A DNA stretch of 64,000 bases from Cetorhinus maximus (Eukaryota), in the NCBI RefSeq assembly GCF_964194155.1, contig NC_135904.1, forward strand, positions 34,782,001 to 34,846,000, written 5' to 3'. The position numbers were made by a program, and so were the translations under genes. Positions 1 through 64,000 of this stretch are shown here, one piece after another. How positions within the stretch are numbered: position 1 is the first letter of the stretch; each line of letters begins with the position of its first letter. Below the pieces are notes generated by a model. It made no database searches. It saw nothing but the letters and a program-made list of their open reading frames with translations, and had not been told where the DNA came from.

Positions 1-720
1 CCACATAGTTAGGAGAGATCTCAGGGCCAATCATCTGACAGATGTAGTTGACTGTCTCCCTTGACAGTTGGAGCCTCCTTCAGCACTGCACCTCAGTCAT
101 ATTGAGGTAGCTGCTTCGCTGCCTGTATACCCTGGCAGCAGGATAGTAGCGTCTTCTGCGGCCCCTTCCACCTTTGGTTACCTCTTGGCCCTGTGCCCCT
201 TGTGCCTGCACCTGTTCTCCCAACGGTAGCTCCTTTGGAGGCTGATAGTGCACTCCTGGCCTTCTCCTTATTCTAGCCCTCCCTTCCTCCTCAGAGGAGC
301 TGCCTCCAGTGGACATGTCAGAACCCATACTCAGGCTAAAGGGAGGCCTCCGGAAAGCTGTAGGCCCGATAAAGATTCCTGACTGCAGAGAGCTGAGCTG
401 AAGGTTCAAAGTACAGAGAAAGCTGCTGGAATTTGTTCAGAACTGCTGCAGATCACAGGGAATTTTAAAACACTTTCTGCAATAAATACTCTCAGACCAG
501 ATTGACAACCCCACTGAGCCTTCTTATCCCGCCCGTGGAGTTTTATTAAAAAGCCTCTTACCCGCCTGCCCGTTGCGCTCGTGCGCCAACCCAAAGGTCG
601 CAGGGGAGCCTGAAAATTGGCGCCGAATGACGATTTAAGGGCCTTAACTAGCCCGTTAATTAATGACAGGCGGGCGTTGAAATTCATCGTGTGCCCGCCC
701 AGCGAAATATCATGATGGCG
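1..720 (-). mobile_element. PIF/Harbinger DNA transposon fragment (HARBI1-like transposase N-terminus plus GC-rich upstream region), running off the window
   Basis: ORF 80-409 continues through a TGA (likely CGA>TGA) as ARVYRQRSSYLNMTEVQC*RRLQLSRETVNYICQMIGPEI, similar to the N-terminus of the transposase at ~49830-49930. Confidence 0.75.
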
Positions 721-723
721 CGC

Positions 724-1350
724 AAGAGTTTGGAGAAGTGTTTGTAGAGTTGAAGCAGCTGATAAGAACGATGAGGGAGAGGGGGTGGTGGGGGTCGGGC
801 TGACGAGATCCTGTAGGGATCTAAGCACGTCAAGCAGAAAATTCTGCTCATGGAGTTCTGGTATGCACCACAGCACTCAGAGATCACATGGTTCTTACAA
901 GGCTGTTGTGTGACAGTGGTCACCTGCTGCACGACAGACACATTTCATCGCTGAATGCAGAAAAAAAAGGAATTGTATTATTTTGTAAAATACATATTAA
1001 CATTATTTAAATATATATTTGTGTATAGAAAAAAAATGATCAAAAACAATGCTCATCCAAAGGATATTTTCAAGGGTCAACCAGAGGCTTGGTGCAAGAG
1101 TTGGGTATTAAGAAGGGTATTCAAAGGGGAGAAAGAGGCAGAGAGGTTTATAAAGGGAACCACTGTGTGCGCAGCTGGAGATACAGCCACCAAAGGTGGG
1201 GCAAAGCACATGGGAAATGCACAATGGCTCAAAGCCAGTGGATTGAAGAGTTTGGAGAAGAGTTTGTAGAGTTGAAGCAGCTGATAAGAACGACGAGGGA
1301 GAGGAGGTGGTGGGGGTAGGGGTGACGAAATCCTGTAGGGATCTAAACAC
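724..1350. repeat. ~105-bp direct repeat pair (724-828 and 1246-1350); the second copy sits in an L2-like 3' fragment (~1090-1380, minus)
   Basis: aagagtttggagaag(t/a)gtttgtagagttgaagcagctgataagaacga...atcctgtagggatctaa(g/a)cac occurs twice. Confidence 0.85.
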
Positions 1351-2269
1351 AAGAGTGAGAATTTTGAGATGGTCACAGAAAGATTCTATTATTGCTAATT
1401 ACAGTGCCCACTTAAGGACTTTTCCTCAGGAGAAGGTAGAAGACATAATGGGCTGGCTGCACTGGTGAAATGGTGGGGAACACAAGAGGTTAAAACCACA
1501 TTCCTAGAAGGATGGCAAAAACTGCTCCCTGACTAGTCAAAATCCACCAATCAGGAAACTAGCCTTCTTTTCAACCCTCCAGTCCAGAAGTTTATCAGTT
1601 TGAAGTGGCTGAATTCATCTTTGCACACAAGCACAATGAAGGAGGAATTAACAGCTGCTTCACAGGATGGATCAAAGAAGACAGCAAGCTGCTTCTGCAC
1701 ATCATTGTGCAGTGCCTTTAAATAACAAAACATTAGAATTCCAATAGTACCAGGCCTAAAAGCTATCAGAAATAATGCACCACGTGCTTTTATTTTAATG
1801 GACCAGGTACCCTCAATTTAGGAGCCAATGCTTAAGTGAATACCTATTACATTATCTTATCAGGCTACTTACCAGCAGCATTCAATTATCAAAAAATTGC
1901 AGTACAACATTTCCCAAAGTATTCAGCAGATTTTTTTAGGCTAGAAGATTTAGAAAGAGATTGAGCACAATTGTTTTTACAAAATGGAAACAATTTCACA
2001 TTATTTAAATGTTATTTTGCTGGGTTGCAAATGCAAAGCTCATAGCATTAAGAAGTGATGTATGCAATTATTCATCGATAAAATAAGGGGTTAAAAAGCC
2101 TCTCTGCCAGGGCTGCAGGGTTTAGGCCTGGCATAATGGGAGGTGATTGTACATAAAATTCTACCAGCACTTTCGGTCCGACGACCATCCGAAAACTCTG
2201 CATTGGCCTCTCGTACATCTTCCACCATCTTCGTTTCATCACTGGCAGCCTTACCCTCAGCTATTCAAC

Positions 2270-2460
2270 TATTTCACTTTAAGCTCTGGAATTCCCTCCC
2301 TTTCTCTCCTCCTTCAAGATTCTCCTTAAAGACCTCATTAATCAAGGCTTTATTCACCTGTCCTAATATTTCCTTTGGCTTTGCATGAAATTTTGCCTGA
2401 TTACACTCCTGTGAAGTTCCTTGGGAAAAGTTTCGACATTAAAGTATAATTGTATAAATC
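2270..2460 (+). mobile_element. L2-type LINE 3' end
   Basis: aagctctggaattccctccc...ctccttaaagacc...gtgaagttccttggga...cattaaag, same tail as 48290-48440. Confidence 0.6.
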
Positions 2461-2634
2461 GATGTTCTTGCATTTCAACAGAAATTGTTTGACAAAATTG
2501 AAGCTGATCCCCTCATTTAAAAAGATCAAGGTTTCTCATTTCCTTATACATGAACCAAGTATCAGTTTAATATTTTTAAAATATCCACATTATGTCAGGT
2601 GATTAAAAATAGACGTCCCGAACATTGAATTCTA

Positions 2635-3160
2635 GGGCTGGATTTTCCTTCCTTGGTTCTGATCCCAATGTTGGGCTGAATTCTGGGTCAGGAATTTGAA
2701 ACTGCTAGCAGTGGGACCCTGGAAGCAATTTTTCAAAAGGTGGCAAATTAAGAACCCCTCCACAGGATCGTCACAGGCCCTTTGCCAATCATGACTACAG
2801 AGTCAGAGGTAAAATTGTAAGATAGAGTAGTGGTGCCTCAGTCTGTCATCGGGAGGCCACCTCCATTCCTCGGCCGGGTTTCAGCCTCAGCAGGGGACTC
2901 ACATGCCAATTGGAAAATTCCAGTCGGTATTGGCATAGTGGTCTCAATAGGCCCTTTTTAGGTTGCCCAATTGGCTAGCCGCAACTTGTGGGCAGGTAGC
3001 TATCACACCATCACCTCCCCCCGCCGCCCAACCTTAACAATCCAACCTGTTCAAAAACAGCCTGGAAGCAGGAAAAATGTCAAGTGTGCCAGCTGTCAGC
3101 AGAAAATGACAGGCCTTCCTGCATCTGTGGAAACCTCCTTAGCCCTTCAAAAATCCGACC
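2635..3160. mobile_element. Non-autonomous Harbinger-like MITE
   Basis: GC-richer island bounded by gggctggatttt and aaaatccgacc, imperfect TIRs resembling ggccgggatttt at 12552 and 48450. Confidence 0.55.
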
Positions 3161-4699
3161 TGTGATGTTTATTTCATTTCTGATCAAGTCCAATTAAGGA
3201 ACTTCTATGATAGGATGAGGGCTATTTATTACAACCTTGTGGATTAAAATAAGAAATCCATGAGCACCAGGAACTTTAAATAAACTATAATGTATAGATT
3301 ATTATTTCATTCTGGCCATGGCACACAAACAGACCACCAAACTAAACATCGCTTGGCTGAGTTTAATTAGCCAACCTTATTTGCTGATTTCGTTTCAATG
3401 GCTAAATAAATAAATTCCTTTAAAGAGTAAGAGGATACTAAAAAAAACCTGAATTGTTGAAGTACTTTTTCCAATGATGTGAAGTAGAATACTTGTGGTG
3501 GGCCAAGAGAGATCATGTGTGGAGAGAACTAGAAATGGAATTTAGCTTTGTGGCTTCCTATATGCAGTTTAACATATTTCAAGGACCAGAAAAAAACATT
3601 ATAGTACACTGATTATTTATCAATAATCTCAACAGCTGAAAGTAGAAATTGAAAACGTAAACAGACGTAATGCAACAGGAGTGCAGCTGAAGAATACTTG
3701 AGATTTTGACTCAAACAGCTTAAGCTCATTAATTTAGGATCCAGTTCTATATTTTATGCTCAAAAGGATAAAATAAAATAATTACTTAGCATATCTATTA
3801 AGCAAGTACACTCACTGACTTGCAAACTAAGTAAAAATAAATGCAATAAAACTAACCTTACAAACTAGTATCAAATAGGAAAGCACACAGGCATCGAGGT
3901 GTCCTACATACTGGAGGCTGAGTTGGAAAGACTAAGAGGCTGCACTTGGTACCTCAATTGTGTGGGGAGCAATGCAAGTGCTTGTAACTACATGAGGTGT
4001 ATCTTTGTTGTACTGATTATTTAAAGTGAAATTTGTCTTTTTATTTGAAATATAATTTACTTATTAATTCACGTTTGAATCGTGTTGATTTTAGTTGGTT
4101 TGCTACAGCAAAAGTTTAAAAAAGTTAAGTTTTTGCCTTTGGTCATTTCTGTTGGCGTAATTTTGGACATTAGAAATTTCAATTACTGAGGAAAATGGTG
4201 GCACAATACAGTTTATTTCATAGTTTTGTGAAAAAGACAAATAACAAAATTACAACAGTATTGAGCAATATCAGGTAGTTAGCAGTCTGTGTAGCAGCCC
4301 ACTAAAGGCAGTACCAGCATATTAAATCATTTTGAGGCCTCATTTGCCTTGATTTTACCACCCATACTCTGGATGAATATATCATATCCCTGCCCCAATC
4401 TATTTCCAGTGTCACTATTGGCAGAAATTAGGTATTTAAGAAAATAAAAATATTGAAAAAAAAAACAAGTGGACTGTAGACCCCTGACTATTACATCAAT
4501 TAACTGGTAACAGTAAAATAATGGGGAGCCAACCTGTGAGTGATAATAAATTAGCAAAAAGCAGCTAAGCCTGACTTTAGAATGAAAAATAAACTTGCTT
4601 TATTTTTTATGAAGAAGCATTATTCAATTAGGCCATGGAAAGCCTTATAAGCATGGAATTCTTTCAGGAGCAACTGGCAAAGTATTGTGTGAAAGTTTG

Positions 4700-5890
4700 C
4701 TCCAATTTAGTGAAGTTAAATAAAACCTAGAGATGGATTAGCAATTGACAGCAGGAACGAAAGTAGGCGCTTTTTGGGAAAATGTTGTCGGTTGAGAGAT
4801 GGAAAGCTTGGAGTAGACTGCCCCATAGATCAGCGCCCAGGACCTTTCTGTGGTCAAATTTACAGACGAGATAGGGGCACAACTTCAAAGTTTGTAGTTA
4901 AACAGTGAGGATGATAAACACAGACTTCAGGAAGATACATAACACTGGTGAAATAGGCAGACAGATGGCAGAGGAAATTTTAAGTGGAATTGTGAAATGA
5001 TGCATTTGAGGAAGGAGAATGAGGAAAGGCAATATAAACTAAATGGTAACATTTTAAAGTGGGTGAAGGAAGAGAGCGACCTGGGAGACTGCATATACAA
5101 TTCTTTGAAATTGGAGAACCGTTAAACATACAGAATCCTTGGCTTTATGAATAGGAGTGTAGAATACAAAAGCAAGCAAGTTATACTAGACCTTTATATG
5201 CTAAGCGAGTTAGGCCATAGCTGGAGATATTGTATCTAATTCTGGCTACCATACTTTAGGAAGGATGTCAAGGTCTTGAGGAGGGTGCATAGGAGATTTA
5301 CTATAATGATACTAAGCATGAAGGGCTTCAGTTATGTGGAGAGACCAGAGAGGTTTAGATTGTTCTCCTTAGAGCAAAGAGGGAGATTTCATAAAAGTGT
5401 TCAAAATTATCTGGGGTTTGGATAGAATAAATGATAAGATCATAAGAAACAGGAGCAGGAGCATTTGGCCCATTGAGCCTGCTCTGCCATTCAATGAAAC
5501 CATGGCTGATCTGACTGTGGCCTTAACTCCACTGTCCTGCAAGTCCCCCATAACTCTCGGCTCCCTTGTTGATTAAAAAATCAGTCTAACTCAGCGTTGA
5601 ATATATTCAATGATATTCAATAATCAAGGTGGATTGTTTCCATTGGCAAAAGGGCAGGTAACTAGGGTGCACAGATTTAAGATAATTGGCAAAAAAACGA
5701 AAGGAAAATGAAGAGTTTTCTTTTTACACAGTGAGTTATGATGATCTGGAATTCACTGCTTTAGTGGTGGTGGAAGCAGATCAATAGTAACTTTCAAAAG
5801 GGGATTCGTTAAATATTTGCAAAGGAAATCTTTGCAGGACTATATGGAAAGCATAAGGGAGTAGGACTAATTGGAAAGCTCAGGCATGAA
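4700..5890 (+). mobile_element. Degenerate CR1 LINE 3' half, with an opposite-strand CR1-type tail nested at ~5440-5620
   Basis: Decayed homology to the CR1 RT C-terminus at 46563-47501 (e.g. ttctggctaccatactttaggaaggatgtcaagg). Confidence 0.75.
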
Positions 5891-5899
5891 GTCCACCTT

Positions 5900-5995
5900 G
5901 ATTTAGCATCTCTCCAACAGTGTAGCACTTCCTCAGTACTGTACTGGAGTGTCAGCCTAGACTTTGCTGTTGAAGTCACCGGCAATGGGACTTCA
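5900..5995 (-). mobile_element. Deu-domain SINE fragment (SacSINE1-like)
   Basis: cagtgtagcacttcctcagtactgtactggagtgtcagcctag is the reverse complement of the block at 34840-34870. Confidence 0.6.
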
Positions 5996-6258
5996 ACTAA
6001 TAAATGTTTAGTGACATTCCTGGATGGGTGGTCAGACAGAAAGTTGCCAGCTTAGGTTGGGTGGATGAGAAAGGCTGAATGTAACTAAGCAGGACAGAGG
6101 GACATCCTTGTGAACAAAGGGGAGAGCTAAAAAATAAACGTAGAAAATAGGACAAGTAAAAAATTGCATTTAACGTGGATTAATATCCAACAGAAAACAG
6201 TCAATAGAAGAATAAGATAAAATTAAATTAAAACATTATGTATCGAAACATTTAAAGT

Positions 6259-6393
6259 CAAAAACAAAAACAGAATTACCTGGAAAAACTCAGCAGGTCT
6301 GGCAGCTTCTCTGCCGATGCTGCCAGACCTGCTGAGTTTTTCCAGGTAATTCTGTTTTTGTTTTGGATTTCCAGCATCCGCAATTTTTTGTTT
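6259..6393 (+). mobile_element. Mini Penelope-like terminal hairpin insertion
   Basis: Near-perfect ~45-bp inverted repeat (aaaacagaattacctggaaaaactcagcaggtctggcagc) with 18-bp TSD tatcgaa(a/g)catttaaagt at 6241-6258 and 6394-6411. Confidence 0.9.
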
Positions 6394-7849
6394 TATCGAA
6401 GCATTTAAAGTGACTTGCGAATGGGAATTTTATTTAAGACTTTCTGGTAATTCATTGGCTAGAAAGGCAGCTAGATGGTCAATAGTATTCAGTTACACAC
6501 TGAGTTCCAGCTTCACAGAATTACTCTTCACAATAAAAGGTTCAGTTTAAGATTTTCTATATAATTTTACGTATTAATAATAATATTTAAACAAACCTGT
6601 TGAAGATAGATGTAGTATTGTATCAACTAAAACTAAGATTACCTAAGATTAAAATTAAGAGAGATTAATCATGATTAATTTTGAAAACTTAGCAACCCTA
6701 TTATTTACAAGGTTAGGAGTTGTAAAACAATCTGTATTACTGTGGACACAGCACAATTGGCTGATATATCACCCGTGGATTGATTGACCTGTAACTGAAA
6801 TTTTTGTGCAAATAATTCCTACAAAGGACAGCATGTGTGGCAGGCATCTGTTGCATCATTATATAATAATTGCCTGCAACCATTTCTCATTGCCAGATGA
6901 TCTATTATAGGGTTTAGCTGGTTTTTATTGCAATGTATATCTTTAGCACCATCATTAAATTTGAACAATCTCATTCACTGCTCAGTAGAAGCTAAACAAA
7001 GGGAGTAAGACTTTCTAAAGTGTCACTAACGTCCAAAACTAGTCTCTCCAAATGCAAACCATCCTGATTTGCTACGGATGTATTAGCACATTCCAATTTG
7101 ACATTGCAATCACAACACTTAATCAATCACAATGTACTTATATTAAACTTCTGGGTAAATGGTTGCTTATAATGAACATTTTTGGTCCAAAACAAAATAC
7201 TTTCTGATCATCATAGAAAGACTTGGCAAGCACTCTATATTTCTACTATTTAAAGGAATACATTCCAATCTTAATCTTGGAATTCTGACAATTTGCTTTA
7301 ACCACTGAAACTGATAGAGATATGCCAGAAAAATGTCTACAGGTTCATTGCTATTATTCTGACTTTGGGTGCTGAAATTGAATTATGTCGCTGCATTAGA
7401 AGTGAAGAACAAACTATAGAAAATAAATGCCTAACTTTTTCTTTAGAATTCTAAGTATTCTGTTTGCAGTTTGACCTTCCTGCATTCTGGAATCGCTCCA
7501 TGAGCCTGATTTCAACTTATTTACCACTGATCAGATTGTGATGCTTTACAGGAGCTAGCTGAACAAGTTCTAAATTATTACTGAATTGTGCATGCATCTG
7601 TAAACATAACTTGTCCAGAAATCCAGCCTTCAGAACTGAAGGTGATTATAGATCTATAAATAATACTCTCAGTGCTGACTCTGGGGCTCCTGCTGCCAAG
7701 CTGCAAAACCTCAGCGCAGTTTTTGTTATTTTTGAAAGGCATGGATCTGCTGCTCAGAGCTCTGGGGAGCACAGGAACAAGCTGTACAGTGCATAGATCT
7801 GTTGATCACAACAATTCATAATTACATTGAAGATTTAATTGGTAAAACA

Positions 7850-8460
7850 CTCCACATGCTTTTCAAGGGTGTGATCATTCAAAATTGACATGGGGCCAAA
7901 AGAGACATCAGGACAGGTGACCAAAAGCTTGGACAAGAAGGTAGGTTCTAAGAAGCATCTTAAAGGTGAGAGTAGCAGCAAACTGGAGGGGTTTAGGGAG
8001 GAAATTCCAAAGCTTAGGGTCTAGACGGTTGAAGGCACAGCTATGAATAAAGGGGCAAAGGAAGTGGGGATGTGCAAGAAACCAAAATTTGTAAGAAGCA
8101 AAGTTCTCAGATGGCTGAGGAGCTGGAGAATGTTACAGAGGTAGGAAAGGGATTTGAACGTGATGACAAGAATTTTAAAATTTCGGCATTGGTTGATTTG
8201 GAGTTAATGTTGGTTGGTGACGATGGGTGAACGGGATTTAGCACAGGCTAGGTTAGGGGCAGTAGACTTTTGGATAAGCTCAAGTTTCTGGAGGGTTAGG
8301 GAAGTAGGCAGACTTTGTGCAGACAAGTGGTCAGCTTGACATTGGCCAGGGAGGAGAATGGAATCAGTGGCTAGGGATAAAAGACAATGGCTTCAGTCTT
8401 CCCAAGATTAACTGGAGAAAATTTCAGCTCTTCCAAGGGCGGATGTTGGTAAAGGCCAGG
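7850..8460 (-). mobile_element. Degenerate L2 LINE 3' fragment
   Basis: gtttagggaggaaattccaaagcttaggg is the reverse complement of the L2 tail; similar to 37650-38075. Confidence 0.6.
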
Positions 8461-8771
8461 AGAAACGTATGCAGTGCATGAATCAACTAACTGCATGGCT
8501 AGCAGTAAGTTATACAATACATAGATCAGCCACTCACTTGCCTTTATTCTGTCCTCATTTAATCCAAGTCCTTGTAACTAAGTATTATTTGCAGGTTTGG
8601 ACATTACGCTCCCTATTCCTGGTGTCCTGCATGTCGTAAGTGTATCACATTTCAGGATTTAAAATTATTTATCCACATAAACAATTTGCAAAAAAATGTT
8701 AATTTTAATATTAGAATTTATTTTCTTCTAAAGGAGAAACCTTGACAATGGATGGTTATATTAAAATGGGA

Positions 8772-8994
8772 TAAAAAAAAGCAAAAAGTGCTTGAAAAGC
8801 TCATGAGGTCAGCCAGCATCTTTGGAGAGAAACAGAGTTAACATTTCTGGTTGAGTGACCTTCTGATGAAAGGTCACTCAACCAGAAATGTTAACTCTGT
8901 TTCTCTCCACAGATGTTCGCTGACCTGCTGAGTCTGTCCAGCAGTTTTTGTTTTTTTTTAATTTCAGATTTCCAGGATCCACAGTTCTTTTGTT
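8772..8994 (+). mobile_element. Mini Penelope-like terminal hairpin insertion with a degenerate hammerhead core
   Basis: Palindrome centred near 8865 (gagagaaacagagttaacatttctggttgagtgacctt / aaggtcactcaaccagaaatgttaactctgtttctctc) with CTGATGA at the centre. TSD ttaaaatggga at 8761-8771 and 8995-9005. Confidence 0.85.
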
Positions 8995-11299
8995 TTAAAA
9001 TGGGAGTTGTTTTTCCCAGAAATTAAAAATTTACTAATTTATCAGGTTGACTCGGTCACTCAAACAGCACCACATTTGTTATGTTGGAAATCAACTGATC
9101 CTGGTCTGTTCGTGAACAGAGGACATATTTAGGTAAAGAAAGAAAATAGGCAGACTTTTTGGAACAAGAAAGCCATAAAGGGCAGTCAAGCTTGTTGAAA
9201 GGAATGCTGTGAGGGTTTTTACATGAAGAGCTTAGGAGCATTGGAGAATAGTTCAAAGCCATTTTGTTTAAGTCAAGTGAAATGCCTCATATTATGGCAT
9301 GTTCTTTATTTTGTATTATTAAATGTGGATAAGTGGTATATATTTTATTAAGGGAGTTTGATCCTAACTTTTGTGCTAGGCATTCATTTTACTATGAAAT
9401 AAAGCTGATTAGTTATTTGTATCTGGCTTCATCTCACTCAGTTATTTATTTGGTCTGCCTTCAAACAGGTTGAAGAAGTGCACATGGTAAAGACACGAAA
9501 ATCTGGGAACCCTTTCACAACGGGGTACCATTGTTATGTCTCTTGGTTACACTATTGAGCAAATAGATACAGAGCAATCCGGCAGTTTATGGGAGAAGCT
9601 AATGACAATGAACTAGAAAAAGTATCTCTGACAAACCCAAATTTGGAACGCAGAGCCCTATCACGTTGGCCTACATTCTCGGTTAGGTGGAATTTCTTAT
9701 CCATGTCATGGAAGTTGTTTCCAATCCACACATTTATATTTTAAGTAGGCTTCTCTGGTGAACAACCCTATCAAAATTCATCTGGAAATCCAAATTTGGT
9801 GCTCGAATACCTAAGGCCCCAGAGCAGGTCCCAATTGTAGGGATAAAAGAAAAAGAAAGGGAACCCCAAATCTTTTGACCCTTACTATTTATTTTATCTT
9901 AATGAGCTTATTGTTCTATATAATTGTTCAGTTGAGTGTTTAAAGTCCATGAATATAAGAAAAACAGCATAAAAATATATCACATGCTGCATTTGCAGCA
10001 TCAAATTACTAAAAATCAGTTTTAAACATACCAAGTATGATCACTTTAAATTGATGTAATTTTATCCAAAGCTTTAAAAAAAGGGCCAAGTTTTCTGCCC
10101 ATTGAGAATGAATGTACAGACATTTAATGTAAAGCCCAAACATTGTGACCGTGATCACGTTTTCCTTGCTCCTGAAACTACAGCAGCAGCTTGAGGTGGT
10201 GACAGCCAACTCTTTTAGGTAAAATTTTCTAGTTAATATTTTTTCCACTTCACACAGTGAACGCAAACACATGAGAGAGAGGGAGATTGCACAGCTGGTT
10301 TTTTTAATACTTAAGTTTAAGTGATTGCTGTTGACTGAAATTACATATCTTGGACAGTAAAAAGGCAAGATATTTTTACAGATAATATTATATCAGTTTG
10401 CTTTTCCAAATGATTAACATGTCGGAAGATGAATTTCAGAAGTTGTTTAAGGAGAAATTTCAGACTAAAAACTTTTGAAGTGTGTATTTTTTTAAAAAAA
10501 CTTCAGAAGGTTAAGGCCATCACAGGGAAACAGATTGAGGTACTTTTGTGAATGGTTTCGACTAAGAATTCCAAAATATCATTTGTTTACAGAAATAATT
10601 AACCATGCAGCTGTGCTAGCTATTTACACAGTTACAATGAGAAGGCAGACCAAGCTTTCCAAATAAACTATCAATGTCAAAGAAATTCCAAGTTGCCAAC
10701 TCAGGTCTGCCAAATCTTTGGGCCATCCTCGCTACCCACCGATTAGTAAAGCTAAACACAAGGACCTACACCCTGGTGCTGTCAGATCCTGGGGCCACTG
10801 CCTTGGTTGCCATTAGATCATAGAACGCCCCCAGACATTGGGTCACCTGGTCCCCTATTTTGAAACTCTGGGACCTACTTACTAATGTCAAACATTCAGA
10901 TTCCACATCAGTGCTGTCAGTTCTAAAGAAGTCATCTCTCCAATGCTGCCAGATCCTGGAACCTCCCAAGAAGTGTCACATTCCCATGCTATCAAAGCCC
11001 AGTCCTGCAAAACAGGTTTCAAGGAAAACGGTACAAAATCCCAGAATTATATCCCCAGAACAATGACAAAAACACCAGAAATACGATGTAAGAAGAGTTA
11101 TTTATTCAGTCAGTCGCCACAAATCCCTGTGTTACCTGGCATAACCCACCACCATTATGAAGCAACGTTTCCTCTGATTCAATCTGCAAAATGCCACTGG
11201 ACATCCAGTACCAATCCATGAATACATTTGTACATATTTCTGTCCATCACACTCTGCGTCGTGTTCGAGCAACAGGCTTTGTCGCGTTTGCTCATCGTT

Positions 11300-11700
11300 G
11301 GTAAAAAAGAGACATGTTACCGAAGCTTTTCGTCTTGCGTTCATCAGGGCAGATGCCAAATTTCAAGGGTAGCATAACTTATGCTGCATGAGAAAAGGGT
11401 GCTGATTGGTTTACAAGTTAACTCTGATTCTTCAAGGCATTGCCATAGAGAATATACCAGAGAACTATTGTCCCCAATGCTTTTGTTTAATTCAAAAAAG
11501 GTGCAATGCCTAGACATGTTCCCTTTACTGCAGAGGACAAGTCCCTGCTCACTGAAACATTATCAATACACCTGGAAATGAACACTATGGAAATTAGAAC
11601 GAATTATGCTGTTGATTGTTGCTTCCTTTGAAATTTGGCATGAATGCAAGACGAAAAGCTTCGACAGTGTATTATTTCAGCAATACTCAAGCTCTGTACT
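11300..11700. mobile_element. Inverted-repeat remnant of a probable second Penelope-like family with a hammerhead-like motif
   Basis: Arms ~11321-11370 and ~11625-11665 are reverse complements (cgaagcttttcgtcttgc / gcaagacgaaaagcttcg; tgccaaatttcaa / ttgaaatttggca). Minus strand reads tgcc-CTGATGA-acgcaagac-GAAA-agct-tc-ggta. Confidence 0.55.
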
Positions 11701-11879
11701 AACAAGCGACTATTTGTATACCTGAAACAGAGGTACAGCAAAGACCAAATTTGGGATAACAACAACATAGTTTGATTCACAGGTAAATTAAGAACAGCTA
11801 AGTTATCTATTGAGTTTCTCCGAGAGTGTATTAGGCCCAGGGTTGTACTAGTGTTCATTTCCAGAAAAAATATGATGGA

Positions 11880-12790
11880 GATGGAGGAACTGGGAGTTCT
11901 GATGATGTAACCTTCTGCAACAATGCTTCTGAGTTGTCTGCTTTTTTTCCCTCAACAGGAGGACTCCTCCCCGCAGCCCCCTCCACCCCACTGCGGTTGA
12001 CAGGGCCCCCTCAATCGTGTCCGCCACATTTCCTTCGCTTTTGCTCTCACCCCTTCCCCTCCCTCCAAGAACCACGATAGGGTTCTCCTTGTCCTCACCT
12101 TCCACTCTACCAACCTCCATTTTCAATGGACAATTTGACGCTATTTCCGCTAACTCCAGTGTGATGCCACCACCAAACACATCCTCCCCGCCCTCCACTT
12201 TCAGCATTCCGGAGGGATTGTTCCCTCCGTGATATCCTGATCCGCTAATCAATCATCCCTGTCTAGTTCCCACAGCATCTTCCCATGCAAACGTGGAGAT
12301 GTAATATCAGTCCTTCTATCTCCACTTTCCTGACTATCTAAGGCCCCAAACACTTCTTTCAGGTGAAGCAACGATTTACATGTACTCCTTTCAATCTAGT
12401 GTACTGTAATCACTGCTCAAAATGTGGTCTCCTCTACATTGTGGACACCAAATGTAGATCACCCTATCACTGACCTTATTTTGTCTTGTCCCCCCAACCC
12501 TTGCTCAAAACCAACATCACTTCCAGTGGAAGGTCAGTGACCTGAAACATAGGCCGGGATTTTGTGGTCTTGCCCATGGCAGGAATCGTTGCAGGAGGAA
12601 CTGAAAATTTGACGAACTAGCCAAAGGTCCTTTGACTTCAGGCAGGAACTTCCAGTCCCTCGGCGGACGGGATTGGAAAATTCTGGCCGTTAACTCAGTT
12701 TCTCTCCACAGATGCTGCCATAACCTGTGTATTTCCAGCATTTTCTGTTTTTTATTTCAGATGTCCAGCATCCACAGCATTCTGCCTTTT
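11880..12790 (+). mobile_element. Older Penelope-like element 3' remnant
   Basis: Collinear with 24740-25300 (including a decayed GIY-YIG-coding region, VYCNHCSKCGLLYI) and ends in the same ttaact...ctctccacagatgctg...tttccagcattttctg terminus. Confidence 0.85.
12552..12688. mobile_element. ~137-bp Harbinger-type MITE inserted in the Penelope terminus
   Basis: TIRs ggccgggatttt / aaaattctggcc. The left TIR is identical to the start of the Harbinger at 48450. It splits the gaaac...ttaact motif. Confidence 0.75.
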
Positions 12791-12889
12791 GACAACCATC
12801 TCCTCATGTGGCTTGGTGTCATACTTTGTTTTACAATGTGCCTTGGGATGTTTCATTACATTAAATGTGCTATATAAATATGGTGGTGG

Positions 12890-15800
12890 TAGCCTTCTTT
12901 CTTGGAAGACGACGGTGGACAACTCTGTGTTAAGCATCGCCTGGTGTGGCTCAGGAGCCCCATTCTGGCATGGCAGCCTCTGTTGCATTTCTGCAGAGGA
13001 AGACAGTGGATGGAGGAGGTACAAGATTCGATAGCCTCTGTTTTCTCTGGGCCCTCTTCTAGGTCGGCTGAGCTTTTAGTTTCTGCTCGCCTCTTTTAAT
13101 GCCCTTCCAGACTGTCAGCCTCCAGAGTTCATGTCTCCCAGTTGTCAGGGTCAATGCCCACCATCTTCATATCTTGCTTGCAGGCCTCCTTATAGTGGAG
13201 GTGTAGACACCCAGGAGGTCATGACCCAGTGGCCAGTTCACTGTACAGAAGGTCTGATGAAGTGGCCAAGCCAGGCAAACTTTGTTTACTTAGCAATGAG
13301 TGTACGCTGATGGAATTAGCATGCTCCAGGATCTCATAGTTGATGAGCTTATCCTGCCAAGAGATGCTGAGGATATGTCTGAGACAGCAAAGAAGGAACC
13401 TGTTCAACCTTTTCTCCTGCCTAGCATATGTCATCCAGGTCTCACCACTGTAGAAGAGTGCATGTGCTGATGACAAGGGCTTGGTAGACTCACAGTTTGG
13501 TGCTCTCAGCCAGGTTGCTGTTGTTCCACACTCTCTTATTCAGCTTGGACACAACAGCTGTAGCTTTTGCAATGTGTATATGTTAATTTCAGCATCAAGT
13601 GACAGATTGCTGGTGATTGTGGAGCCTAGGTATATGAAGCTATCAACAATCTCCAGCATCACATTATCAACCCTGATAGATGGTGGTATGACAGCATTCT
13701 GGACCATGGCACTTGCCTTCCTGATGGCCAAACCAAACTCTTTACAGGCATGAGGGAGTCTGTCCAATTGCCGATGAAGGTGTTCCTCGGTATGGAATCC
13801 TAGTGCGGCAACGTCAGCATAGAGCAACTCTCTGATGAGTACTCAGCACATCTTTGTCTTGGATCTCAGGTGAGCAAGGATGAATAGCTTTCTGTCAGTT
13901 CTGGTATGTAAGTAGACACCGTCTGTAGATGACCTGAAGGCATATGACAGCAGCAAAGAGAAGAATATGCCGAAGAGTGTCGGTGCTGGAACACAACCCG
14001 GCTTGACCCCATTCTAGATCCCACTGGTTCAAAATGTTGTCCCATTGTAGCTGGCCTTACTCTTCATGTTATCATGAAAAGAGATCATGTTGAGCAATTT
14101 TTGCCAACAGCTTAAACAGATCACCTTTGCTCACATAGTCAAAGTGTGATCGATGAAAGCAATATATAATGATCTCCTTTGTTCACAGCATTTCTCTTAC
14201 AGATGCTAGACTGAGATCATCATGTCATTTATAGATCTTCCAGTTCTGAAACCACACTGGGATTCAGGGTAGATGCAGTCAGCCAGGATCTGCAGTCTGA
14301 CAAGGGCAACACAGGCAAATACATTTCCCACAATGCTAAGCAGGTAGGTGACTCAATAGTTGCTACAGTCACTGAGGTTGCTCTTGTTCTTGTACAAGGC
14401 CACAATCTTTGCATATTCTGGGGCACTGCCTCCTCCCTCCATCAGAGACAGAGAAACCTGTGCAGATGCTGCAGGAGTGCCGGTTTCCCATGCTTGATGA
14501 GTTCAGGTGACATAGCATCAGCATCTGGAGTTCTACCTATGGCAAGTGAGTCAGTAGCTCTGCCAAGCACCTCCACCATGCGTTCAATATCCAATTTTGT
14601 CATGACAGGCAGGCTTTCTATGATGTCTAGAGCTTTCTTGGTGATAGTGTTCTCCCTAGGGTACAACTCAAGGTAGTGTTCCATCCATTTCTCGAACTGT
14701 TTATTGCAGTCAGTGATGCCGTGGTTTTCAAGGGCCATTTTCTCTGCTGATGGACCTGTTGCCCTTTTGGACCCTTCATACATGCCCCTCGCATCCCCTG
14801 TGTTGAAGGACATCTGGATATTCTGACAATGTTGTAATCAGTAGTCACTGACACGCCACCTGGCAGACTCAAGGACTTTACTTTGCGCAATTCTTAGTGC
14901 ATTCAGAGTCTTCTCGTTCAAATATCTCTTGCATTAATGAGAGTGGACCACTTGCACTCAATGACAGACACACTGATGTTAGCCTCAGAACAATCAGTGT
15001 TTTTTCACTTTTGCTTAGCTTTTGTTAAGAGTGCAGTATTGTAGAAGGCTTCACAAAGTATGTTCCATTTTCCTTCTGCACTCTGTGTGGGGATGCCAGA
15101 GAGCATGTTCAACCGAGATGAGGAACTGTTGGTTTTTATCTGGGTAGGCGGTATAGTTAATGTTGATACAAGGACAGCATTCCTACTTTGAATGAAAAAG
15201 CTTCAAGTTTGCATCCTAACACTGGTCGACACCAGAGAGAGATTTGTATCACTGTCAGCGCTGTGGCAGATCAGTGTGTTGAGAATGCTGCTGAGAAAGT
15301 CACGTCTGGTGATCAGATCCAGTTGGTGCCAATGCCCTGACCTTGGATATCTCCAGGTCACCTTGTGGCAAGGTTTGTTCTGAAGGCTGGCTACACAAAG
15401 CTCATGGTAGCAGCAAAGCTCAAATAGTCTCTGTCATTCTCATTTTTCTTTCCCAGGCCATGATGTCTGAGGCAGGAGGGTCATGCCTCATGGTCTGCGT
15501 TCACTCATGTTGAAATCCCCCACCAGGTAAAAATGTTCTGACATATGAATTCTGCTGATAGCAGTGTCAAGCTCCTCTTAGAACTGGTTTTCCTCTCTCT
15601 AGTGAAGCACAGCATTGGAACATAGATACACATGAGGTTAACTGACCCGGTTTGAGCTGAGAGGCAGGTGGAGAGAGCATATTCTGAACTATTTGTGGGG
15701 TGTTCCACCATCGAGAGTAGTAAGTTCCTTACAGTGAAACCTACACCTTGTTCACACATTTCCTCTGAAATATTCCCCTGCCAGATGAAGACACAATAAT

Positions 15801-16750
15801 ATTATTTTTCAGTGATTCGCTCTCATTGAGCCTTGTCTCTTGTAGGGAAACTATGTCAATGTCAGCCTATGGAGTTCTATGCCGATCATAGCGGTCTTGT
15901 GCACGTTGTTGACCAGCTGCAAAGTTGTCTGTCAACCTTGTGCACATTGCCCTGATGTTCTAGCATGGCAATCAAAGAGATGGCATCTTCTTTCTTTTCA
16001 TTTGTTTACCTGGCACGATGGATTCCGTTCACTCACTGAGCAGAGACTCTAAGCTCCAAGCACCCATTGAAGCAGATGGACCGTGGTGGGTCAGCACCTT
16101 ACTATCGGGGGCTGCCCTACTTGAGATGGGCAGCGGCTCACCAGTGGGACAGGATAGTCTGTCATGCCAGAGACAGCCCTTAGCACCTGTTCTCTATACT
16201 AATCGAGTTGGGCTTACTACACATAACTGCTGTCTCCTGTGTTGTGTTAATGCTTCGCAGCGAAACTACAGTGTTTCCAGGGCACATGCCTTGGCAAAAT
16301 TCTTGGAGACTCTGGGCTGCCCAAACTTCAGGGTCCCCCTCTCGACCTCCCCGGTTGAATTCAAAGGAAAATGCAAAGCACTACGTTTGGCACCAGCCTG
16401 GTTACAGGAGTTGCAGAAAAATAACATATTTAGACAGCAGTTTGCCTTTGAATTCCAGCCCAAGTTTTTTTTGACAGCATTTACTCCCTTAGCCTTCAGC
16501 TGTCCCAAGGCATCCATAAGGCAGTGGAGCTGTTCACCCATTGCTGGGAGTTTGGTTCATGAGTGCCTGGGCATGTCTACATGCTGGTGGCCTGCACATT
16601 GCATTGTCTGGGGGCCATATTCCCTCTGAGGCTTTAGCCTGGGGCTGTGAGGGACCCAGTTTGTGTGTCGCCACCAGGAGGCACTGCTGAGGACTTGCCG
16701 ATGGAGAGACCATGTACTGACAAGGAAAGACTTACACATTTGGCTCTCTT
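12890..16750 (-). mobile_element. RTE-clade LINE, near full length, many stops and frameshifts
   Basis: Minus-strand fragments: APE region (GVGFTVRN..., WHQLDLITRR), RT (MLYADVAAL, DSFIYLGSTIT) and C-terminus (LFYSGETWMTYARQEKRLNRFLLCCLRHILSISWQDK). Confidence 0.88.
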
Positions 16751-17889
16751 TTTCGCATTGCTGCTAATCAGTGGTGTAGGCTGAAAACGAGAAGCAAACT
16801 AGAACACAAAAGCAGAAAACATGCTAACTCTTTTCATCCATACACTAGACAGATCACATTGACCTGTTATATAGAGTCCCGTGGCAAAATGCTGGATGGA
16901 ACAATAACTGTGTGGCTGATGATCAAATGTAGGTTGTCACCTGTAAATCTCAGATGAATTCTAACATTTACAAAAACAGTGTGTGACAAGAAATAAACTG
17001 GCTTCCACTGTTGTTATGACACATGATTAGTGGATGCCTCTTAAATACGATATTTTTTATCTCGACCAGAAAATGGTAAATACAATCAGAAACAAGAGAG
17101 TAAATAATGAGAAGGGGAGAGGGAAAAAGCCTTGAAATCTAACAAAGATTATTGTGGGAAAAGTGAGCCAATCAATTTAAGGTCATTGATTAGATTAAAC
17201 AGAAAATATTTAATCACTTCCAAAGCAAGCAAAACTATAAAGTTCTTACATTATTATCCAAGATAGAAAATTAACCCACTCACTTCCTAATCCTTAGCTT
17301 TTAAATTTAAAATTCATTTTTTTTTGCCAAGAATGAACTTTCATGTCACGACTAATGAAAGGAATGTTATCTCCAACAAAACACGGCCACATTGGAATCC
17401 TGTATTTTCTGGAGCAGAACGCCCTCAGATGGTACATAATGAATAATTCTATCAAAATCTGGAAGTGGAGGCTCATAAGTAAAACACTTCCTGCTTTTTC
17501 TTTCAGGCACTACATCGTTCTTTTCTCCTTCAGTAGTGACTCCTGAACTTGTTATATTTACATAGGAAGCTGCAAGTTGAAGGAGCTGTGAAAGATTCTG
17601 CTAGTCTTGCTGATAAACAACATTGCCTCACAGACACTTGAAGACAGTCCTGGTGTATATCTGTCAACATGTCCCCATCAGAACAGTTATGATAGTGATG
17701 ATATAGTGTCTGAAAAACCATTTTGATTGCCAGCTTCAGATATATTATCACAACCAATCTAATATTGAATTATATAAATCTGCCTACATATCCATGCAAG
17801 TGCTGTATTTAATATTAAATAGATATAACATTGGTGGAAAAAAACCTTCCATGCCAGTATGATTGAGAATTAGTGCTGATTTCATAATA

Positions 17890-20060
17890 TTGACAGTGTT
17901 CTACATGAGTAAGTGCTACGAATACCTAATTCATAATTTATATGTTTTCGAATATAACTTTTAGTTTTAGGAATTAAAGTTTTAACTGCAGAGAAATCAG
18001 GGAATCAGGTTAAGAAACTGATAAGCAACCCTGAAGTAAATGAAATTCAAACAAGTTTGAAGTTAATTACACTTAAAAGTTAACCGATGTTCATCTTACA
18101 AGGTCCGAGAGAAAGAGGTGTAAACACTTGAACAATGGATGACTCATTTTTAAGCCTTAGCTATAGCTGAAAGGTCGCCACTTATTTCAATAAAAGATGT
18201 AAATTTGAATGTGGTTTCCAGATGAAAAAAAGCTGGGAGAGTTTTACAAACATGGAGGTTTCATCATGGGCCCAGAGAGTCTGGTGAAAGGGCAATTACA
18301 TCCATTAGCAATATAAATGATCCATGTGTTACAGGGTCAAAGGCCAACATTGATACTTTTATGTCCCAAAGCATGCCATGTCATCATGGAGTTAGACTGT
18401 GGGAGATGGGAGGTTCTCATGTTTAATTAAGCTGGGTTTTTGTTCAGAAGACATGAAGTTGCAGCATGGTTCTCGTGTAGTTTGTAGCTCAACAAGAGCA
18501 GACAGTCAAAGAAAATAAAAGTTAGTCAGGTCTGCAATTAAGCAGACAAAATACTAAATTCATTGTTCACCATGTAAAATGCAAATGGGGCTTAATCTCA
18601 GTTTGGATTTTGAGAGGGGAAAAAAGACAAGAAGGTAATCTAGTTTGAAAATCTACAGTGGTCTTCACAGAGCTTTGAGACAAAAAACAAACCAGCAGAG
18701 ATAGCTTGGAAGCTTTAAGAAGGCAACCAGAACAAAGGACTGAGAAATCCACAATCAAGTGTGCTGTAACAAAAGGTCTTACCTCGGAGAATAGCTGGAA
18801 CACTAGAGAATTAAAGTGAATTCTGGACGACTGTGGCATACTTTTGGGTGGTCCCTTCAGAAGTAAATAACTAAAATATTGTAACGTGTAAGGGAATTCT
18901 TGGGGAAAGCAAGAAGTAAAACAAAGCGCATAACATACGTAATTAAAAACTTCAGAGTTAATAGTACTTCTTTGTTTTATTCTTTCATAAAAAGTTTGTT
19001 ATTTAAAAACATGAAATCTTGCGGCATAATTCTATTGGCTAATCATTGGGTGTTCAGATTTCTACTTAAATGTTAATGGTCCCTAACAGGATCATAATAA
19101 AATTGGGGGTTCTTGGTGGGAATTTGAACCCATAGCCTGATACGGTATGTGCTGAGATATGGCTAAAATTTAATCTAAAAAAATTTCATGGTGAATGTTT
19201 TTGTACTATTGAGAAGCAGAGTGGCTTTGTCAGTTGCTAAGACTCTTCTGGAAAGGGAAGATTTGTCCCTGGGTGTGTTGCAATAGTTAAGCAAGATTAG
19301 CTTAATAGAATTAACAGAAGAATTGAAGATAAGAGGCAAAAGCAGGTGCTAAAAAAAGCAGAAATGTGGCTATTTTACCACAGCATTTGGAACTAGAAGA
19401 AAAAGCTAGTCCTGGTAGCAATTCAGTTGAATTGGCCAGAATTCAGCTGCAGATGAAAAAAAGTTGAATTGGAAGAAAAAGAAACAGCGCAGCAAATGGA
19501 TCTTAAAAGCTTGAATTAGAGGCTCAAAGAGAAAGGGAAAAGAGTCAGTTTGTCCCGGAAAAAGAAAGGCTTTGAATACATAGTGAAAGAGGGTAGAAAG
19601 ATAAACCAAATGAACATGAACAGGAATTTAACCATAATGAAAAGGATAATAGAAACGAATAAACAAAAGCTTCATCAAAGAGTGAAGCTTGTGAGAAACC
19701 ATTGCTTCTAATATTTTTGCCATGGGAGTAGATAGGGATGCGAAGGATTATGAAGGATTTATATTTGAAATGGACTTCACTCCACTTTTGTCCAAGCAAA
19801 AACCTAGAAATGTTGTTATGCCATGAGATATTAGCTCAGCTCAAAGTTTATTGGTAGCAGAAGATTTAGAATTTTCAAAATGTTTGCTGAATAAAAATGT
19901 ATTTGTAAAGGGGTCTGTTATTGTTGGTATTGTTTCCAAATTACTCATTAAAAATGTAGATTTTACATTGGGAACTGATATAGCAGGCAGTGTAGGTTTT
20001 CCACAAACTGGGACAACATGCCACAGTTCGGAAGATTCTTGGGAGTAAAGACTCTTCACC
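17890..20060 (+). mobile_element. Gypsy-type LTR retrotransposon remnant (LTR to ~19098, degenerate PBS ~19103, gag start, protease fragment)
   Basis: aattgggggttcttggtgggaat resembles the tRNA-Pro PBS TGGGGGCTCGTCCGGGAT. Gag-like ALSVAKTLLEREDLSL follows, then GSVIVGIVSKLLIKNVDFTLGTDIAG, resembling the aspartic protease C-terminal ILGND motif. LTR start is uncertain. Confidence 0.6.
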
Positions 20061-20074
20061 TATCTGTGACCTAG

Positions 20075-21590
20075 TTTTATTTATTCTTTCACAGGACATG
20101 GGGGTCGCTGGCTAGGCCAGCATTTTTACTGCCTGTCCTTAGTTGTCCTTGAGAAATTGATGTGGAGCCGCCTTCTCGAATTGCTGCAGCCCATGTGGTG
20201 CACGTACATCCACAATGTTGTTAGGGAGGGAGTTCCAGGATTTTGACCCAGCAACGGTGAAGGAATGGCAATATATTTCAAAGTCAGGAAGGTACATGGC
20301 TTGGAGGGGAACTTACAGGTGGTGGTGTTCCCATGCATCTGCGGCCCTTGTCCTTTTAGGTGGTAGAAGTCACAGGTATGGAAGGTGCTGTCGGAGGAGT
20401 CTCGGTGAGTCGCTGCAGTGCATCTTGCAGACGGTATACACTGCTGCCACTGCGCATCAGTGGTGGAGGAACTGGATGTAGAAGGCGGTGGATGGGATGC
20501 TAATCAAGCAGGCTGCTTTGCCCTGGATGGTGTCAAGCTTCTTGAGTGTTGTTGGAGCTGCATTCATCCAGGCAAGTGGAGAGTATTCCATCATGCTCTT
20601 GACTTGTGCCTTGTAGATGGTGGACAGGCTTTGCAGAGTCAGGAGGTGAGTTACTCTCCACAGAATTCCCAGGCTCTGACCTACCCTTGTAGCCACAGTA
20701 TCTATTTGGCTAGTCCAGTTCAGTTTCTGCTCAATGGTAATCCCTAGGATGCTGATAGTGGGTGGGGGTTGGGGGGGAGAACAACTTCAGCGATGGTAAT
20801 GCCTTTGAATGTCAAGAGATGGTGGTTGATTCTATCTTGTTGGGGATGTCGATTGCATGCACTTGTATGACATGAGTGTTACTTGCCACTTATCAGCCCA
20901 AGCCTGAATGTTGTACACATTTTGCTGCACATGGACACGGACTGCTTCAGTATCTGAGGAGCCGTAAATGGCGCTGAACATTGCACAATCATCAGCGAAC
21001 ATCCCACTACTGACCCTATGATGGAGGGAAGGTCTTTGATGAAGCATCTAAAGATGGTTGGGCTGAGGATACTATCCTGAGGAGCTCCTGCGGTGATGTC
21101 CTGGGACTGAGATGATTGACCTCCAACAACCATAACTAATATCCTTTGCGCTAGGTATGACTCCGACCAGTGGAGAGTTTTCCCCCTGATTCCCATAGAC
21201 TCCAGTTTTGCTAGGGCTCCTTGATGTCACACTTGGTCAAATGCCTTGATGTCAAGGGCTCTCATCAATCACTCTCATCTCACCTCTTGAGTTCAGCTCT
21301 TTTGTCCTTGTTTGAACCAAAGCTGTAAAGAGGTCAAAAGCTGAGTGGCCCTGTTGGAACTCAAACTGATTGTCAATGAGGTTATTGCTGAGTAAGCACC
21401 ACTTGTTAGCACTGTCGACGACCCCTTCCATCACTTTGCTGATAATCGAGAGTAGACTGTGGGGCGGTAATTGGCTGGGTTGGATTTGTCCTGCTTTTTG
21501 TGGACAGGGCATTCCTGGGCAGTTTTTCCACATTGCCGGGTAAATGCCAGTGTTGTAGCTGCATTGGAAGAGCTTGGCTAAGGGGACATG
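20075..21590 (-). mobile_element. CR1-superfamily LINE 'family B' 3' half
   Basis: RT fragments LLSIISKVMEGVV, GAPQDSILSPTIF, MFADDC, TIYKAQVKSMMEYSPLAW; same tail as 56600-56700. Confidence 0.88.
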
Positions 21591-23290
21591 GACTTAAGGT
21601 AAGGGGCAGGAGGTTTAGAGGGGGTTTGTGGAAAAAAATGTTTCACCCATAGGATGGGTGGGTATCTAGAACTCACTGCCTGGAAGGGTGGTAGAGGCAG
21701 GAACTCTCACAACATTTAAGAAGTATTTAGATGAACACTTGAAATGCCATAGCATACAAGGTTATGGGCCAAGTGCTGGAAAATGGGATTAGAGTAGATA
21801 GGGGCTTGATGACCGGCGCAGACACGATGGGCCGAAGGGTCTCTCTACGTGCTGTAAAACTCTATTGTTTCTGAGGCTAAAACATTGTGACATTTGCTGC
21901 GGTAAAAATGGTAGATGGAGGAGAATTGATTCTCCTCCATGGTTCAATGGGTAAATGTAATGTATGGTTCTGCACTGGGTTATATAGATCAAGAAGCACT
22001 GCGTTTCTGTGCCTGGCCTATACAGAGATATTCTGGGTTGGTTAAATTGTTCAGTAGTGAGCATATTGGATTCACCACCACCTTTGGGCTGGAGAAGCAA
22101 AAATAATCCTACTCCTGATTGCTATTCAGCAATCTCTACTGGAACACCTTGTTGATACAGTCAGTTTCATAGAGTCAAAAAATCATAGAGTCACTTATGA
22201 CACAGAAGGAGGTCATTTGGCCCATTCAAAATCCATGCCAGCTCTCCATGGAGCAATCCAGTCAGTCCCATTCCCTGCTCTATCCCCATGGCCCTCCACG
22301 TTTATTTCCTTCAAATGCCCATCCAATTTCCTTCATCTCTGCTCCGCCATCCTCAAGGACAGCAAGTTCCAGATCATCACTGCTCGCTGTATAGAAAAGT
22401 TCTTCCTCACAGCCCCCCTGCATCTCTTGCCCAAATCCTTACATATGTGTCCACTAATCCTTGTACCAAAAGCTAATGTGTCTTGTAGAATGAATGGCCA
22501 GTTGGTCAAGGCAGTAAAGGTATTTCTCTCCTTTCTGAAAAAGTGTCACAGCTAAGTCATTGCTTTTAGAAGAGGGGCTTAAATGATGAAAACTGGAGGG
22601 CAAAATAATGGAAATTTGATAGCGGCATCATAGAATCAAACAGCAGAAGAGTATATTCGGCCCATTGTGCCTGTTCCAGCTCTCTGAAAGAGCTACCAAT
22701 TAGTTCCATTCTCTTGATTCCCCATAGCTTGTAACCTTTTTCCTTTTCAAATAATTATTGAATCCCCTTTTGAAAGTTACTATTGAATTGGCTTCCGCCA
22801 CCTTTTTAAGTGGTGCATTCCAGATCACAACGCACTGCTTTGAAAAAATCTCATCTTCTCTCTGGTTCTTTTGCCAATGATCTTAAATCTGTGTCCTCTG
22901 GTTACCTACACTCCTGTCTGCGGAGACTATTTATTTTTACCTACTCTGTCAAAACTGCTCAGATTTTAAAACATCTCTATTAAATCAAGCTTAAACCTCC
23001 TCTGGCAAATGGAGAGCAATCCCTGCTTCTCTTGTCTCTTCACATAACGAAAGCCTCTTGCCCCTCGTGTCATTCTAATATAACTTCTTTGCACCTTGCA
23101 GAACGGGCATATAATGAGCAAATTCATTTCAGCACAGGTAAGCATGAGGTATTACATTTTGCTAAGATGGAGGGGTTCACCTATTACTTGGAAACTAAGA
23201 ATCTAAATGGGGTAGAGGAGCAAAGGGAGCTCAGAGCACAAATACATAAATCAATAAAAGTGGCAAGGCACATTAATGAGCCAAATTATA
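21590..23290. mobile_element. Cluster of classic CR1 3' fragments in both orientations
   Basis: 21590-21870 (+, gggccgaagggtctct tail), 22180-22480 and 22630-23100 (-), 23100-23290 (+, KHEVLHFAK). Confidence 0.7.
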
Positions 23291-23483
23291 TACATCTTTG
23301 GTTATTTTACAGTTTATTGAATTCAATTTCATAGAGCAGGCTTAAAAGGCCATAAAGCCCATTCATGCTCCCATTCGTATTTCCTCTATTCTTGTTCTTA
23401 CATTCACTACTATCATGGTGGGTTTTGCACTGAAAATTTCTTGACTAATAGTCCAGCACCATAACTACTACACTAATGTACTG

Positions 23484-26087
23484 AAACAAAAACAAAAATC
23501 TCAGCAGGTCTGACAGCGTCTGTGGAGAGAAAGACAGAGTTAACGGTTCAAGTCTGTCTGACTCTTCAGAGCTAAAGGGAAGTAGAAATGTGGTGAAATT
23601 TACACTGTTTAAGGGGGGGGTGGAGCAGGTGAAGGTGGTTAGGTGGCCAGTGATAGGTGTAGGCAAAGGAGATTGTGAAAGATGTCATGAACAAAAGGTC
23701 AAAGGGTTGTTAATATAGGTGGTGCTGGCTAAAGGGGGTGCTAATGGTGACATTGAGAGTGGAAAGCAGACTGTGATAATGGCAGGACCAGAGTAAACAC
23801 TCTGAAAAGTGACAGATGGCCCTAGTGGGGGTGGGGTGGGGGGAGGGGACAGTGGTGGGAAAAAAGATGGAAAAGGCAAAAAGCTGGGGATAAAATAATG
23901 AATAAAAATGGAAATAAGTTTGAAAAATAATAATAATGAAAATAAGTGGGGAAAAAATAAAAATTAAAAAATAAAACTGAATATAGAAAAAAGATGGGGA
24001 TCAAAAAGGGGTGGGGATGGAGGAGAGTTTTCATGGTCTAAAGTTGTTGAACTCAATGTTAAGTCCGGAAGACTGTAAAGTGCCTAGCCGGAAAATGAGG
24101 TGCGATTCCTCTGATGCCCGACATCATATCAATAATTTCCAGTTCCCTGGCCCTGACCGCCTCCTCTTCACCATGGACGTCCAATCCCTCTACACTTTCA
24201 TCCCCCACCAGGATCGTCTGAGGGTTCTCCGCTTCATCCTTGAACAGAGGCCCGAACAATCACCATCCACCACCACTCTCCTCCGTCTGGCTGAACTTGT
24301 TCTCTCACTGAACAATTTCTCCTTTAACTTGTCTCACTTCCTCCAAATAAAAGGTGTGGCTACGGGTACCTGCATGGACCCCAGTTACGCCTGTCTCTTT
24401 ATGGGGTATGTAGAACATTCCTTGTTCTGGCCCTACTCAGGCCCCCTCCCACAACTCCTTTCTTGGTACATCGATGACTGTTTCGGTGCCGCTTCTTGCT
24501 CTCTTCTGGACCTGGAAAACTTTATCAATTCTGCTTCCAATTTCCACCCCTCCATCATTTTCACGTGGTTCATCTCTGAAACTTCCCTTCCTTGACCTCT
24601 CTGTCTCAATTTCTGGTGATAGACTGTCCACCAATATTCATTACAAGCCTACCGACTCCCACAGCGACCTCGGCTACAGCTCCTCACATCCTATTTCCTG
24701 TAGGACTCCAACCCATTCTCTCAGTTCCTTCACCTCCGTCGCATCTGTTCTGATGATGCCACTTTCCAAATCAATCCTTCAGGCATGTCTTCCTTCTTCC
24801 TTAACCGAGGTTTCCCACCCACGATGGTTGACAGGGCCCTCAACCGCGTCCAACCCATCTCCCGCACATCCACCCTCACACCATCCTCTCCCTCCCAGAA
24901 CCATGATAGGGTTCCCCTTCTCCTCACTTTGCACCCCAACAGCCTCCGCATTCAAAGGATCATCCACCGCCATTTCTGCCAACTCCAGCATGATGCCACC
25001 ACCAAACACATCTTCCCTTTATCCTACCTGTCGGTAGTCCTTAGGGACCGTTCCATCCGGGACACCCTGATCCACTCCTCCATCACCCCCAACACCTCAA
25101 CCCCCTCCCATGGTACCTTCCCATGCAATCGCAGAAGGTGCAACACCTGCCCCTTTACTTCACCCCTCCTCACCATCCAAGGGCCCAAACATTCCTTTCA
25201 AGTGAAGCAGCATTTCACTTGCACTTCCCTCAATTTGGTCTACTGCATTCGCTGCTCCCAATGCAGTCTCCTCTACACTGGAGAGACCAAACACAGACTT
25301 TGGAACACCTTTGGTCTGTCTGCAAGCATGGCCCAGACCTTCCTGTCGCTTGCCATTTCAACGCGCCATCCTGCCCACATGTCCGTCCTTGACTTGCTGC
25401 ATTGTTCCAGTGAAGTTCAACACAAACTGGAGGAACAGCACCTCATCTTCTGATTAGGCACTTTACAGCCTTCCGGACTTAACATTGAGTGTAACAACTT
25501 CAGACCATGAACGCTCTCCTCCATCCCCACCCCTTTTTGATCCCCACTTTTTTTCTATATTCATTTTTATTTCTACTTATTTATTCTTTCCCCACTTATT
25601 TTCATTACTATTATTTTTCAAATTTATTTCCATTTTTATTCATTATTTTATCGCCAGCTTTTAGCCTTTTCAATCTTTTTTCCCACCGCCGTCCCCTCCC
25701 CCCACCCCACCCCCACTAGTGCCATCTGTCACTTTCCAGAGTGTTTACCCTGGTACTGCCATTATCACAGTCTGCTTTCCATTCTTAGTGTCACCATTAG
25801 CACCTCCTTTAGCCAGCACCACCTATATTAACAACCCTTTAACCATTTGTTTATGACATCTTTCGCAATCTCTCCTTTGCCTCCACCTATCGCTGGCCTT
25901 CTATCCAGCTTCACATACTCCACACCCCTTAAACAGTATATATTTCACCACATTTCTACTTCCCTTTAGCTCTGAAGAAGAGTCATACAGACTCGAAACG
26001 TTAACTCTGCCTTTCTCTCCACAGATGCTGTCAGACCTGCTGAGTTTTTCCAGCAATTTTTTGTTTATATTTCTGATTTCCAGCCTT
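23484..26087 (+). mobile_element. Penelope-like retroelement: 5'-truncated RT/GIY-YIG ORF preceded by an inverted copy of its 3' end
   Basis: RT motifs LFTMDVQSLYT, QIKGVATGTCMDPSYA, YIDDCF and FLDLSV..YKPTD; GIY-YIG-type NLVYCIRCSQCSLLYTGETK with upstream CxxxxCxxC. 23484-24110 is the reverse complement of ~25430-26070. Perfect 15-bp TSD tacactaatgtactg at 23469-23483 and 26088-26102. Confidence 0.95.
25968..26006 (+). ncRNA. Minimal type I hammerhead ribozyme motif in the Penelope terminus
   Basis: agct-CTGAAGA-a-gagtc-ataca-gactc-GAAA-cgtt-aact: core boxes, 5-bp stem II, palindromic AACGTT stem III region, one mismatch in stem I. Confidence 0.7.
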
Positions 26088-26289
26088 TACACTAATGTAC
26101 TGCACTCCTCTTCTTCATAGAAGCCCATGAGTCACTGACAGGCTCAATGGAGTAGTGTAGCCATTACTACAGAAACAATTGCTGTGCTATGGGGCAAAAT
26201 CACTGCAGAAGGAGTCTTGTACTGCAAAAAAGCAACAAATAATAACAGAAAGTAATGAAACGGAGATAATTTTCAAATTGCAGTATGGG

Positions 26290-26620
26290 GAACAAAGAAC
26301 TTGCATTTCATGACCTCAGAGCTGTTTCAAAACACCTCACAGCCTGTGCAGAATTTTTGAATTGTAGTCACTGTTGTAATGTAGAGAGAAATGCAACCAA
26401 TTTGTTCCACAGCAAGATCCCACAAACAGCAATGAGATAATGTGCAGACAATCTACTGAAGGCAAGTTAATGAGGGGATGAATACTGGCCAGGACACCAG
26501 GACAACTCCCCACTCCTCTTTGAATAAGGTCACAAGATCTTTTCCTTGAAAAGACGGACTTTTTAGATTAACACCCTAAAGACACATCCACAGTGTAGCA
26601 CTCCCTCAGTGCTGTACTAA
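26290..26620 (-). mobile_element. Deu-domain SINE (SacSINE1-like)
   Basis: cacagcaagatcccacaaacagcaatg...ggccaggacacc...cagtgtagcactccctcagtgctg. Confidence 0.65.
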
Positions 26621-27733
26621 GACCAGGTCAAAACTTGCAACACTATTCCAAATCATCAATTACATCTTTAAGCATACAAGTTCTGAAGGTCAGAGCATGG
26701 AAGCACAAAGTACCCATTTGATAAGGGTGAATAGCAATTCAGAAACAAAAAGCCCATAAACTACTAAGGGATCTGCAGAAGTTAAGAATGACTAAAATTA
26801 GGGGATAATGACCCTTCTTGTGGTCTTAACACAACCTCTAAAAATCTTAGTTTTGATTGTAAAATTGATTCTGTGATGCATGTGAAATGTGTGCGCAGTC
26901 TCTGAGCACACCAGCAAGAAATTAATCCCAACATTTCATCAAATAGCTTTCCACATTGCTTCAAAGAAAAGCCCAGCATTGCTCAGTGCGGAATAAATCA
27001 TGCTACGGTATGCAACTTGGTTTACGTTTGACAGAAGATGGAGTAATGTTACTCCAGATTTGGACAGAATTCAGATATGGAAAAAAAAACCTTTGCTAGA
27101 GAAGTAGGTTGTGCTTTCCAGGAGAGCGGGTTAAGGTACATCATCAGGTCATTCATAGGAAATGCTAGATTACCTGGAAATTCCGAACATGGTTGCTAGG
27201 TGCAAAGTAGAACAGCCATTCCATTCTCTAGCATTTATGTATAAATGTACACAAATGCAATAATGAAATATGAACAGGTTATCTTCCATAACATACCACA
27301 GGAATAGTTATTAAATTGTGGGATACATAGTCTTCCCAGGTAGAGCATTGATCTGCTGCCACTTCCTACACAACCTCTCTCACCCAAATGCACTCTTCCC
27401 ACAAGGCACCAGAAAAATTGCAAGAAGAAAAGGAGAAAGAGTTACCAAGAGATTAAATAAATGTTGGAAGGTTAGACATCAGAGACACAGATGTGAAGGA
27501 TGACAAATAGAGAGCTGGGGGAGTGGGGACAGTAAGGAGGAAAAAGAAAGAGAAGAAAGGGTGAGCATGACACCAGAATATCTTTTCTGCAAATTTTACA
27601 GCACTAATATCCATGGTTAGTTGGGCACCAGAGGAAAAAAGAACCTTTTGGTGGGGCCACGTGCAGAAAAGTGAACAAACTGTTGCAGTGGACAAGGGAA
27701 AATTAAATTACCCCTCTAATAGCATGAATTTAC

Positions 27734-27819
27734 CTGCTGGTGGCCAAGCTTTGATATATCCAGTGCAGTGCACTACTGAATACTGTGATTCTCCTTCCTT
27801 GACAGGTCCCAAGCCATTC
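27734..27819 (-). CDS. ARNT2: ARNT2 internal coding exon (86 nt, phase 2-1): (R)[28 protein letters not shown](G)
   Basis: tgttttcttag|GAATGGCTTGGGACCT...CCACCAGCAG|gtaaat. [15 protein letters not shown] is the hallmark end of PAS-A in ARNT-family proteins. A 160-nt intron separates it from the previous exon. Confidence 0.96.
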
Positions 27820-27979
27820 CTAAGAAAACATCAATGCCGTAATAATTATCAATTTGATATCAGTAATCACAAAGAAACATACAAAGGGTTATAACAAAAT
27901 GAAAAACATAATCAAGAAATATTCACATACAGCTAAAAGATAGTTAATATTTAATATATAAAATGAATTAGGGTATCAC

Positions 27980-28045
27980 CTGTATCTCTTCCGCAGAACA
28001 GTCAGCCTACTTAACGAGATGTGTTCCAAGGGAGCTGTTCCATAC
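27980..28045 (-). CDS. ARNT2: ARNT2 internal coding exon (66 nt, phase 2-2): (R)YGTAPLEHISLSRLTVLRKRY(R)
   Basis: tttttaatgcag|GTATGGAACAGCT...AGAGATACAG|gtgata. Phase matches both neighbours. The peptide resembles ARNT2 CGNAPLDHLPLNRITTMRKRFR rather than ARNT [22 protein letters not shown] (recalled sequences), which assigns the paralogue. Confidence 0.93.
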
Positions 28046-28329
28046 CTGCATTAAAAATCCATTACAGTTAAGCCATGTTAAATATTGCCAATGCTTGTCT
28101 GAACAACTGTATAATCACTGCCAATTTAACTGCAAGGTCACTATTACAGTCCAGACTTCTTTCTAGTACTTTTTACTTATACCCAACAGAAAAGGTCAGC
28201 TTCAATCAGTGAGCCAGTGCTTTCAATGAAATGTGGCCGAATTTATGAAAAATGAGAGATTGTGTACCACACAGTATGCACCAAAAATAGTACAGGCAGT
28301 CACCATATCCCCAGCATGCTCTCAGTCAA

Positions 28330-28940
28330 CTAAAACTGGCATTTATATAGAACCCTTAACATAAAGAGTCTCATAAATAGACATACGGAATACAAATGTC
28401 AAGCCAGAAAAAATTAGGAGTGACCCACTGTTCTGTCAAAAATATAAGGAGATTTTTAAAAGGCGAAATGAGAAATGGAGAAGCAAAGATCAGCCAGATG
28501 GAACTCTAAAATAGCAACATTGCAGCTGAATGTTTTACCACCAAAAGGAGTATGCAAAAGAGGCCAGGAGAAGAGAAAACACGCATACAAGAGTTGGCAG
28601 AAGGCTAGAGGAGATGGCAGATAGAAAGTAGGGCAATGTCATAGATGGATTTACAAAGCCAAAGGTTTCAAATTGATTGCACTGCGGGTGGTGGCGGGTG
28701 ATTCAGAGTAAGCGTAAATCAATGAGGATGGGGTGATGGGTGAGCAAGACAAAGCTTAGGACAGAATACAAATAGCAGAAATTTGGAGAAAGTGGAGATT
28801 ATTGAGGGTGTCAGATGGAAAGCTAGCAAGAAGTTTGAATAACCGAATGTGGATAAAGGCAAATCTAAACCTAAGGGTTTCTGTGCTGGACGGTGAAGTT
28901 AAGGGAGGAGGGGGGCAAGGGGGAAGGCAGTCAATGTTAT
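28330..28940 (-). mobile_element. Highly decayed L2 fragment
   Basis: Purine-rich stretch loosely collinear with 7850-8460 and 37650-38075. Confidence 0.4.
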
Positions 28941-29929
28941 GAGATGGAATCACCAGACTTAATAGGATGAATCAATGTAAAAAAACCAACAATAAGACCG
29001 CACGGTTAAGGTTACCAGCCTATTAATCAAGTTTACTTTAACAAGTTAAATCATACATAAGCAAAAATATGTCAACTTAGTTACCAACACAGTACACAAC
29101 TTTCATCAATACCTTAACTGGTGGACAGAATACAGAATGTTTCAATTTAAAATAGTCACAAAGCAATTGGGAAGAGGGGTTAGGACAGATTTCTTTACAT
29201 AGAGGAAAAAAGAAAAGATGATGCATGGAATGGCTTGCCACAGTGACTAATTGGGGTAAAACAACGAAGATCACTATTTTGGTGTGGATTCAAATTATGG
29301 CAATGAAATACTTTGCCAAAAGGCATTGGTTGCATTTTTTTTAAAAAGAGAAAAAAAACTGAAAAGGGGGAAGATACAGGGTAGGAGGAAAGAGTGAGGC
29401 AGTGGGATTCATTTATGAATGCGTGAGCAAAGGGCCAGCACAGACGCACAGGCCAACAGACCTCTGCCCATGTCGTAGTTTGATTGTTTTCCAGAACTCC
29501 TGTAGTTTTAGAAATCTACAACTGTGCCGATTGAAGTCCATGGGCTTCAGTGACTTGGGTGTGCCATACAAGGGAGTGAACTACGCAAACTGAGCTACAG
29601 TACAAAATCTTGACACACTTAGTTATCAGATTCAGGCAGTTTCCAGCCATAGAACAGCTGAAACACTTTAAGAAGAAAAACAACATATGCCTTGCTAAAC
29701 AGCAATGATATTTTATCATGCAAACACAGTGTGCTTAATTGAGAAAGTACAAGGTGAAACAATACACCATGATTTCTCACAAGCTGCTTGTATTCTCAGC
29801 TGGTGGCTTCCAGTAAAAAGACCACCTTCATTTCAAACATTCCATTCTCCAAGTGAAACTAGGGATTCATATGAACTGGATCCTGGGATTCTCACAACCA
29901 TCATAATTCATTACTGGAATGGAAGCTTT

Positions 29930-31050
29930 GAGGGACTAAAATATTAAACTCTGGTTGCAGTTTTTAAGGGAAAAATGTTGGATGGGGAAGATACAGTTCA
30001 ATGGAGAGAGTGTGGGGCAGTGGGATTTGTTCTGGGTTGCTTCAGTATTGCCAGCACAGACATGCAGGCCCAGTGACCCCTTCGCTAAAGTGATGGGATT
30101 GAAGAGACAGTGGCAGCATAGACACACAATGACTGAGACACAGAAAGCAGTGGTGAATGGTTGTTTTACAGGCTGGAGGAAGTATATGTTGGTGTGTCCA
30201 GGGGTCAGTATTAGGATCACTGCTCATTTAGATATATGTTAATTACCTGGATTTGGGCATACAGGGCTAAATTTCAAAGCCCACAGATGACATGACATTT
30301 GAAAACGTAATGAGCAAAGATGAGGATAGTAGCAAACCTCATGAAGGTGTAGATGGACTGGTGAAATGGGAGGACACATGACGGATGAGATTTGAAGTGA
30401 TACATTTTGGTTAGAAAATTGACAAGAGGCAATATAAACTAAAATGGTTCAACTTTAAATGGGAGGAGTAACAGAAAGACATGGGGTGTACAGAAGACGG
30501 TTGGACCATTTGAGAAGACTGTTCAAATTGTATAGGATTTTTGGCTTTATAAGCAGAGGCATAAATAAAAAAGCAAGGAAATTATTGCAAACTTTTATAA
30601 ATCACAGGTTAGGCCACAGCTGGAATACTGTGTTCAATTCTGGGCAGCACAGTTTAAGAAAGATGTCAAGGCGTTAGAAACTGTGCAGAGGAGATCTATT
30701 AGAATGCTATCAGGAACACACAGCTTTAGTTACATGGATACACTAGAGAAGGTAGACAGTTTACCTCAAGTCAGTGAAGGTTTAGGGGAGATTTTTTTTA
30801 TACTTTCATGGGATGTGGGCATCGCTGGCTAAGCTAGCATTTACTGCCCATCCTTAATTTCCCTTGAGAAGGTGGTGATAGTTGAAAGGTCAAAATCATG
30901 AAGGGTTTCCAGTGACAAAAGGGTCAGTAGCCAGTGGGGACAGATACAAATTAACTGGCAAAAAGACACAGGTGTCATGAGGAAAAACAAATTTGTGCAA
31001 GTTACGATGATCGGGAATGCACTGCCTGAAAGTGTGATGGTAGCAAATCC
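29930..31050 (+). mobile_element. Degenerate CR1 fragments, with a short family-B tail (minus) nested at ~30795-30880
   Basis: ggaatactgtgttcaattctgg (EYCVQFW) and related blocks; nested ttcatgggatgtgggcatcgctggc. Confidence 0.7.
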
Positions 31051-31059
31051 CAGCCTAGC

Positions 31060-33720
31060 CCCTAGCCAAGCTATTCCAATACAATGACAACACTGGCATC
31101 TATCTGAAAATGTGGAAAATTGCCCTGATACGTCCACCAAAAGCATGACCAATCGAGTCTGGCCAATGACCGCCCCATCAGTCTACTCTCAATTGTCTGC
31201 CTAGAGATGGAAGGTGTTATCGTCAGTGCCACCAAGCGGCAGTTACTCAGTAATAACCTGCTCGCTCAATGATGTTCAGTTTTGGTTACGCCAGGGTCCC
31301 TCAGCTCCTGGCCTCGTTACAACCTTGGTACAAATATGGGGGTAAAAAAAGCGGAACCCAAGAGGTCGAGCAAGAGCGAGTGAGGTGTTATCAAGGAAGC
31401 ATTTGGGCAAGTGGGGCATCTAGGCACTCTACCAAAACTGGTCAATGGAAATTGGGACAAAGGTCTCCACTGGTTGGTGTCATACCCAGCACAAAGGAAG
31501 GTGTTTGCAGTTGTTGGAAGCCAAATATCTGCAGCAGGGGTTCCTCAGGGTAGTGTCCTAGGCCCAACCAGGGTTAAAAATACATGGGGGTGGTGGGTGA
31601 ATTCGCCCTCGAAACCTCACAAATAGCCAACAAAAAAATCAAAGCCGGGGGCAAAAAATTCAAGGAAGGTTGCCCCATACATATTAGCTTACAATATGGC
31701 ATAACAATTGCAGACATCTCAGTGACAGTGGGAAAACAATGCAGAGTTTGACTGAAGGAGCAGCGAGCATGGAAGAGACAGAAGCTGTGAGTAGCTGCAC
31801 CTTCAATCACAGATGCTGTCTCTCCCATGCTTGCTGCTCCAGTTCCTTGAATCACAGGTTCTCTCCCTCCCACTCTTGCTGTTCCTCCAGAGACAGAATC
31901 TATGATTGGAGGTCAAGGAGCAGTTATCCCAGGCATTGAGTCCAATCCATTTAACATCCTCCAGGACCGGGAGGCCGAGCGTGTATAAGAAAAAGCAGGA
32001 AAAGGTAAAAAGGAGGGAGGCGGCAGCTGGAAATCCAGTAATGAGTCCGGGAGTAGGCCCAAGGGAACACCAGTACCAAGAACGTCTTCAAGGGCAGCAG
32101 CCAGCTGCCCCAGTTTAATTTCCCTGTAATCCTGTGGCGGTGGATGAGGAGGCAACCTTAGTTTATTGTGTAAATTGGGGATTGTATTTAGGTGATTAAC
32201 AGAGACTTTTCAGATGGCAGGCAACCTTAGTTCTTAGGTGGTGAAGAACTCCTTTCCAGTGTGCCTGATCTCAATTCGATTTCCAGACATTTTGATGCAT
32301 TTTCCAAGCTCTGCAAGGTACCCACTGTGAGCTGGCTCAAGGAACAGCAGTCTAGGCAAGATTTGCCATCTTTGATTGTTAATATATTTGATCTACTCCC
32401 ATGCTGACATTGTCAATAGTTGGTTCTTCTCTACCATCATCCCTATTTCTGAAAACATCCCATTCCTCCACGCTGACCCTCACAATGTAAAAGGACCTCC
32501 CGAAAATCACAAAGGAGCCCTGGACAAAATTAAGCTTGGCAGTTTTCTTTCCTCAAAAAGACCCCTCAAGAAAAGAATTATTTTGACACCAACCATCTTC
32601 AGCTGCTTCATCAATGATCTTTCCTCCACCATAAGATCAGAAACAGGGATTTTCGCTGATGATTGCAGTGTTCAGCACCATTCGCAAACCCTCAGATACT
32701 AAAGCAGTCTGCATCCATATGCAGCACAACCTGGACAATATTCAGGCTTTGGCTGATAAGTGGCAAGTTACACTCGAGCCATACAAATGCCAGGCAAAGA
32801 CCATGTCCAACAAGAGAATCCAACCATCTTGCTTTGACGTTCAGCAGCAAAACAATCATTAAATCGCCACCATCTACATCCTGGGGGTTACCACTGACCA
32901 GAAACTTAACTGGACCAGCCATATAAATACTTGGCTACAAGAGCCGGTCAGAGGCTGGGAATTTGACGGTGAGTAACTCAGCTCCTGACTCCCCAAAGCA
33001 TGTTCACCATCTACAAGGCACAAGTCAGGTTTGTGATGAAAATATTCCTCACTTGTCTGGATGAGTGCAGCTCCAACAACACTTAAGCTCAACACCATCC
33101 AGGACAAAGCAGCCCACTTAATCAGTACACAAGCCGCCACCTTAAACATTCACTCCCTAACTGTACAGTGGCAGTAGTGTGTAGTGCTTACATAATACAC
33201 ATTATGGCCAGCAATAAACAATCTTTCGCAAGTGTGACATTAAAAGACTGTGGGCCTGTCTTATTTTAAATCATTTGAAGAGAGGCCAGGACAGAGATCT
33301 ATGATGACAAAAGTCTCAGTGCATTTTATTTATGGTATAAAAATAAGTGAATTACTTTCTGAGAGAAAATGTTGCTAGGATTTTCTTAGTGCAGCACTGC
33401 AGCAACTCACCAACCCTCCTTCAATAGCACCTTCCAAAATCGCAAACTCTTGCCACCTAGAAGGACAAAGGCAGCAGACGCACAAGTACACCATCACCTG
33501 CAAGTTCTCCTCATACTCACACACCATCCTGACTTGGGTCTATCATCGTTCCCTCACTGTTGTTGGATCAAAAACCTGGAAATTCCTTTCTAACAGCATG
33601 GTGGGCTGCACCTACACCATATAGACTGCAGCGGTACAAGGCAGCAGCTCACCAGCTTCGCAAGGCAATTGGGGACGGGCAACAAATGGTGACCTGGGCA
33701 GCGGTGATCACATCCCACAA
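31060..33720 (+). mobile_element. Family-B LINE 3' half, interrupted at ~31571-32588 and ~33200-33395
   Basis: GVPQGSVLGPT before 31570 resumes as PTIFSCFINDL...IFADDC after 32588; tail at ~33660-33720. Confidence 0.8.
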
Positions 33721-34769
33721 ACAAAGAAAAAAGAAAGGAAACTGGATAAATACTTGAGGGGAAAAAATTGCTAGGCTATAGGGAAAGAGCAGGGAAGTGG
33801 AGCTAATTGGATAGCTCTGGCCAGCATAGCCATAATGAGCCCGCTCTTTGGCACATTATTTAATGATTTGCCACTTGAAAAATATCTAATTTTCTTTGCA
33901 CATGCAACACACATGAATGTGCTGTGTGATGTTTTACCATCTTTTCATGTGTTGCACATTCCAGTGGTGAAGCACAATGTCTTCTGCTTGTTAACAAAAT
34001 GTATGTTGTGAAATATTCAATTCTTAGAAATCACTCACTGCAATGGAGTTTTATTTTGGTGGATATCTGATACATAACCTTCCATTACAATGAAATGTCC
34101 AAGGGGATTAATTGATCCAGTTTTTCCAGAACTAAATTACAGCTCTCATGAAAACATACAACTACAGTACTTCAGTTCATTTTATCAATAATAGCGATTG
34201 ACAAAAAAAATTGAGGTATACTAATCACTTAAGAGACTTATGGTCAGCTCAAAACAGCCTTTCATAAGTGTGGACCTATCATTTTTTAAAACCATTTGAA
34301 GGAAGGCCAGAACAGAGATCAGTGATAAAAACACAAGTCTCAGCTCATTTTATTTTTAGTTTAAAAACAAGTGAATCACTTGTTGAGGGAGAATGTTTTT
34401 AGGAGTTTCTTTGTGCATTGTAAGCTATAATATACTGGGGCTTCTAATCAATCCTGGTGTTTGCAGCTTCAGGGTTAAAGTAAGTGTGGGTTTAGAAGGA
34501 AGAATGGAACAGCTTGTGAGTCACAAACCAAAATCAGGGATGAGCAATGTAGTTTTATTAGGATAAATAACAGACATCACTTAACTCACGCTTGGTGGGA
34601 GCCAAGCAAAATGCACAAGTTAAAAGGATGCACTAGTTAAAGTAAGTCTGGAATGTGGTTAACTTGATTTTGTTTCCACACTTCTCAGCTACAGAGATTT
34701 AAAAACACTTGAGCGCAACAAAAATTATGCATTTTTGTCTCACATTTAGCATTATATTTGCATCTTTAT

Positions 34770-35115
34770 TGTGTCAGTGAGGCTCAGTGACAGTGCTATT
34801 GCTAACACTCTCGGTCAGAAGGTTGATTTGAGAATACAATCTAGGCTGACACTCCAGTGCAGTACTGAGGTGTTTGGTGTGCCATTTTTTAACTGAGATG
34901 TTAAGCTGTTTAGATAGGAGGGAAGAAAACATTAATCAAAGAGAAGAGTTCTTCCTGTATCCTGTCCAGCATTTATCCTCCAACCATTAGTATTTGTGGG
35001 AACTTGGCTGCTGAGGAATAACAGTGACTAGACTTCAGAGAAGTACTTAATTTGCTTTGGGTGCATTGAAATGTCTTGCAGATTGAAAGGTGCAACATTA
35101 GGTCTTTTTCTTTCA
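34770..35115 (+). mobile_element. Deu-domain SINE (tRNA-like head, L2-like tail)
   Basis: gtgaggctcagt...tcagaaggttg...ctaggctgacactccagtgcagtactgagg...tgaaaggtgc...tctttttctttc. Confidence 0.65.
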
Positions 35116-35295
35116 AAATGTCACAGCACAGAAGGTGCTAAAAACAATCAGGCCTGTTCTTAAACATTCGCATGACTTTTGCTTCAATCACCAACTTTGA
35201 TCGTGTATTACACAATCTCAACCCCTGCAAAGGATTCCTCTGAACTTTGCACATATCTTACGAGTTGCATTGAAAGCAAATACATTCCAATCCAC

Positions 35296-35525
35296 AGATA
35301 AAAGCAAAATACTGCGGATGCTGGAAATATGAAATAAAAACAGAAAATGCTGGAAAAACTCAGCAGGTCTGACAGCATCTGTGCAGAGAGAAACAGGGTT
35401 AATGTTTCAGAGCTCTGCTTTGCAGCTCTGAAGAAGTCATGCGCACTTGAAACGTTAACTCTGTTTCTCTCTCCACAGATGCTGTCAGACCTGCTGAGTT
35501 TTTCCAGCATTTTCTGTTTTTGTTT
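35296..35525 (-). mobile_element. Mini Penelope-like terminal hairpin insertion
   Basis: ~70-bp inverted arms; CTGAAGA...GAAACGTT on the plus arm; flanking duplication ccaatccac at 35287-35295 and 35533-35541. Confidence 0.88.
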
Positions 35526-37158
35526 CACATCCCCAATCCACTTTAGGTTTAACAAAAGGCTGCTAGGAGGGCTGGCTTGAACATGAGGTATTCTGCTCTA
35601 ACACACACTGACATGCCTCAATCATTGATTCTGGCAGTTCATTCCACAACCTCGCAAAATCTGTAGATCAGTTTTCCGTGCTCTCTGTCCTAGATCTGTT
35701 CTATCTTACATCCAGTCATATGGGACATAGGCAACATCAGCCAATCAACAATCCAAATGTATCAAGCAGATCACTGATGTTTGTTCACCAGGACAAAATC
35801 TTATTATTTGCAGGGAACATGGCAGAACAAATCAGTGCAATTCATCCACATCGTAGGATTTCCCAAAGTCCGAGGCATCATCAAGGCTTTCACTCTAAGT
35901 TGGCGGTGGCCATCAGTCATCCCTTTGCCAGCTAGACGATTTTGTTTTGTGACAACTCTATCTGAATTATTTCAAAAAGGCAATCTCGAAGGGTGGGTCT
36001 GAGGGAACAAAGACTCCTGTTAATTATACCTGCAAAGGCCCATAGTCAGACAGCGAATGAAGATAAAATGATGACCCTGCATCAACCAAGCCGACTGAAG
36101 AAGACTAGTGCTACCTGGCAACAGCACTTCAGCTGACTGGGCATCCTCCCCAGTCAAAGAGTGTTAATGTGGAGGAACACTTCAGGCTGCACCAGAGGGT
36201 GAGGCAGGCAATAACCCTGAAGCCATCAATGTAAAATCAACTTTCGAGCCAGTCAATGTACTACACTGGAAAGAATGGGGTAATGAGAACCTCAGAGCGG
36301 CACCTGTGGCGGAGAGACTTCAGATTGGAGTCTAGGGCAAGAACACACACAGGGAAAGAAAAATAATATGGGGTAGGGAGTTAGTGAGTATTGGGATAGT
36401 AATGAATTGAGGGGGTGTTTAATCCCTGTGGAAAGTGAGCAGTGGCCATCTGGAAAGTGAATAGTTAGAACTGGAAAATGGGCAGAAGGAGTCCAGTGGG
36501 CACCAAAGAGAAGCGTCTGCTCGAAAAAGCTCCCTTATGCGTTAGGTCTAGATATCTAGCAAGTACAGCTCTGATCAGTTAGAATATTTACACTTTACAA
36601 CTATCAACTAATTATAAATGATGGCAACCAAAGCTGCAGGTAAGTAAGGAGTTTTCAAAACTCAATGTGTATAATAAAATGATGAAAGGCTCTTTGGCCA
36701 GCTAGTGACTGTCGGAACTAAAAATATTAATAATTGATAAGGCCAGAAATCCACCTGAAAACCTGGCTTTCAAACGACTTGAAAAAACTGAAGGAAGAAA
36801 GGCTTTAAGTGGTTGCGAGAGTGAGAGAGTGTTTTCAGCCAATTTGAATTCCTATTTGTACGAATATTTTTCTACAAGCTTTTTACATTGAAGCTTTCAA
36901 AGATCAAAGCCATATCAATCAAGCAAATCATTTACATTTTGGGATTAAACATACATATAAACAAAGATAAACACTATCTCGTTATTCAGAAAGAATCAAT
37001 ACACTCAGGATCCATGCTACAAAAATTCATAAATACCTGCAACTAAGCTTTTCATACTATTTTTTTTTAAAAAGATGCTATGGCAACATGGTTTATTATT
37101 CTATTATGTAAATAGCAAGTGGGGAAAACTCAGTTCATGAATTAGCCTATGTCCTTAC

Positions 37159-37261
37159 CTCATCCTACAAATAAAGGATCGTCTGGATCCCATGCACATT
37201 CTCATTGAAGACTGCTGCCCTTCCTTTTTAACTGTTCCAGTCTTGAGATCCAGAATACGGC
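37159..37261 (-). CDS. ARNT2: ARNT2 internal coding exon (103 nt, phase 1-2), PAS-A region: (G)[33 protein letters not shown](R)
   Basis: Minus strand reads ttctttttgtttccccttaacacatag|GCCGTATTCTGGATCTC...TGTAGGATGAG|gtaagg, with a strong polypyrimidine acceptor and GTAAG donor. The peptide is the conserved ARNT/ARNT2 PAS-A segment (recognised from memory). Confidence 0.96.
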
Positions 37262-37448
37262 CTATGTGTTAAGGGGAAACAAAAAGAATTGTTAAATTAA
37301 GATCAGTGCACAATGTCTCCAGATTGGGGATGATGCTCTCAGCAGAGCAGCATCCAAAAGGAGTGCGATTTGGAGATAGGGCTTCAACATTGTAGTGCAG
37401 ATTCCCAACAACTTGCACTTATGGTAGTGTAAAAAAAATCTCAAAGTG

Positions 37449-37623
37449 CTTATGTAAAAACAGAAAATGTTGGAAGAACTCAGCAGGTCTGACAACATCT
37501 GTGGAGGGAGAAATAGAGTTAACGTTTCGAGTCCGTATGACAAGGGTCACAGGTGCTGTCAGACCTGCTGAGTTTTTCCAGCATTTTCTGTTTTTTATTT
37601 CAGATTTCCAGCATTTTGCTTTT
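37449..37623 (+). mobile_element. Mini Penelope-like terminal hairpin insertion, ~190 nt from the ARNT2 acceptor at 37262
   Basis: Inverted arms aaaacagaaaatgttggaagaactcagcaggtctgaca / tgtcagacctgctgagtttttccagcattttctgtttt; TSD atctcaaagtg at 37438-37448 and 37624-37634. Confidence 0.88.
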
Positions 37624-37639
37624 ATCTCAAAGTGGTGAT

Positions 37640-38075
37640 TTATCAAACAAAACTTGACCTAGGTAAAGAGATAATAGGACAGATAGCCAAAAGCGCAGTC
37701 AAAGATGCAGATTTTCAAAAGCCCTTTAAAGGAGAGGTGGAGAGATTTAGGGAGGAAATTTCAGAGTTTAGGGCCTAGATAGCCGAAGCACACCACCAAT
37801 AGTGGAACAACTAAAATCAGGGATGTGTAAGAGGTCAGAGATCTCAGAGGGCTGTACTGCTGGAGGATATTAGAGATAAGGAGGAGCAAAGCCAGGGAGC
37901 GATTTGAAAACAAGGATGAGGATTTTAAAATCAAGGCATTGCTGGGCCGAGAGTCAATGTAGGTCAATGAGCACGGGGGTGATGGACATAGGGGACTTGG
38001 CGTGAGTTAGGATATGTGCAGAGTTTTGAATGAGCTCAAGTTTACAGAAGGTGGAAGATGAGAGGCCAGCCAGGG
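37640..38075 (-). mobile_element. L2 LINE 3' fragment
   Basis: Reverse complement is collinear with 47960-48440. Confidence 0.7.
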
Positions 38076-39462
38076 GACCTACACTCCCTTCATGTACAAC
38101 CATTAACTGAGTTTGCACCATTGCTGCATTTACCCTATAATCGTCTTAATGCAGTTTGTAGAGTGCCTGTAAACTTTGACTGTAAACAGGCATGTTTATT
38201 TAAAGAATAAAGCACTACTAATAGCAAGAAAAGTTAATTTAGTTTAACATCCTTAAATTCTACACTATTACATCATCCTCAATGTGTCATAACCATTAGT
38301 GTGCTCATGTTTTGAATGATATTGTGATATACTTTCACCTTTTGTGATTGGCTTGTCTTTGCTGAGAAAGTATAAGAGAAGCTGTAACAATCTCTAAAGC
38401 CAACATGGAGAACTGAACATACAGAACTCCAAATTGGTCAAAATAAAACCCACAAACGCTGAAAATACTGCAATTTACATATATTGTTTTGTCATCAATG
38501 AATTCACCTACTATATCTATACCTTATTAACTATCTTACCTTATGTGTCCTACTCTTTTGATCCCTTATCCTCTATCCTGCTTCACCTGAATTGGTCTTG
38601 ATTCCATATGCAATGCCACAGGAATTTGACAAATTGGTTCCAATTTATTTATGACTTCTATGTGTTCTATTATACCAAATTCAGTCTTTACTTTTTCCTG
38701 CAGTACAAGCAATGCTTCCCTGTGTGGGTGGATCACTGGGCTAAGTTGTTAGTCCAGTCCCAATGTTTTGTTTCACTGGCAAACAACACAATCATTGAAT
38801 AGATACTTGCATCCCTGCACGTGTATCAGGGCCCAAATCATATTAAGCCTTTACTAGGACTATGCTCTGTATTTGATTGAGATTTTCATGAGTGTCCAAT
38901 TCTAAAACTGGCTGGATACCTTTTGGGACTAATACAAATGACAAACAGTCGTATCCTTCTCTATGGCACTGGTACCTATGCTCTTTGCCTCCTGCAATTT
39001 AGGTCTAGGCTATAATCTCTTGTGACCATGTTCAGACATGACATTCCCTTGTGCATATGCATCCAATTTAAGTGGCATGATTTTTATTCATCATCAATGG
39101 GTGGTGCAAATTCTCCCTTGTTTGCTGGATTTAAAGTTTCTACAATTCTTCAATGAGTTTTCCACAGTTTGTGCATAATTTTGCTTTTTGCAATATGTTA
39201 TGCATTATTTCTTCTACAATTTATGGATGATCGCTCCAAGTCCATACTCCATAACGCGCACATAATTTACTTGCATTTGCCTTTTAATTGCAGGTTATAT
39301 TTCAGGTTTCTAACTGGGTCTTTTTTCTGTTCATTATCTAAATGGTTCAATTTTCCTCACAGAACTTTGACATTCTTTTTAGTTTTGGGCACATTACAAA
39401 TCTACGCTGCTCTTGTTATACCAAATAATTCACTAAGAATTCACTGATGTGTCGCCAATTAT

Positions 39463-39755
39463 AGGGTACGGTGGCTCAGTGGTTACTTTGCATCAGCAAC
39501 CTGGAGATCGTGCGCTAAAATTCCACCGTGACAAGATGTGAAGCTGAACTTAATAAATCTGGTGATTTGTGGACTGGCATCAGGAAAATCACCACGAAAG
39601 CCAAAAACATCATCACAAAAGCCCAATGCACTTCAGGAAAGGGAACCCGCCATCCCTCTGGTCTACAGGTCCATAGGCCCACACACAACCTCTGAAGCGG
39701 GCTAGCTTGGGATGATGGGCTTTATCAGCCTCACCTATATTCTGAGAACAAAGAT
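39463..39755 (+). mobile_element. tRNA-derived SINE (degenerate)
   Basis: A-box-like ggtggctcagtgg head; body loosely similar to 54560-54700 and 62510-62750. Confidence 0.55.
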
Positions 39756-40024
39756 TCAAAAATTATACCATTTATCTTTGTTAGTCCTTGAATTTAGCCC
39801 TATGGGTGGTTCTTAATTCGACAACGTTCTGATCTTTTTGCATGTGAACAATCTAACATATTTTAGGATTACATTACTTCTCAAAATGGTCCATTATTGC
39901 TAGTATAAATTGTCACTGGATAATTACAGGCTTTGACAAACTAAGTTTTAAAAAAAAGTTCAAATGATTAAACATACTGTTACTGGAGAAAAAAAAGAGA
40001 TGAGACATGATTTAGGCAAACGCA

Positions 40025-41530
40025 AAAACATTAGAAATAGGAGTAGGAGGCCTTTTGGCCCTCGAGCCTGTTCCGCCATCAAATAAGATCATGGCTGATA
40101 CGATTGTGGCTTTAACTCCACTTTCCTGCCTGCTCTCCCAATTCCTCCCCACCCCCAATAACCTTTGATCCCCTTGTAGGCCAAAACACTTTTTAGCTCA
40201 GCCTTAAGTGTTTTTTTTTATTTAACAATCATGGGATGTGAGCGTTGCTTGCTAGGCCAATAGGTAATAACCCATCCTTAACTGCCCTTGAGAAGGTGGT
40301 GGTGAGCTGCCTTCTTGAACCGCTGCAGTCCATGTGGTGTAGATACACCCACAGTGGTGTTAGGGAAGGAGTTCCAGGATATTGACCCCGTGACAGTTAA
40401 GGAACAGCGATATAGTTCCAAGTCAGGGTGGTGTTTGGCTTAGGGGGAACTTGCAGGTGGTGGTCTTCCCGTGCATCTGTTGCTCTTGTCCTACCAGAAG
40501 TCGCAGACATGGAAGGTACTGTCGAAGCAGCCTTGGTGAGTTGCCGCAGTGCATCTTGTAGATGGTACACACTACTGTGTGTCGGTGGTGGAGGGAGTGA
40601 ATATTTAAGGTGGTAGATGGGGTACCAATGAAGTGCACTGCTTTGTCCTGGCTGGTGCAGAGTTGCTTGTTTGTTGTTGGAGTTGTACTCATCCAGGCAA
40701 GTGGAGAGTATTCCATCACATGCCTGACTTTTGCCTTACAGATGGTGGACAGGCTTCGGGGAATCAGGAGATGAGTTATTTACTGCAGAATTCCTAGCCT
40801 CTGACCTGCTCTTGCAGCCACAGTATTTAAATGGATGGACTAATTCAATTTCTGGTCAATGCTAACTCTCAGGATGTTGGTGGTGGGGGATTCAGTGATG
40901 GCAATGCCATTGAATATCAATGTATTCAATGACCCAGTCTCACTGTTCCCTTGCAAAGGTAAATGACCCTCAGAGAAGAAATTCTTCCTCACCTCTGTTT
41001 TAAATGGGAGACACCTTACTTTAAGTTATGTCCACAAGTTCTAGATTCCCCATGAGGGGAGACATCCTCTCAGTATATACATTGTCAAGCCCCCTCAGAA
41101 TTTGATGTGTTTCAATAATATCACCTCTAATTCTTCTAAACGCCAATGAATATAGACCCAACTTGTTCAACCTTTCTTCATAAGACAATCCCTTCATCTC
41201 CGGAATCAGCCTAGTGAATCTCCTCTGGACTGCCTCCAATGCAAGTATATCCCTCCTTAAATAGGGAGGCCAAAACTGTACTTGGTACTTTAGGTGTAAT
41301 CTCACCAGTGTCCTGTACAATTATGGTAAGACTTCCATATTTTTATACTCCAATCCCTTTGCAATAAAGACCAACATTCCATTTGCCTTCCTAATTACAT
41401 TGTTATAGCTGCAAGCTAACATTTTGTGATTTATGTATGAAGACACCCAGATCTCCCTATAGCACTGTTTTCTGCAGTCTCTCTTCATTTAAATAATATT
41501 CTGCTTTCCTATTCTCCCTGCCAAATTGGC
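40025..41530 (-). mobile_element. Classic CR1 3' half with a family-B LINE nested at ~40210-40920
   Basis: CR1 MYRTLVRLHLKYQVQFWPPY...; the CR1 tail is split at gccttaa / tgtattcaatgacc by family-B MMEYSPLAWMS. Confidence 0.85.
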
Positions 41531-42389
41531 CAGTGAGATACCATTATTCCATAGCATCTCAGATTAACTTCTGAATTTTCCCATTTAACTATGCACCCGG
41601 CCTTGCCTGAAGTTGCTATGTAATTTGCACATAAATAACAAGTCAGTGCCCTTAGTCTCATTGCTATCGGAACAGTAAATGTCACAAAGGATTAGGATAA
41701 CAAGTTGACTTCTGGTATTAAAACCATGTTTTATAAACTACAAAACCCTTAAAATCATTAATTCACTCACTGATAAAATACCAAGTGTTATTCTGTCTTA
41801 ATGTAAAAAAAAAAGGACATTGGAAAAAGCATTTGGCAAATCAGAATGCAGAACACAAAGGTTCATCAGGTGCATGTACAACACTAACCAAAAACAAAAA
41901 CAATAATTTACTAGGACGAACGTCTTTAGAGAATCATAACAGGAGCCTAAAAGAATGCAGACACGTTTCTGTGGTAATATTTTGGGAGGAAACTATGCTT
42001 CAGAAAAAAATATTTTAATCAGCTAGGATCCCAAAATTTGTGTCACACCCAACATCTATCACACAGGAACCCAATGAACAGCATGGTTATATATCCAAAG
42101 GAAACTTGAATTCCTTTCTTTCACAGATAAATCAAAACACAGAGGAATAAGGAGAGCAGAGCAGGACTTTGAGGTCTTAATGAGTAAATATTTGAAGGGC
42201 AGGGAAAAGATTTCATTTGCATTAACAGAAGTTAAACCACCCACAGGACAACAAAATATTCATTTATTATGTTGTGGATTTTTTTTATTCCTTCACGAGA
42301 TGTGGGTGCTGATGGCAAAGTCAGCATTTGTTGCCCATCCCTAATTGTCCTTGGTGGTGGGATTATAAATAATAAAACCTGTGTTTAAA

Positions 42390-42800
42390 TACTACCTTAG
42401 AACATCGAAATATCACAAAAGCATTTCACACAATTAATTATTTTAAATGCAGTGACTTGTGGTGGCAAAATGCAGTTAATCTTAGTCAGGGGGCTCGGTG
42501 CCAAGAACATCCTGCAAACAGCAATCAGGTCAATGGTCAGTTAATCCAGTTACTTTAAATGGAGTCCACTGAAGGGCAAAGGCTGGCCAAGGCATTGAAG
42601 AAGTGGGGAATGTCTCAAAGACTGCTGTGGATCTTTAACAATCGCCTGAATGAACGGCCAGGCAGAGCCTCGGTTTAATATCTTTTTCAGCGCTGAATTG
42701 CAAAATTTCTTCAATACAGTGTTAGCCTGCATCATGAGTTCAAACTTCAGGACAGGGCTGAAAACCAGTTCCTGTATCAGAGATTACACTGATACTTACA
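42390..42800 (-). mobile_element. Deu-domain SINE (degenerate)
   Basis: Collinear with 26290-26620 (gcctcggtttaatatct...). Confidence 0.5.
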
Positions 42801-42929
42801 AACTCCCATAAGTAAACTCAGGTGTCTCACATGAAAGGCAAGAATACACATCAAACTAAAGCTCATGTAGTTGGGTAGCAGTGTCCTTATCAAGGATAAT
42901 GGCTGCTATAAAATACTGACCAAACAAGG

Positions 42930-45035
42930 TAATCACACTTGGGAATGAATTGGGCCAGGTAGATCAAGTGACAGTGGGGGAACCTTTAGGGGGCAGTGAT
43001 CATTGTATCATAAGGTTTAGGATGACGATGGAAAATGACATTGGTCAATCCAGAGTAAGAATAACCAACTGGTGGAGAGCGGATTTCAATGGGGCAAGAA
43101 CAGAGCTTGGCCGGATAGACTGGAACCAAAGGCTGGTGGGAAAAACAGTAGCTGAACAATGGGCTACCTTCAAAGAGGAGATGGTTTGGGTAAAGTCAAG
43201 GTATGGTCCCTCAAAAGGGAAAGGTAGGACAAACAAATCCAGAGCTCCCCGGATGACAAAGGAGATAGAAATTAAGTTAAAGAAGAAAAAGTGTGCTTAC
43301 GACTGGTGTCAGGTAGCAAATACAATTGAGAACCAAGCTGAATACAGAAGATTCAGAAGGGATGTGAAAAAGCAAATACGAGAAGCAAAGAGAGATTATG
43401 AAAAAAGACTGGCAGCTAACATAAAAGGAAATCCCAAAGTATTCTATAAGAACATCAATAGTAAAAGGGAGGTAAAAGGAAGAGTAGGGCTGATTAGAGA
43501 CCAAGAAGGGATTTACACATAGACGCAAGCTGCATGGCTGAGGTGTTAAATGAATACTTTGCATCTGTCTTTACCTACGAGGCAGATGCTGCCCAGGCCA
43601 TGGTGACAGAGGAAGAAATTCAGTCACTAGAAGTGTTTAAAATTGATAAGAAGGAGGTATTGGATAAGCTGTCAGTACTTAAAGTCAATAAGGTACCGGG
43701 AGAGGATGAGATGCAACCAAGAATATTGAAGAAAGTGAGTGTGGAAATTGCAGAGGCACTGACAATAACCTTTCAATGTTCCCTGGATTCGGGGAGGTGC
43801 CAGAGGACTGGAGAATTGCAAACGTTATGCCCTTGTTCAAAAAAGGTTGTAAAGATCTGCCCTGCAATTACAGACCAGTCAGTTTAACTTCGGTGGTGGG
43901 GATACTTCTAGAAACAATTATTCGCGATAGAATTAATAGTCACATGAAAAAATGTGGATTGATTTGGAAGAGTCAGCTTGGGTTTGTTAAAGGAAAATCT
44001 TGTCAAATGAACTTGGAGTTTTTTGAAGAGGTAACAGAGATGGTTAATGGGGACAAGGTTGTTGATGTGGTGTACATGGACTTCCAAAAGGCGTTCGATA
44101 CAGTGACACACAACAGACTTGAGGAAAGTTATAGGTCATGGAATAAAAGGGACAGTAGCAAAGTGGACAATTTCAAAGTTTGTGGATGACGCAAAACTTG
44201 GGAGAATTGCAAAATGTGAGGAGAACAGTGTAGAACTTAAAAAGGACATTGACACTTTGGTGGAGTGGGCAGATAGGTGGTAGATGAAGTTCGATGCGGA
44301 GGAGTGTGAGGTGTTACACTTTGGTACAGAGAACATGGAGAGACAGTATAAAATAAGGGACACTATTCTAAAGGGTGTGCAGGAACAGGGAGACCTGGGT
44401 GTATATGTATATAAGTCAATAAAGGTGGCAGAACGGGTAGAGAGAGCTATTTCTAAAGCACATAGTATTCTAGGCTTCATTAGTAGAGGCATAGAGTACA
44501 TTGGTTAGACCTCAGCTGGAGTACTGTGTACAGATCTGGGCGCCACACTATAGGAAGGATGTGAATGCATTGGAGAGTGTGCAGAAGAGGTTTACGAGAA
44601 TGGTTCCAGGAATGGGACACTTCAGCTATGAGGAAAGATTGGAGAAGTTGGGACTGGTTTCCTTGGAGAGGAGAAGGCTAAGAGGAGGCATGATAAAAGT
44701 TTTCAAAATCTTGAGGGGTCTGGGCAGAGTAGATAGGGAGAAACTGTTCCCGCTCCTAAACGGATCAAGAAACATTTTAAAGTGTTTTGCGAAAGAAGCA
44801 AATGCGAGGTGAGCGAAAGCTTTTTCACCCAGCGAGTAGTTAGGGTTTGGAATGCACTGCCTGGAAGTGTGGTGGAGGCAGATTCAATTGGGGCATTCAA
44901 GAGGGCATTGGATGATTATTTAAATAGAAACAACGTGCAGGGTTACAGGGAAAAGGCAGGAGATTAGCACTAGGTTAAGCCGGTGCAGACACAATGGGCT
45001 GAATGGCCTCCTTCTACACCTTAACAATTCTGTGA
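42930..45035 (+). mobile_element. Classic CR1 LINE ORF2 (endonuclease end through RT), 5'-truncated pseudogene
   Basis: LGGSDHCIIRF, NYRPVSLTSVVG, VYMDFQKAFD, VRPQLEYCVQIWAPHY, FFTQRVVRVWNALP; frameshifted. Confidence 0.93.
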
Positions 45036-46094
45036 AGTATACATTAAAACAAACATAATTTTTCCCTCGCCCAAAACCACGCATTCCACCTTTGTTTTTT
45101 CATGAAGCAAAGCATAGGAACTCTTTGTGAAGATTCACCCAACAAAACCACAGAATATCACTGCAGTTCACCATGAAATCAAACCAAAAACAATTCCTTT
45201 TCAGTTTCTAATGAAAACGTCAGCAAAATATTTTAAACTAAAAACAGTTATAATGCCTTTGGGAAAGGCTAAATCGAAGCATTTGATGTTGATTCAGAAA
45301 TGATGGAATAACATGAGATATTTAACACCAATACATCACATGGAATATCAAGAGGAACAGCCAGCCAATAGTGGCTTGCTACTCATTTCCAAAAAGGATA
45401 TTTACAGTTAAAGAATTAAGATCATTTTAAAGTCTACTTATTTTAAGTATTTTAAGTTAAAAGCAAACAACAGCTCATATGTGCAATTTAATAAGGGTTA
45501 TTAACATTTTAATGTACCGTTTGTACATGACAGTAACTGGTTACCAATGGTATGAAATATTAGGAGACTTGGTTCAATCATTTCTTCTTGAGTAACGTCC
45601 AAAATAAATTCATCTAAGTGGATTTTTTTTTCAGGTTTGAATTCAAACAAAATATATGTAAGATAAATAATATTACTTTTCATCGCTCAGAAATTCCCTG
45701 GATTTTGTTTAAAAGGTTTCCAAATGTCTCCCCAGATACATGGTTGGAAAAACATGATAACAGATTAGTTACCACTCCTAAAAACTCTGCAGGATTTGCT
45801 ATTTCATACACCATCATCGCTCTGGTGATTTGAGTTATGGAATGAGGTCACCAGTTTCAGTGGTGGTGAACTTGCACTTTGGACCAGTCTGGGAATTATC
45901 TGGAACTGCACAGAATTACATCAAAACAGTTAACAGCACAGAAACAGGTCATTCAGCCCAAGTGACCTAGGTCTCCATTTATGCTGCACACACACCCCCT
46001 CCCACCCTCATTCATCTAACCCCATCAGCATATCCTTCTGTCCCTTTCTTCCAGATATATTTACCTAACTTAAATGCGTCTATGGTATTCACCT

Positions 46095-47575
46095 TGTATC
46101 CTTACTGGCTACGGGTGAGACCCCAGAGGACTGGAGAATGGCCAATGCTGTTCCATTGTTTAAGAAGGGTAGCAGGGATAATCCAGGAAATTACAGGCTG
46201 GTGAGCCTTACGTCAGTGGTAGGGAAATTATTGGAGAAGATTCTTCGTGACAGGATTTATTACCATTTGGAAGCAAATGGGCGTATTAGTGAGAGGCAGC
46301 ATGGTTTTGTGAAGGGGAGGTCGTGTCTCACTGGCTTGATCGAGTTTTTCAGGGAAGTGACAAAGATGATCGACGATGGAAGGGCAGTGGATGTTATCTA
46401 CATGGATTTCAGTAAGGCCTTTGACAAGGTCCCTCATGGTAGACTGTACAGGAGGTAAAGTCGCACGGGATCAGAGGTGAGCTGGCAAGATGGATACAGA
46501 ATTGGCTTGGTCATAGAAGACAGAGGGTAGCAGTGGAAGGGTGATTTTCTGAATGGAGAGCTGTGACTAGTGGCGTTCCGCAGGGATCAGTGTTGGGACC
46601 TTTGCTGTTTGTAGTATACGTAAATGATTTGGAGGAAAATGTAACTGGGCTAATTAGTAAGTTTGCAGACGACACTAAGGTTGGAGGAGTTGCAGATAGT
46701 GAAGAGGATTGTCAAAGGATACAACGGGATATAGATCGGTTGGAGACTTGGGCGGAGAAATGGCAGATGGAGTTTAATCTGGACAAATGCGAGGTAATGC
46801 ATTTTGGAAGGTCTAATACAGGTAGGAATTATACAGTAAATGGCAGAACCCTTAAGTCCATTGACGGGCAGAGGGATCTGGGAGTACAGGTCCACAGGTC
46901 ACTGAAAGTGGCACCACAGGTGGATAAGGTAGTCAGGAAGGCATATGGCATGCTTGCCTTCATTGGCAGGGGTATTGAGTATAAAAGCTGGGAAGTCATG
47001 CTGCAGCTGTATAGAACCTTGGTTAGGCCACACTTAGAATATTGCGTGCAATTCTGGTCGCCACATTACCAGAAGAATATGGAGGTGTTGGAGAGGGTGC
47101 AGAGGAGGTTTACCAGGATTCTGCCTGGTCTGGAGGTTATTAGCTATGAGGAGAGGTTGGAGAAGATCGGATTGTTCTCACTAGAACGACGGAGATTGAG
47201 GGGCGACTTAATAGAAGTTTACAAAATTATGAGTGGTATGGACAGAGTAGATAGTCAGAAGCTTTTTCCTAGGGTGGAAGAGTCAATTACTAGGGGACAT
47301 AGATTTAAGGTGAGAGGAGAAAACTATAGAGGAGATGTGCGGGGCAAGTTTTTTATGCAGAGGGTAGTGAGTGTCTGGAATTCGCTGCCAGAGGAGGTGG
47401 TGGAAGCAGGTACGATAGTGGTGTTTAAGAGGCAGCTTGACAAATACATGAATAGGATGGGAATAGAGGGATACGGACCCCGGAAGTGCAAAATGTTTTA
47501 GTTGACGGGCAATATGATCTGCACAGACTTGGAGGGCCGAAGGGCCTGTTCCTGTGCTGTACTTTTCTTTATTCT
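46095..47575 (+). mobile_element. Young classic CR1 LINE 3' half; 312-codon open RT segment at 46563-47501
   Basis: YMDFSKAFDKVPHGRL, SGVPQGSVLGPLLF, KFADDTK, tail gggccgaagggcctgttcctgtgctgtac; few disablements. Confidence 0.95.
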
Positions 47576-47959
47576 TCAACTCCCTCCAAACAGTATCATA
47601 ATTGTTACAACACACAAGACCATTCGGCATGTCGAGTCCGTTTTGGCTCTTTGCAAGAGCAATCCAGCTAGTCACCCTCCCCACCCTTTTTCCATAGCCC
47701 TGCAAATGTTTTACCCTTAGTGCATATACAATTCTCTTTCAAAGCCATGACAGTACCTGTTCCTACCATACGCTCAGGTAGTACATTCTAGATTGTAACT
47801 ACTTGCTGGGTAAAAAAACTTTCCCTTGTGTCATAGGAACATAAATAAGAACAGGAGTAGGCCATTCAACCCTTCGAGCCTGCTCTGCCATTCAGTAAGA
47901 TCATGGGCTAAACTCCATTTTCCTGTCTATAGCCCTTGACTCCTTTGAATTCTCAACTA

Positions 47960-48445
47960 TTCCAACACAGTGCTGGCTGCTCTCCAGACTTTTACCCTCT
48001 GTAAACTTGAAGTCATCCTGCTCTGCTGCCCATGTCTTAACTGCAGCAAGTCCTGTTCTCCTATGTGCTAGGTGACCTACATTGGCTCCAGGTCAAACAA
48101 CATGTTGATTTAAAATTTCTCATCATTGTTTACAAATCGTTCCATGGCCTCGCTCCCCCTTCCCTATCCTTGTAATCTCCTTCAACTCCACAACCCTCCA
48201 AAATATCTGCACTCTTCTAACTCTGGACTCTTATACATTCCCAATCATAGTTGCTCTCCCACTGGTGGTTGTGCCTTTAGTTACCTAGACCCCAAGCTCT
48301 GGAATTCCCTCCTTACACCTCTCTGCCTCTCTAACTCACTTTTCTTCTTTAAGACACTTCTTAAACCTACCTCTTTGGCCAAGCTTTTGGTCATCTGACA
48401 TAACGCCTCCTTATGCGGCTGGTGTCATACCTTGTTTTATAATAC
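47960..48445 (+). mobile_element. L2 LINE 3' fragment
   Basis: ctacattggctcc...aagctctggaattccctc...gtggtgtca-like tail. Confidence 0.7.
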
Positions 48446-48449
48446 GATT

Positions 48450-51400
48450 GGCCGGGATTTTCCGTCCCCGTTGGTGTCGGGCGTCATGACAGGTGTCAGC
48501 GGACAGTATGGCAGGCAGGCTAAAAATCAGTTTCACGCTGTTGTGAAACCAGTTAGTGATCGTCCGTACCGCCTGTCAATGGCAGGCTGCGTTTCCCCCC
48601 ACCAGACGCTGGGAAGGTCATTTTAATACATCTGCATACCATTATATGCCCTGCTCGCCAGAATCATCCCCCAAGCTGGATCATCTGGGCATGCGGGCAT
48701 GATTGCACACTGACGTGTTTCACAACAGCATTTAAAAGGCATGCACTTGGCGAGCTGAATTTCAAGGGGGACTTGGAGGTGACTGCACACTAACACTGCG
48801 TAGTGCTCACGAGGGTCGCCCATTCAGCTTCAAGGAAGAGTCGCCGTGCATTCAGGCGAGGGAACGGGCAAGTCGCTTTTTCCCAGTTGACTGACTGACA
48901 GTGTGGTGCCGGGGCACTGCGGCTGGGGCGAGTTGGGGAGGGGGGGAAAGGCAGCCCGATCTGATGGTAGTGCACAACCACATGTAAGTAAGGGTTGCCG
49001 GGGGGGGTGTCGGTGAGGGAAGCGGCCGCACATTAAGGAAACCTTCTATAAAGTGACCATTTTTCTGCAGCTGAGACAGTTCAGGTGCAGCCGCATTGAC
49101 ATGCATGGGGTCGGGCGTCTAGCTTATCTGCCCACTCAAGCAGCGCAGAGGCATGAAAATGTCACCAAATGCTCCAGGGCTTTTCACCCCTCAGGCACAG
49201 GCTGCAAACTAATGAGCGTTTTAGTGGACTGCAGGACAATTGGATGACTGGGCAAGTTGTACAATCTCCTTGTGAAAGCTGGCTATGGAGCAGTCACTGG
49301 TGGAGGCGCACACAGCCCCTTGCAATGTCATCATTCAGGTTTGGACCAGTCCCCACCAAGTTCAAGCTAACAGTGCAGCCTTGGGTTAAGAGAATGCCCT
49401 CGCCTGAACTGAGAGCACAGCATGCAGCCCAGTGGGCAAAGCTGCCACCACCTGGTTAGGTTGAATAGGGCGGATCAGGTTGGGGTTTCGGGCAGGCATG
49501 CAGGGCACTAATATCTGGCCATCCAAGTGATGGCTAGCACACTCTGGGATGCATTAAGGGGCCTTCTGATTTAACCAAGAGAGTTTCTTAGTACACCCAT
49601 GCTAACCCATGCATCTCTTTCAGCCTGCAGGAGGAGTATATCAGGAGCATGGAGCCTGGTAACCTAGCTGTATGCTTCATGGCTTATAGAGAGCGGAGAC
49701 AAAGGAGACGAGAGCAAGGAGGCACCTGGCTGGGCAGAGGGAGGAGCAGCACTCTCAAAACGAAGAGGCAGCTGGAGCTCCAGAGCAGTTCGCTGAAGCT
49801 ACAGTGAGCCATTGTTGGTCAGTGCCTAGCTAGACCCAGGGTCTATAGACGGCTCTGGTCATTCCTCCGAATGACGGAGGAGTGTCTCCGAAAGCTGCGC
49901 ATTTCCAGGGAACTGGTCGGTCATCCTAATGCAGGATTTGGCACCACGGGAACATGGAGGGCATCCACTGTCAGTGGCCATGAAAGTGACTGTGGCACTC
50001 AATTTTTATGCCAGTGGCTCCTTTCAAGGCTCTACAGGTGACCACTGTAGGATATTGCAAGCGTCCACACACAAATGCATCCAAGAGGTCACGGATGCCA
50101 TATTCTCAAAGGCACACAACTTTGTGCATTTCACCCGGGATCAGGGAAGCCAGGAAGCAAGAATGCTGGGATTTGTCCAGATCTCTGGTTTCCCACAAGT
50201 GCAAGGCGTCATCACGTGGCACTCAGATCTTCATGGCAACATGCGGTCAACTATGTCAACCGCTCGCCGAATGTTCTGCGCACGGTTCCCAGGGAATGTC
50301 CACGGCTCCTACATTCTCAGTAGGTCTCAGGTCCCTGACATCTTCCAGGGTCCACAAAGGCTGCAGGGTTGGCTCCACGGGGACAAGGGCTACTCACATC
50401 GGACGTGGCTGATGACGGACGTGGCTGATGATGCCCGTACAGTGGCCTCAGAGTGCAGCAGAGAGAAGGGACAACAAAGCTCATGCTGCAACATGCACTT
50501 TGGTGGAGCAAACCATTGGAATGTTGAAAGTGAGGTTCTGGTGCCTGGACCGGTCTGGTGGAGCCCTGCAATACAGCCCACAGAGTGTGTCACGCATCGT
50601 CATCGTGTACTGTGCCCTTCATAACCTGGCACTGCAAAGGGGAGAGGAGCTGGCTATAGAGAAGATGGAGGAGCTGCAATCTCCTCCGATGAGGATGACG
50701 ACAATGGGGATGAGGGTGAGGAGGTCCTCGAAGACGAAGATGATGGCGATGAAGCCATCGGGTTGTTCAGGCTAGGCAGACGCGCTCAGGAGGCCCTCAC
50801 AGCCACTAGATTCCTGGAGGATGATGACAGCATGCAGTGAGGACACTCCATAAATCCTCACATTGGATCTGTAAGCATTTGACTCCTGTCTGGCTGTTGA
50901 CAGTGCACATACCCTCTGTGGTAAGTCTCCTGTCATGGAGACACAGCAGATGCCCATAGTCCCTACAGTCCAGGAGGATGATGATGATGACATATAGTGG
51001 GGACACTCCATAAATCCTCACATAGCTTATGTGAATGTCTGACCCCTGTCTGGCTGATGGCAGGCCGCTTGCATTCTGAACAGGGTCAAATCACGGAGAT
51101 GCAACGATGAAACTTTAACTTTTCCTGATCCTGTGGCATCCTTCATGAACTGAGCCCTTCAGGACCATACCGTCACCGGGCACAGATGCTGAGAGCACAC
51201 ACAGAGAGAATGACAGAACTCTGAGCCGCCAGCCCAGGACATTCTGGCAGCAAATGATAAGCCCCATCGAGTTGCAGGCATGAATGATGTGTCCAGTGAC
51301 TGTGAAGGCGTACCATCAGTGTGCTGGGAAGGTTGCATAAAGCACAGGGAAATGGCCTTGGACTGAGACACCTGCCTTTATCTTGTGCAGGGACCAAGGT

Positions 51401-53420
51401 TTCACATCTGATTTACACAAGCACTGTTCATCAGAACAAGGAGCCATAGGCAGGGAGACATTCTTGGGAGTTATTTACAACAATGAACATTACTTACAAG
51501 TGATTAACACCCATGCCCAGGCTGTGCAACTAAGTCTTCTTAACCTTCCTAACCCTGCCACTACATCCTGGTGCTCCCCCAACATCCACAGCGGAGGTGG
51601 AGGCAGCCTGCTGACTGCTACGCCCTGTCTGTGATGACCTTGATTGGCATCCTCTGTAAGGCCCTGGCCTGCTTTTGGGTCCTGCTGTGTGGCAGTGGCA
51701 CCCTCCTCAGCCTGTGGAGCTGGAGCTGCTAGGATCACCTGGGTGGATGGCCCCGGGGTGTGCACCTGCTGATCCTTCTTCCTATGGGTGCCCAAGGGCC
51801 CCTGGCTGACTCCGAGGAGAAGGGGAAGCTGGAGTCAGATCGAGCTGCACCCCACCAACCCTCTCACGTTGACTCTGTTGGAGGCCAACTATGACGTCAG
51901 CCCGCGCAGCAGTGCAGGGCCGATGTCCTGGACAAAGATCTCCATGGTGGCCGCCACCCTACAAGTGTCAACCTTGGTGCATTGGCATGCCTGCTATCCC
52001 CTCAGCCTGAAGGCGGATGGAATCCTCCATCATACCTTGCAATCTGAGGAATGCAGCGGACATCCCTTCCTGATGTTCCCGAGCTTGTCTTTGCAGCTCC
52101 AGCAACTGAGGTATGACTGAGTCCGAAGGCTCCTCATCTGACTCAGGCTCAGCAGATTTCTGGTCTCCAGCAGTCCTCTCAGTGCTGAAAACCTGGGAAG
52201 TCCCTGTTACCGCCTGCTGTGGATCAGAGTGTGTGATGTGCTCACCAGATTGTGACCCTGGGGCTACTCTAGAACTAGGTCCCAAAGTGCTCTAGATGTG
52301 GTCTCACCAACACCCTGTACGAATTCTTGCAGGACTTCCTGACTTTTATACTTCGTCCCCCTTGCAAGAAAGGCCAACATTCCATTTGCCTTCCGAAATA
52401 CTCGCTGTATCTGTTAGTGTCCATTTTATGATTGATACACGGGGACATCTAGATTCCTCTGTACTGCAGCATTCTGCAGTCTCTCTCCATTTAAATAATA
52501 TTCTGCTCTTCTATTCTTCCCAGCAAAGTGGACTCTCAAATTGTACTCCATCAAATTTTCACCCATTTACTTAACCTTTCCATATCCCTTGCAGACTCTG
52601 TGTCCTCACACTTTGCTTTCCTACATATCTTTGTATTGTCAGAAAATTTGGCTGCAATGCACTCTGTCCCTTCAGCTAAATCATTAATATAGGTTGTAAA
52701 TAGTTGAGACTCCAGCACTGATCCCTGTGTCACCCCTCCAGTCACAGTTTCCCAACCTGGAAATGACCCATTTCCTGACATACTGTTTCCTGTTAGTTAG
52801 TCAATCATCTATCCATGCTAATATATCACCCCCAACACCATCAGCTCTTACCTTGTGTTTGCTTTTATGTGGCACCTTATCAAATGTCTTTTGTATATCC
52901 AAATACACTACATATACTGTTCCCTTTATCCAACCTGCTTGTTACACTCTCAAAGAACTCTAATAAATTAGTCACATACAATTTCCCTTTCAAAAACCAA
53001 GCTGACTCTGTTTGATTGAAATATGATTTCTGAAATGTCCTACTATTAATCCCTTAATAGTGGGTCCCAGCATTCTCCCAAAAACAGATGTTAGGCTAAC
53101 TAGCCTATAGCTTCCTGCTTTGTCTTTCTCCTTTCCTGAATAGAGATGTTACATTTGCAGTTTTCCAATCCACCGGGACCTTTACAGAATCTAAGGAATT
53201 TAGGGTCAGGGAGCATAGGGGCCCTCCCTTCCCAATGCCGGGTCCCTCTATCAGGCAATGAGCGCCCTTGAACAAGAGAACCCGTACCTGAGAGCCCGCA
53301 AGCAAACACACCAGGTTTGTCGGGCCAGGGTGGGGAGGACAAGGCTCTTAGTGGGCATTAATTTCCCACTTAAGAGCCTCCATGAGCAGTGGGGCAAGGC
53401 GGCCATCTACGGCTGAGTTT
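48450..53420 (+). mobile_element. PIF/Harbinger transposon: decayed DDE transposase (~49650-50830, +), convergent second-gene remnant (~51490-52300, -), nested CR1 (~52310-53200, -)
   Basis: KVTVALNFYASGSFQ, ISGFPQVQG, WLHGDKGY, VEQTIGMLKVRFWCL, CALHNLA. Left TIR ggccgggattttcc. The coiled-coil LLELQRQAREHQEGMSAAFLRL fits the usual Myb/SANT partner gene, but the Myb domain itself is not seen. Right end uncertain. Confidence 0.88.
50816..51057. repeat. Tandem duplication (~160-bp period) just after the transposase
   Basis: gaggatgatga...ggacactccataaatcctcacat...tgac(t/c)cctgtctggctg occurs twice. Confidence 0.8.
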
Positions 53421-53761
53421 AATAATTATTTCAAGCTTCATGGCAAAAATGATAAATACTTAATACTGCTTAGTCCAAATAAATTGTTGCTTGCTTTACT
53501 TAATATATGCTACCAAGAGACATGCTTGCAACAGAGTGAAAGAAATTAGCCTCAAAATATTCCTGCAATATTGGGAACATTGTGCTTCCTTCGCTACATG
53601 AAATTCCTGATAAGTACCTTAGCATTATGAAAATATCTGCAGTGGTATTATTACTCAATTACCACTTAAAAGTGAAAAGCTAATCAAGCAAATTTGATAG
53701 TTATTGTGGGTCTTTTCACATTTCCTGACTCCCACTACAAAAAACACGCCTTCTAGCCTAT

Positions 53762-54170
53762 GGGCAGAATTTTACGCTCTCACCGGTGGGTTCTGAGGCC
53801 AGAGGTAGGCGTGAAATTGCATGGATGGGATTCCCTCCGAGTTCCCTGCTGACTGGGGGCGTGCTCCCCTCAAGGCCCGATGACCTCTGGACCTCCCTCC
53901 CTCATCCACATCCCAGCCGATCCCCCAATACCCTGATCACCACCTCCCACCCAACACCCCACCCCCCACCCACCACCACCACCCACCACCACCACCACCA
54001 GATCCCTGCCAACTACCTGTCCTCCAATTCCGGTTTTTCGGCCACTGCAGCACTGTGCTTGGAGGGACTTGGTCCCGAGTAAGGGAGCGGAAGTACTGCC
54101 CTATGCCAATCAACACTGGTTAGAGTGTTATATGGCATCGGGACTGCAAGAGTCGGCAGGGATGTGCTCC
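53762..54170. mobile_element. Harbinger-like MITE fragment containing a (CAC)n tract at ~53965-53999
   Basis: Starts gggcagaatttt; GC-rich island. Confidence 0.45.
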
Positions 54171-54474
54171 TCGTCGACACTTCGGATTATTCTCTTCATT
54201 CTCTTAACTATTCTTAGAGTTCATATTTAAAGTAGTTTTCATACATGTATGTTGCAACAACTTTTTATACCATTCCAAAAGACAACAACTGAACATCCAA
54301 CTCCTCTGTTGTATAATTTTTCATAGTGTCCACAAGCAGTTCTCGATTAATAAGGATAATCCTGTGGCCAGCTCAGAAACCTCAAGGTTTAACTCAACAG
54401 GCTGACTCAAAATACACAAAAATTGGAAGAATGGAACAGCTTATATAAATTAGACTCAATTCTGCAACATCATA

Positions 54475-56705
54475 TGGGGAGGCAGTGGCATCGCTACTGG
54501 ACTAGTAATCCTGAGACCCCAGGATAATTTGCTGGGGACCTGGGTTCGAATCCCATCATGGAATTTGAATTCAACAAAAATCTGGAATTAAAAGTCTAAT
54601 GATGACCTTGAAACCATAAAAACCATCTGGTTCACTAATGTCCTTTAGAGAAGGAAATCTGACATCCTTACCTGATCAGGACTACATATAACTCCAAACC
54701 CTAGCAAGCTATTCAGTTGTATCAAACAGCTACGAAGTCTATAAGGAATGAAACTGGACAGACCACTTGGCATCATCTTAGGAACCAACAATGGCAAACT
54801 CAGCCCTGTCAACCCTGCAGAGTCCTCCTTATTAACATCTGAAAGGCTGTGCCAAAATTGGGAGAGCTGTCCCACAGACTAGTCAAGCAACAGCCTGTTA
54901 TAGTCATATTCACGGAATCATACCTTACAGTTAATGTCCCAGACACCATCACCATCTCTGGGTATGCCCTGTACCAGCGGCAGGACAGACTCAGCAGAGG
55001 TGGCGGCCCAGTTGCTCGGGGAGTCCTCAACATCGACTCCGGACCCCATGAAGTCTCACAGCATCAGGTCAGGCATGGGCAAGGAAACCTCGTACCACCC
55101 CCCCTCAGCTGATGAATCAATACTCCTCCATGTTGAACACTACTTGCAGGACACAGAATGTACTCTGAGTGGGGAGTTCAATGCCCATTACCAAGCGTGG
55201 CTCGATAGCACCATTGCTGACCGTGCTGGTCGACTCCTAAAAGACATAGCTGCCAGACTTGGTCTGTGGCAGGTGGTGAGGGAATCAATGCACTAGACAG
55301 TTAAGAGATTCCACAACCAACAGATCAGATCTAAGCTCTGCAGTCCTGCCACATCCAGTCATGAATGGTGGTAGACAATTAAGCAACTAACTGGAGGAGG
55401 TGGTTCCACAAACATCCCACGCCCAATGATGGGAGAGCCCAACACATTAGTGCAAAAGATACGGTTGAGTTAGTTGCAACAACCTTCAGCTAGAAGTGTT
55501 GAGTGGATGATCCACCTCGACCTCCGCCGGAGGTCCCCAGCATCATGGATGCCAGTCTTCTGCCAATTCGATTCACTCCAGGTATTTTCAAGAAATGGCT
55601 GAAGGCACTGGATGCTGCATTTACCCAGTAATGTGAAAAATTGCCCAGGTATCTCCTGTACACAAAAAGCAGGACAAATCCAACTTGCCCAAAGACAGGA
55701 AAACTCTCCGCTGGTTGGAGTCAATCATCTCAGTTCCAGGACATCACTGCGGGAACTCCTCAGGGTAGTGTCCTCGGCCCAACCATTTTCAGCTGCTTCA
55801 TCAGTGGCCTTCCTTCCATCATAAGGTCAGGACTAGGGACGTTCGCTGACGATTGCACAATGTTCAGCACCATTCATGGCTCCTCAGATGCTGAAACAGT
55901 CCACATCCAAAAGCTGCAAGACCTGGACAATGTCCAGGTTTGGGCTGACAAGTAGCAAGTAACATTCAATAACACAAGTGCTAGGCAATGACCATCTTCA
56001 ACAAGACAGAATACAACCATTGCCCCTTGGCATTCAATGGTATTACCATCACTAAATCCCCCACTATCAACATCCTGGATCTTACCATTGCCCAGAAACT
56101 GAACTGGAATAGTCATATAAATACTGAGGGAACAAGTGCAGGTCAGAGGCTGGGAATCCTATGGCAAGTAACTCGCCACCTGACTCCCCAAAACCTGTCC
56201 ACCATCTACAAGGCACAAGACAGAAGTGTGATGGAATACTCTCCATTTGCCTGGATGAGTGTAGCTCCAACAACACTCAAGAAGATTGACACCATCCAAG
56301 GCAAAGTAGCCTGCTTCCTCCACCACAACACATAATGGCAGCAGTGCGTTCCATTTAGAAGATGCATTACAGGGACTCACTAAGATTCCTTAGATAGCAC
56401 GTTCCAAACCTACAACTGCTACCATCTAGAAGGACAAGGGCAGCAGATGCATGGGAACGCCACCCCCTGGAAGTTTCCCTCCAAGCTACACACCATCCTG
56501 ACTTGGAAATATATTGTCATTCTTTCACTGTGGCTGGGTCAAAATCCTGGAGCTCCCTTCCTAACAGCACTGTGGGTGTTCCAACACCACATGGACTGCA
56601 GTGGTTCAAGGAGGCAGCTCACCACCGCCTTGTCAAGGGCAATTAGGGACAGGCAATAAACGTTGACCTAGCCAGCGACGCCCATATCCCATGAATGAAT
56701 ATTTT
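54475..56705 (+). mobile_element. Family-B LINE with a tRNA-like 5' head, internally deleted ORF (APE + RT) and intact tail
   Basis: B-box GGTTCGAATCC at 54543-54553, followed by the APE start (PKLGELSHRLVKQQPVIVIFTESYL), GTPQGSVLGPTIF and FADDC. Confidence 0.85.
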
Positions 56706-57749
56706 AAAAATCATCTCTTATTAAAGATTTCTGTTGTTAATTGAGATACAACAACTGTACCATTCTACAGGCAGAAGAATGAAGGGCCAGGAGCCAAGAG
56801 ATGGTTTACAGGCTAACACCATCATAGCCTAGTCAGTGAATCACTTATCCCTAATTTAAAGGAAATGATCATCAGCTTTTTTCCCTGTGATGCAATGCCC
56901 TAGCTAGTAATAAAACTGAATATAAATCAAACTAATGATGGAGATCAGCTGGTGAGAATTTTAGTTACAGTCAGTGTAAATCTTTAATCACTATATTAGG
57001 AAAAGAAAAACAGGACATGCGCCAGTCATTTGATAGAGAATACAAACAAAATACAAAGAGGGGTGAGGAAGAGAGAAAATGTGCAAAAAAACAGCCAGTC
57101 AGAGGAAAATAGGAACAGGAATAGACCATGCAGCCTCTTGAGCTGTTCCTGCAGTGAATTTGAGGGCGGCTGATTTGTTCCACCTTTGGCCCAGACCCCA
57201 GTATCTTTTTTTTTCAGGTTGCTTCCTGTTGCCAAGGGTTGGATGCAGTGTTGCGCCAGTCACTTCCACTGTAAGCTGTCCTTACTGCCTCTTACCCATT
57301 CCTTGATGTTATTTGTCCAAGAACCTGTGTCTTATTTGGCTCTTTTACCATTGGCATGGCCTTCAGTGTTCTGTGTATTTTGTTGCACTTTTATCAGATG
57401 GCCAAAATGGCTCTTGATGTCTATCACGGCTCACCTGGATTTAATTCTCTCAAGGACATTCTCATTGTTTACTCTCTCTTTCTAAGATATTCTAAGCATT
57501 CTTCTGTAAGCCCACATTTCAAAGGCTTTAAGTCTTTTGATCATTTGGTTGCCCAGGTTTCACAGCTATAGAGAAGAGCTGACTTGACATTACATTTGAA
57601 GATTTTCTTGTGCACAGGCTTACCTAACAAATATCTATCCATCTCATAACTAAAACTTTCTATTTACCCAGAATATGAAGTTATATGGCAGGAAAGCACT
57701 TCTGGCTTCCATGAGCTACAATCAAAATTATCAATAGCAACCTCATAGC

Positions 57750-58850
57750 CATTATGGCCAAGGTGCGTTACTCATCTTGTCCTATTCACATCTTTGCAAC
57801 CTTTGAAACTGTCGACCACACCATCATCTTTCAACATCTCTCCTCCTGTTCAAAAACAAAAATTCCTGGAAAAACTCAGCAGAACCTGTTCTGTTGAAGG
57901 GTCATTCGGACTCGAAACGTTAACTGTGTTCCTCTCCACAGATGTTGCCAGACCTGCTGAGTTTTTCCAGGTATTTTTGTCTTGGATTTCCAGCATCCGC
58001 AGTTTTTTGCTTTTTTCTTCTCCTGCTGTCCAGCTCCAAGGGGCTGCTCACTTGCTTCCATTCTTATCTATCCAAATGTAGCTACAGCATCACCAGCAAT
58101 AGCATGTCTTCTCACCAATGCACTACTATCTCCAGAGTCTCTCAAGAATCTATCCTCGTCTTCCCTCTGTCTATTCCGCATCTGTCTGTAAATGGGAGTC
58201 AGATTCGACATATATACCAGTAACAGCCAATTTTCCCTCTGCACTGCTTCCCTTGGCCCCTTCACTGCCACTGTATTGTCAGACTACTGCCCAACATCCA
58301 GCCCTGGATGCTCTATATTTTTTTTCCAGTTAAACATGGAGAAGGCTGGAACCTTTGATTTCAGCCCCCTCCATAAATTCCACAACATCATAGCCAAGTC
58401 CATCCCCCTCCCAGCTTCGTCTTAGCTTGAATCAGGCTGTTGGAAATCTGAGAATTCCATTCAACCAAGGTGAAGTCCTGATCTCATATCCTCTCAAATC
58501 AAAGACCTAATCCCACCTCCACAGCCCCATCCGCCTCCATCCATACTTCAGCCCATCTGCAGCTGAAACTTTCGTCCATGCCTATTTCACCTCTAGACTC
58601 GACAACTCCCACTGTCTCCTTGCCAGCCACCTATTTCTTTCAGCCCTCCATAAATTCAACTAATCCAAAATTCTGCTCTCAGTATCCCATCGCACACCTG
58701 GTACCACTGACCCATCACTCCTGTTCTTCTGGACCAGGCTAGCTTCTGGTATCTCAGTGCCGCCAATTAATTCTCACTCAAGCATCCTAACCACCGGCAG
58801 CCCTTCAACCCACCAACCTGCACTGCCCCCACTAAAACTGTTCCCTTTTA
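57750..58850 (+). mobile_element. L2 RT remnant
   Basis: Pyrimidine-rich; gtccatgcctatttcacctctagactcgac (VHA..TSRLD). Confidence 0.6.
57853..58018 (+). mobile_element. Mini Penelope-like terminus with a short inverted arm and hammerhead-like motif
   Basis: gtt-CTGTTGA-a-gggtc-attcg-gactc-GAAA-cgtt-aac; imperfect TSD tctcct(c/g)ctgt(t/c)ca at 57839-57852 and 58019-58032. Confidence 0.85.
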
Positions 58851-59774
58851 AAACCCACCAGGCTCACCGGTGTTTTGGTGACCCCTCTGAATATCTCTTT
58901 TGACTAGGCATCCATCTTTTCCTAACTTCACCTCTGTGAAATGATTGGCAACATTTTTCCATGTTGGTGACTCTGTTGTTGTTAGTGTATGCTTCAGTAA
59001 CTTCAACAACACTTTTTTTGTCCTGAAGCCCTGGATTTTTTTCAAAGCCTGAGATTGAGGTAAATATTTCCTCCAAAACTTTCACAACATTTAAGGGAAT
59101 TGCCAACTAATCCATACCTGTCCAAATATGGACTGAAATGACAGCGTAACTGATCAATTTTCTACTGCATACCATGACTACAGTTATGCCCGTTATGCTA
59201 TGAGAATGTACATAAGGCACGATATATTAAGTTGAATTGGCCACTGTTGAATTTGTTAGCATGATCTTTGCGAGTGAGTAGAAAATAGTAATGGTCCGTT
59301 CACCTGTGTCCTGTGTCCTGCATTCCTAAGACAAGATATAGGCAATAAAATAAGCAAAAGCCTGTAATTATAAGAGGTCAGGTATGAGATTTGTACTTAT
59401 TGCAAACATTCCAATGGTACAAATACCTACGATTATCAAACCATTGGCAGGATGAACATCATTCAGAGAATCTTGTAACTTCTTCTGATCCTATGGTCAT
59501 CATTATGATCAAGGGACGAGGAACCTTGAAATAGTGCGAAGGAAGACCCCTGGGTAATGCTTATCAAACATATGGAATGCTAGACATCTTTGTAGTTTTG
59601 TAGCAGTCAAAAAGAGCATTTTGAAACAATTCATAGGGACTCTGTCCATAAGGGGTGATATCATCCTTGTACACCCACAGAGCTAACAGGGAGTAGCCAA
59701 TCCCACAAGTTCTGAACACATGTACAGAGCAGCATAAGAAAGACATATCTTTCTTTGTTCCTTGCTGTATAACC

Positions 59775-60595
59775 GGATATCTCAGTCCTGGGAAATCGCT
59801 GCAAGAGTTCCTCGGGGTAGTGTCCTAGGCCCAACCATTTTTAGCTGTTTTCATCAATGCCCTTCCTTCCATCATAAGTTCAGAAGTGGGAATGTTCACA
59901 GATGATTGCACAATGTTCAACACCATTCACAGCTGATCAGATACTGAAGCAGTCTGTACCTGTATGCAGCAAGACCTGGACAACATTCAGGCTTGGGCTG
60001 ATAAGCCATATAAATACTGTAGCTACAAGAGGTCAGAGGTTGGGAATTTTGCAGAGAGTAATTCACCACTTGTATCTCCAAAACCTGTCCACCACCTACA
60101 AGGCACAAGTCAGGAGTGTGATGGAATGCTCTCCACTTTCCTGGATGAGTGCAGCTCCAACAACACTCAAGAAGCTCAACATCACCCAGGGCAAAGCAGC
60201 CCACTTGATTGGCAGCCTATCCACTACCTTCAACATTCACTCCCTCCACCACCATTGCACAGTGGCAGCAGTGTGTATCATCTACAAGATGCACTGCAGC
60301 AGCTCACCAAGTCTCCTTTGACAGCACCTTCCAAACTCGTGACCTCTGTCACCTAGAAGGATGAGAGCAGGAGATGCATGGGAACATCATCATCTCCTGC
60401 AAGTTCCCCTCCAAGTCACACGCCATCCTGGCTTGGAATTATATCACTGTTCCTTCACTGTCACTGGGTCAAAATCCTGGCACAGTGGGTGCTCAAGAAG
60501 GCAGCTCACCACCACCTCTCAACAGCAATTAGGAATGGTCAATAAATGCTGGTCTAGCTATCAACACACACATCGCATGAACAAATAGTTTAAAA
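59775..60595 (+). mobile_element. Family-B LINE 3' fragment
   Basis: YKAQVRSVMECSPLSWMSAAPTTLKKL and shared tail. Confidence 0.88.
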
Positions 60596-60610
60596 AAATG
60601 TTAGCCAACA

Positions 60611-61350
60611 TGTCAGGCGTTGCATTTTTCCCCTGGGCATCAGACCAGTGCTCCAGGTGTGAACAGAGACTACAGGGGTCCAGCTGGGCTGGGTGAGAGA
60701 AAGGCTTGAGAGTATCGTTCAGGGAACGTGTAACCCTTTAGTCTCCTTTTTTTCCTTAGTTCTGTTGAAGAGTCATACGGACTCGAAACGTTAACTGTGT
60801 TACTCTCCGCAGATGCTGTCAGACCTGCTGAGTTTTTCCAGGTATTTTTATTTTTGCCTTTAGTCTCCTGGTTCAGTTAAAGCAGAGAGCTAGAGAAGTG
60901 CTGGTTTTTTGTTGTTGGGTTAAAGACAGAATGCCTGAGTGAAAGAGACTAGTTGTTTATTGTGGGTTAAAGAAAAGAGATTGGAGAGCAAGGCTGGGGA
61001 CTGTGTGGAAGATTTAGCTTTGTGGATATCGTTCAGACAACTAGATATGATTTCCAGCATCCGCAGTAGATATGTGAACTTCAAGCTCATAGTTTAAAGT
61101 AAGACAGGCCGGTTGTCCTGTGGATTGGGAGGATTCTGCTTCTGTGGAGTATTTATAATATTAAGACACAACTGAATTGAAAGGGGTCAGTTTGTAAGTT
61201 TTGTTTTTCATGGTGTTATTCGTTTGTTCATCAACTAATGTGCTATTCATATCCTTGTGATTTTGAGGCATAGTTCAATTAAGTTAAATCAAGAATTTTG
61301 TAAACCCAAATCTCTGCGCCATTGTTTACCCTATTCGAGTCCTCGTAACA
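60611..61350 (+). mobile_element. Possible solo LTR
   Basis: Begins tgtcagg and ends cgtaaca, with LTR-like composition; no TSD found. Confidence 0.4.
60748..60856 (+). mobile_element. Mini Penelope-like terminus consisting largely of the hammerhead motif (60758-60796)
   Basis: agtt-CTGTTGA-a-gagtc-atacg-gactc-GAAA-cgtt-aact with perfect stems I and II; perfect 13-bp TSD cctttagtctcct at 60735-60747 and 60857-60869. Confidence 0.9.
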
Positions 61351-62480
61351 GTTCACGTGTTACACCTGCAAAGTCCTACGGTCTGAGATTCTAGAGCGAG
61401 AAGATATCTCAGCACACGTCAGATGATCCTCTCAGTATTGAACACTAATTTTTCTGAGGTAACTGTTACTACCCTATTGCAAATTATAACACATTTATTT
61501 GTTTTTCCAACTGATTTCAAAATCAGGTGGACGAAGAGTTTTAAAAGCCATTTGGGATTTTAAAAATATGAAAATTAACAAAGAATACTCTTTAAATTCC
61601 GAGACTGTCTGAGGGAAAGACACACACGTAGAAAAGCATGTGATTAAAACCTTTAATTTTACCGTTTCGCTTAAAAACAATAATTCAGTAAAAGATGCTT
61701 AAAATTATCTCAATGAATGCCCTCTTTCCACATGATGTGACAGGATTTCTCATTACCCTCAGTTTTTTGAATGACTTGAAAAGTACAAGGTGAAGTTTTA
61801 AAAGCTTTTATTGGTAAAGTTTCAGAGGCTACACCTCAGAAATATGCACAGTTGATGGGAGTGATCAACAATTCATTGTTTGCAGAAGCATTTAATCATA
61901 CAATCTTCAATGTGTTTCCAGCATTTTCTTATTTTAATTCATCTTTCCAATATCAGCAGTTTCTTTCTTTTTATTTCTAGCTACTTATTTATCCAGCTGC
62001 AGTAGGTAATGGTATGAAAGCAATCTTGAGCAAATATTTTTCACAGTAAAATGAATATGAACTGCTTCCTGGCCATTCTCCTTCCTGTGCTGCAATCCCC
62101 AGTACCCTCCCTCCCATTAGTAAGAGATCTGTTATAAAACCAGCATGCTTGCACATATTTCCTGTGTTTGAGCATCAGACTTTGGTGGCATCCTTGGAAT
62201 AGACTAACTACATGCAAATTTCTTGCAGTTTATTGGTTGATATGGAAATTTATTCTGGAAAAAACAGAAGTTTCTTCTGGTCAATGGGCTACTATCCCAA
62301 TTTATTGGCAGGCGTCATAAAAACAAGGCAGCATTAATTCTCTTTATAAAGCAACAACTGTCCAGAGTTGCTCGAGCAGGGAATCTCGCCGTGTGCCCCA
62401 TTAGTTAGGCTTTATCCTATGATTGAGCAACCTTTTTTATCCTGTAAGTTTCTAGGTGTACGAGCTGATATCAACATATT

Positions 62481-62506
62481 GAGAGAGAGAGAGAGAGAGA
62501 GAGAGC
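62481..62506. repeat. (GA)n microsatellite
   Basis: Directly visible. Confidence 0.95.
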
Positions 62507-62509
62507 GTT

Positions 62510-62752
62510 TCAGTAATGATGGTCATGAAACTATTATCGATTGTTTTAAAACCCTGTCTGGTCCTTTAGGGAAAAAAATCTGCCACCCTCACCTGATCTG
62601 GCCGACATGTGACTCCAGACCCACAGCAATGTGGCTGACTCTTACTGCCATCTGAAATGGCCTAGTGAACCACTCAGTTCAAGGGCAATTAGGGATGGGC
62701 AACAAATGCTGGCTTTGCAAGCAATGCCCACATCCCATGAAAGAATTTTTAA
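62510..62752 (+). mobile_element. SINE sharing its body with the 5' region and its tail with the 3' end of the family-B LINE
   Basis: 62515-62630 matches ~54598-54708; 62680-62750 matches ~56634-56705. Confidence 0.75.
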
Positions 62753-63399
62753 AAATGGAAACGGAGTGAACTAGAATGAAATCAGGCACAGAAAGAGAAA
62801 TATAAAAAGGGAAAGAAACATTGGATTCAGAGAAAGAGAGACAGACAGATGAAGAGGCAGAGAGAAAAATAAGAATTTAAAAAACATTCTCGAAGAAGAA
62901 TTTACAATTTTCAGGAACGGCGCTCAGTTGTTTAAATTGTTCGTTTACTGGAAAGGTTGAAACATTTTTCATATTTTAAAGGGTAATTCTGCTGTTCAGC
63001 ACTAGCCTTAACCTTCTGTATTGAGTTTAATTTACATTTAACATGCAAATCCAGCTAATTCTTAAAAATAACAGCAAGATTGAGGGTGAGCCGCTGTTTT
63101 CATGAGGTTCACAGCGGAGCAGTGCAAATCATCCAGGAACCTATGGCAATTCACAATATACAGGGTATCTCTTCGTGGCTTTATACATTAATAGTGGTGA
63201 TTTCCATTAAACTCACCATTACTTTGTCAGCAAATTCTAGGCCACATCTTATTTTATGAGTGACACCATAGGAGCAACTCTATGTTGCATTTAAAACATA
63301 TTCATAAGGAACACAATTCAGTCCTTCTGAATTCATTCATCCAGAAAAAACCCAACAGCCCCAATTGCTGCAGCTAGTGTTTCTTAAAAGAGAAATAAT

Positions 63400-63680
63400 T
63401 GGGAACAGCTAACACTGATTTAAAAATAAAAACTGTGTTTGACAAACCTGATAGTTCTTTGAGGAGGTGATGGACAATGTGGTGTACATGGACTTTGAGG
63501 AAGCCTTTGATAATGTATCACACTGGACACTATTGGAAAAGATTAAAGAGTATAGACTTAGGCAGGGGGTGGGGTAGGAAACTGGACTCAAAATTAATTC
63601 GAAAGGGGGAAAGATATTAGTTTCTCACAATGGTTGGAAATGATTGATGGTGCATTACAAGGTCTGTTCTAAGTCTGCTT
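63400..63680 (+). mobile_element. CR1 RT fragment
   Basis: VVYMDFEEAFDNVSH. Confidence 0.7.
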
Positions 63681-63682
63681 CT

Positions 63683-63778
63683 GAGAGAGAGAGAAAGAGA
63701 GAGAGGAGAGAGAGAAAGAAAGAGAGGAGAGAGAGTGAGAGAGACAGACAGAGGGAGAGAGAGAAAGAGAGAAAGAAA
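63683..63778. repeat. GA-rich low-complexity tract
   Basis: Directly visible. Confidence 0.9.
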
Positions 63779-64000
63779 TTCTTTGACCTTGCTTTCTCTG
63801 CTCCCAATTCGGTCTTTTATTTCTGCTCTGTTTTTAGAAGGTCCAAAATACTTCTGCGTTCTCCCAGATCCTAGACTTTCTTAGCCCTTTTCAGTATCCC
63901 AAAGCCAGATCTCCCTGCCCCTGCCCCGCAAGAATTCTCCCAGCCCTTCCCATAAGAGCTCACTCAGGTTCAATACTCAACTCTTAAGTAATCTTGAACA

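What the first reader, a model, noticed from the sequence alone, without database searches (positions are those of the whole stretch)
6241..61074. Graded series of TSD-flanked Penelope-terminus insertions, from 2.6 kb down to 17 nt
Seen: the same terminal sequence occurs at 6259, 8772, ~12700, 23484-26087, 35296, 37449, 57853, 60748 and 61050. Eight copies have their own flanking duplication (8-18 bp), and most short copies are fold-back hairpins whose inversion point differs between copies. Established: PLEs integrate by target-primed reverse transcription and often carry inverted terminal copies and hammerheads. Inference: these are independent, extremely truncated insertions made by a reaction that routinely adds an inverted copy of the 3' end. 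They look like MITEs or pre-miRNAs but would be retro-derived, or else a non-autonomous ribozyme-bearing family mobilised by the PLE RT.
Basis: partly seen in the sequence, partly recalled or inferred. Interest (0 to 1): 0.7.

Follow-up and report, generated by a model that had tools for sequence, protein, structure and literature searches.

The report
Two-armed Penelope retrotransposon insertion stubs
These short repeats are separate insertions of the ribozyme-bearing end of a Penelope-type jumping gene, and one is absent in two related species; their two-armed layout is known in print and is likely made when both cut DNA strands copy the element's RNA from two neighbouring start points.

Summary
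Eight of nine listed copies have their own target duplication (8-18 bp). Two related species lack the 6259 hairpin and keep one copy of its 18-bp duplication (4 of 4 runs). The ~12700 copy is the split end of an older, longer element, not a stub.

In 1.62 Mb of this genome, 161 loci include 33 head-to-head pairs and no tail-to-tail pair. All 31 independent pairs have one tailed and one tail-less arm. In 17 of 31 the tail-less arm reaches further in, so neither arm contains the other. The 6259 junction recurs at 17 unrelated sites, with the tail on either side (13:4). Inner ends pile up at the start of the hammerhead, not at its cut site.

Best reading: each hairpin is built at insertion from two cDNAs primed by the two nicked strands (inferred, about 0.6). 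It is not a MITE or a mobile hairpin family. The layout (inverted end, one-sided tail, duplication) is published for Penelope-like elements; I found no paper with this mechanism. This scan reached the same reading on other DNA of this and other genomes.

The parts
6241..6258 (.). Left copy of 18-bp target duplication (right copy 6394-6411, 1 mismatch)
   Evidence: relatives join 6240 to 6394 and keep one copy
6259..6393 (.). Young 135-nt head-to-head stub: tail-less arm left, tailed arm right; arms 42/43 identical; no hammerhead core
   Evidence: absent in organisms B and C
8772..8994 (.). Older 223-nt head-to-head stub centred on the hammerhead core; 11-bp duplication 8761-8771/8995-9005
   Evidence: both junctions present in relatives' contigs
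11987..12789 (+). Older decayed element: ORF remnant 11987-12452, terminus split by an inverted-repeat element at 12552-12688, tailed end to 12789; no duplication found
23484..24111 (-). Inverted tail-less arm (622 aligned bases, 89.7% to 25430-26049) of the 2.6-kb insertion; left duplication 23469-23483
24104..26087 (+). 5'-truncated, frameshifted Penelope-like element: RT motifs, CX4CxxC linker, C-terminal GIY-YIG region, 3' UTR, hammerhead, tail with an internal deletion; right duplication 26088-26102
25968..26006 (+). Minimal type I hammerhead motif: helix I strands 25968-71 and 26003-06, core 25972-78, extra A, helix II 25980-94, GAAA, palindromic helix III; predicted cut after 26002
   Evidence: read from sequence against the description in PMC4209133; no Rfam hit; cleavage untested
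35296..35532 (.). 237-nt head-to-head stub, tailed arm left; both arms reach the hammerhead 5' edge; 9-bp duplication 35287/35533
37449..37623 (.). 175-nt head-to-head stub; tail-less left arm reaches 38 nt further in than the tailed right arm; 11-bp duplication; junction unique in the genome
57853..58018 (.). 166-nt head-to-head stub; 14-bp duplication with 2 mismatches (57839-57852/58019-58032)
   Evidence: absence in organism C inferred from contig arithmetic only
60748..60856 (+). 109-nt single tail-less stub starting just upstream of the hammerhead; 13-bp duplication
   Evidence: right junction shared with relatives
61050..61066 (+). 17-nt piece of the tail between 8-bp direct repeats (61042/61067); possibly the remnant of a longer tail-only insertion
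   Evidence: no 25-nt gap in relatives' contigs
61912..61969 (+).

Best explanation
These are separate, dead insertions of the terminus of a Penelope-like retrotransposon, and each hairpin was likely assembled at its landing site from two cDNAs, one primed by each nicked target strand. Shown: variable 8-18 bp duplications; a 135-nt hairpin that arrived as one unit at a single-copy site; two outer end points about 33 nt apart; one tailed and one tail-less arm in every pair. Inferred steps: (1) the endonuclease nicks both strands about 11-15 bp apart; (2) one 3' end starts at the tailed site and the other at the tail-less site, most likely on the same RNA; (3) synthesis stops early or runs off the RNA 5' end near the hammerhead's first helix, which would make the ~100-140 nt arms copies of the transcript's leader; (4) host end joining links the two cDNA ends through a few complementary bases. 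Single-arm and tail-only stubs would be cases where one primer made little or no cDNA.
For: Empty site: one contig in each of 4 of 4 runs (organisms B, C) joins 6240 to 6394, skipping 153 nt = 135 + 18. Duplication score >=8 in 22 of 33 pairs and 16 of 85 short singles, against 4.8% of 600 flank swaps. Orientation: 33 head-to-head, 0 tail-to-tail among 161 loci. 31 of 31 independent pairs have one tail; short singles are 32 tailed and 37 tail-less, so chance is about 4e-10. The tail-less arm reaches >=9 nt further in 17 of 31, the tailed arm in 6, and 8 are within 8 nt. The 6259 junction occurs at 17 sites with unrelated flanks, tail on the long arm in 13 and on the short arm in 4, so the asymmetry is not a later deletion. 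The farther arm stops within an 11-nt zone at helix I in 20 of 31, and 10 of 16 duplication-bounded singles start within a 21-nt zone there. Genome-wide exact counts keep 0.78, 0.62, 0.56, 0.775 of copies per 3-nt step across that zone. Target-to-element microhomology averages 1.55 nt at tailed ends (null 0.43) and 1.09 at tail-less ends (null 0.37). PMC11167929 (parts 1-2 of 4 read): a PLE protein cuts and extends both strands, starts at two adjacent internal sites that bound the tail, and is predicted to be a dimer.
Against: No reaction was run; one RNA versus two was not resolved. Arms are only modestly more alike than arms of other loci: own arm ranked in the top two in 6 of 27 (2.1 expected), mean identity 0.86. 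Only 16 of 85 short singles show a duplication. The test for a cap-derived G at the 5' pile-up failed (G 97, A 108), so 'RNA 5' end' is unconfirmed. The pile-up also sits on a pyrimidine tract plus YAG, where the D. virilis intron ends (PMC4209133). Subfamily variants lower the exact-match counts in the 0.56 step. Arm starts were read by eye. PMC11167929 saw no start-site difference between strands, which does not by itself explain strict one-of-each pairing. 3 of 46 tail-less ends lie far upstream.
Confidence: 0.6

Rival explanations
1. Fold-back or self-priming: one cDNA (or an antisense RNA, as proposed in PMC3846280) snaps back and copies itself; the tail is trimmed from one end on resolution, and centres erode later.
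For: Junctions use short self-complementary stretches; the 6259 centre folds as a small stem with a 6-nt loop. Arms share subfamily markers, 72/72 in one young pair. Palindromes are known to lose their centres (recalled).
Against: The copied arm must lie within the template arm; 17 of 31 pairs break this. The same junction occurs with the tail on the short arm in 4 of 17. Four pairs have a tailed arm that is little more than the tail, beside a long tail-less arm. Tail-less singles carry their own duplications.
Confidence: 0.17
2. Two separate RNPs or RNAs, one per strand, each start independently and their cDNAs are joined.
For: Explains non-nested arms equally well. The protein is a predicted dimer (PMC11167929). 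Arm kinship is only modest.
Against: Independent starts would give tailed+tailed or tail-less+tail-less pairs about half the time; 0 of 31 were seen. No clearly discordant young pair was seen (by eye).
Confidence: 0.15
3. A non-autonomous hairpin or retrozyme-like family that is transcribed and re-inserted as a unit by the PLE enzyme.
For: One junction recurs 17 times. PLE ends can mobilise sequence in trans (PMC3846280 passage). Animal retrozymes derive from PLE ends (bioRxiv 10.64898/2026.07.22.740005, abstract and passages).
Against: The 17 copies differ in tail side, tail subfamily and junction variant. The 37449 junction is unique. Only 1 tandem locus among 161. The 6259 hairpin lacks the hammerhead core. 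Identical hairpins on C24 share their flanks and so are segmental copies.
Confidence: 0.05
4. MITEs (DNA transposon derivatives) or chance hairpins.
For: Short, ORF-less, terminal inverted repeats; strong folding (z -15.3).
Against: Duplications of 9-18 bp, variable. Outer ends scatter over two zones and are unequal. The sequence is the terminus of an RT-GIY-YIG element.
Confidence: 0.01

Closest known systems
EN+ Penelope-like element insertion unit with inverted pLTR, one-sided 30-40 bp tail and TSD (Pen2a_Av, PMC3846280 passages; Fig. 2 legend and text of PMC8557442, passages)
   Same: Head-to-head inverted truncated copy, tail on one end only, TSD, hammerhead in the pLTR, pLTR overlapping the ORF start, partial tandems in full-length copies.
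   Different: Here the whole unit is often only 124-257 nt with no ORF. It is abundant enough (33 short pairs in 1.62 Mb) to show non-nested arms and an inner boundary, which those passages do not describe.
Poseidon element of Anolis in vitro (PMC11167929, parts 1-2 of 4)
   Same: Two adjacent internal start sites bounding the tail; both strands cut and extended; AT-rich targets (duplications here 68% AT against 56% background).
   Different: A different clade; inverted products and end joining were not addressed in the parts read.
Neptune/Nematis-type PLEs (PMC8557442 passages)
   Same: [quoted passage not shown]
   Different: No tree was built, so Neptune versus Nematis is not settled.
Non-LTR retrozymes (bioRxiv 10.64898/2026.07.22.740005, part 1 of 5 and passages)
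   Same: Short, non-coding, type I hammerhead, derived from PLE ends.
   Different: Retrozymes are defined as tandem arrays; these are single or head-to-head and show no sign of spreading as units.
L1 twin priming (recalled, not read here)
   Same: A second target strand primes on the RNA and yields an inversion joined by microhomology.
   Different: L1 inverts non-overlapping RNA segments; here both arms start about 33 nt apart and copy the same segment twice.

Membership tests
EN+ Penelope-like elements | Single ORF with RT and C-terminal GIY-YIG endonuclease | tested here: met
   RT and GIY-YIG-region motifs read in window frames and in the near-complete copy L109. Pfam support is weak and below cut-offs: RVT_1 E 2.4e-5 on L109, GIY-YIG E 0.14 on the window; none at E 0.001.
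EN+ Penelope-like elements | pLTR from partial tandem, overlapping the ORF start | tested here: met
   20 of 20 loci chosen for the ORF start are preceded by a variable-length copy of the terminus.
EN+ Penelope-like elements | Inverted 5'-truncated copy and 30-40 bp tail on one end | tested here: met
   31 of 31 independent short pairs.
EN+ Penelope-like elements | Variable-length TSD created on insertion | tested here: met
   9-18 bp in 55 loci; single-copy empty site for 6259.
EN+ Penelope-like elements | RT phylogeny within PLEs | not tested
   No named reference set was at hand; no tree built.
Neptune/Nematis clades | CX2-5CxxC linker between RT and EN | tested here: met
   CX4CxxC in window frame 24704-25453 and in L109; does not separate the two clades.
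Minimal type I hammerhead of PLEs | Core CUGANGA and GAAA, extra base before helix II, short helix I, palindromic helix III | tested here: met
   Read at 25968-26006 against PMC4209133; helix I has one C-A mismatch in this copy; no Rfam hit.
Minimal type I hammerhead of PLEs | Self-cleavage | not testable with these tools
   0 of 16 duplication-bounded singles start at the predicted cut site.
MITE | Fixed termini and constant short TSD | tested here: not met
Non-LTR retrozyme | Tandem units each with a hammerhead | tested here: not met
   1 tandem locus of 161
pre-miRNA | Expressed and processed small RNA | not testable with these tools
   No RNA holder listed.

The most novel reading that the evidence does not exclude
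Endonuclease-bearing Penelope elements integrate by double-start priming. One enzyme complex nicks both strands and copies one RNA twice from two fixed sites about 33 nt apart, and the stubs are run-off copies of the transcript's hammerhead leader. This would explain the long-unexplained inverted ends and one-sided tail of the whole class, and the roughly 80,000 short pairs extrapolated for this genome would be its fossil record.
Probability: 0.45. Interest if true: 0.7.

Novelty: new member of a known kind. Interest (0 to 1): 0.42.

Why it matters
PMC8557442 calls the tandem/inverted structures of Penelope-like elements the product of still undefined features of their cycle, and PMC3846280 offers self-priming on an antisense template. 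The stubs give large-sample constraints that this proposal does not meet: non-nested arms, one tail per pair, and one junction with either tail side. They also turn the question into a direct assay with the published in vitro system. In practice, tens of thousands of such hairpins could be misfiled as MITEs or pre-miRNAs. The elements themselves are ordinary dead repeats.

Tried and rejected
Cap-derived G at the 5' pile-up: 97 exact copies with G against 108 with A before the motif, and about 20 of the G copies lie in repeated small contigs; rejected. Hammerhead cleavage as the 5' boundary: 0 of 16 bounded singles start there. The apparent peak at GAAA in old copies reflects divergence upstream or an inserted inverted-repeat element (output partly cut). 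A spliced leader exon captured upstream of the YAG: no shared upstream sequence seen by eye in 60 loci beyond a recurrent CTGA; not shown. Rfam: no hit. PDB sequence search: nothing relevant. Expression: no RNA holder listed. Empty site for 57853 in organism C: a contig stops at 57842 with 62 unlaid letters and others start at 58055, which fits a 180-nt skip (166 + 14), but the joint was not displayed. Dropped rows: 2 of 33 pairs (tandem duplicates of one locus) before counts of 31; 43 of 161 loci (long, running into the ORF, or at an edge) before the duplication test; 4 of 31 pairs with under 25 nt overlap before the arm-identity test. Ten literature searches listed no paper on shark PLE hairpin stubs or on two-start priming. 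Subscription journals are not covered, and no supplements were read; those of the bioRxiv preprint are closed and may list shark families.
Full report
Setting. The window lies on contig C27 of a 3.99-Gb genome.

Observation. All nine listed places carry the same terminus. Eight have flanking duplications: 18 bp (6259), 11 (8772), 15 (23484), 9 (35296), 11 (37449), 14 with two mismatches (57853, by eye), 13 (60748) and 8 (61050). The 12688 copy has none. It ends an older element whose ORF remnant lies at 11987-12452 and whose hammerhead is split by a 137-bp inverted-repeat element. A decayed tenth copy lies at 61912.

Parent element. 24104-26087 is a 5'-truncated, frameshifted RT-GIY-YIG element with a CX4CxxC linker, preceded by a 622-base inverted copy of its end. 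A near-complete copy (L109) and 20 loci chosen for the ORF start show that the terminus is the pseudo-LTR: hammerhead, then the ORF start, then a ~33-nt tail that continues into the ORF. Pfam support is weak; the assignment rests on motifs and architecture as described in PMC8557442 (passages).

Sample. I searched 1,624,000 bases: the window, 300 kb beside it and 1,260 kb from round coordinates on other contigs. A profile of the terminus found 161 loci, with 0 decoy hits at E<1: 127 single, 33 head-to-head, 1 tandem, 0 tail-to-tail. Long inverted units count as two singles. The extrapolation of about 400,000 loci and 80,000 short pairs is rough, because the sample leans to small chromosomes. 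Of 118 short loci, 38 have a duplication score of 8 or more (22 of 33 pairs, 16 of 85 singles) against 4.8% of 600 flank swaps. In 55 non-redundant loci, 22 of them from the selected sets, duplications are 9-18 bp and 68% AT. Outer ends fall in two zones: 44 of 45 tailed ends within 15 nt, and 43 of 46 tail-less ends within 22 nt, about 33 nt upstream.

Empty site. Two other organisms, about 4% diverged, hold this region. In all four runs laid, one contig goes from 6240 straight to 6394, omitting the hairpin and one copy of the duplication. The 8772 copy is present in them. The right junction of 60748 is shared, and their contigs show no 25-nt gap at 61050. Their contigs are a net 20 nt longer somewhere in 60833-61838. 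If that lies at 61067, the 17-nt copy is a remnant of a full tail; this is unresolved.

Asymmetry. After dropping two tandem duplicates, all 31 pairs have one tailed and one tail-less arm. Singles are 32 tailed and 37 tail-less, so independent choice would give this with probability about 4e-10. With arm starts read by eye, the tail-less arm reaches at least 9 nt further in for 17 pairs and the tailed arm for 6; 8 are level. A fold-back copy must lie within its template, and 17 pairs do not. Later loss of the centre could mimic this. But the 6259 junction, in three close variants, occurs at 17 sites with unrelated flanks, 13 with the tail on the long arm and 4 on the short arm. Duplications were found by script for 12 of these and by eye for 5. 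So this junction is primary, forms anew, and works with either tail side. The 37449 junction is unique. Arms are more alike than chance but not decisively (top two in 6 of 27, 2.1 expected).

Inner boundary. The farther arm stops within 11 nt at the hammerhead's first helix (window 25963-25973) in 20 of 31 pairs, and none goes beyond. Ten of 16 bounded singles start in a 21-nt zone there, and none at the predicted cut. Exact genome counts fall 4807, 3744, 2323, 1297 over successive 3-nt steps; the next step keeps 1354 of 1747. That is 0.78, 0.62, 0.56, 0.775, about 43% excess loss, partly inflated by subfamily variants. A polymerase moving toward the 5' end would meet the ribozyme's other edge first, so an RNA 5' end is the simplest cause (inference). 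Against it, the cap-G test failed. The site is also a pyrimidine tract plus YAG, the position where the D. virilis intron ends (PMC4209133, parts 1-2 of 4). In that element the start lies 46 bp upstream of the intron (PMC2377424 passages).

Mechanism. PMC11167929 (parts 1-2 of 4) shows a PLE protein cutting and extending both strands from two adjacent internal start sites that bound the tail. Joined with the counts above, the best model is that each nicked strand primes at one of the two sites, probably on one RNA, and the two cDNA ends are joined by microhomology (0.6). Rivals: fold-back or antisense self-priming as in PMC3846280 (passages; 0.17), two independent RNAs (0.15), a mobile hairpin or retrozyme (0.05; bioRxiv 10.64898/2026.07.22.740005, part 1 of 5 and passages) and MITE (0.01).

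Novelty. The layout is published. Ten searches listed no paper with the miniature forms or this mechanism. I recorded my reading before consulting the scan's notes. There, 166 findings in at least 20 genomes hold the search words, and several listed ones reach the same model; they are unchecked and are not counted as support.

Noticed in passing
window 12552-12688: 137-bp element with 12-bp imperfect terminal inverted repeats inserted in the hammerhead's palindromic helix III; similar ends abut the same motif in about five other old copies in the sample (by eye). Harbinger-like MITE is a recalled label.
   Followed up: partly
window 59221-59486: 266-nt stretch skipped by contigs of organism C in two runs: a lineage-specific insertion unrelated to the Penelope ends.
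   Followed up: no
window 46545-47501: 318-aa open RT frame (Pfam RVT_1 E 1e-13) of a CR1-like LINE (label recalled); related decayed pieces at 42920-44812.
   Followed up: no
window 80-876 (-) and 49875-52291 (+): Frames that look like decayed Harbinger-type transposase and partner genes (recalled; 49875-50624 had no Pfam hit).
   Followed up: no
L002-L006, L008, L009, L012 (contig C24): Eight copies of one hairpin with shared flanks: an old insertion carried along by segmental duplication.
   Followed up: partly
L193-L196 (C25:40.00-40.04 Mb): About 19.5-kb tandem duplication that carries the same hairpin three times.
   Followed up: no
L239-L268, upstream of the match at about 1500: Ten of 30 copies with A before the hammerhead motif have CTGA there, repeating part of the core; two continue into normal upstream sequence. 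Subfamily variant or re-priming at the RNA end; unexplained.
   Followed up: partly
window 25950-25969: Pyrimidine tract plus TAG directly before the hammerhead, conserved across subfamilies; a candidate splice acceptor at the position of the D. virilis intron end.
   Followed up: partly
L255, L256 and the L167-L168 pair, junction spacers: Spacers between arms repeat nearby element sequence, like templated insertions left by end joining.
   Followed up: no
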